Assembly: GCF_004010195.1 (NCBI RefSeq)
Contig: NC_057751.1
Span: 8,609,023-8,673,022, forward strand
Origin: Chiloscyllium plagiosum
Lineage: Eukaryota
Direction of reading: 5' to 3'
DNA length: 64,000 bases
Part shown: piece by piece, positions 1 to 64,000 of the stretch
How the letters are laid out: each line of letters begins with the position of its first letter
Position numbering within the stretch: the stretch's first letter is position 1
Notes under the pieces: generated by a model
The model's database searches: none
The model's input: only the letters and a program-made list of their open reading frames with translations
Told to the model about the DNA's origin: nothing
Made by a program: the position numbers and the translations under genes

Positions 1-155
1 TGGAGGGCTGCGCGTTGTGAGGGTGAGAGGTTGGAGTGGGGGAGGGGGGTCGACAGGTTGAGGCGGTTAATGTCCCGGCAGCAGTTGGAAATGAAGAGGT
101 CGAGGGCAGGTATTAGGCCAGCGCGGGGTGTCCAGGTGGATAAACAGGTTGAGAG
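1..155 (-). mobile_element. Penelope-like element ORF fragment
   Basis: Minus-strand translation gives TWTPRAGLIPALDLFISNCCRDINRLNLSTPLPHSNLSPSQRAAL, resembling the region N-terminal to the RT core of fish/shark Penelope-like ORFs. It is CpG-rich relative to its flanks. Confidence 0.55.
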
Positions 156-179
156 AGATCTTTGATTATGTTGGTTGCT

Positions 180-410
180 TTTCCGAGGCATTGTGAAGGC
201 AAAAATTGAGTCAATGGATGGAAGGCAGCTTTGCATGATGGACTGGGCTGTGTTCACGACTCTCTGGAGTTTCTTGCAGTCTTGAGAACAGCAGTTTCCA
301 TTCCACGCTGTGATACATCCAGATGGGAGGTTTTCTATCGTGCATTTATAAAAATTGGTAAGACTCCCTGTGGATGTGCTGAATTTCCTTAGCCTCCTGA
401 GAAAGTAGGT
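180..410 (-). mobile_element. Rex1/Babar-type LINE fragment (RT C-terminal region)
   Basis: Minus strand encodes YFLRRLRKF...LTNFYKCTIE...GCITAWNGNC...KKLQRVVNTAQSIM, typical of the Rex-Babar C-terminus. Same family as 17410-18100. Confidence 0.65.
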
Positions 411-509
411 AACACATCTCATTGTTGGCTGTTTCAGCACTACAGTGTTAATATTCATGTTTGAAACATGCATTTTACATTACATACATGGCATAATAAG
501 CAACATGAA

Positions 510-853
510 AGAATCATAGAATCCCTAGAGTGTGAAAACAGGCCATTTGACCCAACAAGTCCACACCGACCCTTTGAAGAGTAACCCACTCAGACCCATT
601 CTTTTGTCCTATTATTCTGCATTTACCGCTGACTAATGCACCTACATGTCCCTGAACACTATGGGCAATTTAGCATGGCCAATTCACCTAACCTGCACAT
701 CTTTGGATGGTGGGAGGAAGCCAGAGCACTCAGGGGAAACCCACACAGACACAGAGAAAACGTGCAAATTCCACACAGTCACCCGAGGCTGGAATCAAAC
801 CAAGGTATCTGGCGCTGTGAGGCAGCAGTGCTAACCACTGAGCCACCGTGTCA
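510..853 (-). mobile_element. HE1-like tRNA-derived SINE
   Basis: On the minus strand: tRNA-like head (GGTGGCTCAGTGGTTAGCACTGCTGCCTCACAGC...), conserved body (GTGTGG...TTTGCACGTT) and CR1-like tail. Many homologues in the window. Confidence 0.85.
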
Positions 854-959
854 TTCTAAGAGGAGTCATAAAGAAGCTATAAGGGGTTTGGGGTTTGTTT
901 CTGAAGGAAACTAAAATTTGCAGAATAGAGAAAGTAAAATTCAAATCGCATCAAACCTT

Positions 960-1425
960 AATAAGGTGACAGTGAGGCTCTGTGAAAAGGTCTGGTCTTC
1001 ATTTTTCGGAAAGAAATGGAGCACTTGAAGATACAAAAATGATTGACTGGATATGAGAACTTACAGGAAATATTGAACACACCAAGAGAACAAATGAAGA
1101 CTAAGACGTCTTTAAGAAAATGAAACAATTGCACAAAGTGAAGGTGGACAAAATGTTTCCACTTGAGTTTAAGATTGAAACTGGTGACCACCAGGAAACA
1201 ATGGGGACTAACAGCTCACACAGGATATTCAGGAGAAATTTCTTCTGCCCAGAGAGGAGAATATGGAAGTAAAAATGACAGAATAGCTGAGGTGAGTGAA
1301 TTGCATAGATAAGATGAGGAGGAAAACAGCAGGGGGACGCATTAATGGGATGAATGAGGAAGTACACTTGCAGCATAAAGAGAATGGACCAATTGAGCAA
1401 ACAACCATTATCTGTGCTATATATA
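960..1425 (+). mobile_element. Highly degraded CR1 LINE 3' fragment
   Basis: Remnant similarity to the CR1 3' region (aaggtggacaaaatgtttccact..., aggagaaatttcttctgcccagagagg...). Confidence 0.45.
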
Positions 1426-2255
1426 CCTCAACACAGCTTAGGTGAATTTGATTAGTGCAAGAATCTGAATAGGTTGGCTTTACATCCTTCAATCCTTTCA
1501 ACCTAAGTAAGTGATTAGTTGCGATTCAGATTCACAATTTTAGAATGTGTGAGGCATTTTTGTAATGGGGCTAATGTGACAAAGTTTCCACTTCAGGGCA
1601 TCGCATTGAAAAGTGACTTGAGAACTACATGAGGCAATGGCTGACAAGGTGCCATCTCAGTGAGTCATCTACCACAGTCCCAGTCTTCATATGACAGTGT
1701 TGTGATCAAACCCAGAACTGTAAAACTAACTAACTAGAGAACTCTCGCCCAAAACAATGAGGCTTTTAGTTTCAGTGCACCATTCTGCCCTCAGACATGA
1801 AGCAGGAATTTTGAAACGTTGAAAATTTCAAGTCCAAACCAAATTATCATTCTCTGGCTTTCACAGTGGCAGAACAAGGAGTAACATGCCATAACTACTT
1901 TCCAGAGGGAGGGGTGGTCAACTACAACTTTTTAAGGAGACGCCATTACTCCTTTTATCAGAATGTCTGTTCTGAAATCGTGCCTGTGGATGATAATGAC
2001 ATTGAAGAAGGCAACGAGGGCTGAGTGTGCATGGCAAATGTGCTTACAGCACTCCTTATGACCAAAGTGTAGAGAAATGTTTTGTCTGGACACAACATGC
2101 TAATCCTGGAAATATCCAAACTTCCCCATGGTCTGATCCAACTTCCAGTTTGGTATGTATTTACATCTCAGAGTTGTGATGCAAAGATGGATCTCACAAA
2201 TTTCTAGATGTGCAAAAGGTTTCATTCACTGATATGAAACAAAGAAATGCAGATG

Positions 2256-2367
2256 CTGGAAATCTGAGACAGAAACAGAAATTGTTGGAGAAACTCAGCA
2301 GGTCAGGCAGCCTCTCTGGATAGAAAGCAGAGTCAACATTTCAAGTCCAGTGGCCCTTCTTCAGAAT
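2256..2367 (-). mobile_element. Penelope-derived short element with degraded hammerhead motif (duplicated copy at ~3272-3383)
   Basis: Minus strand reads ttCTGAAGAagggccactggacttGAAAtgttgactc...gctgcctgacctgctgagtttctccaac...ccagcatctgca. Confidence 0.6.
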
Positions 2368-2806
2368 GGGTTTGGGTCAGGGTTAGGATTTACTCATAGT
2401 GCTTTAAAAGGTCTGCTCTACACTTCAATCCAGTGCGAGTTCCTTACCACAACACACCCCAGTCCCTACCCAGACTTAGCCAGTCAACAAAACTGACTCA
2501 CGTCAAACACAGATAAATAAAACACTGGAAACCTTCCTCTCTTCCTTCCTTCACACCCCAACTCCCACAAACTCATTCCAACTCCCTGAACAATGCTGCA
2601 GCCTCACGACAGGGATTTCTTGTGTTACTCCTGATGCCTGGCAACCGGGAAATCTGTTAGTAGACACGAAGAATCTCAATGATGTTCACGAGCCTCAATT
2701 CTGAACCCCTTCCCCACTGCCGCACCAAGCTCACATCTCAATAGATTTCAGAATGGTTAAAAACGTCCATTACGTATAACAATGCTGACAAACAACCTAC
2801 ATGGTT

Positions 2807-3011
2807 GGGCGGCACGGTGGCACAGTGGTTAGCACTGCTGCCTCGCAGCGCCAGAGACCCGGGTTCAATTCCCGACTCAGGCGACTGACTGTGTGGAGTT
2901 TGCACGTTCTCCCCATGTCTGCGTGGGTTTCCTCCGGGTGCTCCGGTTTCCTCCCACAGTCCAAAGATGTGCAGGTTAGGTGAATTGGCCATACTAAATT
3001 GCCCGTAGTGT
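2807..3011 (+). mobile_element. HE1-like SINE, young subfamily, 5' part only
   Basis: gggcggcacggtggcacagtggttagcactgctgcctcgcagcgccagagacccgggttcaattccc, with A/B boxes. Near-identical to the copies at 28348 and 47161. Confidence 0.9.
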
Positions 3012-3820
3012 ATGACATTGAAGAAGGCAACGAGGGCTGAGTGTGCATGGCAAATGTGCTTACAGCACTCCTTATGACCAAAGTGTAGAGAAATGTTTTG
3101 TCTGGACACAACATGCTAATCCTGGAAATATCCAAACTTCCCCATGGTCTGATCCAACTTCCAGTTTGGTATGTATTTACATCTCAGAGTTGTGATGCAA
3201 AGATGGATCTCACAAATTTCTAGATGTGCAAAAGGTTTCATTCACTGATATGAAACAAAGAAATGCAGATGCTGGAAATCTGAGACAGAAACAGAAATTG
3301 TTGGAGAAACTCAGCAGGTCAGGCAGCCTCTCTGGATAGAAAGCAGAGTCAACATTTCAAGTCCAGTGGCCCTTCTTCAGAATGGGTTTGGGTCAGGGTT
3401 AGGATTTACTCATAGTGCTTTAAAAGGTCTGCTCTACACTTCAATCCAGTGCGAGTTCCTTACCACAACACACCCCAGTCCCTTCCCAGACTTAGCCAGT
3501 CAACAAAACTGACTCACCATCAAACACAGATAAATAAAACACTGGACACCTTCCTCTCTTCCTTCCTTCACACCCCAACTCCCACAAACTCACTCCAACT
3601 CCCTGAACAATGCTGCAGCCTCGCGACAGGGATTTCTTGTGTTACTCCTGATGCCTGGCAGCCGGGAAATCTGTTAGTAGACACAAAGAATCTCAATGAT
3701 GTTCACGAGCCTCAATTCCGAACCCCTTCCCCACTGCCGCACCAAGCTCACATCTCAATAGATGTCAGAATGGTTAAAAACATCCATTACGTATGACAAT
3801 GCTGACAAACAACCAACATG

Positions 3821-4166
3821 ATGGGGTGGCTCAGTGGTTAGCATTGCTGCCTCACAGCATCAGGGACACAGGTTTGATCACACCCTTGGGTGATGGTCTG
3901 TGTGCAGTTTGCACTTTACCACTATATCTGCGTGGGTTTTCTCTGGGTGCCCTGGTTTCCTCCCACAGTCCAAACCTGTGCAGGTTGGGTGGGTTGGCCA
4001 TGGGAAATAGTCCTGTCGTGTTCAGGGATGTGCAGGCTAGGTGGGTTAGCCGTGGGAAATGCAGTGTTACAGGAACAGGCTTGGGGGGTGGGTCTGGATG
4101 GGATGCTCTAAGGAGGGGTGGTGTGGAGTCAAATGGCCTGCTTGCACATTGTGGAGATTCTTAGAT
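3821..4166 (+). mobile_element. HE1-like SINE, older diverged copy
   Basis: gggtggctcagtggttagcattgctgcctcacagc head, conserved body, and tail ending ggagattcttagattct. Confidence 0.8.
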
Positions 4167-4307
4167 TCTGTTACGAGCACAGACAGAAACTTACAGCAAG
4201 GAAGAATTCATCAATTTGAATCAATAAACTACATTCAAGAAAACTTCGCCTCATTTCCTTTTTAGATCTTTTACCAGGAATGACTTCTCATTCCTGACCT
4301 GCTCAAT

Positions 4308-4590
4308 TGTAGAATCATAGATTCCCAGTATGGACGCAGGCCATTCAGCCCATCGAGTCCACACCGACTCTCCGAGAAGCATCTTACTTAAAACCCACCC
4401 ACCCCCACTCCATTCCATTACATTTCCCATACCTAATTCACATGCCTGGACTGCGGGAGAAAAATCAAAGCACCTGGAGGAAACCCATGTGACATGGGGA
4501 GAAAGTGCTAACTCCACACAGTTGCCCGATGTTGGAATGAACCCAGGTTTCTGGTGCTGTGAGGTAACTGTGCTAACCACTGAGCCACTC
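4308..4590 (-). mobile_element. HE1-like SINE (diverged)
   Basis: gtgctaaccactgagccac head complement at ~4570-4588 and tagaatcatagattccc tail. Confidence 0.8.
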
Positions 4591-5128
4591 AACATAGGAT
4601 GTCACTTTCCTCTGCCTTTCCTATTAAAACCTCTCATCATATTGTCGGCCCTTGATTTGTCTACTCTTGGCCCCTTTCCATGCTGAGGTGAACAGCCCCA
4701 ACGTCTCTAAGCTCCCCTCAGAAATTAGGTCCCACCTGTCATGAGCAAATCTGCAGGGCTTTGTTTGTAAATGAGTAGCTTTGTGTTGCAAAGATTTCAA
4801 ACAAAGTGCTTCTTGCACTAGATTTGTTTGTTCCCAAAATCCTCCAGGAGGACACATTTTGCTCCCAGATCCCACCAAAAGCGGAGCAGATCCAATGTGA
4901 TTGCATTCCTTCTTCCGTCATTCCTTACGATCTGTGCAATGTCTTCAAAGCCCATTCCTCCCTGTCCGAGGGCATAAGGAGTCACTCACGAGAATGTGGG
5001 ACTGACCAGGTAGTCTGGGCAGATCCCTGGGTCTGTCTCCAGTTGGATTTTTTTTAAAAACATGTCATTCCCTGAGTTTCCAAGGTCAGTGTGCGCAATG
5101 ACATCTCACAGATCATCAAGATTTTGAT

Positions 5129-5564
5129 GATTCGATTTCACAATCAGCCGCAATGTGATCTGAGCTTATGACGTCCACTGATTCATGATTGTGCCAAGGT
5201 GACTCTGGGAATAGATTTAATTTCAAGAGGAAACACGAACACTAGCTTATCACAGGGATGAGGGAAGCACAGACGACGCAACCCAGGAGGCATAGGCATA
5301 TTATTTAATGCCACATACATTTGTCACACTGCAAGGATGCCTGCGATTCGATTTCACAATCAGCCGCAATGTGATCTGAGCTTATGACGTCCACTGATTC
5401 ATGATTGTGCCAAGGTGACTCTGGGAATAGATTTAATTTCAAGAGGAAACACGAACACCAGCTTTTCACAGGGATGAGGGAAGCACAGGCGACGCAGGCA
5501 ACCCAGGAGGCACAGGCATATTATTTAATGCCACATACATTTGTCACACTGCAAGGATGCCTGC
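5129..5564. repeat. Tandem duplication of ~216-220 bp (5129-5344, 5345-5564)
   Basis: Both units run gattcgatttcacaatcagccgc...gtcacactgcaaggatgcctgc, with a few substitutions and a 4-bp indel. Confidence 0.95.
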
Positions 5565-5950
5565 CTTGAAGAAGTTTTCCTCCTCTCTCTACAAGAATCT
5601 CAGGGAGTCCCTCTCCCACTGCAACTCCCAGGTCATTTCCTCTGCCCTGAAGCTCTTCCGACCTGTCTAGCTCCTTTTTCACCTATCCACTCCACCCTCT
5701 CCTCCCTGACCTATCACCTTCATCTCCTCCCCCACTCACCTATTGTACTCTATGCTACTTTCTCCCCACCCCCACCCTCCTCTAGCTTATCTCTCCATGC
5801 TTCAGGCTCTCTGCCTTTATTCCTGATGAAGGGCTTTTGCCCGAAACGTCGATTTTGCTGCTCGTCAGATGCTGCCTGAATAGCTGTGCTCTTCCAGCAC
5901 CACTGATCCAGAATCTGGTTTCCAGCATCTGCAGTCATTGTTTTTACCTC
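5555..5950 (+). mobile_element. Penelope-like element 3' terminal fragment with hammerhead motif
   Basis: Pyrimidine-rich body, then ttcCTGATGAagggcttttgcccGAAAcgtcga and the shared tail gatgctgcctga...ttccagca...ccagcatctgcagtc. Confidence 0.75.
5823..5850 (+). ncRNA. Minimal type I hammerhead ribozyme motif
   Basis: CUGAUGA-A-GGGC(UUUU)GCCC-GAAA-C-GUC, with palindromic ACGU helix III and 2-bp helix I (UC/GA). Confidence 0.7.
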
Positions 5951-6935
5951 ACTGAGAATGATCCATGGGGAACGGTGGGACCAGGCTTTTACAGAAAGGG
6001 ATGCTCAACACAAGAGAAAGAGGTGGGAATTCTGGGCAAACATCCTGGCAGTGTTTTACCCCACATTTACAGAAAAACATGTGACAGAAAAGGAGTGGAG
6101 ACAGAGAGGCAAGCAGAGATTGCAAGGAGAGAGAGGGGTATTGGTCACAAGCAACATAGTGGTTTGGGGTGCGTGGAAGGTGGGGGATATCTTGGTTGGT
6201 TATGGAGCACGAGGAGTGGGGAGCATTCAATCATTGGCTGTGGTTCAATTTGATCTTCATGGAACTACCAGTAGCTGAGCTGTGGGAGAGGGCAAGTTAC
6301 TCCTCTCCGTCCACATGCAATGCTCTGAAGGCAATTAACGTCCATGAGGTTTAAACTGAAGACAATGAGTTTGAAGTAGGTTGTACCATGGGTTTGAAAT
6401 TACAAATTCATGTAATTGATACAGATTTGTAAATAGTTGAAGCTCAAGCGCTGATGGCTGCAACACTACTGCACAGTTGAATTCTGAAAATCATGTGATC
6501 GCAGTTCTTCAGCCGGTCCTCCATCTGATACATTGACTCCAATCCCACCAACCCCATTGTTGTCTAACACTCTTTTGTGCGCAACCTTAGTACATGCCTT
6601 CTGAAAATCCAAATTAATAGCATCCATCAGTGGGGCTGTCATGGTGCAGTGGTAAGGTCCCTGGCTTTGATCCAGGTGGACTGAGTTCAAATCCCACCTG
6701 CTCCAGAGGGGTGGAATAACAGATTAAAAAGAAGGTGTCTCGCATCCAACGGTTCCTCAGTTTCGATCCAGCTGGCTACAGTCTATTATTCAGAGACTGC
6801 CTTGTAAATTCCAATATTTTCACTTCTTAACCTCCTCTTTCCCAGTGAGATCACATTCATTTCATATAAAAGCTCATCAACATCCAACTCCTGCATCCTG
6901 CCCAGTTGCTCTCTTTCGTCTGAACAGTTGCAGTT

Positions 6936-7546
6936 ATGACAATGCTACTCCTTTAACGAGGTTATATTGTCCTTGGTTTTTTTTTCAGGCAGTCGTAAAA
7001 GACACAGACTCTGAAAAGTCTAAGTTGAAGGGCTTTAGGGCCAATTTGATAGTAGCTAACAGATAACGCCTCAGGGAAAAAGCTTTTAAGTTTTTGAAAA
7101 ACATTTGTACAATGAAAGGGGAGTGGCCAGTTCTCCCAGTTCAGCTCTACTCTGGTTTGGTTTGGTTTTTAGCAGTAGTGTTGTGAAGTTGATGAACCCA
7201 AGAGAAGCAGGTCTATGCTGACCATCTCTCTCTGCCTTCTCTCCTGTAAGACTGTGTTTGATTTTACCTTTTGTGCCAAGGATTGTTTATGGGGATTGTT
7301 GCAAGTATTTGCAATCATTAAATTGGGATAACCTATTGGGTTTTCGGATAGGTTATTCTGTTCTCTTTAGTTTGTGTTTCATTCAGTAATCTTATAAATA
7401 AATTCTGTTTTGTTTAAAACTACATGGTTTGACCAGCTGCATCCCTCCTGGAATATCCACATTAAACCTGCTTAAAACAACTCGCAAAGTTAGAGTCCAG
7501 GCTACTTTCTTGTATTGATTTGAGGGGTCTGGTCTAATCCATAACA
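6936..7546 (+). mobile_element. Solo-LTR-like repeat (family A)
   Basis: ~610 bp, (T)ATGAC...AATAAA...GGTCTGGTCTAATCCATAACA. Homologous to 36420-37067, 34743-35100, 37752-38397, 44282-44922 and 27490-28112. Confidence 0.55.
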
Positions 7547-7917
7547 TGACCTTTTTCAGTTTCTGGAACAAGCTTCCATTTCTAAAGATTTGCATTTCTC
7601 AACCCTATATCTCTCCTACACCAATCTTTGTCAAGTTTTATCATCCATCGTGTGTTACCATTCCTTTTTCAGTCTTCCAACATCATGGTTTCTCCACATT
7701 AAATTCGACCCAATAGAGACTTATCAAGCCTGTTACCTATTTCCGAGACCATTCTCTGGGTAAGGGTTCCCAAATTACTGCAGTCCCAAACAGGGGATCC
7801 TGGGATTGTCATACTCTCAGATGAAGAACACTTTGTTAATTCACCCAACATCTCAGATGGTTGCAGGAGAATTAACCTCAAAAGCATAAAAATCAAAAGA
7901 ACCGAGGATATTATCAA

Positions 7918-8022
7918 TCAGAAACAAAGACAGAAGGTGCTGGAAAAGCTCAGCAGGTCTGGTAGCACCCATGAAGAGAAGTCAAAATTACCATTTTGGG
8001 TGCAGTGACCCTTCCTCAGAAC
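7918..8022 (-). mobile_element. Penelope-derived short element with degraded hammerhead motif
   Basis: Minus strand reads gttCTGAGGAagggtcactgcacccAAAAtggt...ccagacctgctgagcttttccagca. Confidence 0.55.
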
Positions 8023-8386
8023 CTTAAAAGCATCCCTTTCCTTGTGGATTTCTTTCTCCCAGACCAGAGTAATTTAGTTGTAAAAGGAGCTCTTTACCAG
8101 GATTTCTTGAGTTAATGCAAGACTGAGTTTGTTAACCACTAAACATGAGCAGAAATAGGAATGCAACACATACACCCAGTTCAGAAATTGAGGGGTGACT
8201 CAAAAATGTATTTTTTAAAATACGGATAGATCTCCAAATTCCTGAAAGAGTAGATGATGGACCATTGAGTTATATTGGGAGAATAAATGTTGTAGGCGAG
8301 CAGTAGATTTTGAAATACTTGCTTCAAAGGTCTGCAAAAATTCCTTTGTCCTGTTTAGTTCCAACATGAGCTGGCTTACAGCACTC

Positions 8387-8421
<35 letters not shown>

Positions 8422-8422
8422 G
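8387..8422. repeat. (AG)n microsatellite
   Basis: Directly visible AG run with one interruption. Confidence 0.95.
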
Positions 8423-9444
8423 ACATGACCTTTATTTTCTTATCTGGAGTGCAAGGGTAATCCACCATCAGATACAAACTCAGAATTGCAGTTGGTATGT
8501 CACCTCTGTTTTAAAAAATCCTGGCAGTGTAAACAGTTTTTGGACCCATGCCCCAACCTTGGAATACGGCACACAGGAAAGATCTTCTGGCTGAGAGAAG
8601 GTTCTGAGACTGATTTATATATCTGTCCATTCAAACCTTTCTCTTTCACGTTCCTCAGCACTCAATGTGGTGTGACATTTCAGGGGTTCACCAAGGGAGG
8701 TTTTTGGCTTTTGCAAACTGAGAATTCACATGATCTTTCAGACTTGGTTTGCAATTCTTGTTATATAAAAAAATATATGTTGCCCCCCCCCCCCCCCCCC
8801 CAAGTTCAATGCGGCCATAACTAATTTGGGATTCTGATCAGTCATCATGACACCATCCAGGGCATTCTGAAGACACACAAGACCCCGAGTAATGGAAGAT
8901 CCCAGACTGGTTCACGATTTTCGGCTGTCTATTTTATTTTGACAGATTAAAGTGCAATGATGTTTTGCAAAATTTGTCTTTAACTAGTAATTCAACTAAA
9001 ATATCTCCAGCCATAATTTTAATCAGAGTTTATGCCTTCATTAAAATGCAATCCAAAAAAAATGTTTTGTCAGTTCCTAACTCACACCTCCGCACCATCC
9101 CACTTACCTACATGATTCCTCTAGAATAATGTCAATCACAGTCTATTTATATTTGACTCTAAGTCACGAGAAAAGTGCTTCCCCAACAACCTTGCTGCGG
9201 CCAGTAGTTAAAAGCCCTGTACCAGTCACAAATGGTCTTGATCAGACTGAGCCATAACATCACTATGTGCCACATCATCTCATCAACTGGCTCAATCATC
9301 CAATTTCCTGACTTCTATTCTGTGGTCTGAAATATACTTCAATTTAGCGGAAAACACTCACTGATCCACGTTTTGATAAACTGACAGTTTAACACTTTGC
9401 CGTGGTTGTGTTTGGCCAGATGTGGACTGCACAAGTAAAAAGAT

Positions 9445-10665
9445 TATAAGGCACTATGACATTGGAGCAGGAATTAGGCCATTTGACCCCTCAAGTCTGC
9501 TCCGCCATTCCTTCATGGCTGGTAGGTTTTTCAACGCCATTCTCCCACTTTCTCCCCATAACCTTTGGTCCCCTTGGCAATCAAGAACTTATCTACCTCT
9601 GTTTTTAAGTATACTCAATGACCTGGCCTCTACAGCCTTCTGTGGCATTGATTGCACAGATTCACCGCTCTAGCTGAAGAAGCTTCTCCTTACCTCTGTT
9701 CTAAATGGTCTACCCTTATCTCTAAGGCTGTGCCCTCGGTTGCTCGTCTCTCCTCCCAATGGAAACATCTTCCCAACGTCCACTCTGTCCAGGCTGTTCA
9801 GTATTCTGTCAGTTTCAATCACATCTCCCCTGATCCTTCTAAACTCCATCGAGTATAGTCCCAGGGTCCTCAAACACTCCTCATATGTTAAGCTCCCATT
9901 CCTGGGATCATTCTCATGAATGTCCTCTGGACCCGCCCCAGGAGTATGGGGCCACAATATTCTAAATATGGTCTGACCAGAGCCTAATGAAGCCTCAGAA
10001 GTGCATCCCTGCTTTTATATTCTCGTCATCTTGAAATGAATGGCAACATTGTATTTGCCTTCCTAACTACCAACACAACCTGCAAGTTTACCTGAAGAGA
10101 ATCCTGGACTAGAACTCCCAAGCCCCTTTGTACTTCGATTTCTGAATTTTCTCCCCATTTAGAAAATAGCCCATGCCTCTATTCTTCCCATCAAAGTGTA
10201 TGACCTGACAGTTCCCCATGTTGTATTTCATCTGCCACTTCTTTGCCCACTCTCTTAACCTGTTCAAATCCTTCTGCAACCTCCTTGCTTCATGAATACT
10301 ATCTGCCCCTCCACCTATCTTTGTATCATCTGCAAACTTAGCCAAATTTCCCTCAGTTCCTTCATCTAGGTTGTTAATGTATAAAGCAAAAAGTCTTTGT
10401 CCTAACACTGACCATGTGGAACACCTCTAGTCACTGGCTTCCATCCTGAGAAGGACCCTTTTATCCCCACTCTCTGCCTTCTGCCAGACAACCAGGCTTC
10501 TATCCGTGCTAGCACCTTGTCTCTGGCACCATGGGCCCTTACCTTCCTCAGCAACCTCCTGTATGGCACCTTACCAAAAGCCTTCTGGAAGCCCAGATAG
10601 ATAACAATTATTGGCTCTCCTTGGTCTATCCTGTTCATTACCTCCTCAATGAATTCTAATAGATG
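9445..10665 (-). mobile_element. CR1 LINE 3' portion (RT domain, frameshifted)
   Basis: ORF fragments LLEFIEEV...IYLGFQKAFGKVP, LAKFADDTKIGG...LQKDLNRLREWAKKWQM and GLYSMEFRRIRGD. Confidence 0.9.
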
Positions 10666-10854
10666 ATCTAAAGACAAACTGATGACAACTGTAATTGCAT
10701 AATAAAATGTGGAACTCTGCCATTTCAAAAATACACACCACACATCATGACATTTTGGTCATCTGACTAAGTTTCGTATGACAGGTTTTAAGGGAGAATT
10801 GAGGGGATAAAAACAGGTAAATCCAAACTTAAGGCATTTCACTATGTGTTAGAA

Positions 10855-11250
10855 AGGCCATGATTGATTGGCTTTGCTGAAGGTGCTGGTGAGAAGGCCA
10901 CTTTGAATCACTGCAGTTCATGTCGAGTGGGGATACTGCTGTTCATGGATTTTGATCCAGCAACAGTGAAGAAATGGAAATTTGGCACCAAGTCAGAACA
11001 GGGTTTGATTTGGAGGGGAAATTACAAATGGTAATGTCCCCACAACATCAACTGACATTGTTCTGTTCGGCAGTACAGGTCTTAGGTTTAGAAGCTGCTG
11101 TTGCAGGACTCTTGATTTGAAGGCACAGCATTTTGTACATAATACACATTGTTATTGTTGTGTACTGGAGGCAGAGAGCGCGAATCTTGAAGGTGCTAGA
11201 TGGGGTGCCCATCAAGTGGGCTACCTCATCCAGGATGCTGTTAGTTTTTG
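10855..11250 (-). mobile_element. Old CR1/L2-group LINE fragment
   Basis: Similar to 39960-40215 and reverse-complementary in part to 31070-31830 (…catccaggac…/…tccaggatg…). Confidence 0.4.
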
Positions 11251-12871
11251 TGAGATATCAACAGAAAGGGCTGCCAGAACTGAGCAGGTCTGGCAGAATC
11301 TGTGGAGAGAGAAGCAGAGTTAACATAACAGAGTTCATTGATTCCACTTTGAAACTCAGCATCCACAGTATTTTGCTTACAGTTGAGTTTCTTGGGTGCT
11401 GATGAAGCAGCACCCATCTAGATATTTGAAGAGGGCTCTGTGACAATCGTGACTGGTACCCTGTACATGATGGACAGGCTTTGAGCAGACATGGGGGCAA
11501 AGTATCCCCTTCAACAGCAGGGGACACAAATGAAGCAAATTAGGAACTGGGAACATGAACTGAGAAACTGAACCCTATTTTGTCACCCAAAGGGAAGGTC
11601 ATTGAAACCCTGGTGTCCACAGGTTAAAGTTGCAACAAGAAAATATTTTCATCAATCCCTCCTCACTACAAGAGTGCCACAACCATAGACACAACCGTTA
11701 TGTCGTCTGATTGGTGCTCCTTGAAGTACTGTGTACTTAATGTTCGATAAAACACTGAAAATTCAAGAAATTCTCAGCATCTTAAAAGGTTGCTTGCTTA
11801 CTCCAAATAAACAGCCCGACATGTTCAGTGTCTCCAGCATTTCTCATGTTGCTTTCACATTTCTACAGTAGCAGCTTTTCATTTTAAGTTCAGAATTAAG
11901 TTGACCATCAAGTAGAATCTGACAATGAGGGGCATTTCTTGGCTGTTCAGGTCAGCCTCATGCAACAAGAAATCATTGTCAGGATCGTATATTCGTCTGC
12001 AACTTGGCCGGGTTACACGTTCTGAAGACTTGACTGCCTCACAATACCAAGCAGTTTAAAAACGAGCAGCCACCAATAGTGAAGGATTTGCCTCAGACAG
12101 CTTCAAGATGAAATAATAAGAGGAGTTGATGCTTGGAGTTCATCACAGCTCAGTTGAAACTATCAGGATCAACTCATTTAAAGGCTTCATCAGATACAAT
12201 CCAGAAACATTCCTGTTTGATTGTCGCTATGCTATCCGAGCTGGTATTCCTCCCCAAACCATCACTGCCGACGAGATCCATTAACAACTTCTTCATTTCA
12301 TCACCTGTTTCTGGTGATACGTGCCGCAAAGAGCTGTTACACAAATGCTCGTATATTTCACTTTTCTCAGCTGCGTTCTGATCATAAATTCTACCTTGCG
12401 GACATGGTCCGGACCATTTTGTTCAACGCTCACTTTTGGTTGCAACCGTCCTCGCAAAGACAATACATCAGCTCAATCTTTTCCTTCTGCAGCAAAGGGT
12501 GGAGAGAGATTGTCATGAGAAATAAGTGAGTCTGAGCTGATATTTCAGAACAGCGTCAAACGCCACCAAGCAGCTGAGCCGAACCGATCAGACGCACATT
12601 TCAGGAAAGCTTTGTTCAGTAATTTTGCCCTCAGCAATTCACAGAGAGCCTGTGAATTACTTTGGATTCAATTGCCTGCAATTTTCTCCTTGAACTGTAG
12701 GCCAACACGGCTCGAAACATTATTCAATCAACTCAGTGCGCACACTTCTGTTGGGCATCCTTTGTCCTGAAAATGTGTCTCCCAAGGAAGATTCCACATG
12801 GGACAGCAAAACAAGTTTCATGATCTCATCTTAAAAGCAATCCGCTTACTTTATGCCACCATGATCTTTCG

Positions 12872-13090
12872 ATCAGATGTGTGGAGGTTCAAGTGCTGCG
12901 CTTTCCCTTGAGCAGGTAATCTTCAATCGATATGCAGACGCAGAACTGGGTGAACACTGCTTTGTCAGAGGTGAGCTGCTTCGGTTCAGATATCAGACGG
13001 AGACTTCCCCTGCTTTCTCACACGGACGGAAGAAGTTGTTACATCAGGAGGTGAAGCAGAGCTTTGGGGGACCGGGATGCTTTTCTGGTA
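12872..13090 (+). mobile_element. Deu-domain SINE relic (SacSINE1/AmnSINE1-like)
   Basis: ggttcaagtg...cttgagca...tgtcagaggtg...ttcggttcagat...ctgctttctca...ggacg...gaagcagagc follows, from memory, the order of the DeuSINE consensus. Confidence 0.45.
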
Positions 13091-16000
13091 CCTCTTCCTT
13101 AAAATGTTGGGTTGGTTCTCTTTGGGAGAATACAAGGCCTCAGTCAAGTCTTCAGCATGTTGAAGTGTGACACAGGATTCACCCAACCAAATTTTATCAA
13201 GTGCCAAAAGCAAGGGGCCACAAACAATAAACTAATTGAGAAGTTAGGCACAACTTCTTCACCCAAAGGACAGCTGAGTTTTGGAAGATCATGAAAACCA
13301 ATTATATTGTGAGGTTTAACTGGCGAAGGGATCATATCACAAATTCCTTCATACCATTGGGAAGAGATTCCCAATGGCCATGCAAGTCAGATATAGGACA
13401 GGAATACCAAAATGCATTCAATCTCCCGTATTCCTAGAAATTCACAGAGGGGGAAATGTTGACAATCCCGCGTTTGTTAAACAGAAGCTGCCAAACCTGA
13501 TGGGTTTCCACAACATTTTTGCTGTTTCTAAAACTTGCATATTTCTGTTTTGCTATCACATGGCACTTAGTGAAGAGAAGGAGAGGGAATTGTTCCTCAT
13601 TTCCTCACTAATATTTAGTGCTCAACTCTCATCAGGAGAAGCTGATGATCTCATACATCACCAGGGATTTATTTTTGTGTGGATTGCTCAGGTCCAACAT
13701 CACAACACTGACCACATTTGCAAACGTACTTCACTGGCTGGTTTCGAATGTCCTGTGGCCGCGACATACTCAGAACAGCACACCTTAAGATACATGATCA
13801 CCTATGATGTACTCATTCTGGTAATGTCGAATTATGAGTCAGTCCTTGCACTTCAGGCAGACTGAGGGATATTGAAGTTCCATAATTTTGCTTGTTTGAA
13901 TTAAGAATAGCTAAGATTTCTGACACCCAATGAATGCCAGCAAGACCTTATTACAAAAGACCAATAAAACCCCCAAAAAACTACAATCATCTTCTCACAT
14001 TCTCAAGACACCAGTGATGTGACTGTTATGTGCATGCCTTTTAAACCAAGCTTTGCTTGATCCAAAGTTAACTGGCTCAGGCCCAGTATCTCAGAGGCAA
14101 AGACGGAGGGCTAATAACTTCTAACCTTGTCACTGGCACTCATGTCCCAAGAATGGTGTTTTCTTTTCAAAATGCGGCACTGTGACTCACTGAGTTGACC
14201 CTCGAATACTTGAACCAGAGGCACTCAATCTGTGAAGTCCCTGATTTAAACATCAGTTCCTGGGTCTAAATTTCGATTTCTAAAATTAAAAGAACAATTT
14301 CCATCTTTGTTTCCTCTCCTCTGCCAGACTTTGGAGCAAACTTGAGAAACATTTCTACATATGAAATCTCTTAACTCTCCTCGGTCAAAGAGCAATTGAG
14401 GGTCAACTGTTTATTTTGAATCTAAAATTGTCAGATCTTTCTGAACACGAAACATGAAGCAATGCAACGCAAATACAGCTAAATGGAGAAAGGTCAGTAA
14501 TCAGATTTCATTTATGTGAAAGGAAGAAAAGACTTGAGAAGTTAAATGACCTTGTCCCAACCATCGCGAACATGACAAACCAGACATCAAACACTGGTTA
14601 AGATACTGAAGGATGTCACAACTATGTTTGCTTTTATCTGTCCAAGTAAACGTACACAGAGTTGGCAAGGGGCACTGGCCAATACATTCAACTCCCTGTG
14701 TAATGAAACAAAACAACAACAAAACTAATTGTCACTGCACTTCACACTTCTCCAGTGGGAAGAGGTATAATGCGTTTGGTTCCGAGGGAGGTTGGCAAGT
14801 GCTGGATGGGTCAAACATAGATGTCTGATTAAGTATGACCTCTTTTATTTAAACACAGTAAAATATACAGGTCAAGAATTCAACTTTGCCTAACAAGGTA
14901 GTCACATTGACCCTTGGCACAACAGGATGTCAGTGCAACCTGCAGCACATTTTAAATCCTCTATCTGTTTACCACCTCCATGTCTCTGAAGTGGGTGGCT
15001 CTAGCCACTTTTGCTAGTTTCAAAAGGATATCGTGGGACATGAGAGCTTTTTAGCCTGAATCAAGAGTGACATTCAGAAACGAAAACAAGTGGTATGAAT
15101 TGGCAGGAACTCGGGAGTATTATTTAAAGCTGCCCTGCTGGGCATTGACACCAAGTCAACATTCAATATCATCTTCAAATAAGAAAGGAGTCGCCCAGGA
15201 ATATAAAACTCTCTGCCCATACTAGGTAACAGGGGTTACACAGCCTTTCCAGCAATTTCATCGCGTGGGAGACTGAGACGTCAATGGGAAATCGTCGAAA
15301 AGAAATAATTCAAAGCAGGCAGTCTGTGTTGTTTCTCATTTGTGACTGGAAAGTGCACTTGTAGGTCTATCTGTAATCTGTCACAGGCAGCTGTTCATAC
15401 TGCAGGAATAGTTACAATCAATAATAACCAGGTCTGGGAGAAACAATCCGCAGATTAACTTTACTTTAATCAGGCTAAATGGAATGGCGTCATTCATCAT
15501 TCTTCTGTGTAGTAAAGGTCGAGCATGTTAGAATTACATCAGTTAAGGCAGGGTGTGTGTCCGCATATGAGAGTTTGAATACTTATGAGAGCAAGATTGG
15601 GAGGTGCAGCCACATAATCAATTCTTGTGGCAAGAATTTTCTTTTGGTAAATGTCAAATTGTGACTAACTGTGCTGACTCACAGTGAAAACTTAAATATT
15701 AATGAACAGCTTCTTCAACAACAGCTGTGATAAAATTTAGCTGATAATTCATAGCTGAAATTCACAAGCTTCAAATAAAGTTGACAACAAAGAGCTTCAC
15801 TTCCTGGTGAGCTTTGAGTGGGTGCAACAGAAGCAGCATCTCTGCATTCATTGTTCACCAACAAATTGGCCCATAGTTTGCTGGCAAAATAAACTTCACT
15901 GCTCTCCATGCATAAATAACTCAACACGATGGACGTGCAGTTAGATCTAAACCAACCCTAAAGTTGATGTCTACATCACAGCACTCCACCATTAACTTCA

Positions 16001-16119
16001 TCCAATGTGCAAGCTCCATGTCTGGGTGACCATGGCCATGCATTGGATTGTGTCACAATACAACAGAAAGCAAACTCAGAAAAAATCAGCTCAGCTCATT
16101 CTGAAGTCTCCAGACCGTT

Positions 16120-16622
16120 TTAATGACAAGGATATTATTAAACTGGGGAGGGTTCAGAAGAGATTTACCAGGATGTTGCCAGATATGGAAGGTTTTGAGT
16201 TATCATGGAAGGCTGAATAGGCTGGGACTATTTTCACTGGTGTGTAAGAAGTTGAGAATCGGCTTAGTAGAGGTTTACAAAATAGATAGAATTAATGGTA
16301 ATTGTCTTTTCCCGAGGATAGGGGATTTCAAGATTCAGGGACGCATTTTTAACATAAAAGGAGCGAGATTTTAAAAAGACGTGAGGGGCAACTTTTTTTT
16401 TTACACAGAGGGTGGTTCACGTGTGGAATAAACGTCCTGACGAAGTGGTGGATATGGGTACAGTTACAACGTTTAAAAGATATCTGGATAAGTACATGAG
16501 TAGGAAATGTTTGCAGAAGTATAGGTCAGGAGCATGCAGGTCGGACTAATTTAGTCTGGGATTATGTTCAGCATGGACTGGTTGAACTGAAGAGTCTGTT
16601 TCCGTGCTGTCTAACTCTATAA
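16120..16622 (+). mobile_element. CR1 LINE 3' fragment
   Basis: DKDIIKLGRVQKRFTRMLP and RLNRLGLFSL, followed by the CR1 3' UTR ending ccgtgctgtctaactctat. Confidence 0.85.
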
Positions 16623-17409
16623 CGTATGAATAAAGGCCAGTCAGCCTCTCCGACTGTTACAAGCATGGAGTTTCATTTTATCAGTTTTACTTTATTGGAG
16701 ATTTGAATAAAACAAAATGCAAACTTAGAATTTTGTGGAGTTTTCTTTTTAATCTCTTCATCTCTTAATCCAAATTTCACTTTGCCTCCCTTTCACCTCT
16801 CTCGAAGAAGGCTTTTGTCACTGAGCAGGTAGCATCCCTGGCACTGAACCAGAAGCCCCAGGTTCATCACCCACTCCAATCACTGATGGCCAAGGAAATG
16901 CATTCATAACACAGTGAATCATGTTGAACAGCAATTTGTGAATCATTGCAACGCATGTTAATGGCAGGCATTGAGAACAGGAGAAATACCTGGTCAGCCA
17001 CACGATGCAAAGAAATAGGAGCATTGACCATCACTGCCCAGAGCTCCAGACTACAACATGCTATTATGATGTCATCACAGCAACTCAAACTCCTTGGGCG
17101 TCCTGTCAATTCAGTTGGTTTATTGATCAAGCCAGATCAGATGGATAGAATTCGGATCCTACCTCCTTGCCTTTCCTTTATTTCTGATCACCCTGTCTAG
17201 AGATGCTGTGGCACTACTTTGGAGCAGATAGGACTTGAATTCAGGCCTCCTCACTCAGAGGTGGGGATACTACCATTTCCTTGACTTGCCTATACTGGTG
17301 ATTGTGGCACTGTGTAGGACCAGTTCTCAAGAAAGAAGCACAACAATCTAATTGCACCATTTGATGTTACTCTTCCTCCTCAATTCTTGTGTTATAGGTA
17401 ACAGGAAAA

Positions 17410-18100
17410 AAAAGGTGGAGGACATGCCCTGATCTACATCAACAGAGCTGAGGTGGAGAGGGTCGAGAACGTCAAGTTCTTAGGACAATAACCAACAATC
17501 TGTCCTGGTCCTCCCAGCAGATGCGATGGTCAAGAAGACACAACATTACCTCTTCTTCCTCCTCAGGAGGCTAAGGAAATTAGGCCTGTCCATAAAGACA
17601 TCCACCAACTTTTACCGAGCACCAGTGAAAGCATACTATCTGTGTGCATCACTGCTTGGTATGGCAACTGCTCTGCCCAGGACTGTATGAAACCCCAGTA
17701 AGTTGTGAACACAGTCCAGACCATCATGCAAGCCAAACCTCCCTTCCACAGACTCCATCAACACTGCTGCAGAAAGGCAGCCAACATCATCAAACCCGGC
17801 TGTACCTACTTACAACCTCTTCCTTCAGGTAGGAGGAACAGAAGCCCAAACACACACACCAACAGGTACAAGAACAGCCTCTTCCCCGCTGTTGTTAAAC
17901 TGCTGAGTAGACCTCTATAATTTCAAATCTAATGTTGATCTTGCTTTTGTGCACCTCCTGTGCAATTGTAACCTTGGATGCCTCACTCTGTCTGAACACC
18001 CTACGATCTGTACATCCATGTATGTTATGATCTGCACACAAAACACAACTTTTCACTGTACTTAGGTAGATGTGACATCAATAAACCAAATCAAATCAAC
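17410..18100 (+). mobile_element. Rex1/Babar-type LINE 3' fragment
   Basis: Encodes remnants YINRAEVERVENVKFLG, FLRRLRKLG, CITAWYGNC, LPSGRR...TNRYKNSLFP; ends aataaaccaaatcaaatcaa. Confidence 0.75.
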
Positions 18101-18393
18101 ACGATCCTTCAAACTGGTTGCTTAAGAAAGTGTACATTGCTTGCCCTGTGCGCTGACATTTTAAAAGGCACATTTCCCCTTTGCTGTGAAGCAGTTGGTG
18201 GCAACAACTTGCCACGCAACAAGTTTCAAAACCCATCTGTGCAAGGGTAGCATCGCTCACAAAAAATTCACCTTCCGCAACAACTCAAAGAGAAGGATGA
18301 AAAAACTACATTTGCAAAATATAACTGCAAAATAAATCATTTTAAAGGAGCTGATCTTAACCAAGAGTCAAAAGCATCTAAAAAAATTTCAAG

Positions 18394-18602
18394 GAGAAAG
18401 TGAGGTCTGCAGATGCTGGAGATCAGAGATGGAAATGTGTTGCTGGAAAAGCGCAGCAGGTCAGGCAGCATCTCGGGAACAGGAGAATCAACGTTTCGGG
18501 CATTAGCCTTCCTGAAGAAGGGCTAATGCCCGAAACGTCGATTCTCCTGTTCCCTAGATGCTGCCTGACCTGCTGCGCTTTTCCAGCAACACATTTCCAT
18601 CT
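18394..18602. mobile_element. Palindromic Penelope-derived insertion with hammerhead motif and TSD
   Basis: Inverted arms 18427-18508 and 18521-18602 (2 mismatches), flanked by the direct repeat (catct)aaaaaaatttcaag at 18375-18393 and 18598-18616. Confidence 0.85.
18512..18539 (+). ncRNA. Minimal hammerhead ribozyme motif
   Basis: CUGAAGA-A-GGGC(UAAU)GCCC-GAAA-C-GUC. Confidence 0.7.
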
Positions 18603-19396
18603 AAAAAAATTTCAAGCCAAGTCTCACCTGTCAACACTGGCAGGTGTTGCAATATTTGAAAATCAGTGAATTCCACCTCAACTAATGCTCTGCTTTCAAC
18701 AGCAAGTTCTTTTTCTGCAATGTTATTTTTGCAGCGATTTCATATCTGTCTTCCGAACAGTCATTGCAGCTTGAAGGGTCATTACCAAGGTGAATTACTT
18801 TGAGATAATTACATGTTACAATAACCTCAATGAACTTGCAATTATAGCATCTGTTCAACCATCTCCAACTTCACCACATCATTATGAACAATGCCTACTG
18901 CCATCTCTGAAGGTTGACCAACATCAACTACTGTTGAAACCTGAGTATCCTCCTGGCTGAACTCTCACCCTTCACCATCTGTTATCTCAAACATCATCCT
19001 GTACCTAGTTCTTTACTTCCACCCAACTCTGCTGTGCTGACTGAACAACACTGGTTCCCAGTCCTTCGACATCTCCATTTTAAAACTCCATGCTTGCATT
19101 TAGTCCCTTCCACGGTGTTGCTCCTGTCATCTTTACCTGCCCACATAGAGCCCCTTACAACTCTTTTTTCCAGCTTCCTGTTCATCCTCCCTTTCTTTAG
19201 CCAAGAAGACCCCACCCAAGAGAATTCCCATCCACCCATCCTTGCCCCTCCACAGTCTCCCTCTCCTCTGTGAATTAAAATCCCCGTCTTTGGTTGAGCT
19301 ATTGGTCATGTCACAGAATATTTCTCAGTTCTGTGGCCTCATTTTCAGCCATTTTTGTATCATGATATTTATGATATCTTTGTATCATAAAATCAT

Positions 19397-21080
19397 CTTA
19401 GAATCCCTACAGTGTGACAGCAAGCCATTTGGCCCATTGAGTCCACACTAACCCCCTAAAGAGCTTCCCAGCAGACCCACCCCCGACCCTATCCCTATAA
19501 TACTACATTTTCCACGGCTAAGTCTACTCGAGAAAGTGCAAAACTTGACCTACTCTTGGGTAATAAGGTTGGGCAGGTGACTGAGGTGTTAGTGGGGGAG
19601 CACTTTGGGGCCAGCGACCATAATTCTATTAGTTTTAAAATAGTGATGGAAAAGGAGTGACCAGATCTAAAAGTTGAAGTCCTAAATTGGAGAAAGGCCA
19701 ATTTTGACGGTATTAGGTAAGAACTTTCGAAAGCTGATTGGAGGCAGATGTTCACAGGTAAAGGGACGGCTGGAAAATAGGAAGCCTTCTGAAATGAGAC
19801 AACAAGAATCCAGAGAAAGTATATTCCTGTCAGGGTAAAAGGGAAGGCTGGTGAGTAAAGAAATTGAGGGTTTGGTTAAGAAAAAGAAGGAAGCATATGT
19901 CAGGTATAGACAGGATAGATTGAGTGAATCCTTAGAAGAGTATAAAGAAAGTAGGAGTATACTTAAGAGGGAAATCAGGAGAATCCAAAGGGTTTTTACA
20001 AATATATTAAGGACAAAAGGGTAAATAGGGACAGAATAGGGCCCCTCAAAGATCAGCAAGGCGGCCTTTGTGTGGAGCCACAGAAAATGGGGGAAGATAC
20101 TAAGTGAATATTTTGCATCAGTATTTACTGTGGAAAAGGATATGGAAGACCTTGGAGTGCAGGTTTATAGCTTCTTGAAAGTGGAGGCACAGGTAGATAG
20201 GATAGTGAAGAAGGCGTTTGGTATGCTTTCTTTTATTGGTCAGAGTATTGAATACAGGAGTTGAGAGGTCATGTTGCAGCTGTACAAGACATTGGTTAGG
20301 CCACTGTTGGCATATTGCGTGCAATTCTGGTCTCCTTCCTATCAGAAAGATGTTGTGAAACTTGAAAGGGTTTAGAAAAGATTTACAAGGATGTTGCCAG
20401 GGTTGGAGGATCTGAGCTCCAGGGAGAGGCTGAACAGGCTGGGGCTGTTTTCCCTGGAGCATCGGAGGCTGAGGGGTGACCTTATAGAGGTTTACAAAAT
20501 TATGAGGGGCATGGATAGGATAAATAGACAAAGTCTTTTCCCTGGGTCGGGGAGTCCAGAACTAGAGGGCATAAGTTTAGGGTGAGACGGGAAAGATATA
20601 AAAGAGACCACAGGGGCAACCTTTTCATGCAGAGGGCGGTACGTGTATGGAATGAGCTGCCAGAGGATGTGATGGAGGCTGGTACAATTGCAACATTTAA
20701 GAAGCATTTGGATGGGTATATGAATAGGAAGGGTTTGGAGGGATATGGGCCGAGTGCTGGCAGGTGGGACTAGATTGGTTGGGATATCTGGTCAGCATGG
20801 ACGGGTTGGACCGAAGGGTCTGTTTCCATGCTGTACATCTCTATGACTCTAATTCCCCGAGCCTGCAAATCCCTGGAGACTGTGGCAATTTCCCACGACC
20901 AATCCAGCTAACCTGCACGTACTTGGACTGTGGAGGAAACTGGAGCACCGAGAGGAAACCCACACAGACACAGGAAGAACGTGCAAACTCCACACAGACC
21001 GTCAATCGAGGCTGGAATCAAACCCTGGTCCCTGGTGCTGTGAGGCAGCAGTGCTAACCACTGAGGCATTGTGCCACCCC
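19397..21080 (-). mobile_element. HE1-like SINE split by a CR1 insertion (pieces 19397-19522 and 20850-21080)
   Basis: SINE tail half ends ...tttccacggctaa; it resumes ctaattccccgagcctgca after the CR1 and ends in the gtgctaaccactgag head complement. Confidence 0.75.
19523..20850 (+). mobile_element. CR1 LINE with large internal deletions (endonuclease end joined to RT C-terminus and 3' UTR)
   Basis: LDLLLGNKVGQVTEVLVGEHFGASDHN (APE SDH motif), ILSEYFASVFT, then a jump to LGVQVYSFLKV...RLNRLGLFSLEHRRLRGD; ends ctctatgactcta. Confidence 0.9.
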
Positions 21081-21668
21081 ACATGTTTGTTACAGCCAGT
21101 ATGCAAACGGGAATTACTGTGACTTCACAGTGAACTGCTTGAAGCTCTGAGTGAGGAAAGGTGAAGCTATTTCATGTCAGATGTCTATCATTTATGTGAT
21201 TTTCTGCTGGACGAGGCTGTTGGCTGAGACCTTTTGATCCCCCACTGGTCACCCATGGCTTTCCAAACAGAATGCAGAGATGATATCAACAACGTAAACC
21301 TCAGAAACTAGCCTGTGAATGCACACTCCTGAAAGTTTTGAAGTGATTCATGAAATTCACTCGAGTTTCCATTCAGTACTTTTCTCCCCAGCAGTGAGAT
21401 CACCTCTGAAACAAACACCTCACAAACGGCAAAGCTCTTCTTCAACCTTATCTCCTGTGCATTAAGAGTTGAATAAAGTATGTCAGAAGAGACTGAAGAG
21501 CAGAGAGATGCATAAACATTTTGACCTGAATATCTCCATTTCTCATTTTCACTTAGTTAGATGGAGATACAGTTGACAACCATGTCCCTCATCAAATGAG
21601 CTGAACATTTATTTAGACTATGATCCTGAGTAGACATCTGCTGTGCGCATCATCTCAGCCAGGTCAGG

Positions 21669-22556
21669 TGTGACAACACTGTGACTTCAAGAATTGTGTC
21701 TCTTTTTTTAATAAAGAAAGGTTGAGACAGAGGTAATGAGCAGTCTGCTCAATGCAATGAAGTAAACAGCTTTTGAGGTCTTGGTTTTTTAAGTTGGTAC
21801 AATAGAAGCAGCCTGAATGGGTGGCATCAAGCTCCCACAGAACCTGGTATTCAGTTTTAGCTTTCTGCAGTTGCTGAAACCTTGAAGCTGGATGTGGAAG
21901 CTTTTATTCCTTTCTCTGTTGCTTGGGTTCTCTTCCTGATACTAGAATTGCATGAGAGACAATGTATTTTCCTGAATTTGCCTTTGTCAAGTGATAAGTC
22001 GCTGGATAGAATAATGCTGAGTCAAAAAGAATGTCTGGTTGCCTTTCGGACAGAAAGTGCTTTACTTTGCTGAAGGTTCAGCAAACGCTGCCAGTATACA
22101 AAGCAGCTGGGAGACAGGCTGTTCCAAAATAGACACATAACAATTGGCTGTCAAATGAATACCTGAGTTTTGGTTGCTGTTTTAACAACAATTCAAATCT
22201 GACTAATTGATTTTAAAAAAAACACAGCCCTTCAAAGCCAATCGAATTTAAAAACACATGATGTTGACAGCCTGAAACCAATCCGACCCGAAGAATTTCA
22301 GGTGTAATCAGGGGTATAAAATAAGTGTTTTTGTGAAAACTCAGTGAGAGAGCAATTGGCACCCAAAGACAGCCAACAGCCCCAAAAGAAATCTCAGTGA
22401 GCACCCTGAATAAAGTGTGTTTTGTTTCAAGCCTGGTAGTTTGACCAATCGAATTGCATCGGGAACCCAACTCCTAACACTTAGCTTTAAAATGAGAAAA
22501 AGTTCGGGTCTAGATTATCATCACACCTTTTGAGGGGGTTTGGTCTGGTCCTTAAT
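21669..22556 (+). mobile_element. Family A LTR-like repeat containing family B LTR-like sequence (~21990-22400)
   Basis: Starts tgtgacaacac and ends ggtttggtctggtccttaata like family A. The internal part matches 26040-26300 (gctgttccaaaatagacaca...ctgagttttggttgctgtt). Confidence 0.45.
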
Positions 22557-23574
22557 AAAGGCCAGAGGATGAAGTGCCTTGCATGGCAGATACTTGAGCT
22601 CAGACTGCTCAAGTATAGTGGAATAAAATGATTGTAAAATCTGTACTCAATCTCCAGCAGTGAAATAAACTCATCCAATCAGAGAGGAATGGTCATTTAC
22701 AAAGGCAGCTGTATGAAAGATCTTTATTTTAATGACAGATATATCAATTAGCTCCTCCCACTTTTCATTGGTTGGCAATGTGGAGGTTAATGGAGTGGAA
22801 TTTAAGGAGATGACGAGTCACTGGACAGCAAGACTGACATGATATTGGCATTGAGGGTAATGGATGAGTCACTTTGCACTGTGTATCCAATTCAAGGTAT
22901 CTGTTGTTTGAATGATAAAAATTAGCAAGCATTGACTGAAGCAAAGGGATTGTTAATTGTTGCACTTGAAAAGGAACTTTTCATGTGAATGCAAAGAATT
23001 CTGTGTATCTAAACAGAAGTTTATATCAGATTTACAAAGTATTTTGCAACAGTCCTGCATAATGTTAATGTGTTAAAAGAGGCCGATCAGCTGAGATAGT
23101 GAGTGCTAAAATGTGGCTCCTCTGTTAGTTTTAAATTGTTATCAGAAACTTAGACTTTGATTTCCCAGTCAAAAGGATGTTTAAAATTTTCATTGCAACT
23201 GCAGATTCTATTCAAAATAGATTCCAGAGTGATACCTTGTTCAGATCTTAACTTTGCTCCTCCAACTTCAGCAGCTCTGCGACTCCCAAGGCACAAGGTT
23301 CAAAATCCTGATTCTCCTTGGCAAATACTTCTTCTGATGGTAATTCCACAAGCTCTTCTCTCAGCACACGTAATACATACCCTCCACTACTGAACATCTC
23401 ATTCTTAACTCTCCTTTACTCATTGTTCCATACTTAATGACAGGACTTCCAATCATTGCAACTTATAATTTCATTCCCAAGACCTGCTAGCCTTGTGCGA
23501 TCACTATTTCCTCAACACTCATCTTTGAAACTATTCTCTTTGACCTTGTTCTAACTCTGTCGGCAATTCAAACC

Positions 23575-23642
23575 ACACTGCAAAATTCCAATCATGAACA
23601 CTTCAGACACTGCAAAATTCCAGTCATGAACACTTCAGACAC
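23575..23642. repeat. 32-bp tandem duplication
   Basis: acactgcaaaattcca(a/g)tcatgaacacttcag x2 plus a partial third copy. Confidence 0.9.
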
Positions 23643-25199
23643 CGCAGCATTTGCACAAATTGCTGAATTCTTCTCACTAGAAATCTGTCAAAGAGGTTTC
23701 ATCAGATTATATTAAATGTCTCAAGTCGAGAAATACTTAAGTCAGCAACTCAGTGAGGCACAGGGTCTACCTTTGCAGAGTTAAGATCAGGAAAAATAGG
23801 AAATGGTGTCAGCCATTTAGCCCTTTAAGTCTACTCTGTCAGTGGATTTACCTCTGGTACACCTCCATCCTTCAAGACACAATAAACTCACCCAGCACTC
23901 ATAATCCCATCTCACAATGGAAGGGTGATCTTGGATTGGCTGGAATTTGGGTTTAGAAACTCAGAAAATATCTCATTCGAAATGCAGACTCAAGACTATT
24001 CCATGCCACCATATCCACGTCTCCTGGGAATTCGTATTGCCAAGAATGTCAAAGGCACAATATGGTATTGGTGTGAAGATACGCTGGTTAGAAGGCACAT
24101 TGCAGCTTTTACAGACATCAGTCCATCTAACCATGTCATTCTGACCACCATCCCCCCCCTCGTTCTACCCCAGTGGGTGTTCCATGCCTTCTCGTTTCCT
24201 CACAACCCCTCTTTATCTTCTGCAGCCATTCATACATACCATGTTAGGACAGAACCACTTAGCAGCATTTGCAAGTATTTGTAATTGATTTGAAAAACAG
24301 AAGCCTTGAACAACCTATTGGAGCTATTTCTGAAACATGTCAGCATTTGCTGCCGTGCACTGGAGAAAAATATCCAGACCCAGAGAAATAAAGTTCAGTT
24401 CCAAAAGTGGTCAGTGAGTTGTGAAAACAAATATTGCTTCAGAAACCAATTCAAAGAAAGATCAAGCTGAATCTTATGGCAAGTTGTGTTGAGTTTGATG
24501 GAACGATTCTCACTGCGAGGCCAGGTCAGTTTTCCTGCTGACCTCAACAAAAACACTGCACTAATTGTCATTTGAGTCCTCACAGTGACAGTCATGAACC
24601 ATTTCCACCCCATCTTCCCACATTCTGTTCCCAGAGCAGCACATCACTCATTTGATATCCCAGAATTGGCCAGGATCCCTTGCCACCTTCCCACCTTAAA
24701 AGGCCCATGGCTGTGCAGCTGGACAAGCGTTGTCAGTCTAGAGATGGCCAGCACAGATCCTGACATTTGCACTGGACATGGTGTATGGGTCAAACTGTTG
24801 TCCTGCTCTGCAGATGGGATCCTGATGGACAGGTTAGTGCAGAGAGACTATGTCCTCTCCCACGGCAGCAGACCATGGCAGCCTGTTACCAAGTTCCCAC
24901 CCAGGTTAGAGGAGGAGGGCCCAGCACTTCAAGTAGAAGGCCCATGACCTTCTCCACTCTGCCCAAGTACCACCATTTTCTCTCCAGTACCTCACACTCA
25001 CACTCTCTCTCCAAGTTACCATCCTCCTAAAAAGGTTCATGCTTCACCATGCTCACAACTACACTACACTCTCTCACTCTCACTCTCACTCTCACCCTCA
25101 CCCACTCCCAAACTGCAACACTCAACATGGTCTACTCACTCGCTTAAGAAACCTCCCAATGACTGAGAGCTGGGCCACCACTTTCGTCAGGAATGTTCT

Positions 25200-25350
25200 T
25201 CTTCCTGAAGAAGGGCTCTTCATCCTGAAGAAGGGCTCATGCCCGAAACGTCGATTCTCCTGCTCCTTGGATGCTGCTTGACCTGCTGCGCTTTTCCAGC
25301 AACACATTTTCAGTTCTGATCTCCAGCATCTGCAGTTCTCACTTTCTCCA
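25200..25350 (+). mobile_element. Penelope-derived short element with hammerhead motif (core 25225-25252) and stuttered 5' end
   Basis: cttcctgaagaagggctc-ttca-tcCTGAAGAagggctcatgcccGAAAcgtc...gatctccagcatctgcagttctcactttctc. Confidence 0.8.
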
Positions 25351-25399
25351 CCACTTTCATCCCCCTGACCCCTCCATGTGTTTCCAGCGACATCCTGGT

Positions 25400-25615
25400 A
25401 AATCTGAAACAAAAACAGAAATTGCTGGAAAAGCTCAGCAGGTCTGGCAGCACCTGTGTGGAGAAATCATTGTTAACATTTCAGATAGAGTGATCCTTCC
25501 TCAGTAAGTGACCCTGGTTAATCCTGATTTCTCTTCACAGATGTTGCCAGATCTGCTGAGCTTTTCCAGCAATTTCTGTTTTTGTTTCTCAGTGACAGCA
25601 TCCACAGTTCTTTTT
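25400..25615. mobile_element. Older palindromic Penelope-derived insertion
   Basis: gaaacaaaaacagaaattgctggaaaagctcagcaggtctggcagca is inverted to tgttgccagatctgctgagcttttccagcaatttctgtttttgtttc. The centre holds a degraded CTGAGGA core on the minus strand. Confidence 0.7.
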
Positions 25616-25949
25616 ATCCTGAAAAATCTCTTGGTTTGTGTGGGACTTTTGCTGAGAGGGATTTTCCGATTTCCCAGTCACATGTCCTCAGTACTGCTGA
25701 TGACTACACCCCTCCCAGGATCACAAGAGAAGTAAGTGTGGTCCTTAATTTGGACTGGCATTTTTGTGCTGCACTGAGAAAGTAATACATTCCCAGAACA
25801 CATTTTCAAATCATCTGCCTTCTCAGGTAAATATAAAAGACTCCATGAATCCTACTCTTAAAAAAACAGCTGGGGAGAGCTGTCAGAAAACTCTTGATCA
25901 ATATTTATCCCTCAATCAGCATCACTAAACATGGATTATCTGCCATTAC

Positions 25950-26752
25950 GAAATCAAAAGCATGTATGTTCACTTTAAAATAGGAAGTGTTCTCTGAATT
26001 TTGAAGTAAGCTTACAGTGCAAGCTCTGTTGCAGAATAGAAAGGCTGGGAGATGAGCTGTTCCAAAAATAGATACATGAAGCAAATGGCTGTTCAATGGA
26101 TCCCTGAGTTTTGGTTGCTGTTATGACAACAATTCGAATTTAACCTATTGATTTAAACTATGCCCAGGATTCGAAAAGCCAATTGAGTCTGAATCTATTG
26201 TTTCGACAACATCAGACCAGTGAGACCAATGTTTGGTGATATAATAAACACAAGCGTTTTAAACATTGGTCAGAGAGCAACCACCATTGATCAGCTGAGC
26301 AACTGCCATAGAGCCAAAAGCTAACTGCCCATCTAAAATCTTGCTCTCAAAGAAATTAGAAGACACTGTATATCAAAGTTGGAAAACATAGTGGCAGTGA
26401 AATGAAAGACAACAACCCAGGGAGATCATCAGCTGGAAGACTGAAGACAGAGACTGTATGGTCTTGAGATTGAGTTAATGCAATGTTTAATACATGTGTA
26501 ATTGAAACAGCAAATCTTTTAGAGAGTTTGGGTCAGATACTAAGTACTTACGGATAGAAGGGCTTGGATTTGGGAATAGTTGTTGTTTAATATTGACTAT
26601 TAGAACTAGGAAAATGAATTGTTATTTTTCTTTAAATAATAGAAGTTCAGAGTTCTCTGTCACTCACCACATTTTAACAGATTATGAAGCGAGGCAAGCT
26701 TTTCTGGGTGTTTGGTTTTAATTAACAGAGGGGTTCAACCTCCTCATCGCAA
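25950..26752 (+). mobile_element. Solo-LTR-like repeat (family B)
   Basis: Shares ~250 bp with 22090-22340, has a TATA-like tataataaa, and ends ...cctcatcgcaaca. Confidence 0.4.
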
Positions 26753-27489
26753 CACTGCTCATGACCACATTGACACACAGAGAATTTTACAGTATGCCAA
26801 GTCACTGCTGAGTATCCTACGCTATCCTTGACAAAGTACTTCAATGAATGCAAAGTTCTGAAATCACAAGAAGTACTATATGAATAAGGACAAGCACCTT
26901 TCTTTGAGAACAAGTAATTTAACGCAGATCAAGGTGTGAACCTTACACCTTCAAGTCAGCATTCAGATTGTCAATCACAGATTGCTTTCATATCCTGAAC
27001 TATAAGGAGACTGTTTGTGTTCCTTGAAAACAATTTTTCATGAGTCATGCTTGACATTTAGCCCTGGCGACATGGAATTTCCAACAGCTCAAGCAGAAAA
27101 TAACATCCGCAGAACAAAACATTCTCAAGCCAAGTTTCAGTGTCACTAATTATTTTTTCATTCACTTTTGCATCTGTACCAGTCTGTCTTGCTGATATTG
27201 TAGGCAGATGGTTAACAACACAAAATATCCAATGAAACAGCTTTGCTCGCTTTATCTTAGAGGTTAGTGTTAATATATGCTGAAGTGCTTTGTCAGTAGA
27301 CTGGTTAATCAAGACACGGCTCAGCACTGATATGTTCAAAGGCACAAGTGTCACATTGAATACTCAATTTAGGTCATTTGGGAATTTGGATTTTAAAATA
27401 TAAGTAAATCAGTTGCCTGGGTTCAGTTCTGTACAGGTAACTTATTTTAAAAAAGAGATCAGAATGTCACTCAGAATAGTTAATTAAAG

Positions 27490-28112
27490 TGGATTATGGA
27501 CAAGACCTAAAGATATGTTGGAAATGTAGCCTAGACCCTAATTTTTTTCTTATTTTAAAAGGCAAATGTGAGGTGTCATGTTCCAGGGGCAATTTGATTG
27601 GCCAAACTACTCGACGTTAAGCAAAACGTAACTTATTCAAACATTATAGTTAAAATGCAACAGAAGAAAGAGGAACTTGGAATAACTTAATTCTGTTCAA
27701 AAACTTAACAGAATAACAGATTATTTCACCACAAAGCAGTAATTATTCCAACACACTAACATCCTACAAACACACATTTCACAAAAGGCAAATTCAGAAA
27801 AGAGAATCATCTCCAGCTGCTTAGGAGTGAAAATATCCTGACAGCGTACAGCAGCTGGGAGAGATTCACCGCCTTCCAACCCCGCTAAGACCCCAGCAAC
27901 AAAAGCAGAAAGTTAAAACTAAAAATCCTGGTTCTGTGGGTGGAAGTTTGACCACACCCATTCAGGCTGCTTCTATTGTTCCAACTGTTTTAAAAAAACC
28001 CAAGGCTTCGCAACATGTCTTTCTTTTCAAAGACTACTTTTCACCTGTCTCCCAATCTCTCACTAAAAGAAACCAGGACAAAACATACCTCTTGAAGCTA
28101 CAGCATCATCAC
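27490..28112 (-). mobile_element. Solo-LTR-like repeat (family A)
   Basis: Reverse complement begins tgtgatgatgctgtagcttcaagaggtatgttttgtcctgg and ends ...gtcttgtccataa. Confidence 0.55.
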
Positions 28113-28151
28113 AAGAGATCATTTCCAAGAAAGCAGTCACTGAAGTCGGCA

Positions 28152-28280
28152 ATAGTGAGAACTGCAGATGCTGGAAACCAGAGTTTAGCTTAGTGTGGTG
28201 CTGGAGAAGCCCAGCAGGTCAGGCAGCATCCGAGGAGCAGGAAAATTAACATTTCGGGCAAAAGCCCGACATCAGGAATA
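28152..28280 (-). mobile_element. Penelope-derived short element with mutated hammerhead motif
   Basis: Minus strand reads attcCTGATGtcgggcttttgcccGAAAtgtt...ctcggatgctgcctgacctgctg. Confidence 0.7.
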
Positions 28281-28347
28281 GCTGAAATTAAGTGTTGAGC
28301 AGGCTCCCTCAGTGTAAATTGATGAGGTTTTCATAAATGTGAACTTA

Positions 28348-28663
28348 AGATTAGACTAGATTACATTACAGTGTGGAAACAGGCCCTTCGGCCCAACAAG
28401 TCCACACCGACATGCCGAAGCGCAACCCACCCATACCCTTACATTTACCCCTTACCTAACACTATGGGCAATTTAGCATGGCCAATTCTCCTAACCTGCA
28501 CATCTTTGGACTGTGGGAGGAAACCGGAGCACCCGGAGGAAACCCACGCAGCCACGGGGAGAACGTGCAAACTCCACACAGTCAGTCGCCTGAGGCGGGA
28601 ATTGAACCCAGGTCTCTGGCGCTGTGAGGCAGCAGTGCTAACCACTGTGCCACCGTGCCGCCC
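28348..28663 (-). mobile_element. HE1-like SINE, young full-length copy
   Basis: Complete tRNA-like head to (TCTAA)n-like tail, with CpGs retained. Confidence 0.9.
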
Positions 28664-28904
28664 GACAGGAAACAGGTTAGGAGGTTACTAATTTCTTTTG
28701 GAGTTCAGTTCACAATCAGGTTTCTGATGAAATGGCTACTTTTACCTTAGCGGCAGGCTTTTTAGGTTATGACGTTTCTGATCTCAAAGTTAGTGTCAAA
28801 GCTTTCCCACTATCAAAAGTGCCAAGGCCTTTCAGCCATCAAACCTAGAAAGAGTTAGTTGTGTAAGAAATGAACAATTTTTTAAAAAAAGTGACACCTG
28901 ACAT

Positions 28905-29452
28905 GAGATCATAAGGTATAGTAGCAGAATTAGGTCATTCAGCCCCATTGAGTCTGCACCACCATTTGGTCATGGCTGAAATGTTTCTCAGTCCCATTCT
29001 CCTGCTTTCTCCCCATAGTCCTTCATTCGCTTCCCAGTCAAGAACCTATCTCTGTCTTAAATACACTCAATGACTTGGCCACCATATTCCTCTGTGGCAA
29101 TGAGTTCCACAGATTCTCCACCCTCTGGCTGAAGAAGTTCCACCTCACCTCAATTGTGAACGGTTGTCCCTCCACTCTGGGATTGTGCTCTCGGGTCCTT
29201 GCCTCTCTAGCTTGTGGAAACATCTTCTCCATGTCCATTCTGTCCAGGCATCTTGGTATTGTCTTTGATTTCAATCAGATACCCCTCATCCTTCTAAACC
29301 CCATCAAGTAAATACCCAGACACCTCAACTGCTCCTCATATGACACGCCCTTCATCCCAGTGATCATTCTTGTAAAGCTGCTCCAGAACCCCTCAAATGT
29401 CAGCACACCCTTCCTGAGATATAGGGCCCAAAATAGCTTACAATATTCCAAA
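28905..29452 (-). mobile_element. CR1 LINE 3' fragment
   Basis: LDRMDMEKMFP...NFFSQRVENLWNSLPQ...SVFKTEI. Confidence 0.85.
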
Positions 29453-29492
29453 TTATAATCAGGCCACTTTGTGTTGGCCTGTGCACTGGAAA

Positions 29493-29960
29493 TGAGTTAA
29501 AAATCACACAACACCAGGTTGTAGTCCAACAGGTACATTTGGAAGCACTAGCTTTCGGAACGCTGCTCCTTCATCAGGTGGTTGTGGACTATAAGAGCTT
29601 AAGACCCAGAATTTACAGCAAAGGTTTACAGTGTGATGCAACTCAAATGATATGTTGAGAAAGACCTGGATTATTTGTTAAGTCTCTCATCTTTTAGAAT
29701 GACCATGTTGGTTTCAGTTCTTTCATATGTAAATCCCAGAACCTTTTTTAAAGTTACATTCTCAAGTGAACTTTAGCAATAGCTGTCATGTCAGTTCAGA
29801 TAGTGCATTAAAGGTGTGAGGTTAAAGTCTGTCTGTCTTTGCCTCAATGTTCAGTCTGATTTTATTTCTAAAAGAGGGATTTACAGAATCTTACATGGAT
29901 TCATGCAGTTTTTGAGCAAAATAAAATGTAATTCTGCAAGTATAAATTCATCCCACAACA
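29493..29960 (-). mobile_element. Penelope-like non-autonomous element (second subfamily)
   Basis: Terminal region carries a distinct hammerhead motif at 29546-29580 and runs into a CA-rich minisatellite. Confidence 0.6.
29546..29580 (-). ncRNA. Minimal hammerhead ribozyme motif (second subfamily)
   Basis: Minus strand reads cac-CUGAUGA-A-GGAGC(AGC)GUUCC-GAAA-G-CUA-gug: 3-bp helix I, 5-bp helix II, palindromic AGCU helix III. Confidence 0.7.
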
Positions 29961-30988
29961 TGTGTGTGTGTGTGTTCATGTGGATGTGTGTGGAGGGGTG
30001 CGAGTTTCTGTGAGAGAGTGTGTGTGTGTACATGTGTGTGTGTGTGGAGGGGTGCGAGTTACTATGAGAGAGTGTGTGTGTGTGTGTGTGTATACATGTG
30101 TGTGTATGGAGGGGTGCGAGTTTCTGTGAGAGAGTGTGTGTGTGTNNNNNNNNNNNNNNNNNNNNNNNNNNNNNNNNNNNNNNNNNNNNNNNNNNNNNNN
30201 NNNNNNNNNNNNNNNNNNNNNNNNNNNNNNNNNNNNNNNNNNNNNNNNNNNNNNNNNNNNNNNNNNNNNNNNNNNNNNNNNNNNNNNNNNNNNNNNNNNN
30301 NNNNNNNNNNNNNNNNNNNNNNNNNNNNNNNNNNNNNNNNNNNNNNNNNNNNNNNNNNNNNNNNNNNNNNNNNNNNNNNNNNNNNNNNNNNNNNNNNNNN
30401 NNNNNNNNNNNNNNNNNNNNNNNNNNNNNNNNNNNNNNNNNNNNNNNNNNNNNNNNNNNNNNNNNNNNNNNNNNNNNNNNNNNNNNNNNNNNNNNNNNNN
30501 NNNNNNNNNNNNNNNNNNNNNNNNNNNNNNNNNNNNNNNNNNNNNNNNNNNNNNNNNNNNNNNNNNNNNNNNNNNNNNNNNNNNNNNNNNNNNNNNNNNN
30601 NNNNNNNNNNNNNNNNNNNNNNNNNNNNNNNNNNNNNNNNNNNNNNNNNNNNNNNNNNNNNNNNNNNNNNNNNNNNNNNNNNNNNNNNNNNNNNNNNNNN
30701 NNNNNNNNNNNNNNNNNNNNNNNNNNNNNNNNNNNNNNNNNNNNNNNNNNNNNNNNNNNNNNNNNNNNNNNNNNNNNNNNNNNNNNNNNNNNNNNNNNNN
30801 NNNNNNNNNNNNNNNNNNNNNNNNNNNNNNNNNNNNNNNNNNNNNNNNNNNNNNNNNNNNNNNNNNNNNNNNGTGCGAGTTTCTGTGAGAGTGTGTGTGT
30901 GTGTGGGTGTGAGTGTCTGAAGGGGTGCAAGTTTCTGTGAGAGAGTGTGTGCGTGTGTGGGTGTGTGTGTGTGGGTGTGTGTGTGTAC
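29961..30988. repeat. GT-rich minisatellite (unit ~gtgtgtggaggggtgcgagtttctgtgagagagt(gt)n) spanning an assembly gap
   Basis: Three units before the gap and two after it. Confidence 0.85.
30146..30872. other. Assembly gap
   Basis: Run of N. Confidence 1.
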
Positions 30989-31069
30989 GTGCTGCCTGAC
31001 CTGCTGTACTTTTGCAGCGGCCAACAACATAAGCAGCAAATGATATTCCGATTCAGGAGTTCCACATCA

Positions 31070-31830
31070 ACAGATTAGATCTCAGCTCTGTAGTCCTGCC
31101 ACATCCAGCTGTGAATGGTGGTGGATAATTAAACAACTCACAGGAGGAAAAGACTCCACAAATATCCCCATCCGCAATGATGAATCAACCAATGCAAATG
31201 ATCAGCATTTGCAACAGCCCTTAGTCTGAGGTGTCAACTGCATGACACACCTCAGCCTCCGGAGGTCCCCAGATTATAGATGAGAGTCTTCAGCTAGTTT
31301 GATTCTCTACATTAGGTATCAAAAAGAGCTGAAGACACTTGACACTGCAAAGGCAATGGGTCCTCACAACTTTCTGGCAATTGCACTCCAGAAACTACCG
31401 CACCCCAAGTTAATCTGTCCCAATACAGTGACAGCACTGAACGGGTAAGTCCTGCACAAGACAAACGGAGCAAATTCAAACCAACAATTAGTATTTCTGC
31501 AACACACGTGACAGCTAATTGTCATTTCCAGTAAGCGAGAATCAAACCATCTCCCTGTACATTCCGTGGCATTACAAACACTGATTCTCCCACTGTCAAC
31601 ACCAGAGTAGTGATCACAGACCTCAAACTCAAATAGACGAGCTAAAAAAACCCTCTAGTTACAAGAGCAGACCAAAGGCAACAGATATAACTCACCTCCT
31701 CTCTCTCCAAAGCCTATTCACAGGGCACAAGTCAGGAGTGCAATGGAATACTTGGCATGTGACTGGATGGTTGCAGCTCTCACAGCACTCAAGAAACCTG
31801 ACACCATCCAGGACAAAGGAGCCCACATGA
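31070..31830 (+). mobile_element. Old CR1/L2-group LINE ORF2 remnant
   Basis: Remnant peptide TSSCEWWWIIKQLTGGKDSTNIPIRND, followed by gacactgcaaaggcaatgggtcct (KAMGP motif preceding RT) and aggagtgcaatggaatact. Confidence 0.55.
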
Positions 31831-33804
31831 TTGGTGAAAATAGAAATGGACACAACTGAATGGTTGCCATATGCTTGTGCTTGGTAACCAATTGATTTTT
31901 CGAAGGGGCCCTGACGTTCAGTCCCTCTTATCAATGATCGTCTCAGTCAATTCTTTTATCTTACATGGCACACAGTGCTTTCACATTTTTGTCAAGAAAG
32001 GATGTTTGAATAAACAGGGAACAGACTTACATGCATTGCTGTCTGGCATACCAATCCACCCCTCCCTTCCTCCCCCCACCCCACAATTTACAGTCATACA
32101 GCACGTAAACAGGCCCTTCAGCCCAATTCCTCCATGCCCACCAGGTTTCCTAAAGTGACCGAGTCCCATTTGGCACATATTCGTCTAAACCTTTCCTGCC
32201 CATGTACCTGCTGCAACCACTTGTTCTGGCAGGTCTTTCATAATTAGAAAATAATCCCCAAAATAACAACTCCTGTTGCTTGTTGAAGAAAATCAAGAGA
32301 AACAGAATTTTCTGACGAGAATGAAGCCAAATGAACACGAAAATCTTGGGAGGTTCCTCTCAGTTCAAAACAATTAAGCCCCTGAGAGAATCCACAGGGT
32401 TGGTATTGGCTGAACTCTGCTTGTTCAGTTTCTACCTTTGATGATGTCCTGTACAATAAACGTTGGCCTTAATTTCTTCCAGTAGCCCAGTCCTTCTCAT
32501 GCTGCACTCCGCATGACCTCATGTCCTCAATCTTTGCAAATGACCCTCTGTAACAAAGGCTTCACCTCATCCAGGATAGACACAATTTAAATCAAGAGCT
32601 CAGATTATTCAATCAAGCTGAGCCACCAAGCAGTTCCACTGGATATGGAATTGTGCTGATTATTGACTGTAATGAGTCAGCAACACATCAAGATCTATTC
32701 TTGCCACTTCTTTGAAGAAAAATGGCCCATTTTCTGTGGCAATTTACGACTGAATGCAATTAAGAGAGGTTTTCAGCTAATGATTCTGGTACTCAAGTTC
32801 ATCAGCTGGGAATGAAAAGTTTCAGCCAATCCATAATGGTGATCCATTAATGCATATTGAGTAAGTCATGGCCCCACAATGCAATGATACAAGATCAATC
32901 CACTTGTGGACTGGTCAACAGCCATAAAGCAGAGGTCAATGAAGGTTGACAAAAGGGTAAATTTTCATACCCAGCCCAACGTGAAACAGAACGCCAAAAG
33001 AAATGTGAAAATATCATCTCTGATTTTGTCATGGCAATGATGATGGCTTTGTCATCATTCACCACAGTTACTCAGTGAATCACACAGAAACTCCTGGGAT
33101 CTGCACATGTGCAGTTCAACACAGAAATCCAATGGTCATGTGACACCTACCCCCAAATCCCTGCGGGGGGGGCAAATGGAAATCACAAAGTGGAAAAACA
33201 GCTCATTTTTCTCTATTTTATCCTGCCATGAGAACTCTTGCAAAAGAATTTCACCTCTCCTCCTGCTCTCTGAGTCTGTGTTCTTCTCCACCCCCATTGT
33301 GCCACGTTTCAGAATTAAATTATAAACCTGTTTTGTCGAACGGGGAGTTTTTGAAGAACACACTAAGTTCACAGTTATGCCTGAACCACCTCACTGCAGG
33401 AGAAAAATATAATGACTTTTATCTTGGTCAGATTTCTCCATTTTAAAAAAATCCACCTTTTTAAAAGTGATGACATTTTAGCTTTGCCCTTGATCCCATG
33501 TCTAAGCCTTTATCCCACGTCAAAGCCTTGATTGCATATGGTCACATATGGTCAAATTTTCATGAACAGTGTTTATTCAAGCCTTTTCAAAAAAACAATT
33601 TGAATTTTCTGCCTCTGAGTATACTTCAAACAGAGGGCAGATTATCCCACTCGCTGACATCACTGTAGTTGCAAACCGAGTGACCCTCTCAACATTGCAC
33701 AAGATTCAAGCTGTCATCTGGAAAAAAGGATAATTCAAAAGTTTGCAGAAATTTTGTCAACAGCTTTGTTGAAAAATCGGTGGTGAGTCCTGACAGGTCA
33801 TCAT

Positions 33805-34156
33805 CATAGAATCCCTACAGTGTGGAAACAGGCTATTTGGCCCAACAAGTTCACACCGACCCTCTGAAGAGTAACCCACCCAGACCCATTCCCCTACCCC
33901 AATACTCTACATTTACCCCTGGCTAATGCACCTAACTCACACATCCCTGAACACTGTGGAGCAATTTATCACAGCCGATCCAACTAACCTGTACATTGTT
34001 GGATTGTGGGAAGAAACCAGAGCACCCAGAGGAACCCCACGCAAACACAGGGAGAATGTGCAAACTCCACAAAGACAGTCACCCAAGGTGGGATTCGAAC
34101 CCAGGTTCCCAGCAGTGTGAGGCAGCAGTGCTAACCACTGAGCCAACATGCCACCC
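33805..34156 (-). mobile_element. HE1-like SINE
   Basis: Homologous along its length to 510-853. Confidence 0.85.
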
Positions 34157-34427
34157 CTCAGGGTCAAATCCGAACCACTGTCTTTGGTATGCCCAAGTCT
34201 GTTCAGCATGCGGCAGACCCTGTTTTAACTGCAAGTTCGGGTTAGGATTTGTTCAACCATGGGCATCCAATTCCAGAAAGCCAAGTAGTGAAAAGTAGAC
34301 TTTATACAGTTTTTCACATATTTACAGGATTAACCATTACAAACACATACCTCCTAACCACAACCTTAGCTGATGCCTGCATGCAGGGGCTCAGGTAAAT
34401 CTCTGACAAATACACTGTAAATTGAGC

Positions 34428-34740
34428 AGAGTCATAGAGACAAACAGCATGAAAACCCTTTGGTCCAACTCATCCATGCCAACCAGATATCCGAAACTAA
34501 CCTCATCCCATTTGTCAGCACTTGGCCAATATCCCTCGAAACCCTTCATTATCATATACCCATCCAGATGCCTTTTAAATGGTGTCATTGTACCAGCCTC
34601 CACCACTTCCTCTGGCAGCTCATTTCATACACGCACCACCCTCTGCATGAAAATGTTGCCCCTTTGGTCCCTTTTAAATCTTTTCCCTCTCACCTTAAAC
34701 CTATACCCTCCAGTTCTGGGCTGTCCCACCCCAGGGAAAA
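34428..34740 (-). mobile_element. CR1 LINE 3' end
   Basis: VEAGTMTPFKRHLDGYM plus CR1 3' UTR. Confidence 0.85.
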
Positions 34741-34742
34741 GC

Positions 34743-35095
34743 ATGACGATGCTGCTCTTTTAACAAGGTTATGTTCTCCTTGGATTTTTTTCCAGGAGGT
34801 CATAAAGATGCAGGTTCTGAAACATCTGGGGTTGATCTACTTGAAGAAGCTTATAATTGTAAAAAACATGAAAGGGGATTGGACAGTTCTCCCAGCTCAG
34901 CCTTTCTCTGGTTTGGTTTTAGCAGCAGAGGTGTGAAGCTGCTGGACCCAAAGAATCAGGTGCACGGTGATGCTCCCTCTCTCTGACATTTCCCCTGTAA
35001 GAGCCTGCATTTGATTTTACTTTTTGTGACAAAGGAGTATTTATGGGGATTGTTACAACTGTTTGGAACAGCATCATTACACTGGGATAATCTTA
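34743..35095 (+). mobile_element. Family A LTR-like repeat, partial
   Basis: atgacgatgctgctcttttaacaaggttatg...agttctcccagctcag...tttatggggattgtt matches 6936-7320. Confidence 0.55.
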
Positions 35096-35319
35096 AGATA
35101 TTCTAATTCTCTTCTTGAGTGTTGAGATGGAGCATGTTGTTACAGCCATTAAATTTAAAAATTGTGCATGTGGCAGGATAAAAAAACAACATGACTGAGC
35201 ATTGTTGAGACTTGAATGAGAAATGGAGGCATTCAGTGGCAGGAGAAAATGGACTTAAATAGAATGTAATAGCATACGTTTTCTTGGCTATAGTCAATGT
35301 AAGGTATATCTATGACAAT

Positions 35320-36330
35320 AGCCAATAGGTGCAGGAGTAGGCCATTCTGCCCTTCGAGCCAGCACCACCATTCATTATGATCATGGCTGATCATCCTCAA
35401 TCAGTATCCTGTTCCTGCCTTATCCCCATAATCCTTGATTCCACTATCCTTAAGAGCTCTATCCAATTCTTTCTTGAAAATATCCAGAGACTTGGCCTCC
35501 ACAGCCTTCTGGGGCAGAGCATTCCATACACCCACCACTCTCTGAGTGAAGAAGTTTCTCCTCAACTCTGTTCTAAGTGGCCTACCTCTTATTTTTAAGC
35601 TGTGTCCTCTGGTTCGGGACTCACCCATCAGTGGAAACATGCTTCCTGCCTCCAGAGTGCCCAATTCTTTAATAATCTTATATGTCTCAATCAGATCCCC
35701 TCTCAGCCTTCTAAACTCAAGGGTATACAAGCCCAGTCGCTCCAATCTTTCAGCGTAAGATAGTCCCGCCATTCCGGGAATTGACCTCGTGAACCTACGC
35801 TGCACTCCCTCAATAGCCAGAATGTCTTTCCTCAAATTTGGAGACCAATACTGCGCACAATATTCCAGATGCGGTCTCATCAGGGCCCTGTACAGCTGCA
35901 TAAAGACCTCTTTGCTTCTTTTCTCAATTCCTCTTGTTATGAAGGCCAGCATGCTATTAGCTTTCTTCACTGTTGCTGTACCTGCATGCTTGCTTTCATT
36001 GACTGATGCACAAGAACACCTAGATCTTGTTGTACTTCCCCTTTACCTAACTTGACTTCACTTAGGTAGTAATCTGCCTTCCTGTTCTTGCCACAAAAGT
36101 GGATAATCACACGTTTATCCACATTAAACTGCACCTGCCTTGCATCCGTCCACTCTCTTAGCCTGTCCAGGTCACCCTGTGTTCTCATAACATCCTCCTC
36201 ACATTTCACCCTGCCACCCAGCTTTGTGTCATCAGCAAATTTGCTAATATTACTTTTAATACCTTCATCTATATCATTAATGTACATTGTAAAAAGCTGC
36301 GGTCCCAGCACTGATCCCTGTGGCACACTA
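35320..36330 (-). mobile_element. CR1 LINE 3' portion (RT)
   Basis: VPQGSVLGPQLFTMYINDID...SKFADDTKLGG and a 189-aa ORF KKANSMLAFITRGI...RPHLEYCAQYWSP...RRLRGDLIETYKI. Confidence 0.92.
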
Positions 36331-36419
36331 CTATTGTAGTGTACTAACAGTGTAAAACTAAACGGTTTTAAAATAAAATCATATTTGGATATTGATGGTT
36401 TTTTTGGGGGGAGGGAGGT

Positions 36420-37067
36420 GTGACAATGCTGCCCCTTTAACCAGGTTATTCTCGCCTTGGTTTTGTTTGGAGAGGGGTTGTAAAGGCAGAGGTGCCGATA
36501 TGTCTGAACTTCAATAATGGCTCTCAGATACTGCCAAAGGGAACAATCAGGGAAAAGGGCTTTGGGTTTGTTTTTGTTTTAAACCACTTGTACAATGTGA
36601 GGGGAGTGGCCAGTTCTCCCAGTTTAGGGATTTTTCTTGTTTGGTTTCGTTTTCAGCTCGGGGCCTAGAGAAAAAGCTGCAGTGGAAGAGGTTCCATGTT
36701 TCAGCCAATGATTCTTAGCGGATCCTCTTAGACATTTCTCCTGCAAGAACCTGCATTTGATTTTACCTTTTTTGACAAGGAGGTGTTTATGGGGATGCTG
36801 TCGGCAATTGGAACAGCATCATTAAGTTGAAATTGAGTCGCTTGGGTTTTCAGATAGGTGAAGTTATTCTGAATTCAGTTTTCCTTTGCTTGTATTACAC
36901 TCAGTACTCTGTAAATAAATTCTGTTTTGCTGAGAACTGAGTGGTTTGACCAGCTGCATCACTCCAGGAATATCCACCTTACACCTGCTGAAAACAACTA
37001 GCAAAGTTAGGGTCTGGGCTACCTTCCTGAAATGTTTTAAGGAGGTCTGGCCAGGTCCATAATAACA
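36420..37067 (+). mobile_element. Solo-LTR-like repeat (family A)
   Basis: TGTGAC...aataaattctgttttg...ggtctggccaggtccataatAACA. Confidence 0.55.
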
Positions 37068-37751
37068 CAAGCACTAGACAACAGCAGAATAATATTTACT
37101 CAATATACTATCGGATAAATACAAAGTGAACTTCACAGAGTAGCTTTCAAACTGCCAATGGGACTAACCACAAAGGGTAGTTGCAGTGTAAGCTACACAT
37201 CTAGTAGTGCATGGCGCAGGCTGGTGAGGGGCAGAGTGGAAATGTTTATGTGGAGATGGAAAGTTTGGACCCTCTATTTTATTTTAATTTAATATGAATG
37301 CTGCCTATGCATGGTGAAGGTACACACACAACTATAAACAATTCAATTCACCAAGTATTGCTGTTGGTCTATGGGCAAAGAAAAGAGGAAAATAATCAGC
37401 TGGATAGTTCTTTAAAAGAGTTGGCACAGGTACAAAGGATTATTTATGCGCCATATGGTCCTGAATACATTTTCCTCATCTTGTGCTCGCTCAAAAATTG
37501 ATGAATATGCTTAACAGCCAATTGCACCTTTCCTCATTTTAAATGAGAAACTTGTTGCTTCACCTCCATGTGTGTATTATGAAGGTGAATGAAGATCTGA
37601 GCCTGAATGTTCAGCCTTGTGCTTCCAGTCCACACATATGTGTGTTGACCTGCTGTCTTTTTGAGATACCCTGTGCACCAACACTGCCAGCAATGATATT
37701 CCAGTTTGGTTTATTCACTGTGTGAACAGTATGTTGTCACAAACAGCAGAC

Positions 37752-38397
37752 TATGACCATGTCATGACCTTTAAAGAGGTATGTTTGTCCTGGTTTCTTT
37801 TAGAGAAAGATTGGGGTACAGGTGCTGAGCAGTACACGAGAACATCAACAACCTATGAGGCCTTAGGTTTTTTTTTTAAAACAAAAAGCTGGTACAATAG
37901 AAGCAGCTTGAATGGGTGTGGTCAAGCTCCCACCCACAGATCCAGCAATTTTTAGTTTTCAGCAGCAGTTGCTGTTTGGATCTTGAAGAAGTAGAAGCTA
38001 TTTTCCCCTCTCTCTTGATTACAACCAAAAGCCGGGGGTTCATTTCCCAGGCTGCTTGATTGTAGGTGAGACAAAATTGGTTTTCTGAATTTGCCTTTTG
38101 CCAAGGGTGTGTTTATGCAATGTTACTATATTGTAACCGTTAATTAGTAATAGTTTCTATACCTATTATTCTGTTCAGTTTTCCATTGGAGTTAAGTCAA
38201 TCTAAATTCCTCTTTTTTTAGTTGCATTTTAACTACAATGTTTGAATAAATTGTGTCTTGCTTAATATCGAGTAGTGTGACCAATCAAATTGCATCTGGA
38301 ACACAGCACCTCACATTTACCTTTAAAATAAGAAAATGTTAGAGTCTCGGCCACCTTCTTAATATATTTTGAGGGAGTCTGGTGTGGTCCATAACAA
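37752..38397 (+). mobile_element. Solo-LTR-like repeat (family A, related subfamily)
   Basis: tatgacc...tttaaagaggtatgtttgtcctgg...aataaattgtg...gtctggtgtggtccataACA. Confidence 0.55.
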
Positions 38398-39229
38398 CTG
38401 TCACTTGTCCTCCTTTCTCTGGAACCCATCTAATTATCAGTGGGACAGAATAGAACACTGGTGAGTCTAAACAGAAGAGGTACTTGTCTTACAAAATGAA
38501 GCAGCTCATTGCACGATAGGAAGAGTTCTTGTTCCCATTAACTGGTTCAGCATGATTACGAGGTGTTTTCTGGAGCCCTATAGAATGCAGCTCTCTCTTG
38601 TTGTTCATGTAGAACTCAAGTTGCGTCCGCCAGAAGAATGTGTGACATGATCAGAAAGGGTACAGCATTGTCATTAACTCCTTCAAAAGCATTACCTCAA
38701 TCAACACTACCCTTCTGATTCACACATCACCAGCATATCCTTTTAATCACTTTCTTCCAAATGTGTTTTCTTTGCTCACATTTATGTGTGTCTATTTCAC
38801 TGTTTTCAGAAGGTATTCTGGTGCAACGCAGAGAGTTGAGTACTGCACTGACTGCCACAGTATAGACATGCACAAGACATACTAATCTCCTTCATCATGC
38901 TTCAAATTAACCCATCCCCACTTAACAAATCAATGGTGCAATCTGACATGAGCTTTGATCAATTGCCACATTCTCATCAAAAACACTGACTCAACAGTGA
39001 AGGTAGAGATGATGAAATCAGTACTTTTCAGTGAGCTGCAGAAGTTCATCATGAAATAGTGGACTCACACAACAGGATGATTTGAATTACTGCATGTGTA
39101 AGTGGATGACAACATTTTCCTGTCTCAGAGTTTTGAGTTATTGGATTGGTGGCTCAAGAAATATTCCAGAACTAAAGACAAAGTAGAATGCAACAATTCT
39201 AAATTAGCAACAGAAAATGGCAGAAACAC

Positions 39230-39535
39230 TTCTCTTCATTTACAGGATGTGGGTGTCACTGTCCAGACAAGCATTTATTGCTGATCCCCAAAAGCAGTGA
39301 AGAGTCAACCAAGTCTGGAGTCACACATATGCCAGACCAGCAAAGAAGAGCCATTTCCTTTTCCAAAGGACATCAGCAAACCACAATTGACATGGTTGCA
39401 TGGTCATTAGTCTTAGATTTCTTTACTAATTTTAATTTCCACCTTCTGCAAATGAGGAATTAGAACTTGGGCCCCAAGGACATAACCTGAGTCTCTGGAC
39501 TAATAGCGTACCAATAATAGCACTCAGCCATCCCT
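39230..39535. mobile_element. SINE/LINE-tail relic
   Basis: ggatgtgggtgtcactg...agcatttattg is shared with 39975-40020; ends in a tRNA-like head complement. Confidence 0.4.
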
Positions 39536-41244
39536 TCCCCCCTTGACATTTTGCTGTTTTATATGCCTGAACTAAGTTATTTAAATGATATGACACAGTT
39601 AAGCTTCTTAAGAATAGATTGAGAAAGAGGAAATACAGACACGCATTCATGTCTTAATGGCACAAAAATGTTTCTGGTCCTACATTTTCGATTAATTTGC
39701 AGACATGACAGAAAGTGTTACCTAGCAATGAGACATATTGTTATCAGTTCAGCTGAGCTGAATTCAACAGATGGATTTTGCAAAACCTGATCAAATTGCA
39801 AAAGCAACAAAAAGATTTGCTGGAAATGCTGGCAGCATCTAAGCAGTTGCAATTATGAAAAACCATCACTTTTGTAAGGAAGTCAAATGTTACATTTCAG
39901 TCTTCAAAATGGTGCAACATTAATTTTAACCCCATTGTGCAGCTCAGCTACAGAGAATTATTTCATCTATTCATGGGATGTGGGCATCACTGGCAAAGCC
40001 AGCATTTATTACCTGTCCCTATGTACCCTTAGGATGGGGATGGTGAGCTGCCTTTTTAAACCAGTACAGTCCCCTTTGGTGTGGGGATCCCCACAAAGCC
40101 ATGAGGGAGCAATTTCCAAGATTTTGACTCAGTGACACCACTGAGGGAATACTGATGTACTTCCAAATCAGGATGGTGGAGGGCTTGGAGGGAAACCAGC
40201 AGGCAGTGTTGTTGTTAAGATCAACTTGGGAAAATGAACCAATTCTCAAGCCTTTCTTCCAGAAACACCAACAATTTTAATGATTTCATCATAGCAGGCA
40301 AACTCTGCAATTCACCAATTTGCTGGAATCAAGGTAACATAAAAGAGTGACCAGGCTCCTGTATCTAACTTCTATTTATAACAAATAAGTAAATTTTAAT
40401 CATTGGTGAATTACTGTAAACTGTCACCATATGGCTCGAGTTAAAACACTAACCCCTTTTTAAAACCACTCATTTTACACACACACACACACACAATTAT
40501 AGACAAAGTAGAAAACCTTGGTTTTATGGATGGAGGAACAAAACTGGGTAACATAGTTCACCGGACCAATCTGCATGAGGACATTGAGAAGTTCCTCTTC
40601 CTTGCCAGAAGTTTCTCTTCTTCAATCTCCTTTCTCCAGGTTGTTTCACTTCTTTGCAGATGGCACAGGGCATTTGGGTATGCGAATTAATCTAAGTCAA
40701 TCGGTTACTGGTTAATGACAACAGCAAACAATAACTCTTGGAAACAATAACTGACTTCCTTTGGGCTTCAGGGGTTTTCACTGGGGGACAAAAAGAGAAC
40801 CACACAAACCACTCTTCAGACAATCCAAAGGCTTCTTGCTGTATAGTTCATACTCCAAGCTGTTCAGTTGCCAGGAAACAATCAGAAAGTTATCACTAAG
40901 GTGACGACCTCCAGATCCATGAAGGTCATAACTGGACAAACCAATCAGCTGCTTGCAGGCAGCCAAACTTCAGCATGCACACAGAGCCCAGATGCTGAAC
41001 CATCAGCAAGAACATAAAAAGATAAGAAATTTGAAGAAGTGTAGGCCATTAAACCCCTCGGTCCTGCCCACCATTCTATAAGATCATGGCTGATCTGCCA
41101 CAGGCCTTTTAGATCAGTTCCCATCATCCTCAGCTCTCTGATATTGCAAAAGTTGATCTCCATTTGCAAAATTTTGAGCGATATTGCCTCTCGGGAGTCA
41201 GGAGTTCCAGACATGGAAAGAAATTCCTACAACAGGGATTAAAG

Positions 41245-41740
41245 GAAGGACATTAAGCTGGAAAGGTTTCAGAAGAGATTTATGAGGATGTTGCCAGGAA
41301 TGGAAGCTGTGAGTTATAAAGAGAGGATGGATAGGCTGGAACATTTCTCATTGAAGCATAGGAGTTTGAGGGGTGAGCTTAGTGGGTTATGAAGTCATGA
41401 GGTGTTTCGGTAAGGTGAATGGCAGATGTCTTTTCCCTGTGATGGGGAATTTCAAGACTAATTGCGCATATTTTTAAGGTGAGAGGAGGAAGATTTACAA
41501 ATGACATGAGGGATAATTTGTTTTTACACAGAGGGCAGTTTGTGCATGGAATGAACCTCCAGAGGAAGTGATGGATGCAGGTAAAGTTACAACATTAACA
41601 AGACATTTGGATAAGTACATGATTAGGAAGATTTTGGAGGGCAATGGGCCAAGCACAAGCAAGTGGAATGAGTTTACTTTGGGATTGTGGTCGGTATGGA
41701 CTGTTTGGACTGAACAGTCTGTTTCTGTGCTAATGACTCC
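41245..41740 (+). mobile_element. CR1 LINE 3' fragment
   Basis: aaggacattaagctggaaagg...aggatgttgccagg...tggaatgaacctccagaggaagtg...HLDKYM. Confidence 0.8.
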
Positions 41741-42479
41741 ATTTTATCTGAGTGTGACCCAGTTCAACATTCCTCCTCTTTTGAGAACATCTGCCCCATT
41801 AGTTGAATATAATAATAGGATAAATATCTATCACAATGAGTTTCAGGCACTTGTTTCAGAGTCCACGGTTTTCAAAAGAATGCTTTTCCCTTTCAAACAA
41901 AATACAGAAAATGAAATGTTAAGATCTTTGCTGTGTTCCCTATGTATCTGCTGTATTGATCCTTCGAAGTAGTGGGTCATTGCTTCAGGAAGGCCAAAAG
42001 GAGTTGGGAATGCTTGTCCTGAGAAAAGGCTGATGGGCAGAATACACCCTGGTTCTCAATATTTTGAAACATACGGATTAACGGAGTCTGTTATAACCAC
42101 AGACCAAAACCAGTCATCACAAAGTCATGACCAAAAATGGGAGATGAATAAAAGATTTTGATTCCATCACTTTGTACAGAGAGTGCTAAAGCTTATGAAC
42201 AGATTGACCAGCCAAATAGTGGAGATATATTACAACAGAACACTCAAGATGGAATTGGACAGAGTTTTGACTTTAATCAGAGGAGACAAGATGAAATTGT
42301 GAAAGAGTGTGGTTCTTTGTTAAAACAAATGTATTTCAAGAAAAAGACAATAGCATCAAAAATTCAAGGACACACTGCATGTGTGAATTAATGGAAATGA
42401 TCCAAGAAATGTAACTTCAAAGAAAGCAACTTGTTTTTCAACAGAAAGCAGAAGAATTTATCGCCAAGATTCCAAAACA

Positions 42480-43050
42480 ATCAAGAATGATGGCAGTCAA
42501 TAAGAATCATCCAGCAAATAGACTTCAAGCCCAGCTGATGTGTGTCCAAAATTATTACAATATTAAATCATGAAATACCATGAGTTGTGCCTTCACAAGA
42601 TCTGATGAAAAGTGGTCAAACAGCAGTGCCATTTCCTAAGACAGCTTTCTCAAAACTGAGGTGATCGTCACTCAAGACCAATTCCATTGGGCAGGACATG
42701 CCACTTGTGTGTCTATCACCAGACTTCTGAAGTAACCATTCTCATTCAAGGTTCAGACATAGCGAAGGAGTCCAAGGAGATCAGTGGAAATGCTTTAGCG
42801 AAATCCTCAAAGGATCACTGAAGTAGCCAAATATCCCCATTGATTCATGGAAGAACAAGGCTTGTGAACAACCAAAATACAGGAGAAGGTTCACCAGAAT
42901 GGAACCAAACACAGCAAGAGACTTGACCAAGATCCTACAAAGCTGAAGTTAAGCCATCAGCAGAGTGCACAGATCTTTAAACAATCCATCTGCCTGACCC
43001 TTCCTCAAGTACCAGCTGCCCCAGTGTGGCAGATTCTTCAGATCACACAC
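42480..43050 (+). mobile_element. RTE/BovB-like LINE 3' remnant
   Basis: Degraded similarity to the RTE C-terminus (…cattgggcaggacatg = WAGH…, agacttctgaag…, aatatccccattgattcatggaa). Confidence 0.45.
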
Positions 43051-43074
43051 TGGATTTCACATCCATCTCAGAAC

Positions 43075-43340
43075 TCATAGAATCAAAGATTCCATACAGT
43101 GTGGAAGCAGGCCATTCTGTCCTTTGAGTCCATACCCTCCCTCCGAAGAGCATCCTAACGAGACCAATTCCCCCCCCTGAAGAAGGGCTTATGCCCGAAA
43201 CGTCGATTCTCCTGTTCCCTGGATGCTGCCTGACCTGCTGCGCTTTTCCAGCAACACATTTCCACCCCCCCCCCCCCCCCCACCCTATCCCTGTAAACCT
43301 ATATTTCCATGGCCAATCCACCTAACCTGCACATCTTTGG
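43075..43340 (-). mobile_element. HE1-like SINE 3' half interrupted by a hammerhead-bearing insertion
   Basis: SINE tail 43075-43170; it resumes caccctatccctgtaaacc...cacctaacctgcacatctttgg after 43265. Confidence 0.75.
43176..43264 (+). mobile_element. Penelope-derived mini-insertion with hammerhead motif (core 43177-43204)
   Basis: cCTGAAGAagggcttatgcccGAAAcgtcgattctcctgttccctggatgctgcc...acacatttcca, flanked by poly-C on both sides. Confidence 0.8.
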
Positions 43341-44281
43341 GTGAGACATTAAAGCATTCCCAGATTAACCAATTACAAATATTTGCATCACCTTGAACAC
43401 ATTTAAGGGTTACAGCTGTCAAACATGACTGGGGAGGTTTATGCAAGAGAACTTTCAGGAATTGGAAATGACCATGAGGCCAGGAGTCCATTTTTGTATC
43501 GCTTTGAAAGCCAAGTCAACACCATTTTGCAGCCTCCTCACCAGCCACAATAATTTTACATTGCAAAGTTCAAATGATCAAGATTTTCCAAGTGGATTGT
43601 GAATTCAAAAGAGAACACAATAACCTAACCTATCTGATGAGTGGAAAGAAACTATTTCTGCTAGTTCAAGAGTGTCATACTAAGATAGCACAGCCTTTAA
43701 ATTAGTGTCAGATATCTCAACATTGCAATTTTAAAAGATATCAATGTGAAATTTGGAACTCTCTTCAACCAACAACAATTGGTGCAAGGTAAATTGTTTG
43801 TTTCAATCTGAGATTGATAAGATTTTGTTCACAATATCGGTAAACACTTCATGATTTCCAACACATTGATCAATTCTCTTCTTGTCCCCATCTACACATA
43901 AATACCTCACTCTGTTAATGCAATCCTTCATCCCTTCAACCATTCTCATAAATCTCTATGCCATCTCACAGCATACTCATGTGCACTGTCTCAGGTGTAG
44001 TGGCCAGAATTGAACACAATGCTGTTCATGCAGCTGAACCAGTGTTTTATTAAGGTTTTGCTATACGCTGGAAATTTCATAGGCGGGAGCAGAACTTTGC
44101 ACCAGTGTAAACACACAATCATGAACAGACAAAAAGCAAAATAGGCATAGTCCAGTGTCAACAACCAGGATTATATCATATCAGTGGCTCTCATATTGTA
44201 CCTTCAGACCGAGATACGATTCCAGGAAAATGTTGCACCTTAAACAGGAGCAAGGGAAAGATGGGACAGTAGTAATTATCA

Positions 44282-44922
44282 TGTGAAGATGCAGTAACTT
44301 TAAGAGGTTATTCTGTCTTGGTGTATGTTTTGAAGAGGGGTTGTAGGCAGAGGGACCAAACTAGCTACGGAAGACGACTTGAGTAAACAGCCTTGGGATG
44401 CTTTGGGTTTTCTTTAAAAACGTCCTAAATGGGTAAGGCCAGCTCTCATAGATCCAGATTTCTGCGTTTGTTCTTTTCAGTAGCATCCGAAGATATCGGC
44501 ATCTCAAAAGAATGAGAAACTTCAGTGAATGCCTCTTGGCAGCTACTCTCTCTGAATGTTCTCTTGATTTTTTATTCCTCCTGGATTGGAGAACTGTATG
44601 CGAGAATCTGCGTCTGAATTTCCCTTTTTGCCAACGGGTGTGTTTGTGGGATGTTACCATATTGAAACAGTTAATTAGCAATAGTTACTGTATCAGTTAT
44701 ATGGTTAAGTTTTCCAATCTGTTAAGATATTCAAAATTTCTCTTTCTTCGATTGCATTTTAACTGAAATGCTTAAATAAATGGTGTTTTGCTTAATGTCA
44801 AGTAGGCTGACCAGTCGTGTTGCATCTGAGGTCCTTTACATTTGTCATTAAAATACGAAAAAGTTAGGGTCGACATTACCTTCTTGAAATATTTTTGAGG
44901 GAGTCTGACCTGGTCCATGACA
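44282..44922 (+). mobile_element. Solo-LTR-like repeat (family A, related subfamily)
   Basis: TGTGAAG...tttaagaggttattctg...aataaatgg...gtctgacctggtccatgACA. Confidence 0.55.
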
Positions 44923-46244
44923 ATAGTCAAGAATAACCTAAAAATGAAAGCATCATCACTATACTAGTTGTGAAGCCAGCTGATCCAAGACTGAAGCAGA
45001 GAATGGCATGTTTCAACATTTGGCCATAAATGATTAACAATTTGATTTTGCTTGCTATCTGGTCATTCACCATGAAGGCTTCTTTTCCCAAGTTATTGAG
45101 CTTTCTCCCATCTGTTAAACAGGTTCCATCAACCACAAATTGCTCTTTTTCCCTCCTGTGACTATACAATATAATGAACATTCCATATTTTTCCTAAATA
45201 TTTTCTCTGTGGGTTTGATTGGTAACGTATTTTCCCAACTGTGACATTTACCTCAAAGCCACATAAGGATCCGACATACAGAAATTCTGACTAAATGTCC
45301 ATTTATTTATTGTATCCACAGAGTGAAAAACTGGAGTTGTGCTGTACAGTCACATCAGACTCAATGTTAATTCATTCTATCTCTCCACAGATACTGCCAG
45401 ACCTGCTGAGAATCTCCAACATATTCTGCAAGAAATTCTGTATTCTTGCCACAATTGGCTCAACCCCCATAAATTCTGGAGTGAGAGAATTTGGGCCGAC
45501 ATATTGATCAGTGGTCTGTGTCGCATGAGAAAAATCCAAGTTGTGCATCATAGCTTTCTGCCGACTCTGATAATTCATTTCTAAAGGGCAATTATTAGAT
45601 AAGGCACAGTGATTCTGGAGAACGAAGTGGAGCAACAGAGGGATCTTAACCTTCTGAATATATTTTAACAATCAAGGCACATAACTGCGCCAGAAAATAA
45701 GATGAACGTTTAATTTCATGGATTACTGACTAAAACATCATCAGTAACATGCAATCTAAGGTCCCTGAAGGAAAGCAAAATGAAGGAATCCATCAACCAG
45801 AGAAGACAATACTCATTCCCTCAATGTGTCCATTGTACGTAAGTCACATCATTGACATTGTAAGATGCTCTCATTCAGAGTTTCAAGTATCTTGAAGTAG
45901 TTCAGGCTGCTGTGCAAAATATTTTTTCACTGGCAACATGGCGATGTAATATACTTGTGCCCAAGGTGGTTTTATGCTTCCTGCAAGAGTGCGCACACCT
46001 CAGCTGCGTCTCTTGTTAGGCAGATTGCCGTTTTCCTTATTCAGAGTTTCCGAGTGCACAGATTTGTAAGAAAAGCATCAATTTGCAACATATGTACCCT
46101 CTAACTGGAGGGGGTGGGGCGGAATGAATGATGGAAGGGGGGCAACAGGTCAGGCAAGGCAATTGCTCACTTAATATTTGATGTGTGACTGAGATATCAG
46201 TTTAAACATTATCTTCAAGCTCTTGTTCAGTAGAACAAAGTGCA

Positions 46245-47045
46245 GTTACAGAGATGTATAGCACAGAAATAGACCCTTCAGCCCATCTTGTCCACGCCGA
46301 TTAGATATCCGAAATTAATCTACTCCCATTTGCCGGCACTTGACCAATATCCCTCTAAACCCTTCCTATTCATATACCCGCCCAGATGCCTATTAAAATG
46401 TTGTAATTGTACCAACCTCCACCACTTCCTCTGGCAGTTCAATTCATACACATACCACCCTCTGTGTGAAAAGGCTAACCCTTAGGTCCATTTTAAATCT
46501 TTCTCCTCTCACCTTAAACTATGCCCCATAATTTTGGACTCCGCTACTCCGGGGAAAAGACCTTGTCCACTTACCCTATCCAAGCCCTTCACGATCTTAT
46601 AAACTTCGAGAAGGTCACCCGTCAGCCTCCGACCATCCAGGGAAAACAGTCCTAGCCTATTCAACCTCTCCCTATAGCTCAAACCCTCCAAACTTGGCAA
46701 GATTAGATTAGATTACTTACAATGTGGAAACAGGTCCTTTGGCCCAACAAGTCCACACTGACCCACAGAAGCGCAACCTACCCAGACCCATTCCCTTACA
46801 TTTACCCCTTCATCTAACACTACGGGCAATTTAGCATGGCCAATTCACCTAACCTGCACATTTTTGGACTGTGGGAGGAAACCGGAACACCCGGAGGAAA
46901 CCCATGCAGTCGCCCGAGGCGGGAATTGAACCCGGGTCTCTGGCACTGTGAGGCAGCAGTGCTAACCACTGTGTCACCGTGCCACCCAAATCCTTGTAAA
47001 TCTTTTCTGAACCCTTTCAAGTTTCGCAACAACTTTTCTATAGCA
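46245..47045 (-). mobile_element. CR1 LINE 3' fragment interrupted by a SINE
   Basis: LEGLSYRERLNRLGLFSLDGRRLTGD. The CR1 breaks at ...cttggcaa (46700) and resumes aatccttgtaaatcttttctgaacc (~46989). Confidence 0.85.
46701..46987 (-). mobile_element. HE1-like SINE (young subfamily, small internal deletion)
   Basis: (gatta)n tail to ...caccgtgccaccc; lacks ~30 nt of body compared with 47161-47471. Confidence 0.88.
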
Positions 47046-47160
47046 GTGTATAATACTCATGAATACTCATGTAAAATTAACGACACATCTTATTGGCCAG
47101 GATACTTCAAAAAGAACATTGTGAATGTCAGTTTGTTCCGCTTGTCGGGGAGTGTTTTTT

Positions 47161-47471
47161 AGATTAGATTAGATTACTTTACAGTGTGGAAACAGGCCCT
47201 TCGGCCCAACAAGTCCACACACGACCTGCCGAAGCACAACCCACCCATACATTTACCTCTTACCTAACACTACGGACAATTTAGCATGGCCAAGTCACCT
47301 GACCTGCACATCTTTGGACTGTGGGAGGAAACCGGAGCACCCGGAGGAAACCAACGCAGACACGGGGAGATTGTGCAAACTCCACACAGTCAGTCGCCTG
47401 AGGCGGGAATTGTACCCGGGTCTCTGGCGCTGTGAGGCAGCAGTGCTAACCACTGTGCCACCGTGCCACCC
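47161..47471 (-). mobile_element. HE1-like SINE, young full-length copy
   Basis: Near-identical to 28348-28663. Confidence 0.9.
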
Positions 47472-47559
47472 ACCAAGTGTGTTCAAGATCCTGTGACACA
47501 AAGCAAAGAGGATCAGGATAATTCGAGTCAATGTTGAACCTCAAACAAATCACAAAGGA

Positions 47560-47730
47560 AGTAGTGTGATTGCTGTCTGACTGCTGTTTGTTGGCTTTGC
47601 TGTGTGCCAAGTGGCTACCACATTTGCTAAATTACTACCAGCACATCATAAACATGTAATTATCAGTGATGTGTTTTTCAACAAACTGAGGTTGTAGAGG
47701 GCAGTCGACCAAACGTTTTCTATTTTTTCA
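47560..47730 (+). mobile_element. DeuSINE-like 3' tail relic
   Basis: ctgctgtttgttggctttgctgtgtgccaagtggctaccacatttgctaaattactac...ctgaggttgtagagggc. Confidence 0.45.
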
Positions 47731-49439
47731 AAATTGTGTGCAGTGGTACTCTCGCTGGGTCATCATACATTTACAGGTTGGGCTGAGGGGATTGTGGGCA
47801 GTGGACCTTGAAGGAAAGTCTGTGGCTCGTCAATAAGTCCAGGAGAATATATATTCTATGGGTGAAACTGATGCAGGATATGATTTCTGTTCTTGTGGAG
47901 TCACTGGTCAACCTGAAAGCTTTTGGAAGTCACTACCTTTTGTGAGGCATAGTGCCCAGTCAAAAGGTTACATCCTCCTGGTTGTTGGCTAAGGTATGAA
48001 ACAAAATTATGGTAAGCTACTGAATTTGTCAAACTTCTCAGATGATTGTAAAAACATGACTTTTTGACTCGCTATCTGAATTGGCATCAAACATTTTTGC
48101 TGAGGCAGAGGGTGGTTGTGGTAAACCTGCTGACTCTATCTTACATCTACCAGTATGAAATTACTGCCCTGGATTATTTCAAATTACACAGTCCAGCACT
48201 ATCCATGAACCTTTAAAATGAAATTTGAACGTCCAGTGAATGAATGAAAGGACAATACAAGATTTCAAATTTTAACACTTGTACTATACCAAATGAACCC
48301 AAAGCAACAAGACTTAAATAGAATCAGTTGAAAATTCATAATTTAAATCAAATTAAAGAAAGGAATGCCTATTTAATTTCTACAACACCTTTCTTTGGAC
48401 TCCCCCCTTCAAAGCCCATTCCTTGGCAATGTGAATCACATGGGCATTCTATGCAGGTTGAAATGTGAATTTATTAGGTAAGTTTATTTCAACCATTAAC
48501 AAAATCTTTCTTGCCTGTCACCTCAATTGATAAAGTAATTATTATCAGGTGAGAATATCTTGCATCTTCTTCCTGCTGACACCACCATGGGCAGCTCCTT
48601 TGACCTTGAACAGCCACACCACCCATACTTTTTGTCAGGCAGAATTCATGACAGGTTACAGAATACCTGCGTTCTTCCATTTAACCTCAAGTTGAAAAGT
48701 GTTCCCAAGAATAACTTTATATCTGTAGCTCAAAGTGCTTTCATCTCTTTTCATTTGAGATTGGCTCGCCCTTAGATTCCCTTGTTTCCTTGTGAACTTC
48801 TAGTCAGCAAATGATTGCCGGAAAGTGGAAATAATTCCTGCAATTTGGACAATGTTCAAACTGCAACCAGGTCCTCCCCAGGCACTTTAAGTTAACTAAG
48901 TTGAACAAGAGAGCTTCACATTTGAAACCTACCAGGTTGAAACACAATGAGAATCCTCACTCAAATAATGCATTCAAGCAAAAAGAGTAATTTTCTCTTT
49001 CCTGACTGCTTAAACTTCAGCCACTGCTGGTAAAGTTCAATCAGAATTAACCCATTCTCTTGATCTAAGTGTGATAAGCTGCAAGGACAAGTTACCACAC
49101 ATAGGCAAATACACAGCACTCGGAGAAACACAGTCACTGTGCCCTTAATGTCTGGGCTTGATGATTTATGAATCAACAAACTTTCAGAACACATTGAAAA
49201 GATTAGGTAAAACTGCACCCCCATTACATCCGCAATCAGGACTGAGGAGCACAGAAGAAGACAAAGTTCAAGACAAGTGGGTGAGTTGGATAGACAGTGA
49301 TGGGAGAGTGTGTGTGTGTGTGTGAGAGTGTGAGAGAACAAGACTTACTCCACCAACCCAAGCATTGGGATTAATGCAAGGGTGAAACAAGCTGACATAT
49401 CTTGGGAGGACAACCAAGGCACAGGAGTTCACATTGAAC

Positions 49440-50020
49440 TTGCAATCCTTGGAAATACAAAGGATTAGAGAAACCTTAGTGTTCATGTCCATAGACCCTT
49501 GAAGGCAGGAGGACAGGCAGATTCTGGGATCTGCGATGTTTGCTTTCATTGGTCCAGGCAATGAATGCAATGGCAAAGAGTTTATGATGGATCTGTACAC
49601 CACATTTGTTAGACCACAGCTAGATTACCGCCTACAGTTCTGGTCACCACATTATTACAGAAATAGGATTATAGTATTAGAGAGAGTGCAGAGGAGATTC
49701 ACCAGGATGTTACCTAGGTTGGGGTGCTTTAGCTATGGACAGAGAGTGGATAGACTGGGGTTGTTTGCTCATGAGTAGAGAAGGGGGGGGGGGGGGGGGT
49801 GATGTTGGGCTACAGATACCTGATTCTCAAGGTCACAGAAAAGGTCGAGGGGACAGATATTTCTCGTTCTCAGAGGGATCAATACCCAAGCAGTACATTT
49901 TCAAGATCCCTGGGCAGATGGTTTTGAGCGAATTTGAGAAATTTATTTTTCATTTGGAGGGTTGCGGTTATCCAAAACTCCTGATCTGGAAAAGGTGGCA
50001 GATGTGGGATCCCTGAAGAG
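49440..50020 (+). mobile_element. Old CR1 LINE fragment
   Basis: LYTTFVRPQLDYRLQFWSPHY...LERVQRRFTRMLP...RLGLF. Confidence 0.8.
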
Positions 50021-50024
50021 ATCT

Positions 50025-50330
50025 AACAGGGTGGGGCAAATCCAAACCTAGAGAGTAGAGGTTTAAGGTGAGAGGAGAAAGATTTAAAAAGGAACCGAGG
50101 GGCAACTTTTTCACTCAGCAGTTTGTGTGTGAAGGGAATGAGCTGCCAGAGAAAGTGTTGGAGGTTGGTACAATTACAACATTTAAAAGGCATCTGGATG
50201 GGTATATGAGTAGGAAGAGTTTAGAGGGACATGGGCCAAATGCTAGCAAATGGGATCAGGCCAGATTGTCTTGTCTGGTCAGCAAGAACGAGTTGGACCA
50301 AAGGGTCTGTTTCCATGCTGTGTGATTCTT
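50025..50330 (+). mobile_element. CR1 LINE 3' end (nested)
   Basis: RGERFKKEPRGNFFTQ...FKRHLDGYM plus 3' UTR. Confidence 0.85.
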
Positions 50331-50371
50331 CTAAGTATTTAGATGGGCACTTGATACACCAGGAGGCAAGT

Positions 50372-51622
50372 GCTTGGAAATCATGTCTCACAAACTTGAT
50401 GGAGTTTTTTGAAGAAGTAACAAAGAGGATTGATGAGGGCAGAGCGGTAGATGTGATCTATATGGACTTCAGTAAGGCGTTCGACAAGGTTCCCCATGGG
50501 AGACTGATAAGCAAAGTTAGATATCATGGAATACAGGGAGAACTAGCCATTTGGATACAGAACTGGCTCAAAGGTAGAAGACAGAGGGTGGTGGTGGAGG
50601 GTTGTTTTTCAGACTGGATGCCTGTGACCAGTGGAGTGCCACAAGGATCGGTGCTGGGTCCACTACTTTTTGTCATTTCCATAAATGATTTGGATGCGAG
50701 CATAAGAGGTATAGTTAGTAAGTTTGCAGATGACACCAAAATTGGAGGTGGAGTGGACAGCAAAGAGGGTTACCTCAGATTACAACAGGATCTGGACCAG
50801 GTGGGCCAATGGGCTAAGAAGTGGCAGATGGAGTTTAATTCAGATAAATGAGAGGTGCTGCATTTTGGGAAAGCAAATCTTAGCAGGACTTATACACTTA
50901 ATGGTAAGGTCCTAGGGAGTGTTGCTGAACAAAGAGAGTGCAGGTTCATAGCTCCTTGAAAGTTGAGTCTCAGGTAGATAGAATAGTGAAGAAGGAGTTT
51001 GGTATGCTTTCGTTTATTGGTCAGAGTATTGAGTACAGGAGTTGGGAGGTCATGTTGCGGCTGTACAGGACATTGGTTTGGCCACTGTTGGAATATTGCG
51101 TGCAATTCTGGTCTCCTTCCTATCAGAAAGATGTTGTGAAACTTGAAAGGGTTCAGAAAAGATTTACAAGGATGTTGCCAGGGCTGGAGGATCTGAGCTA
51201 CAGGGAGAGGCTGATCAGGCTGGAGCTGTTTTCCCTGGAGCAACGGAGGCCTTATAGAGGTTTACAAAATCATGAAGGGCATGGATAGGATAAGTAGACT
51301 AAGCCTTTTCCATGACGTGGGGGAGTCCAGAACTAGAGGGCATAGGTATAGGGTGTGGGGAGAAAGATATAAAAGAGACCTACGGGGCAACTTTTTCACA
51401 CAGAGGGTGGTACATGTATGGAATGAGCCGCCAGAGGAAGTGGTGGAGGCTGGTACAATTGCAACATTTAAGAGGCATTTGGATGGGTATATGAATAGGA
51501 AGGGTTTGGTGGAATTTGGGCCGGGTGCTGGCAGGTGGGAAGAGATTGGGTTGGGATATCTGGTCGGATGGACAGGTTGGATGGAAGGGTCTATTTCCAT
51601 GCTGTATATCTCTGTGGCTCTA
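50372..51622 (+). mobile_element. CR1 LINE RT domain to 3' end (relatively young)
   Basis: KSCLTNLMEFFEEVT...YMDFSKAFDKVPH...SGVPQGSVLGPLLF...KFADDTKIGG, with a few stops and frameshifts. Confidence 0.95.
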
Positions 51623-51669
51623 TGCTGGAAAATGGAGTGAGAATTGAGATGTGCTCCTGTATGCTGACC

Positions 51670-53540
51670 AGCGATGGGGCTCAGTCACTGCACTGAACAA
51701 GGAGAGTTATCGGTTCAGAAAAGGTAACCTCTCTCTCTCCCAAATCAGAGGTCACCTTTCCTGGGGTTTTCTCGAAAAAGCAGTAGTTAGTTTGCATATC
51801 TGCATGCTGACGGCTCGGCACAGGCGGATCGGAGCGAGAAACCAAACATCGAAATCGATGAAGAAAGCTCAACGGGTCTGACAGCAATTGCCGAGTGTGA
51901 AAGCAGAGTCTTGGGGTCCAGTGATGCTCTGTCACAACACTACTCTGCACAGAAGCTGCCGGAGCTGCTGAATTTTCACAACAATTGCTGGGTTTTTTTT
52001 TTCAAGTTTCTGATTTCCAGCACCGGCAGTTCTTCAGGGGATTTTATGTCGGGGAGAACAGAGAGAGTCTGCAAGGTTTGGCAGGATTTACGGCCCTATG
52101 TTACTCTCTGGCCCGAGAAACAAGTGAAGCAGTTTACAATGTCGGGTCCGGCTTCAGACCTGGACTGGGCGAGATTTAACTCCGAAACCAAATCGCGGAA
52201 AGGATCTTTCAGCAACACTTGGTTCCAAAAAGACGCTCAAATGTTCACAGCTCCTGGCCAGAACCTCCAGCCGGTTTCTGTTCGCCCTCTGGTCGGGAAT
52301 AAGATCATTTTTTTTTTCAAAATCCCCACGATCCGCTCCCTGGTGAAGATATCCCACTCTCTCCCGTCCAGCTCAGGAAAGGCTCATGATTCCCTTAAGC
52401 CAGACACGGGGAATGTGAATGTGGAGCAACAGTAAAATTGGGTGAAGGGGAGGGGGGGTTGCTGCTGGCGGAGGGTGGGGAGGGGGGGGTGACTTGAGAA
52501 GTTGCTCCAACAGAGACAGAGGAGGGCAGGGAAAGGGAGGGAAGAGGAGACGAGAGGGGAGGAGAGAGCAGAGGAGACGAGGAGAGGGACGGGGGGGGGG
52601 GTCGGGGAGGAGAGACTGCGCTCGGACATGGGGGTCCTCCCGGAGAACAGGAGCGGCTCGGTGCTGGCGCTGAACGGTTCTGCTCGGTCCCCTCCCAGCC
52701 CGAGCCGGGCCATCGCCCTGGGTCTGACGCTGGGCTCCTTCATCCTGTTCGCCCTGCTGGGCAATGTGCTGGTGGTCCTGTCGGTGGTCTGCCACCGGCC
52801 CCTGCAGACGGTCACCAACTACTTCACGGTGAACCTGGCGGTCGCGGACCTGCTGCTGAGCTGCAGCGTGTTGCCCCTGTCCGCCTGGCTCGAGGTGCAG
52901 GGCCAGTGGCCGCTCGGCCGGCTCCTCTGTGATATCTGGGCGGCCCTGGACGTCCTCTGCTCCACCGCCTCCATCCTCAGCCTGTGCGTCATCTCCATCG
53001 AGCGGTACATCGGGGTGAGTTACCCGCTGCGACACCCGACCTTGGTGACCCAGGGGAGGGCTCTCTTCACCCTCCTGGGAGTCTGGAGCCTGGCCCTGGT
53101 CATCTCGGTGGGCCCCCTGATGGGCTGGAAGGAGCCGCCGCCCCCTGACCACACCGTGTGCCAAGTGACCGAGGAGCCCGGCTACGTGCTCTTCTCAGCC
53201 CTGGGCTCCTTCTACGCGCCGCTGGCCGTCATCCTGGTGATGTACTGCCGGGTCTACATGGTGGCCAGGCGGGAAACCAGGAGCCTGGAGGAGGGCAGGA
53301 AGAGGGAGACGGGGGGCCGGGTAACGCTGCGCATCCACCGGCCGGAGAGGAGGGCGGACGGGCTGGACCAGGGTCAGGGTCAGGGTCAGCCCGGTGGCCG
53401 GGGCTCCCAGCTGAAGACTCAGTTCTCAGTCCTGCTCTTCAAGTTCACCAAGCAGAAGAAAGCGGCCAAGACCCTGGGCATCGTGGTCGGGGGTTTCATT
53501 CTCTGCTGGCTCCCGTTTTTCGTGGTCCTGCCCTTGGGTA
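51670..53540. promoter_or_regulatory. CpG island covering the promoter/5' UTR and first coding exon of the adrenoceptor
   Basis: Sharp rise in CpG and GC content relative to CpG-depleted flanks; non-repetitive; directly upstream of and across the GPCR exon. Confidence 0.7.
52628..53537 (+). CDS. ADRA1A-like: Alpha-1 adrenergic receptor (ADRA1A-like), first coding exon (303 codons + 1 nt; TM1-TM6)
   Basis: gacATGG Kozak context with an upstream in-frame TGA at 52490. N-glycosylation sequons NRS and NGS. Motifs [28 protein letters not shown] (D3.32), [51 protein letters not shown] and CWLPFF. Phase-1 donor G|gtaaga at 53537/53538 after TM6, the conserved alpha-1 adrenoceptor intron position. 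Family is certain; subtype is less so. Confidence 0.93.
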
Positions 53541-53644
53541 AGAAACCATTCCATTGCACTCTGACCTTCCAATGTTTCACTTGTGACAATGGTGCGGGAA
53601 AAGTTGCCTCTCTCGGAGTCTTGGACTTTGCCAGGGTTGGTGGG

Positions 53645-54144
53645 NNNNNNNNNNNNNNNNNNNNNNNNNNNNNNNNNNNNNNNNNNNNNNNNNNNNNNNN
53701 NNNNNNNNNNNNNNNNNNNNNNNNNNNNNNNNNNNNNNNNNNNNNNNNNNNNNNNNNNNNNNNNNNNNNNNNNNNNNNNNNNNNNNNNNNNNNNNNNNNN
53801 NNNNNNNNNNNNNNNNNNNNNNNNNNNNNNNNNNNNNNNNNNNNNNNNNNNNNNNNNNNNNNNNNNNNNNNNNNNNNNNNNNNNNNNNNNNNNNNNNNNN
53901 NNNNNNNNNNNNNNNNNNNNNNNNNNNNNNNNNNNNNNNNNNNNNNNNNNNNNNNNNNNNNNNNNNNNNNNNNNNNNNNNNNNNNNNNNNNNNNNNNNNN
54001 NNNNNNNNNNNNNNNNNNNNNNNNNNNNNNNNNNNNNNNNNNNNNNNNNNNNNNNNNNNNNNNNNNNNNNNNNNNNNNNNNNNNNNNNNNNNNNNNNNNN
54101 NNNNNNNNNNNNNNNNNNNNNNNNNNNNNNNNNNNNNNNNNNNN
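53645..54144. other. Assembly gap (500 N)
   Basis: Run of N inside the intron. Confidence 1.
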
Positions 54145-54214
54145 AAGATGATGGTTGATGATGTGTTTCACACTCCACATTCTCATCCACACCAGATAAA
54201 TACTCTTCAGAGGA

Positions 54215-54477
54215 ATCAAAGGTTAAGATAATCAGACAGTTAAATAGGGAACATTTTTCCTAGGTGGTGATGGCGAGCATGAGAGGACATTGCTTTCAAT
54301 GGAAGGGTGGTAGATACCGGACACGTCAGAGGTAGTTTCTTTACTCAGAATAGTAGAGGCTTGGAATGCATTGCCTGCAACAGACTCGCCAACATGAAGG
54401 GCGTTTAAATAGTCATTGGATAAACCTATGGATGAAAATGGAATAGTGGAGCAGATATAGGCTTCAGATTATGTTGC
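54215..54477 (+). mobile_element. Degraded CR1 3' fragment
   Basis: acatttttcctagg...gtcagaggtagtttctttactcaga...tggaatgcattgcctgca. Confidence 0.6.
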
Positions 54478-54690
54478 GAAAGAGAAAATGAGGTCTGCAG
54501 ATGCTGGAGATCAGAGATGGAAATGTGTTGCTGGAAAAGCGCAGCAGGTCAGGCAGCATCTAGGGAACAGGAGAATTGACGTTTCTGGCATTAGCCCTTC
54601 TTCAGGAGGGCTAATGCCCGAAACGTCGATTCTCCTGTTCCCTAGATGCTGCCTGACCTGCTGCGCTTTTCCAGCAACACATTTCCATCT
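54478..54690. mobile_element. Palindromic Penelope-derived insertion with hammerhead motif and TSD
   Basis: Near-identical to 18394-18602. Flanked by the direct repeat tcagattatgttgc (54464-54477, 54690-54703). Hammerhead core on the minus strand at 54578-54605, with one helix II mismatch. Confidence 0.85.
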
Positions 54691-54879
54691 CAGATTATGT
54701 TGCACTGACCTGTAGAACCAGAGAGCTGATAATAGATAAACCTCTGAAATGCAAATATTCAATTAGACTGCCTCTTCTACCTTCTGAGGCACAATTTCAA
54801 AGTTCCTCAATCCTCAAAAAACAAAATCTCTTCATCTCGATCCCCAAAGGACTTTTTTAAAAAAATTAGGAAATGCTGT

Positions 54880-55190
54880 TATAAGTGACCCCTACTTCTG
54901 GATTTCTTATCTACTTCCACCAAGGCATTTCTCATTCTTTTGAACTCCAAAAGAAGCAAGTCCATCTGTCCAACCTGTCCTCCTGAGACCACCCACTCAT
55001 CCTGGGAATCAATCAACCAAACCTTCAGTGCATTTCCATCCTCTGTTAAATAAGGAATCCAAAAACTACACACACTTATTACAATCTTGTCTCGCCAATG
55101 CCTTACTAACTGAGACATAAAAATTAAGTTTAAGCTCATTCCAAATGACAAACAGTATCCCATGAGCCCTCTTGATCAGGTGCCCTACCT
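54880..55190 (-). mobile_element. Degraded CR1 fragment
   Basis: FWIPYLTEDGNAL...LLEFKRMR remnant. Confidence 0.5.
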
Positions 55191-57039
55191 ACACTCCACA
55201 TTATGGTATTTGTGGGTCAGATGTCACAGTTTAGATTCCACTCAAAGTTTCCAGGCACTATTCACATGTTTATGTAACACATCAAACTAAAGATACAACT
55301 TTATATTACAATCTTCAACTTGAAGGCCAATTATTTCCATCTCCTGACTTCATCACAAATTTTCTTCAACTTCCCTACAGGATGTTCCTTAACCCCAAAT
55401 CCAACTGAAATTTTCACAAAAACCAAATGTTACTGAATTGCACCAAACAGTGCTCTGTTTGAATCACATTAAAATGTTTTTACAATGTGGAGAAGATATC
55501 ACAACCATTAGATCAATCATTTCAAGCAGCTGCCAAATCCTAAATCATTTATTAAACCTGCAAACTGATGACTTGATCAAAACAAGGAGTCAAATGTTAC
55601 CATTTTATTTGTAAAGGATCTGTTAGTATTGTGGGACATTTTACTGCATTAAAAAGGTGCTGCACAAATGCAACTTTTCCTGTTGTTGTTATTCATGATG
55701 GCTATTTTTTATTAAACATTAGAATGAATTCAAGCCATGGGGATGAAAGGGGATTAATTGTTTTTTTGTCATGAGCCTTGATTGTACTCATTACAGAATG
55801 GCACTTTCTTCCTTGCATGGTGATAAAAAATGAAGAGGGGGTGGGTGGGGAGAGGGAGATCATCATTCAGATTGCATTATGACAAATGTTTTTGTTGGGC
55901 AACCAATTCAGGTTTCAAGATGAAATGCACGCCATATTATTTGAGATGGTATTATTTTAAATAACTTAAATTTTTCATTAAATTCAGCAAGAAACAAATT
56001 TGATCAACCCTTCCGACAATCAACAGAATACCATCCACTTTGTGGAAATGGTGTAATTATTCAGCCCTTGTGTGCTCCAGCGATTCTCTGTGCATTTAGG
56101 ACACCTGACTCTGAATTCAAAGCTTCTGTTTGCAAGGCAACAAAACAGGTTACATGTTATGCCAACAAATCTTCCCTTCTCCATTTACTCCACATCCTTT
56201 CATTTATGGTGCTCTAACACCTGTGCCTTTCTTAGTCTCAATTTCTCTTCTTCAAAAAAAAACACATCTTTTCAAATGAAAAAATTCTTTGAGTCTTCAA
56301 CAATAAAAAGGGGCTGGTTCAGTATCTTTGAATGCTGAAAATATTATTCAAGTGCACCAGAATTGAAGGCTTGATGCCATTTTTGCCAGTCAGTTTGAAG
56401 ATTAGTGAAGTATATGAAAATGAGAGATGTGGAGACCAATCAGCCCACTGCTCCCACTCCCCCCAGTCATGGCTGCCTCCTATTGAGAGCATGAAACAGG
56501 CAAGCACATGATTATTTCTGTTTCCATGGCTCGTTTCTACTGGACCAGATTGCTAGCCTGTCACGAGGGGCCCCACAGCTTGAGAGGCGTAATTCTGCCT
56601 CAAGTTTAGCAAGACACATTCTGCCACTCATGTACTGGAAAGATTTGTAATTCATAATCAGTCAATTTTGACATGCAAGAAATGAATCTTTCTTGGGTGG
56701 AACCTGATCCCAAAGCCTCACAGTAGAGGCAAAGATGCTACCCACAGCAGGGCAATACCCCCCCCCCCCCCAATCGCCATTGGTAACAGCTCCTCAATAA
56801 TTACTGGAGTGTCAGTATACCTTCACATGGTGCGAAATTACATTTCACAGGTTGGCAGCTCCTTTGATAAACTTCTCAAATTGTTTGCACTAGTTTGAAA
56901 TGACACCCTTTGTCTGACTGTCACGGTTCAACATTAAGTCTGTGTTTACCATTTCATCATGATCTTAAATGCTCAAGTCACGTTTTAAGTCTTCCGTTTT
57001 GTATATTTTGCCACAGAAGTGAATGCAACCAAATTCATT

Positions 57040-57995
57040 TCAAAGGGTTAAAATTCAAGAACAGAGATGTACTGTTGAGGCTGCATGATACTCTGGCCAG
57101 GCGTCTTTTGGAATATTTAAAGAAGTTCTGGGACCACATCTATCGGGGGATGGGCTGCTCTTTGGGAGGATCCAGAGGCAGGTCGTGGGAGTGCTGTAAA
57201 AAGGACTTGGACAGGTTAGCAGCATGGGCAAAGAAGTGGCAAATGGAATACAATTTGCAAAAGTGTGAGGCCATGCACTGTAGTAGGATGAAGAGAGGCA
57301 TAGACCACTTTAGAAACAGGGAAAGGCTTCAGAAATCTAAAGGACAAAGGGAATTGTGAGTCCCAGTTCAGGATTCTCTGAAGGTTAACATGCAGATTCA
57401 GGTAGCAGATCAGAAGGCATAAGCAATGTTAGCTGGAGGACTAGAATATAACAGCAGAGATGTTTTTCTAAGGCTGTACAAGGCTCTGGTCAGGCCGCAA
57501 TTGGAACATTCTGAGAAAGTTTGGACCCTGGTCTATGGAAGGATGTGCTGGAGTTGGAGGAGGTCCAGAGTACCCCACGGATGAATAGCTTGTCACATGA
57601 GGAGCAGTTGAGGACTCTGGGTCTATGCTGGATGCAACTTAGAAGGATGAGGAGGGATCTCATTGAAACTTACAGAATACTGAAGCACGTGAATATACTG
57701 TAAGTGTCAAAGATCCTTCCATTATTAGGAGAGGACAGCCTCAGCATGATTCAATGACCTTGTGCGACTGGGGGAGGAGGAATTTCTTCAGCCAAAGGGT
57801 GGTGAATCTGTGGAACTCATTGCCGCAGAGATCTGTGGAGGCCTAGTCATCGAGCATATTTAAGACAGAGATAGACAGGTTCTCAACCAGAAAGGGAATC
57901 AAGTGTGATAAGGAGAAGGAAGGAGAATGGCGTTGAGAAATGTGTCAGCCATGTTCAAATGAAGGAGAAGACTTGCTTCTATAGCATATGGTCTA
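57040..57995 (+). mobile_element. CR1 LINE fragments
   Basis: KNRDVLLRL...LEY; KDLDRLAAWAKKWQMEYN; RRMRRDLIETYRIL; 3' UTR. Confidence 0.85.
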
Positions 57996-59211
57996 AGTTG
58001 AAAACACAAGATTGGTGATGATCAGTTATAATTTGCTCACAGCTATTCTTGGTGTTTCTGCTCGGAACAAAGTTTTGCAGCAATGTTTTAAAAATTGAAG
58101 AAGCAAAAATCACCAGACCCAGTGCATTGGCAAGGATTTGGTCCCTTTTAAACAGTTACTTGGACTGAAGGGAAAACAGGAGCCTTTCAAACAGGAAGGT
58201 CACAAGGGTGATGAGGTTTCTCAAAGAGAAAGCACTATGAACCTTACTGGAAATGAAGAGTTAAGAACCACAGGAGACTGTCCAGAAGAGAACACAGCCT
58301 GTCTGGAAACACTCATGCTGTTCCTATGGTATCATTGAGAACTGTGCCCAGTCACATATCATGAGTGTTTTCGGTGTCCATTTCGGTGTGCTACAAAGCA
58401 GCTGCATCATTTGGATCAAGCCACATTTCACAATTGTCCTTTTAGTTCTGCTTTGGAAAGACTAAAGAACTAAAAGGGATCAGAATATTCCTGTTAAGGC
58501 ATAAGAGTGTGTTACAGCTTAAACCTCTGAACTTGAACAATCATGGAAGTACATGCAAGATCCACACTGGCTTACAGCAGAGTTTTGTCTCTGGAACTGA
58601 ACAGTTGTCAACAACAACCTGTAACTCCTTGTGTCAAGGTTTTCAATCATTTCTTTCCCAAGTTTGTAATTTCATGTACTATCTTCCAGCTCTCTGTACA
58701 GAGGATCAGGAGGAGAGAAACAGGGTGCTTTCCCTCAGGTAGGTTTCAGTGTGACAAGGACACTGCAGGCATTCCCTCTCCATGTACTTCAAAAGACAAA
58801 ACGTGAAATGGATTTTTTCTGGAAAACGAAATACCTGTAACTCAACTGTTGGTCAGTCTCAGAACTTTCCAACTGGACAACTGATGTTGTCAAAACATAG
58901 ATTCTGTGAACAGACACAGCATGAACAATTGAAAGTTCTCCTTCTCCTCAAGAATGAAACAAGACAAAATATTCTTCCTCATATTGTTTCTCCTCCTATA
59001 CTGTACAATACTGTCAAAAAAAACCAACCTGATGAGGAAATGTGCCGAATTAATAAAGGCAAAGAGACATGATAATGACTGGTTATTCTCAGCATCATCT
59101 AGTAGTGTCCTCAACTCATCCATTTACTTATTTTCCATTCAGATTAAGAGCAGGCTCCCACATCCAAGTTTTACAATGGGACAGAGATCAAGTAGACTTT
59201 AAGTAGAGCGC

Positions 59212-59310
59212 CATTCCTGATGAAGGGCATTTGCCCGAAATGTCGATTTTCCTGCTCCTCGGATGTTGCCTGACTGCTGTGCTTTTCCAGCACCACTCTA
59301 ATCTAAACTC
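59212..59310 (+). mobile_element. Penelope-derived mini-insertion with hammerhead motif (core 59217-59244) and imperfect TSD
   Basis: attcCTGATGAagggcatttgcccGAAAtgtcga; flanks aagtagagcgc (59201-59211) and aagtatagcgc (59311-59321). Confidence 0.75.
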
Positions 59311-60529
59311 AAGTATAGCGCATGTAAGTGAAAATATTACTGAGAGATATGGACAGGTTCGTGATCAGGTCAACTGTGTGTTAGCCAAGTCGAGTAATCA
59401 CCAATTACAGTCAAAGCAGAGAAACAAAAACATGAATAAATTAAACATTAATCAAGATTTTTATTAAAGGGAAAACTTAGCTTTGAACTTAATTCAGGAA
59501 CACTTGTGCTGCAATAACCTATATGGAGTGCAACCATTTGAAGAGATTAATGACTGATGATAAAACACGTTGGTTTATAAGGTTGGTCCAGCAAATCTGG
59601 AGGTTATTGCGGATGGCTTGCTAGATTTATATAACAACAAATAAGGTGCGACAGGTTTGTGTAATTAGTTTCTGGCGTGTCTATGTCTGTTTTGGTCTCA
59701 ATAACTCCAGGGCCATTCGTGATGCATGTTGTCAATGTGTGAAGTCTGCTTTCACAATTTTCCAATATCTTCAAAGCATTTTCTCACAGCTTTTGTCAGT
59801 TCTTTGAAATTCTAGATATCCCAAACATAGTAGCTAGAGTTGGGCTGTAAAGTGTACATGCTTGTCAAGTTACTTGTCTTGCACTTGTCGGGGCAGAATG
59901 TCAACAGCATCAAATTCTAATGGGAACACCAATTTATACAGTCTGAGATAAAAGTGCAGATAGTGTACAAGTTAATGCTGACTGGGTGTAGTATTGACAT
60001 GCAGAATGTATCAGGCAAATATTATTCCCTGGCCATTTTAAATGTTCCACCAGCCATGCTGATCTTGATCGATTGAGGTTTTGATATGGTAAATTCCTTG
60101 AGGTTTCTTAAGCTTATGCAGGATTTGAATGTTAGGATAAAAGCGCATGACTTTAGAGTCATACAGCACCAAAGAAGCCCTTCAGTCCATCTAGTATGTG
60201 CTGATCTATCTACACTTATCCCACTTGTTTCAGTGCTTATAACTGACATTTTCACCCGAGTATCAATTGACACATTTGTGCATCTCTTGCATGCAACATT
60301 TTAAACAAAATCTAACAGTTCAGTTTTGTTAAATTAGTAAAGCCACAAAGTGCGAAAACGTGAACAACAGTTTATGTTTCTATAATATTCAACATTGTAA
60401 GACACTGATCATAAGACACTTCACAGGATTATTGCAAAGCAAATAGGATCTCAAGACACATGACAGACATCAGATGCCAGAAGGTCAGATGACCCAAAGA
60501 TTCATCAAAACCCTTCATTTCAAGGTTCA

Positions 60530-63362
60530 TCAGAACATCGAACATTGCAGCACAGTACAGGCCCTTCGGCCCTCGATGTTGTGCCGCCCTGTGCTGAAGC
60601 CCATCTCACCTACACTATTCCATTCTCGTCTATATACCTATCCAATGACCATTTAAATGCCTGTAAAGTTGGCAAGTCTACAACTGTTGCAGGCAGTGCA
60701 TTCCGCTCCCCTACTACACTGAGTAAACAAACTACCTCTGATATCTATCCTCTATCAACCACCCCTCAATTTGAAGCTATGGCCCCTCGTGCTTGCCGTC
60801 ACCATCCGAGGAAAAAGGGTCTCACTGTCCACTCAATCTCACCCTCTGATTATCTTGTATGTCTCAACTATGTCACCTCTCAACCTTCTTCCCTCTAATG
60901 AAAACAGCCTCAAGTTCCTCAACCTTTCCTCATAAGACCTTCCCTCTGTACCAGGCATCATCCTCGTGAATCTCCTCTGAACACTTTCCAAAGCTTTCAC
61001 ATCCTTCCTATAATGCGGTGACCAGAATTACACGCAATACTCCAAGTGCGGCCACACCAGAGTTTTGTACAGATGCCGCTTGACCTCATGGTTCCAAAAC
61101 TCGATCCCTCTACTAATAAAAGCTGGCATACTGGATGCCTTCTTAACAGCCCTATCAACTTGGTTGGCCATTTTCAGATTTCTATGCACATGGACACCAA
61201 GATCTCTCTGCTCATCTACACTGCCAAGAATCTTACCATTAGCCCAGTACTCTCCATTCACTCCTTCCAAAGTGAATCACCTCACACTTTTCTACATTAA
61301 ACTCCGTATGCCACCTCTCAGCCCAGCTCTGCAGCTTATTTATATCCCGCTGTAACCTACAACATCCTTCGGCAGTATCCACAACTTCATCCACCTTAGT
61401 GTCATCTGCAAATTTACTAACCCATTCTTCTACGCCCTCATCCAGGTAGTTTATAAAAATGACAAACAGCACTGGACCCAAAACAGATCCTTGTGGTACC
61501 CCACTAGTAACTGAACTCCAGAATGAACATTTCCAATCAACTACCATCTTCTGTTTTCTTTCAGCTCACCAATTTCTGATCCAAACCACTAAATCGACCT
61601 CAATCCTATGACTCCGTATTTTGTGCAGGAGCCTACCATGGGGAGCCTACCATGGGGTATGCCTTACTGAAATCCATATCTACCACATCAACTGCTTTAC
61701 CCGCATCCACCTGTTTGATCATCTTCTCAAACAACTCCAGAAAGTTTGTGATGCATGCCCTACCCTTTACAAAACTGTGTTGACTATCTCTAACCAACTT
61801 ATTCCTATCAAGGTGATTATAAACCCTACCTCTTCTAACATTTTCCAATACTTTACCCACAACCAAAGGAAGGCTCACTGGTCTGTAACTACCATGGTTG
61901 TTCTACTCACCTTCTTGAACAAGGGAACAACATTTGCGATCCTCTAGTCTTCTGGCGCTCTTCCTGTAGGCAATGACAACAAAAGAGCAAAGCCAAAGGC
62001 TCAGCAATCTCCTTCCTGGCTTCCCAGAGAATCCTACATAAATCCCCTTGGCCGGTTAGGATTTATTCTACTTTCACACTTTCCAGAATTTCTAACACCA
62101 CCTCCTTGTGAACCTGAATCCAATCTATCACCTACCTACCTCACCTACGTCAAAATCTCGCACCTAGCTGGGTTCAGTACCAAATTGAATATGGGCTCGC
62201 CCCTTGTTGGCCTGTCTACATACTGCGTCAGTAAACCCTCCTGTATACAATGGACAAAAACTGTCCCATCTAAAGTACGTATTCCCAGTCAATTTTTGGA
62301 AGTTGAAATCCCCCATAACAACTACCCTGTTGCTCTCGCTCCCACTGAAAATAATCTTTCCTTTCCTCTAAATGTCTGGGCCTATTCAGAGGCCTGCAGA
62401 AAACTCCCAACAGGTTGACCTCTCCTTTGTTGTTTCTCATCTCAGCCCATACTACCTCAATTGACGACTCCTCAAACGTCCTTTCTGCAGCCATAAGACC
62501 ACGTTTCTCTGTTCTGACTGAAACATCTAAATCCCGGAACCTGAAACAACAACTATTCCTGTCACTGCTCTATCCGTGTCTCTCAAATAGACACAACATC
62601 AAAATCCCAGGTACCGACCCATGATGCAAGTTCACCCAGCTCATTACAGATGTTCCTGGCATTCAATTGACACACTTCAAACCAGCGTTTTGCTCGCCGG
62701 TGTCCTTTTGCAACCCTGAAACCTCATTTCAGGCCTCCCTACTCTCAACCTCCTCTATACTTGAACTACAATTTAGTTTCCCATCCCCCTGCTGAATTAG
62801 TTTAAACCCATCCAAAGAATATTAGCAAATTTTCACCCCTAGGATACTGGTGCCCCTCTGGTTCAGGTGAAGACCATCCTGTTTGTAGAGGTCCCACCTA
62901 CCCCAGAAAGAGCCCCAATTATCCAAGAATCCAAAACTCTCCCTCGCTGCACCATCCCTGTGGCCACGTGCTCAACTCCTCTCTCCCCCTATTCCTCCTC
63001 TCACAAGCACGTGGCACTTGCAACAAACTAGAGGTAACAACTCTTTGTCCTCGCTCAAAGCTTCCTCCCTTTCTCCCTGAATTTCTGCCTGAATTCCCCA
63101 TCTCTCTTCCTACCTATGTCAATGGTGCCGATGTGGACCACAACTTGGGGCTGCTCCCCCTCCCTTGCATGGATTCCGAGAACACGATCGGAGATCTATC
63201 ACGAACCCTGGCACCTAGAAGGCAACACACAAACTGTAAGTCTCTCTCAATCCCACAGAACCTCCTGTCTGTACCCCTAACTATGGAGTCCATAATGACT
63301 AATGCTCTGCTCCTCTTCTCCCTTCCCTTCTGAGCAACGGGGACAGACTCTGTGCTAGAGAT
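60530..63362 (-). mobile_element. Long degraded CR1 LINE (ORF1 esterase domain, endonuclease, RT, 3' UTR; internal deletions)
   Basis: ALVIMDSIVRGTDRRFCG...CCLLGARVRD (GDS-type ORF1 esterase), EVVWAEMRNNKG...LLGVFCRP (APE), SQHSFVKGRACITN...MDFSKA and SGVPQGSVLGP...KFADDTK. Confidence 0.9.
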
Positions 63363-63440
63363 CTTGGAAAGAACCAAAAAAAAAGTGGCAAAGAAATGTA
63401 GGAAAAATAATCCACAGCTGGAAGCAATGAAAACAATTGC

Positions 63441-63441
<1 letters not shown>

Positions 63442-63472
<31 letters not shown>

Positions 63473-63620
63473 NNNNNNNNNNNNNNNNNNNNNNNNNNNN
63501 NNNNNNNNNNNNNNNNNNNNNNNNNNNNNNNNNNNAGAGAGAGACACACAGACAGACAAAGAGAGAGAGAGAGCGAGAGAGAGACACAGAGAGAGAGAGA
63601 GAGAGAAAGAGACAGAGAAA
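63442..63620. repeat. (AG)n/(AGAC)-rich microsatellite containing a 63-N gap (63473-63535)
   Basis: Directly visible. Confidence 0.95.
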
Positions 63621-64000
63621 TTGTAATTGGGAATGCACAAGAGGCCACAATGAGAGAGAGGTGCATGTATCACAGTAATTTATGAGGTTGAAAAGTAACT
63701 CAGAAAGGAGGTGGGAGCAAAGCCAGGGAGGCATATAAAATAACTGGCGAAAATTGTAAAATTTTGACGGGCATGGAAGTAAATGCAGACCAAAAGAAAA
63801 CATGAGATAAAGTCACCAACAGCCTGGTTAAATCACAGACTGTTGTCAGAAGCTTGGATCAGAATTGTGAGTGGGAACTGAAATAATGCCCACACACTCT
63901 TCACAGAAGATTGAGACAATTCATGCAGAGGTCATTTCACCTAAAACTGAATTCTGATAAATGGGATGCTGCAGCATCAAAACTTGAATTTGTATAGCAC

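What the first reader, a model, noticed from the sequence alone, without database searches (positions are those of the whole stretch)
5823..59244. Dispersed family of minimal hammerhead-ribozyme motifs carried by short Penelope-derived elements
Seen: the motif CTGA(T/A)GA-A-GGGC(N4)GCCC-GAAA(C/T)GTC occurs at 5823-5850, 18512-18539, 25225-25252, 43177-43204, 59217-59244 (+) and 54578-54605 (-). Decayed versions lie at ~28250-28276, 2335-2365, 3351-3381, 7990-8020 and ~25475-25505. The helix II loop varies freely (UUUU, UAAU, UCAU, UUAU, AUUU) while the stem and catalytic core are kept. Established: Penelope-like elements carry minimal type I hammerheads whose palindromic helix III permits dimeric cleavage. 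Inference: at roughly a dozen motifs in 64 kb, this genome may hold a very large population of non-autonomous, ribozyme-bearing retroelements.
Basis: partly seen in the sequence, partly recalled or inferred. Interest (0 to 1): 0.72.

Follow-up and report, generated by a model that had tools for sequence, protein, structure and literature searches.

The report
Shark Penelope stubs with minimal hammerheads
The short repeats are the ribozyme-bearing end pieces of a Penelope-like jumping gene in a carpet shark, a kind already described in other animals; the one telling detail is that most copies start just in front of the ribozyme and not at its cut site.

Summary
The motif is real: 5 of the 6 named sites match exactly and the sixth has one helix II mismatch; shuffles give none. 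The window holds 10 independent insertions of this module that keep the core, 4 decayed remnants and one hammerhead of an unrelated family. They are 86-132-base end pieces (hammerhead, pseudo-LTR end, optional tail of about 35 bases) of a Penelope-like element. In public DNA contigs the tail runs on into an ORF start whose relatives include a complete RT + GIY-YIG protein. Four insertions have clear target duplications; two are palindromes with one tailed and one tail-less arm. Nine of 10 begin 0-5 bases upstream of CUGA, and read depth steps up about tenfold there; no pile-up was seen at the GUC cut site. Best reading: run-off reverse transcripts of uncleaved RNA that starts at the ribozyme's edge. 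Only 4 copies keep core, helix II and the palindrome, and helix I is 1-3 bp, so activity is unproven. Minimal hammerheads in truncated Penelope copies are published; this is a new member of a known kind. The scan noted the same thing many times on other pieces of this genome.

The parts
5550..5658 (+). Copy A, 5' part: start of the Penelope ORF (ATG at 5557, 34 codons), joined by an internal deletion to the 3' UTR
   Evidence: 97% identical to the N-terminus of P0001; tblastn hits from P0001, P0002, P0003, P0005, P0044; contig joint from tail end 5949 over 31 letters to 5550
5659..5818 (+). Copy A: pyrimidine-rich stretch upstream of the hammerhead (80% C+T), read as the 3' UTR / upstream part of the pseudo-LTR
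   Evidence: repeated in the genome at about a tenth of the read depth of the hammerhead
5819..5854 (+). Copy A: minimal type I hammerhead (core 5823-5850; predicted cut after 5850). 5819 is the common 5' boundary of short copies
   Evidence: loose ends pile before 5819
5855..5949 (+). Copy A: downstream stem-loop region and tail
18375..18616 (.). Insertion B: palindrome; tailed arm on - (about 18394-18508), tail-less arm on + (about 18509-18597, core 18512-18539); 19-base target duplication 18375-18393 / 18598-18616
25175..25361 (+). Insertion C: tailed copy (core 25225-25252) preceded by a short inverted piece and a 20-base repeat of the hammerhead's 5' end; target duplication 25175-25188 / 25348-25361 (13 of 14)
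   Evidence: the only named copy that passes the published descriptor
25400..25617 (.). Insertion D: older-subfamily palindrome; decayed core 25475-25504 on -
   Evidence: no target duplication found
28150..28280 (-). Insertion E: tailed copy with a broken core (A9 changed)
43176..43264 (+). Insertion F: tail-less copy inside a C run of another repeat; core, helix II and palindrome intact, helix I 1 bp
54464..54703 (.). Insertion G: palindrome; tailed arm on - (core 54578-54605), tail-less arm on + that lacks CUGA; 14-base target duplication 54464-54477 / 54690-54703
59201..59321 (+). Insertion H: tail-less copy (core 59217-59244, palindrome lost by C to T); possible target duplication 59201-59211 / 59311-59321 (10 of 11; weak on its own)
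2238..2368 (-). Insertion I: older-subfamily tailed copy with a 5-bp helix II; duplicated at about 3254-3384 by a local tandem duplication
7874..8033 (-). Insertion J: older-subfamily tailed copy, decayed core 7990-8019; target duplication 7874-7887 / 8020-8033 (13 of 14)
11251..11332 (-). Remnant K of the same module, core not recognisable
45363..45428 (+). Remnant L
51943..52034 (+). Remnant M
30989..31019 (+). Remnant N (only the conserved downstream block)
29549..29577 (-). Copy O: sequence-unrelated minimal hammerhead (helix I 3 bp, helix II 5 bp, AGCU palindrome)
   Evidence: passes the published descriptor, shuffles gave 0 in 100; single copy in the window, no target duplication found
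3..149 (-). Scrap of a Penelope ORF (region just before the DKG motif), running off the window start
   Evidence: tblastn hits from P0012, P0020, P0025, P0031, P0060

Best explanation
The repeats are short insertion products of an endonuclease-bearing Penelope-like element (probably Neptune-type) in a carpet shark. In the parent the order is hammerhead, stem-loop, tail, 31-base linker, ORF start, ORF, pyrimidine-rich 3' UTR, hammerhead again (the two junctions are shown; the full ORF between them is inferred). The element's protein nicks both target strands 11-19 bases apart and primes reverse transcription at one of two sites about 35 bases apart, downstream of the hammerhead (shown in vitro for a lizard element; inferred here from two classes of 3' end). 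Most cDNAs run only 90-130 bases and stop about 4 bases upstream of CUGA. I infer that this is the 5' end of the uncleaved RNA, most likely its transcription start (about 55% for this step). When both target ends are primed, one at each site, the two cDNAs meet at the hammerhead and join by 1-3 bases of microhomology, giving a palindrome with one tailed and one tail-less arm (inferred). The hammerhead is carried along uncut; it belongs to the parent, where it would need a dimer and probably the protein. Most genomic copies are dead and decaying.
For: Two classes of 3' end: 86-94 bases from C3 (B+, G+, F, H) and 123-132 (B-, G-, C, J, A) (9 arms measured), matching the 30-40-base tail and the two RT start sites of PMC11167929 and PMC8557442. 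Target duplications of 19/19, 14/14, 13/14 and 13/14 at B, G, C, J; only 2 of 293 random position pairs scored as high as the weakest of these. Joint 5949 to 5550 in DNA contigs of run X1. ORF start 97% identical to P0001; P0001's N-terminus hits P0025 (E 5.7e-7), which has DKG, RT motifs, a CX4CxxC linker and GIY-YIG (PF01541, E 6e-6). 9 of 10 core-bearing insertions have an arm that begins 0-5 bases before CUGA. Loose ends pile before 5819: 365 of 1946 laid reads in X21, 1036 + 335 contigs at 5819/5820 in X1, 127 + 48 + 23 in X19; X21 depth is 89-109 upstream and 1068-1318 in the core, and shows no step across 5850. The loose letters agree poorly (0.31-0.46), as expected of unrelated flanks, not of a shared upstream exon. 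The centres of B and G differ although the arms are 95-97% identical, and C holds three pieces that all end at the hammerhead's 5' edge.
Against: No complete shark ORF was recovered: two searches with P0001 residues 1-170 found none of 812 residues or more and only P0001 and P0002 at 254-811; the link to RT + GIY-YIG runs through a relative about 29% identical in that region. The contig joint is one listed row (depth 63.5). Part of the step at 5819 may come from sister families with a different upstream sequence (X21's loose-end consensus is C/T-rich, agreement 0.46). 5819 is the A of an initiator-like hexamer, but 3 such sites lie in 5657-5830, so this is weak. No RNA start or end was seen anywhere (table 6: none), and only the best-supported loose ends were listed (848 not shown). 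A, D, E and I have no target duplication and F sits in a C run.
Confidence: 0.75

Rival explanations
1. A self-propagating non-autonomous family: the 125-base unit holds its own start site, internal promoter, protein-binding stem-loop and RT start sites, so short copies are transcribed and re-inserted in trans.
For: Sharp 5' boundary and about tenfold excess of short over long copies. D. virilis Penelope has an internal TATA-less promoter (PMC2377424, passages). B and G belong to one subfamily and are both palindromic.
Against: B and G differ at their centres, so neither was copied whole from a palindromic master. The same subfamily sequence continues upstream into the 3' UTR and downstream into the ORF start. 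No tRNA, 5S or 7SL head overlaps any copy. Reads in X21 lie on both strands in similar numbers, as for read-through of host transcripts.
Confidence: 0.17
2. The copies are stubs of the autonomous element, but the 5' boundary is a reverse-transcription stop or a processing site at the end of the pyrimidine tract in the 3' copy of the module, not the start of the RNA.
For: The boundary sits exactly where an 80% C+T tract ends; about a tenth of reads pass it. The end of the D. virilis intron also maps to the 5' end of helix I (PMC4209133).
Against: A structural block would be expected on the 3' side of the fold, before the enzyme enters it (inference). A splice acceptor would leave a shared upstream exon, and the loose letters are mostly unlike each other.
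Confidence: 0.2
3. Ribozyme self-cleavage defines the inserted unit (retrozyme-like cycle through cut and circularised RNA).
For: Core and helix III palindrome are kept across unrelated families (copy O against A-H); a tail-to-ORF joint is also compatible with a circle.
Against: Copies begin about 31 bases upstream of the cut site and include it; no loose-end pile at 5850/5851 among those listed and no depth step there; no tandem array of the module in the window. In the lizard element uncleaved RNA was the dominant template and no reads ended at the cut site (PMC11167929).
Confidence: 0.05

Closest known systems
Minimal hammerheads (min-HHR) of metazoan Penelope-like elements (Cervera and De la Pena 2014, PMC4209133)
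   Same: CUGAnGA + one extra base, G10.1-C11.1, GAAA-NN-UH with a palindrome and no helix III loop; mostly single motifs in truncated copies; pairs on opposite strands; thousands per genome (about 4,000 in coelacanth, 9,000 in Xenopus tropicalis).
   Different: No shark in the parts read (main-text parts 1-2 of 4; supplement file 2 has no 'shark' or 'Callorhinchus'; file 1 could not be searched). Helix II is 4 bp and helix I only 1-3 contiguous pairs here. The paper's opposite-strand pairs are 100-700 bp apart; here they abut. It does not describe 5' ends clustered at helix I in the parts read.
Insertion structure of EN+ Penelope-like elements (Arkhipova et al. 2013, PMC3846280; Craig et al. 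2021, PMC8557442)
   Same: 5' truncation, adjacent inverted truncated copy, 30-40-base tail at one end only, target duplications of about 8-10 bp, palindromic junctions.
   Different: Here the whole insertion is often only the 90-130-base end module or two such arms; duplications are 11-19 bases; truncation points are clustered.
Poseidon element of Anolis carolinensis in vitro (Frangieh et al. 2024, PMC11167929)
   Same: Two RT start sites that bracket the tail; both target strands cut and extended; uncleaved RNA as template; ribozyme needs the protein.
   Different: There the ORF starts inside helix II; here the ATG lies 38 bases past the tail. The nearest complete relative found has the CX2-5CxxC linker of Neptune/Nematis, which Poseidon lacks.
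Non-LTR retrozymes (Li, Clavereau and Pollet 2026, 10.64898/2026.07.22.740005)
   Same: Non-coding, derived from pseudo-LTRs, type I hammerhead, reported in one chondrichthyan; dispersed monomers are common.
   Different: Defined by head-to-tail tandem units; none here. In that study 1 of 9 tested dimers cleaved.

Membership tests
min-HHR of Penelope-like elements | Core CUGAnGA ... GAAAnnUH around a 3-7-bp helix II, extra base before G10.1-C11.1 | tested here: met
   9 sites in the window meet core and helix II of the published descriptor; shuffles mean 0.17, largest 2
min-HHR of Penelope-like elements | Palindrome at 15.1-16.1 allowing a dimeric helix III | tested here: met
   ACGU in A, B+, C, F, G-; AGCU in O; lost by C to T in E, H, I1, D-, J
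min-HHR of Penelope-like elements | Helix I of at least 3 contiguous pairs (descriptor) | tested here: inconclusive
   Met by C and O only; A, B+, H have 2 pairs then a U-U mismatch (A and H one more pair beyond it), F has 1. The paper's own alignment lists members with 2-bp helix I
min-HHR of Penelope-like elements | Self-cleavage after NUH as a dimer | not testable with these tools
   No molecule ends seen in one single-cell poly(A) run, which is a weak test
EN+ Penelope-like elements | Optional 30-40-base tail at one end | tested here: met
   3' ends at 86-94 and 123-132 bases from C3, 9 arms
EN+ Penelope-like elements | Adjacent inverted, 5'-truncated copy; target duplication | tested here: met
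   B, G, D palindromic; clear duplications at 4 of 10 insertions tested, a weak one at H
EN+ Penelope-like elements | Single ORF with RT and GIY-YIG next to the module | tested here: inconclusive
   ORF start linked to the tail and homologous to the N-terminus of a complete RT + GIY-YIG protein; no complete shark ORF recovered
Neptune clade | CX2-5CxxC motif between RT and endonuclease | tested here: inconclusive
   Present in the distant relative P0025 (definition); the shark element's own linker was not seen
Non-LTR retrozymes | Head-to-tail tandem units each with a hammerhead | tested here: not met
   No tandem array of the module; only a 20-base repeat at 25197-25238
SINE | Head derived from tRNA, 5S or 7SL RNA | tested here: not met
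   No such Rfam match overlaps any copy at E up to 5
Independent non-autonomous family | Short copies give rise to short copies (own subfamily changes, transduced flanks) | not testable with these tools
   No whole genome held

The most novel reading that the evidence does not exclude
The shark Penelope transcript starts at the first base of hammerhead helix I, and the 125-base module holds start site, internal promoter, protein-binding stem-loop and both RT start sites. Solo modules would then be the smallest self-contained substrates of a Penelope enzyme and could re-mobilise as a Penelope counterpart of SINEs, at hundreds of thousands of copies; the palindromes would be direct genomic records of two-ended priming by a dimeric enzyme on two templates.
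Probability: 0.2. Interest if true: 0.6.

Novelty: new member of a known kind. Interest (0 to 1): 0.32.

Why it matters
How Penelope-like elements integrate, and what their hammerhead is for, is still open. These stubs give a large natural record: ends at the ribozyme's 5' edge and not at its cut site argue that uncut RNA is the template in vivo, as found in vitro for the lizard element, and tailed/tail-less palindromes within one target duplication give a testable two-ended priming model. As a catalogue of ribozymes it matters little: the kind is published and most copies are probably inactive.

Tried and rejected
No whole genome is held, so no genome-wide count or subfamily tree. Rfam has no matching family: 10 matches at E up to 5, none a hammerhead, none at gathering score; the miRNA-like hits are the palindromes. 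The downstream 29-letter block found 0 matches in metagenome and viral contigs; P0025 found no locus in metagenome contigs (99 candidates, 0 confirmed) and no solved relative. Searches for a full-length shark ORF failed. No RNA holder was listed by the run search. Run X22 laid 0 reads; X21 is a single-cell poly(A) library of which about 2 in 100 was read, so 'no molecule ends' is weak. Depth in contig runs was not used as a copy number. Folding: z-scores of five tailed copies were -1.47, -0.07, 0.65, -3.10 and 1.24, so the module is not unusually stable; the shared downstream stem has 4 of 23 pairs with a two-sided change in 7 related sequences, suggestive only; cofolding of four copies did not return the dimeric hammerhead fold. 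Excess conservation of core and stem over the downstream part: 2 of 114 against 25 of 306 cells (p 0.014) but 2 of 19 against 15 of 51 columns (p 0.13), so not established. Lunse et al. 2017 is not held; known only through the review PMC6765202 (passages). Rejected: chance, tandem retrozyme, tRNA-type SINE, splice-acceptor boundary, cleavage-defined ends.
Full report
Setting. The window is animal DNA with 1290 N, LINE-type RT fragments and a 7TM receptor exon. A 34-codon frame at 5557-5658 is 97% identical to a Chiloscyllium punctatum protein, and its next relatives are from Hemiscyllium, Stegostoma, Rhincodon and Hypanus, so the source is a carpet shark or close kin. No whole genome is held.

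Observation. BLAST of nine regions against the window and an alignment of 16 arms show that the motifs head one module in several subfamilies. A block downstream of the hammerhead occurs 13 times with up to 3 mismatches, 0 in shuffles. Counting 2335 and 3351 once, since they lie in a tandem duplication, there are 10 insertions that keep the core (A to J), 4 remnants (K to N), and one unrelated hammerhead (O, 29549-29577 minus) found with the published descriptor. That is about one core-bearing insertion per 6 kb of called sequence; one window cannot give a genome count.

Ribozyme anatomy. Core, helix II and the ACGU palindrome are all intact in A, B+, C and F; G- has a stem mismatch; H, E, I, D and J lost the palindrome by C to T; E and J have core changes. 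Helix I is short: 3 pairs in C, 2 in A, B+ and H, 1 in F. Only C and O pass the published descriptor, which asks for 3, though the paper's alignment has members with 2. Within the main families helix II never changes on both sides. Between families it does: the older subfamily has a 5-bp stem, seen only in decayed copies, and O has different helices I, II and III, all paired. In the reads, the only differences inside 5823-5853 among the 40 best-supported rows of 127 are at N7 and in loop II. Excess conservation over the rest of the module is not established. Activity was not testable.

Link to Penelope. Copy A reaches upstream through 160 pyrimidine-rich bases to the 34-codon frame. P0001's first 170 residues define a family of 59 hits; one of them, P0025 (882 aa, unnamed), has DKG, RT motifs, CX4CxxC, and a GIY-YIG domain above Pfam's cut-off, the layout of Neptune/Nematis elements (PMC8557442, passages). 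Pfam's RT model did not hit P0025; the RT call rests on motifs that I recalled. In DNA contigs of run X1 the tail end at 5949 continues over 31 letters into 5550, seven bases before the ATG. So A is an internally deleted near-unit copy, and the module precedes the ORF in the parent. A second ORF scrap lies at 3-149 minus. No full shark ORF was found.

Ends. The 3' ends of 9 arms fall in two groups, 86-94 and 123-132 bases from C3; the difference is the Penelope tail, which corresponds to two RT start sites in vitro (PMC11167929, text parts 1-2 of 4 read). Target duplications are clear at B, G, C and J, weak at H, uninformative at F, absent at A, D, E, I (10 tested; null 2 of 293 at the score of C and J, 27 of 293 at H's). 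Nine of 10 insertions have an arm that starts 0-5 bases before CUGA. Laying four runs on 5480-5990 at 82% likeness gave the same picture beyond the window: loose ends before 5819 in 365 of 1946 reads (X21), 1371 contigs at 5819/5820 (X1) and 198 at 5818-5820 (X19); X21 depth upstream is 7-10% of that in the core; no step at the cut site; X22 laid nothing. These reads are mostly host transcripts running through copies on both strands, so they report genomic structure, not element RNA.

Palindromes. B and G each have a tailed arm and a tail-less arm inside one target duplication. In B the tail-less arm is complete and the tailed arm stops in helix II; in G it is the other way round; junction overlap is 3 and 1 bases. 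They were therefore made separately at insertion. C carries a short inverted piece and a repeated piece, all ending at the hammerhead's 5' edge. Inverted arms with a one-sided tail are published (PMC3846280 and PMC8557442, passages), where self-priming on an antisense template was proposed; two-ended priming fits the tail asymmetry better, but that is inference.

Mechanism. Shown: family, parent layout at two junctions, two 3' ends, clustered 5' ends, duplications, no ends at the cut site among those listed. Inferred: run-off to the RNA's 5' end, that end being a transcription start (initiator-like base at 5819, weak), and two-ended priming. Rivals: a self-propagating short family, an RT stop at the pyrimidine tract, cleavage-defined units.

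Novelty. Minimal hammerheads in truncated Penelope copies, in thousands and sometimes on opposite strands, are published (PMC4209133: text parts 1-2 of 4 and supplement file 2 parts 2-3; file 1 could not be searched). The retrozyme preprint (parts 1-3 of 5; supplements closed) includes one chondrichthyan. I found no paper on clustered 5' ends at helix I or on shark copies in eight searches, in a library that lacks most subscription papers, Lunse et al. 2017 among them. Earlier notes of this scan report the same elements on many other pieces of this genome; I had seen the clustering and the palindromes before reading them, but took from them the reading that the RNA begins there and that the mirror arm is built at insertion, and then tested the second here. 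Verdict: real, new member of a known kind, interest 0.32.

Noticed in passing
window 29549-29577 (-): A sequence-unrelated minimal hammerhead with 3-bp helix I, 5-bp helix II and an AGCU palindrome; single copy here, probably a second Penelope family (not shown to be repeated).
   Followed up: partly
window 3-149 (-): Scrap of a Penelope ORF just before the DKG motif, cut by the window start; the repeat upstream of it (about 160-420) was not identified.
   Followed up: partly
window 5128-5564: Tandem duplication of about 220 bases (96% identical) whose unit ends with the first 15 bases of copy A, so it arose at or after the insertion or the target shared those bases.
   Followed up: partly
window 1996-2802 / 3012-3819: Tandem duplication about 1016 bases apart, 99% identical, with a SINE-like repeat between the copies; recent duplication or assembly artefact.
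   Followed up: no
window 52493-53560 (+): Coding exon of a rhodopsin-family 7TM receptor (PF00001, E 5e-61), by recall alpha-1 adrenergic-like; insertions G and H lie downstream on the same strand, possibly in its intron.
   Followed up: partly
window 504-860, 28345-28664, 33794-34157, 46696-47472 and others: An abundant dispersed repeat family of 300-360 bases with a tRNA-like end, probably a shark SINE (recalled, not tested); insertion F sits inside one copy.
   Followed up: no
window 20118-20830, 35401-36578, 50225-51640 and others: LINE-type RT fragments (PF00078 at 50225-50848), by recall CR1-like.
   Followed up: partly
P0001, P0002: Database proteins named 'uncharacterized' or 'mucin-2-like' in sharks are frameshifted Penelope ORF starts: their N-termini align with a complete RT + GIY-YIG protein.
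   Followed up: partly
window 5837 in run X21: 92 reads share one upstream flank at 97% agreement: one well-expressed transcript carries a copy truncated in loop II.
   Followed up: no
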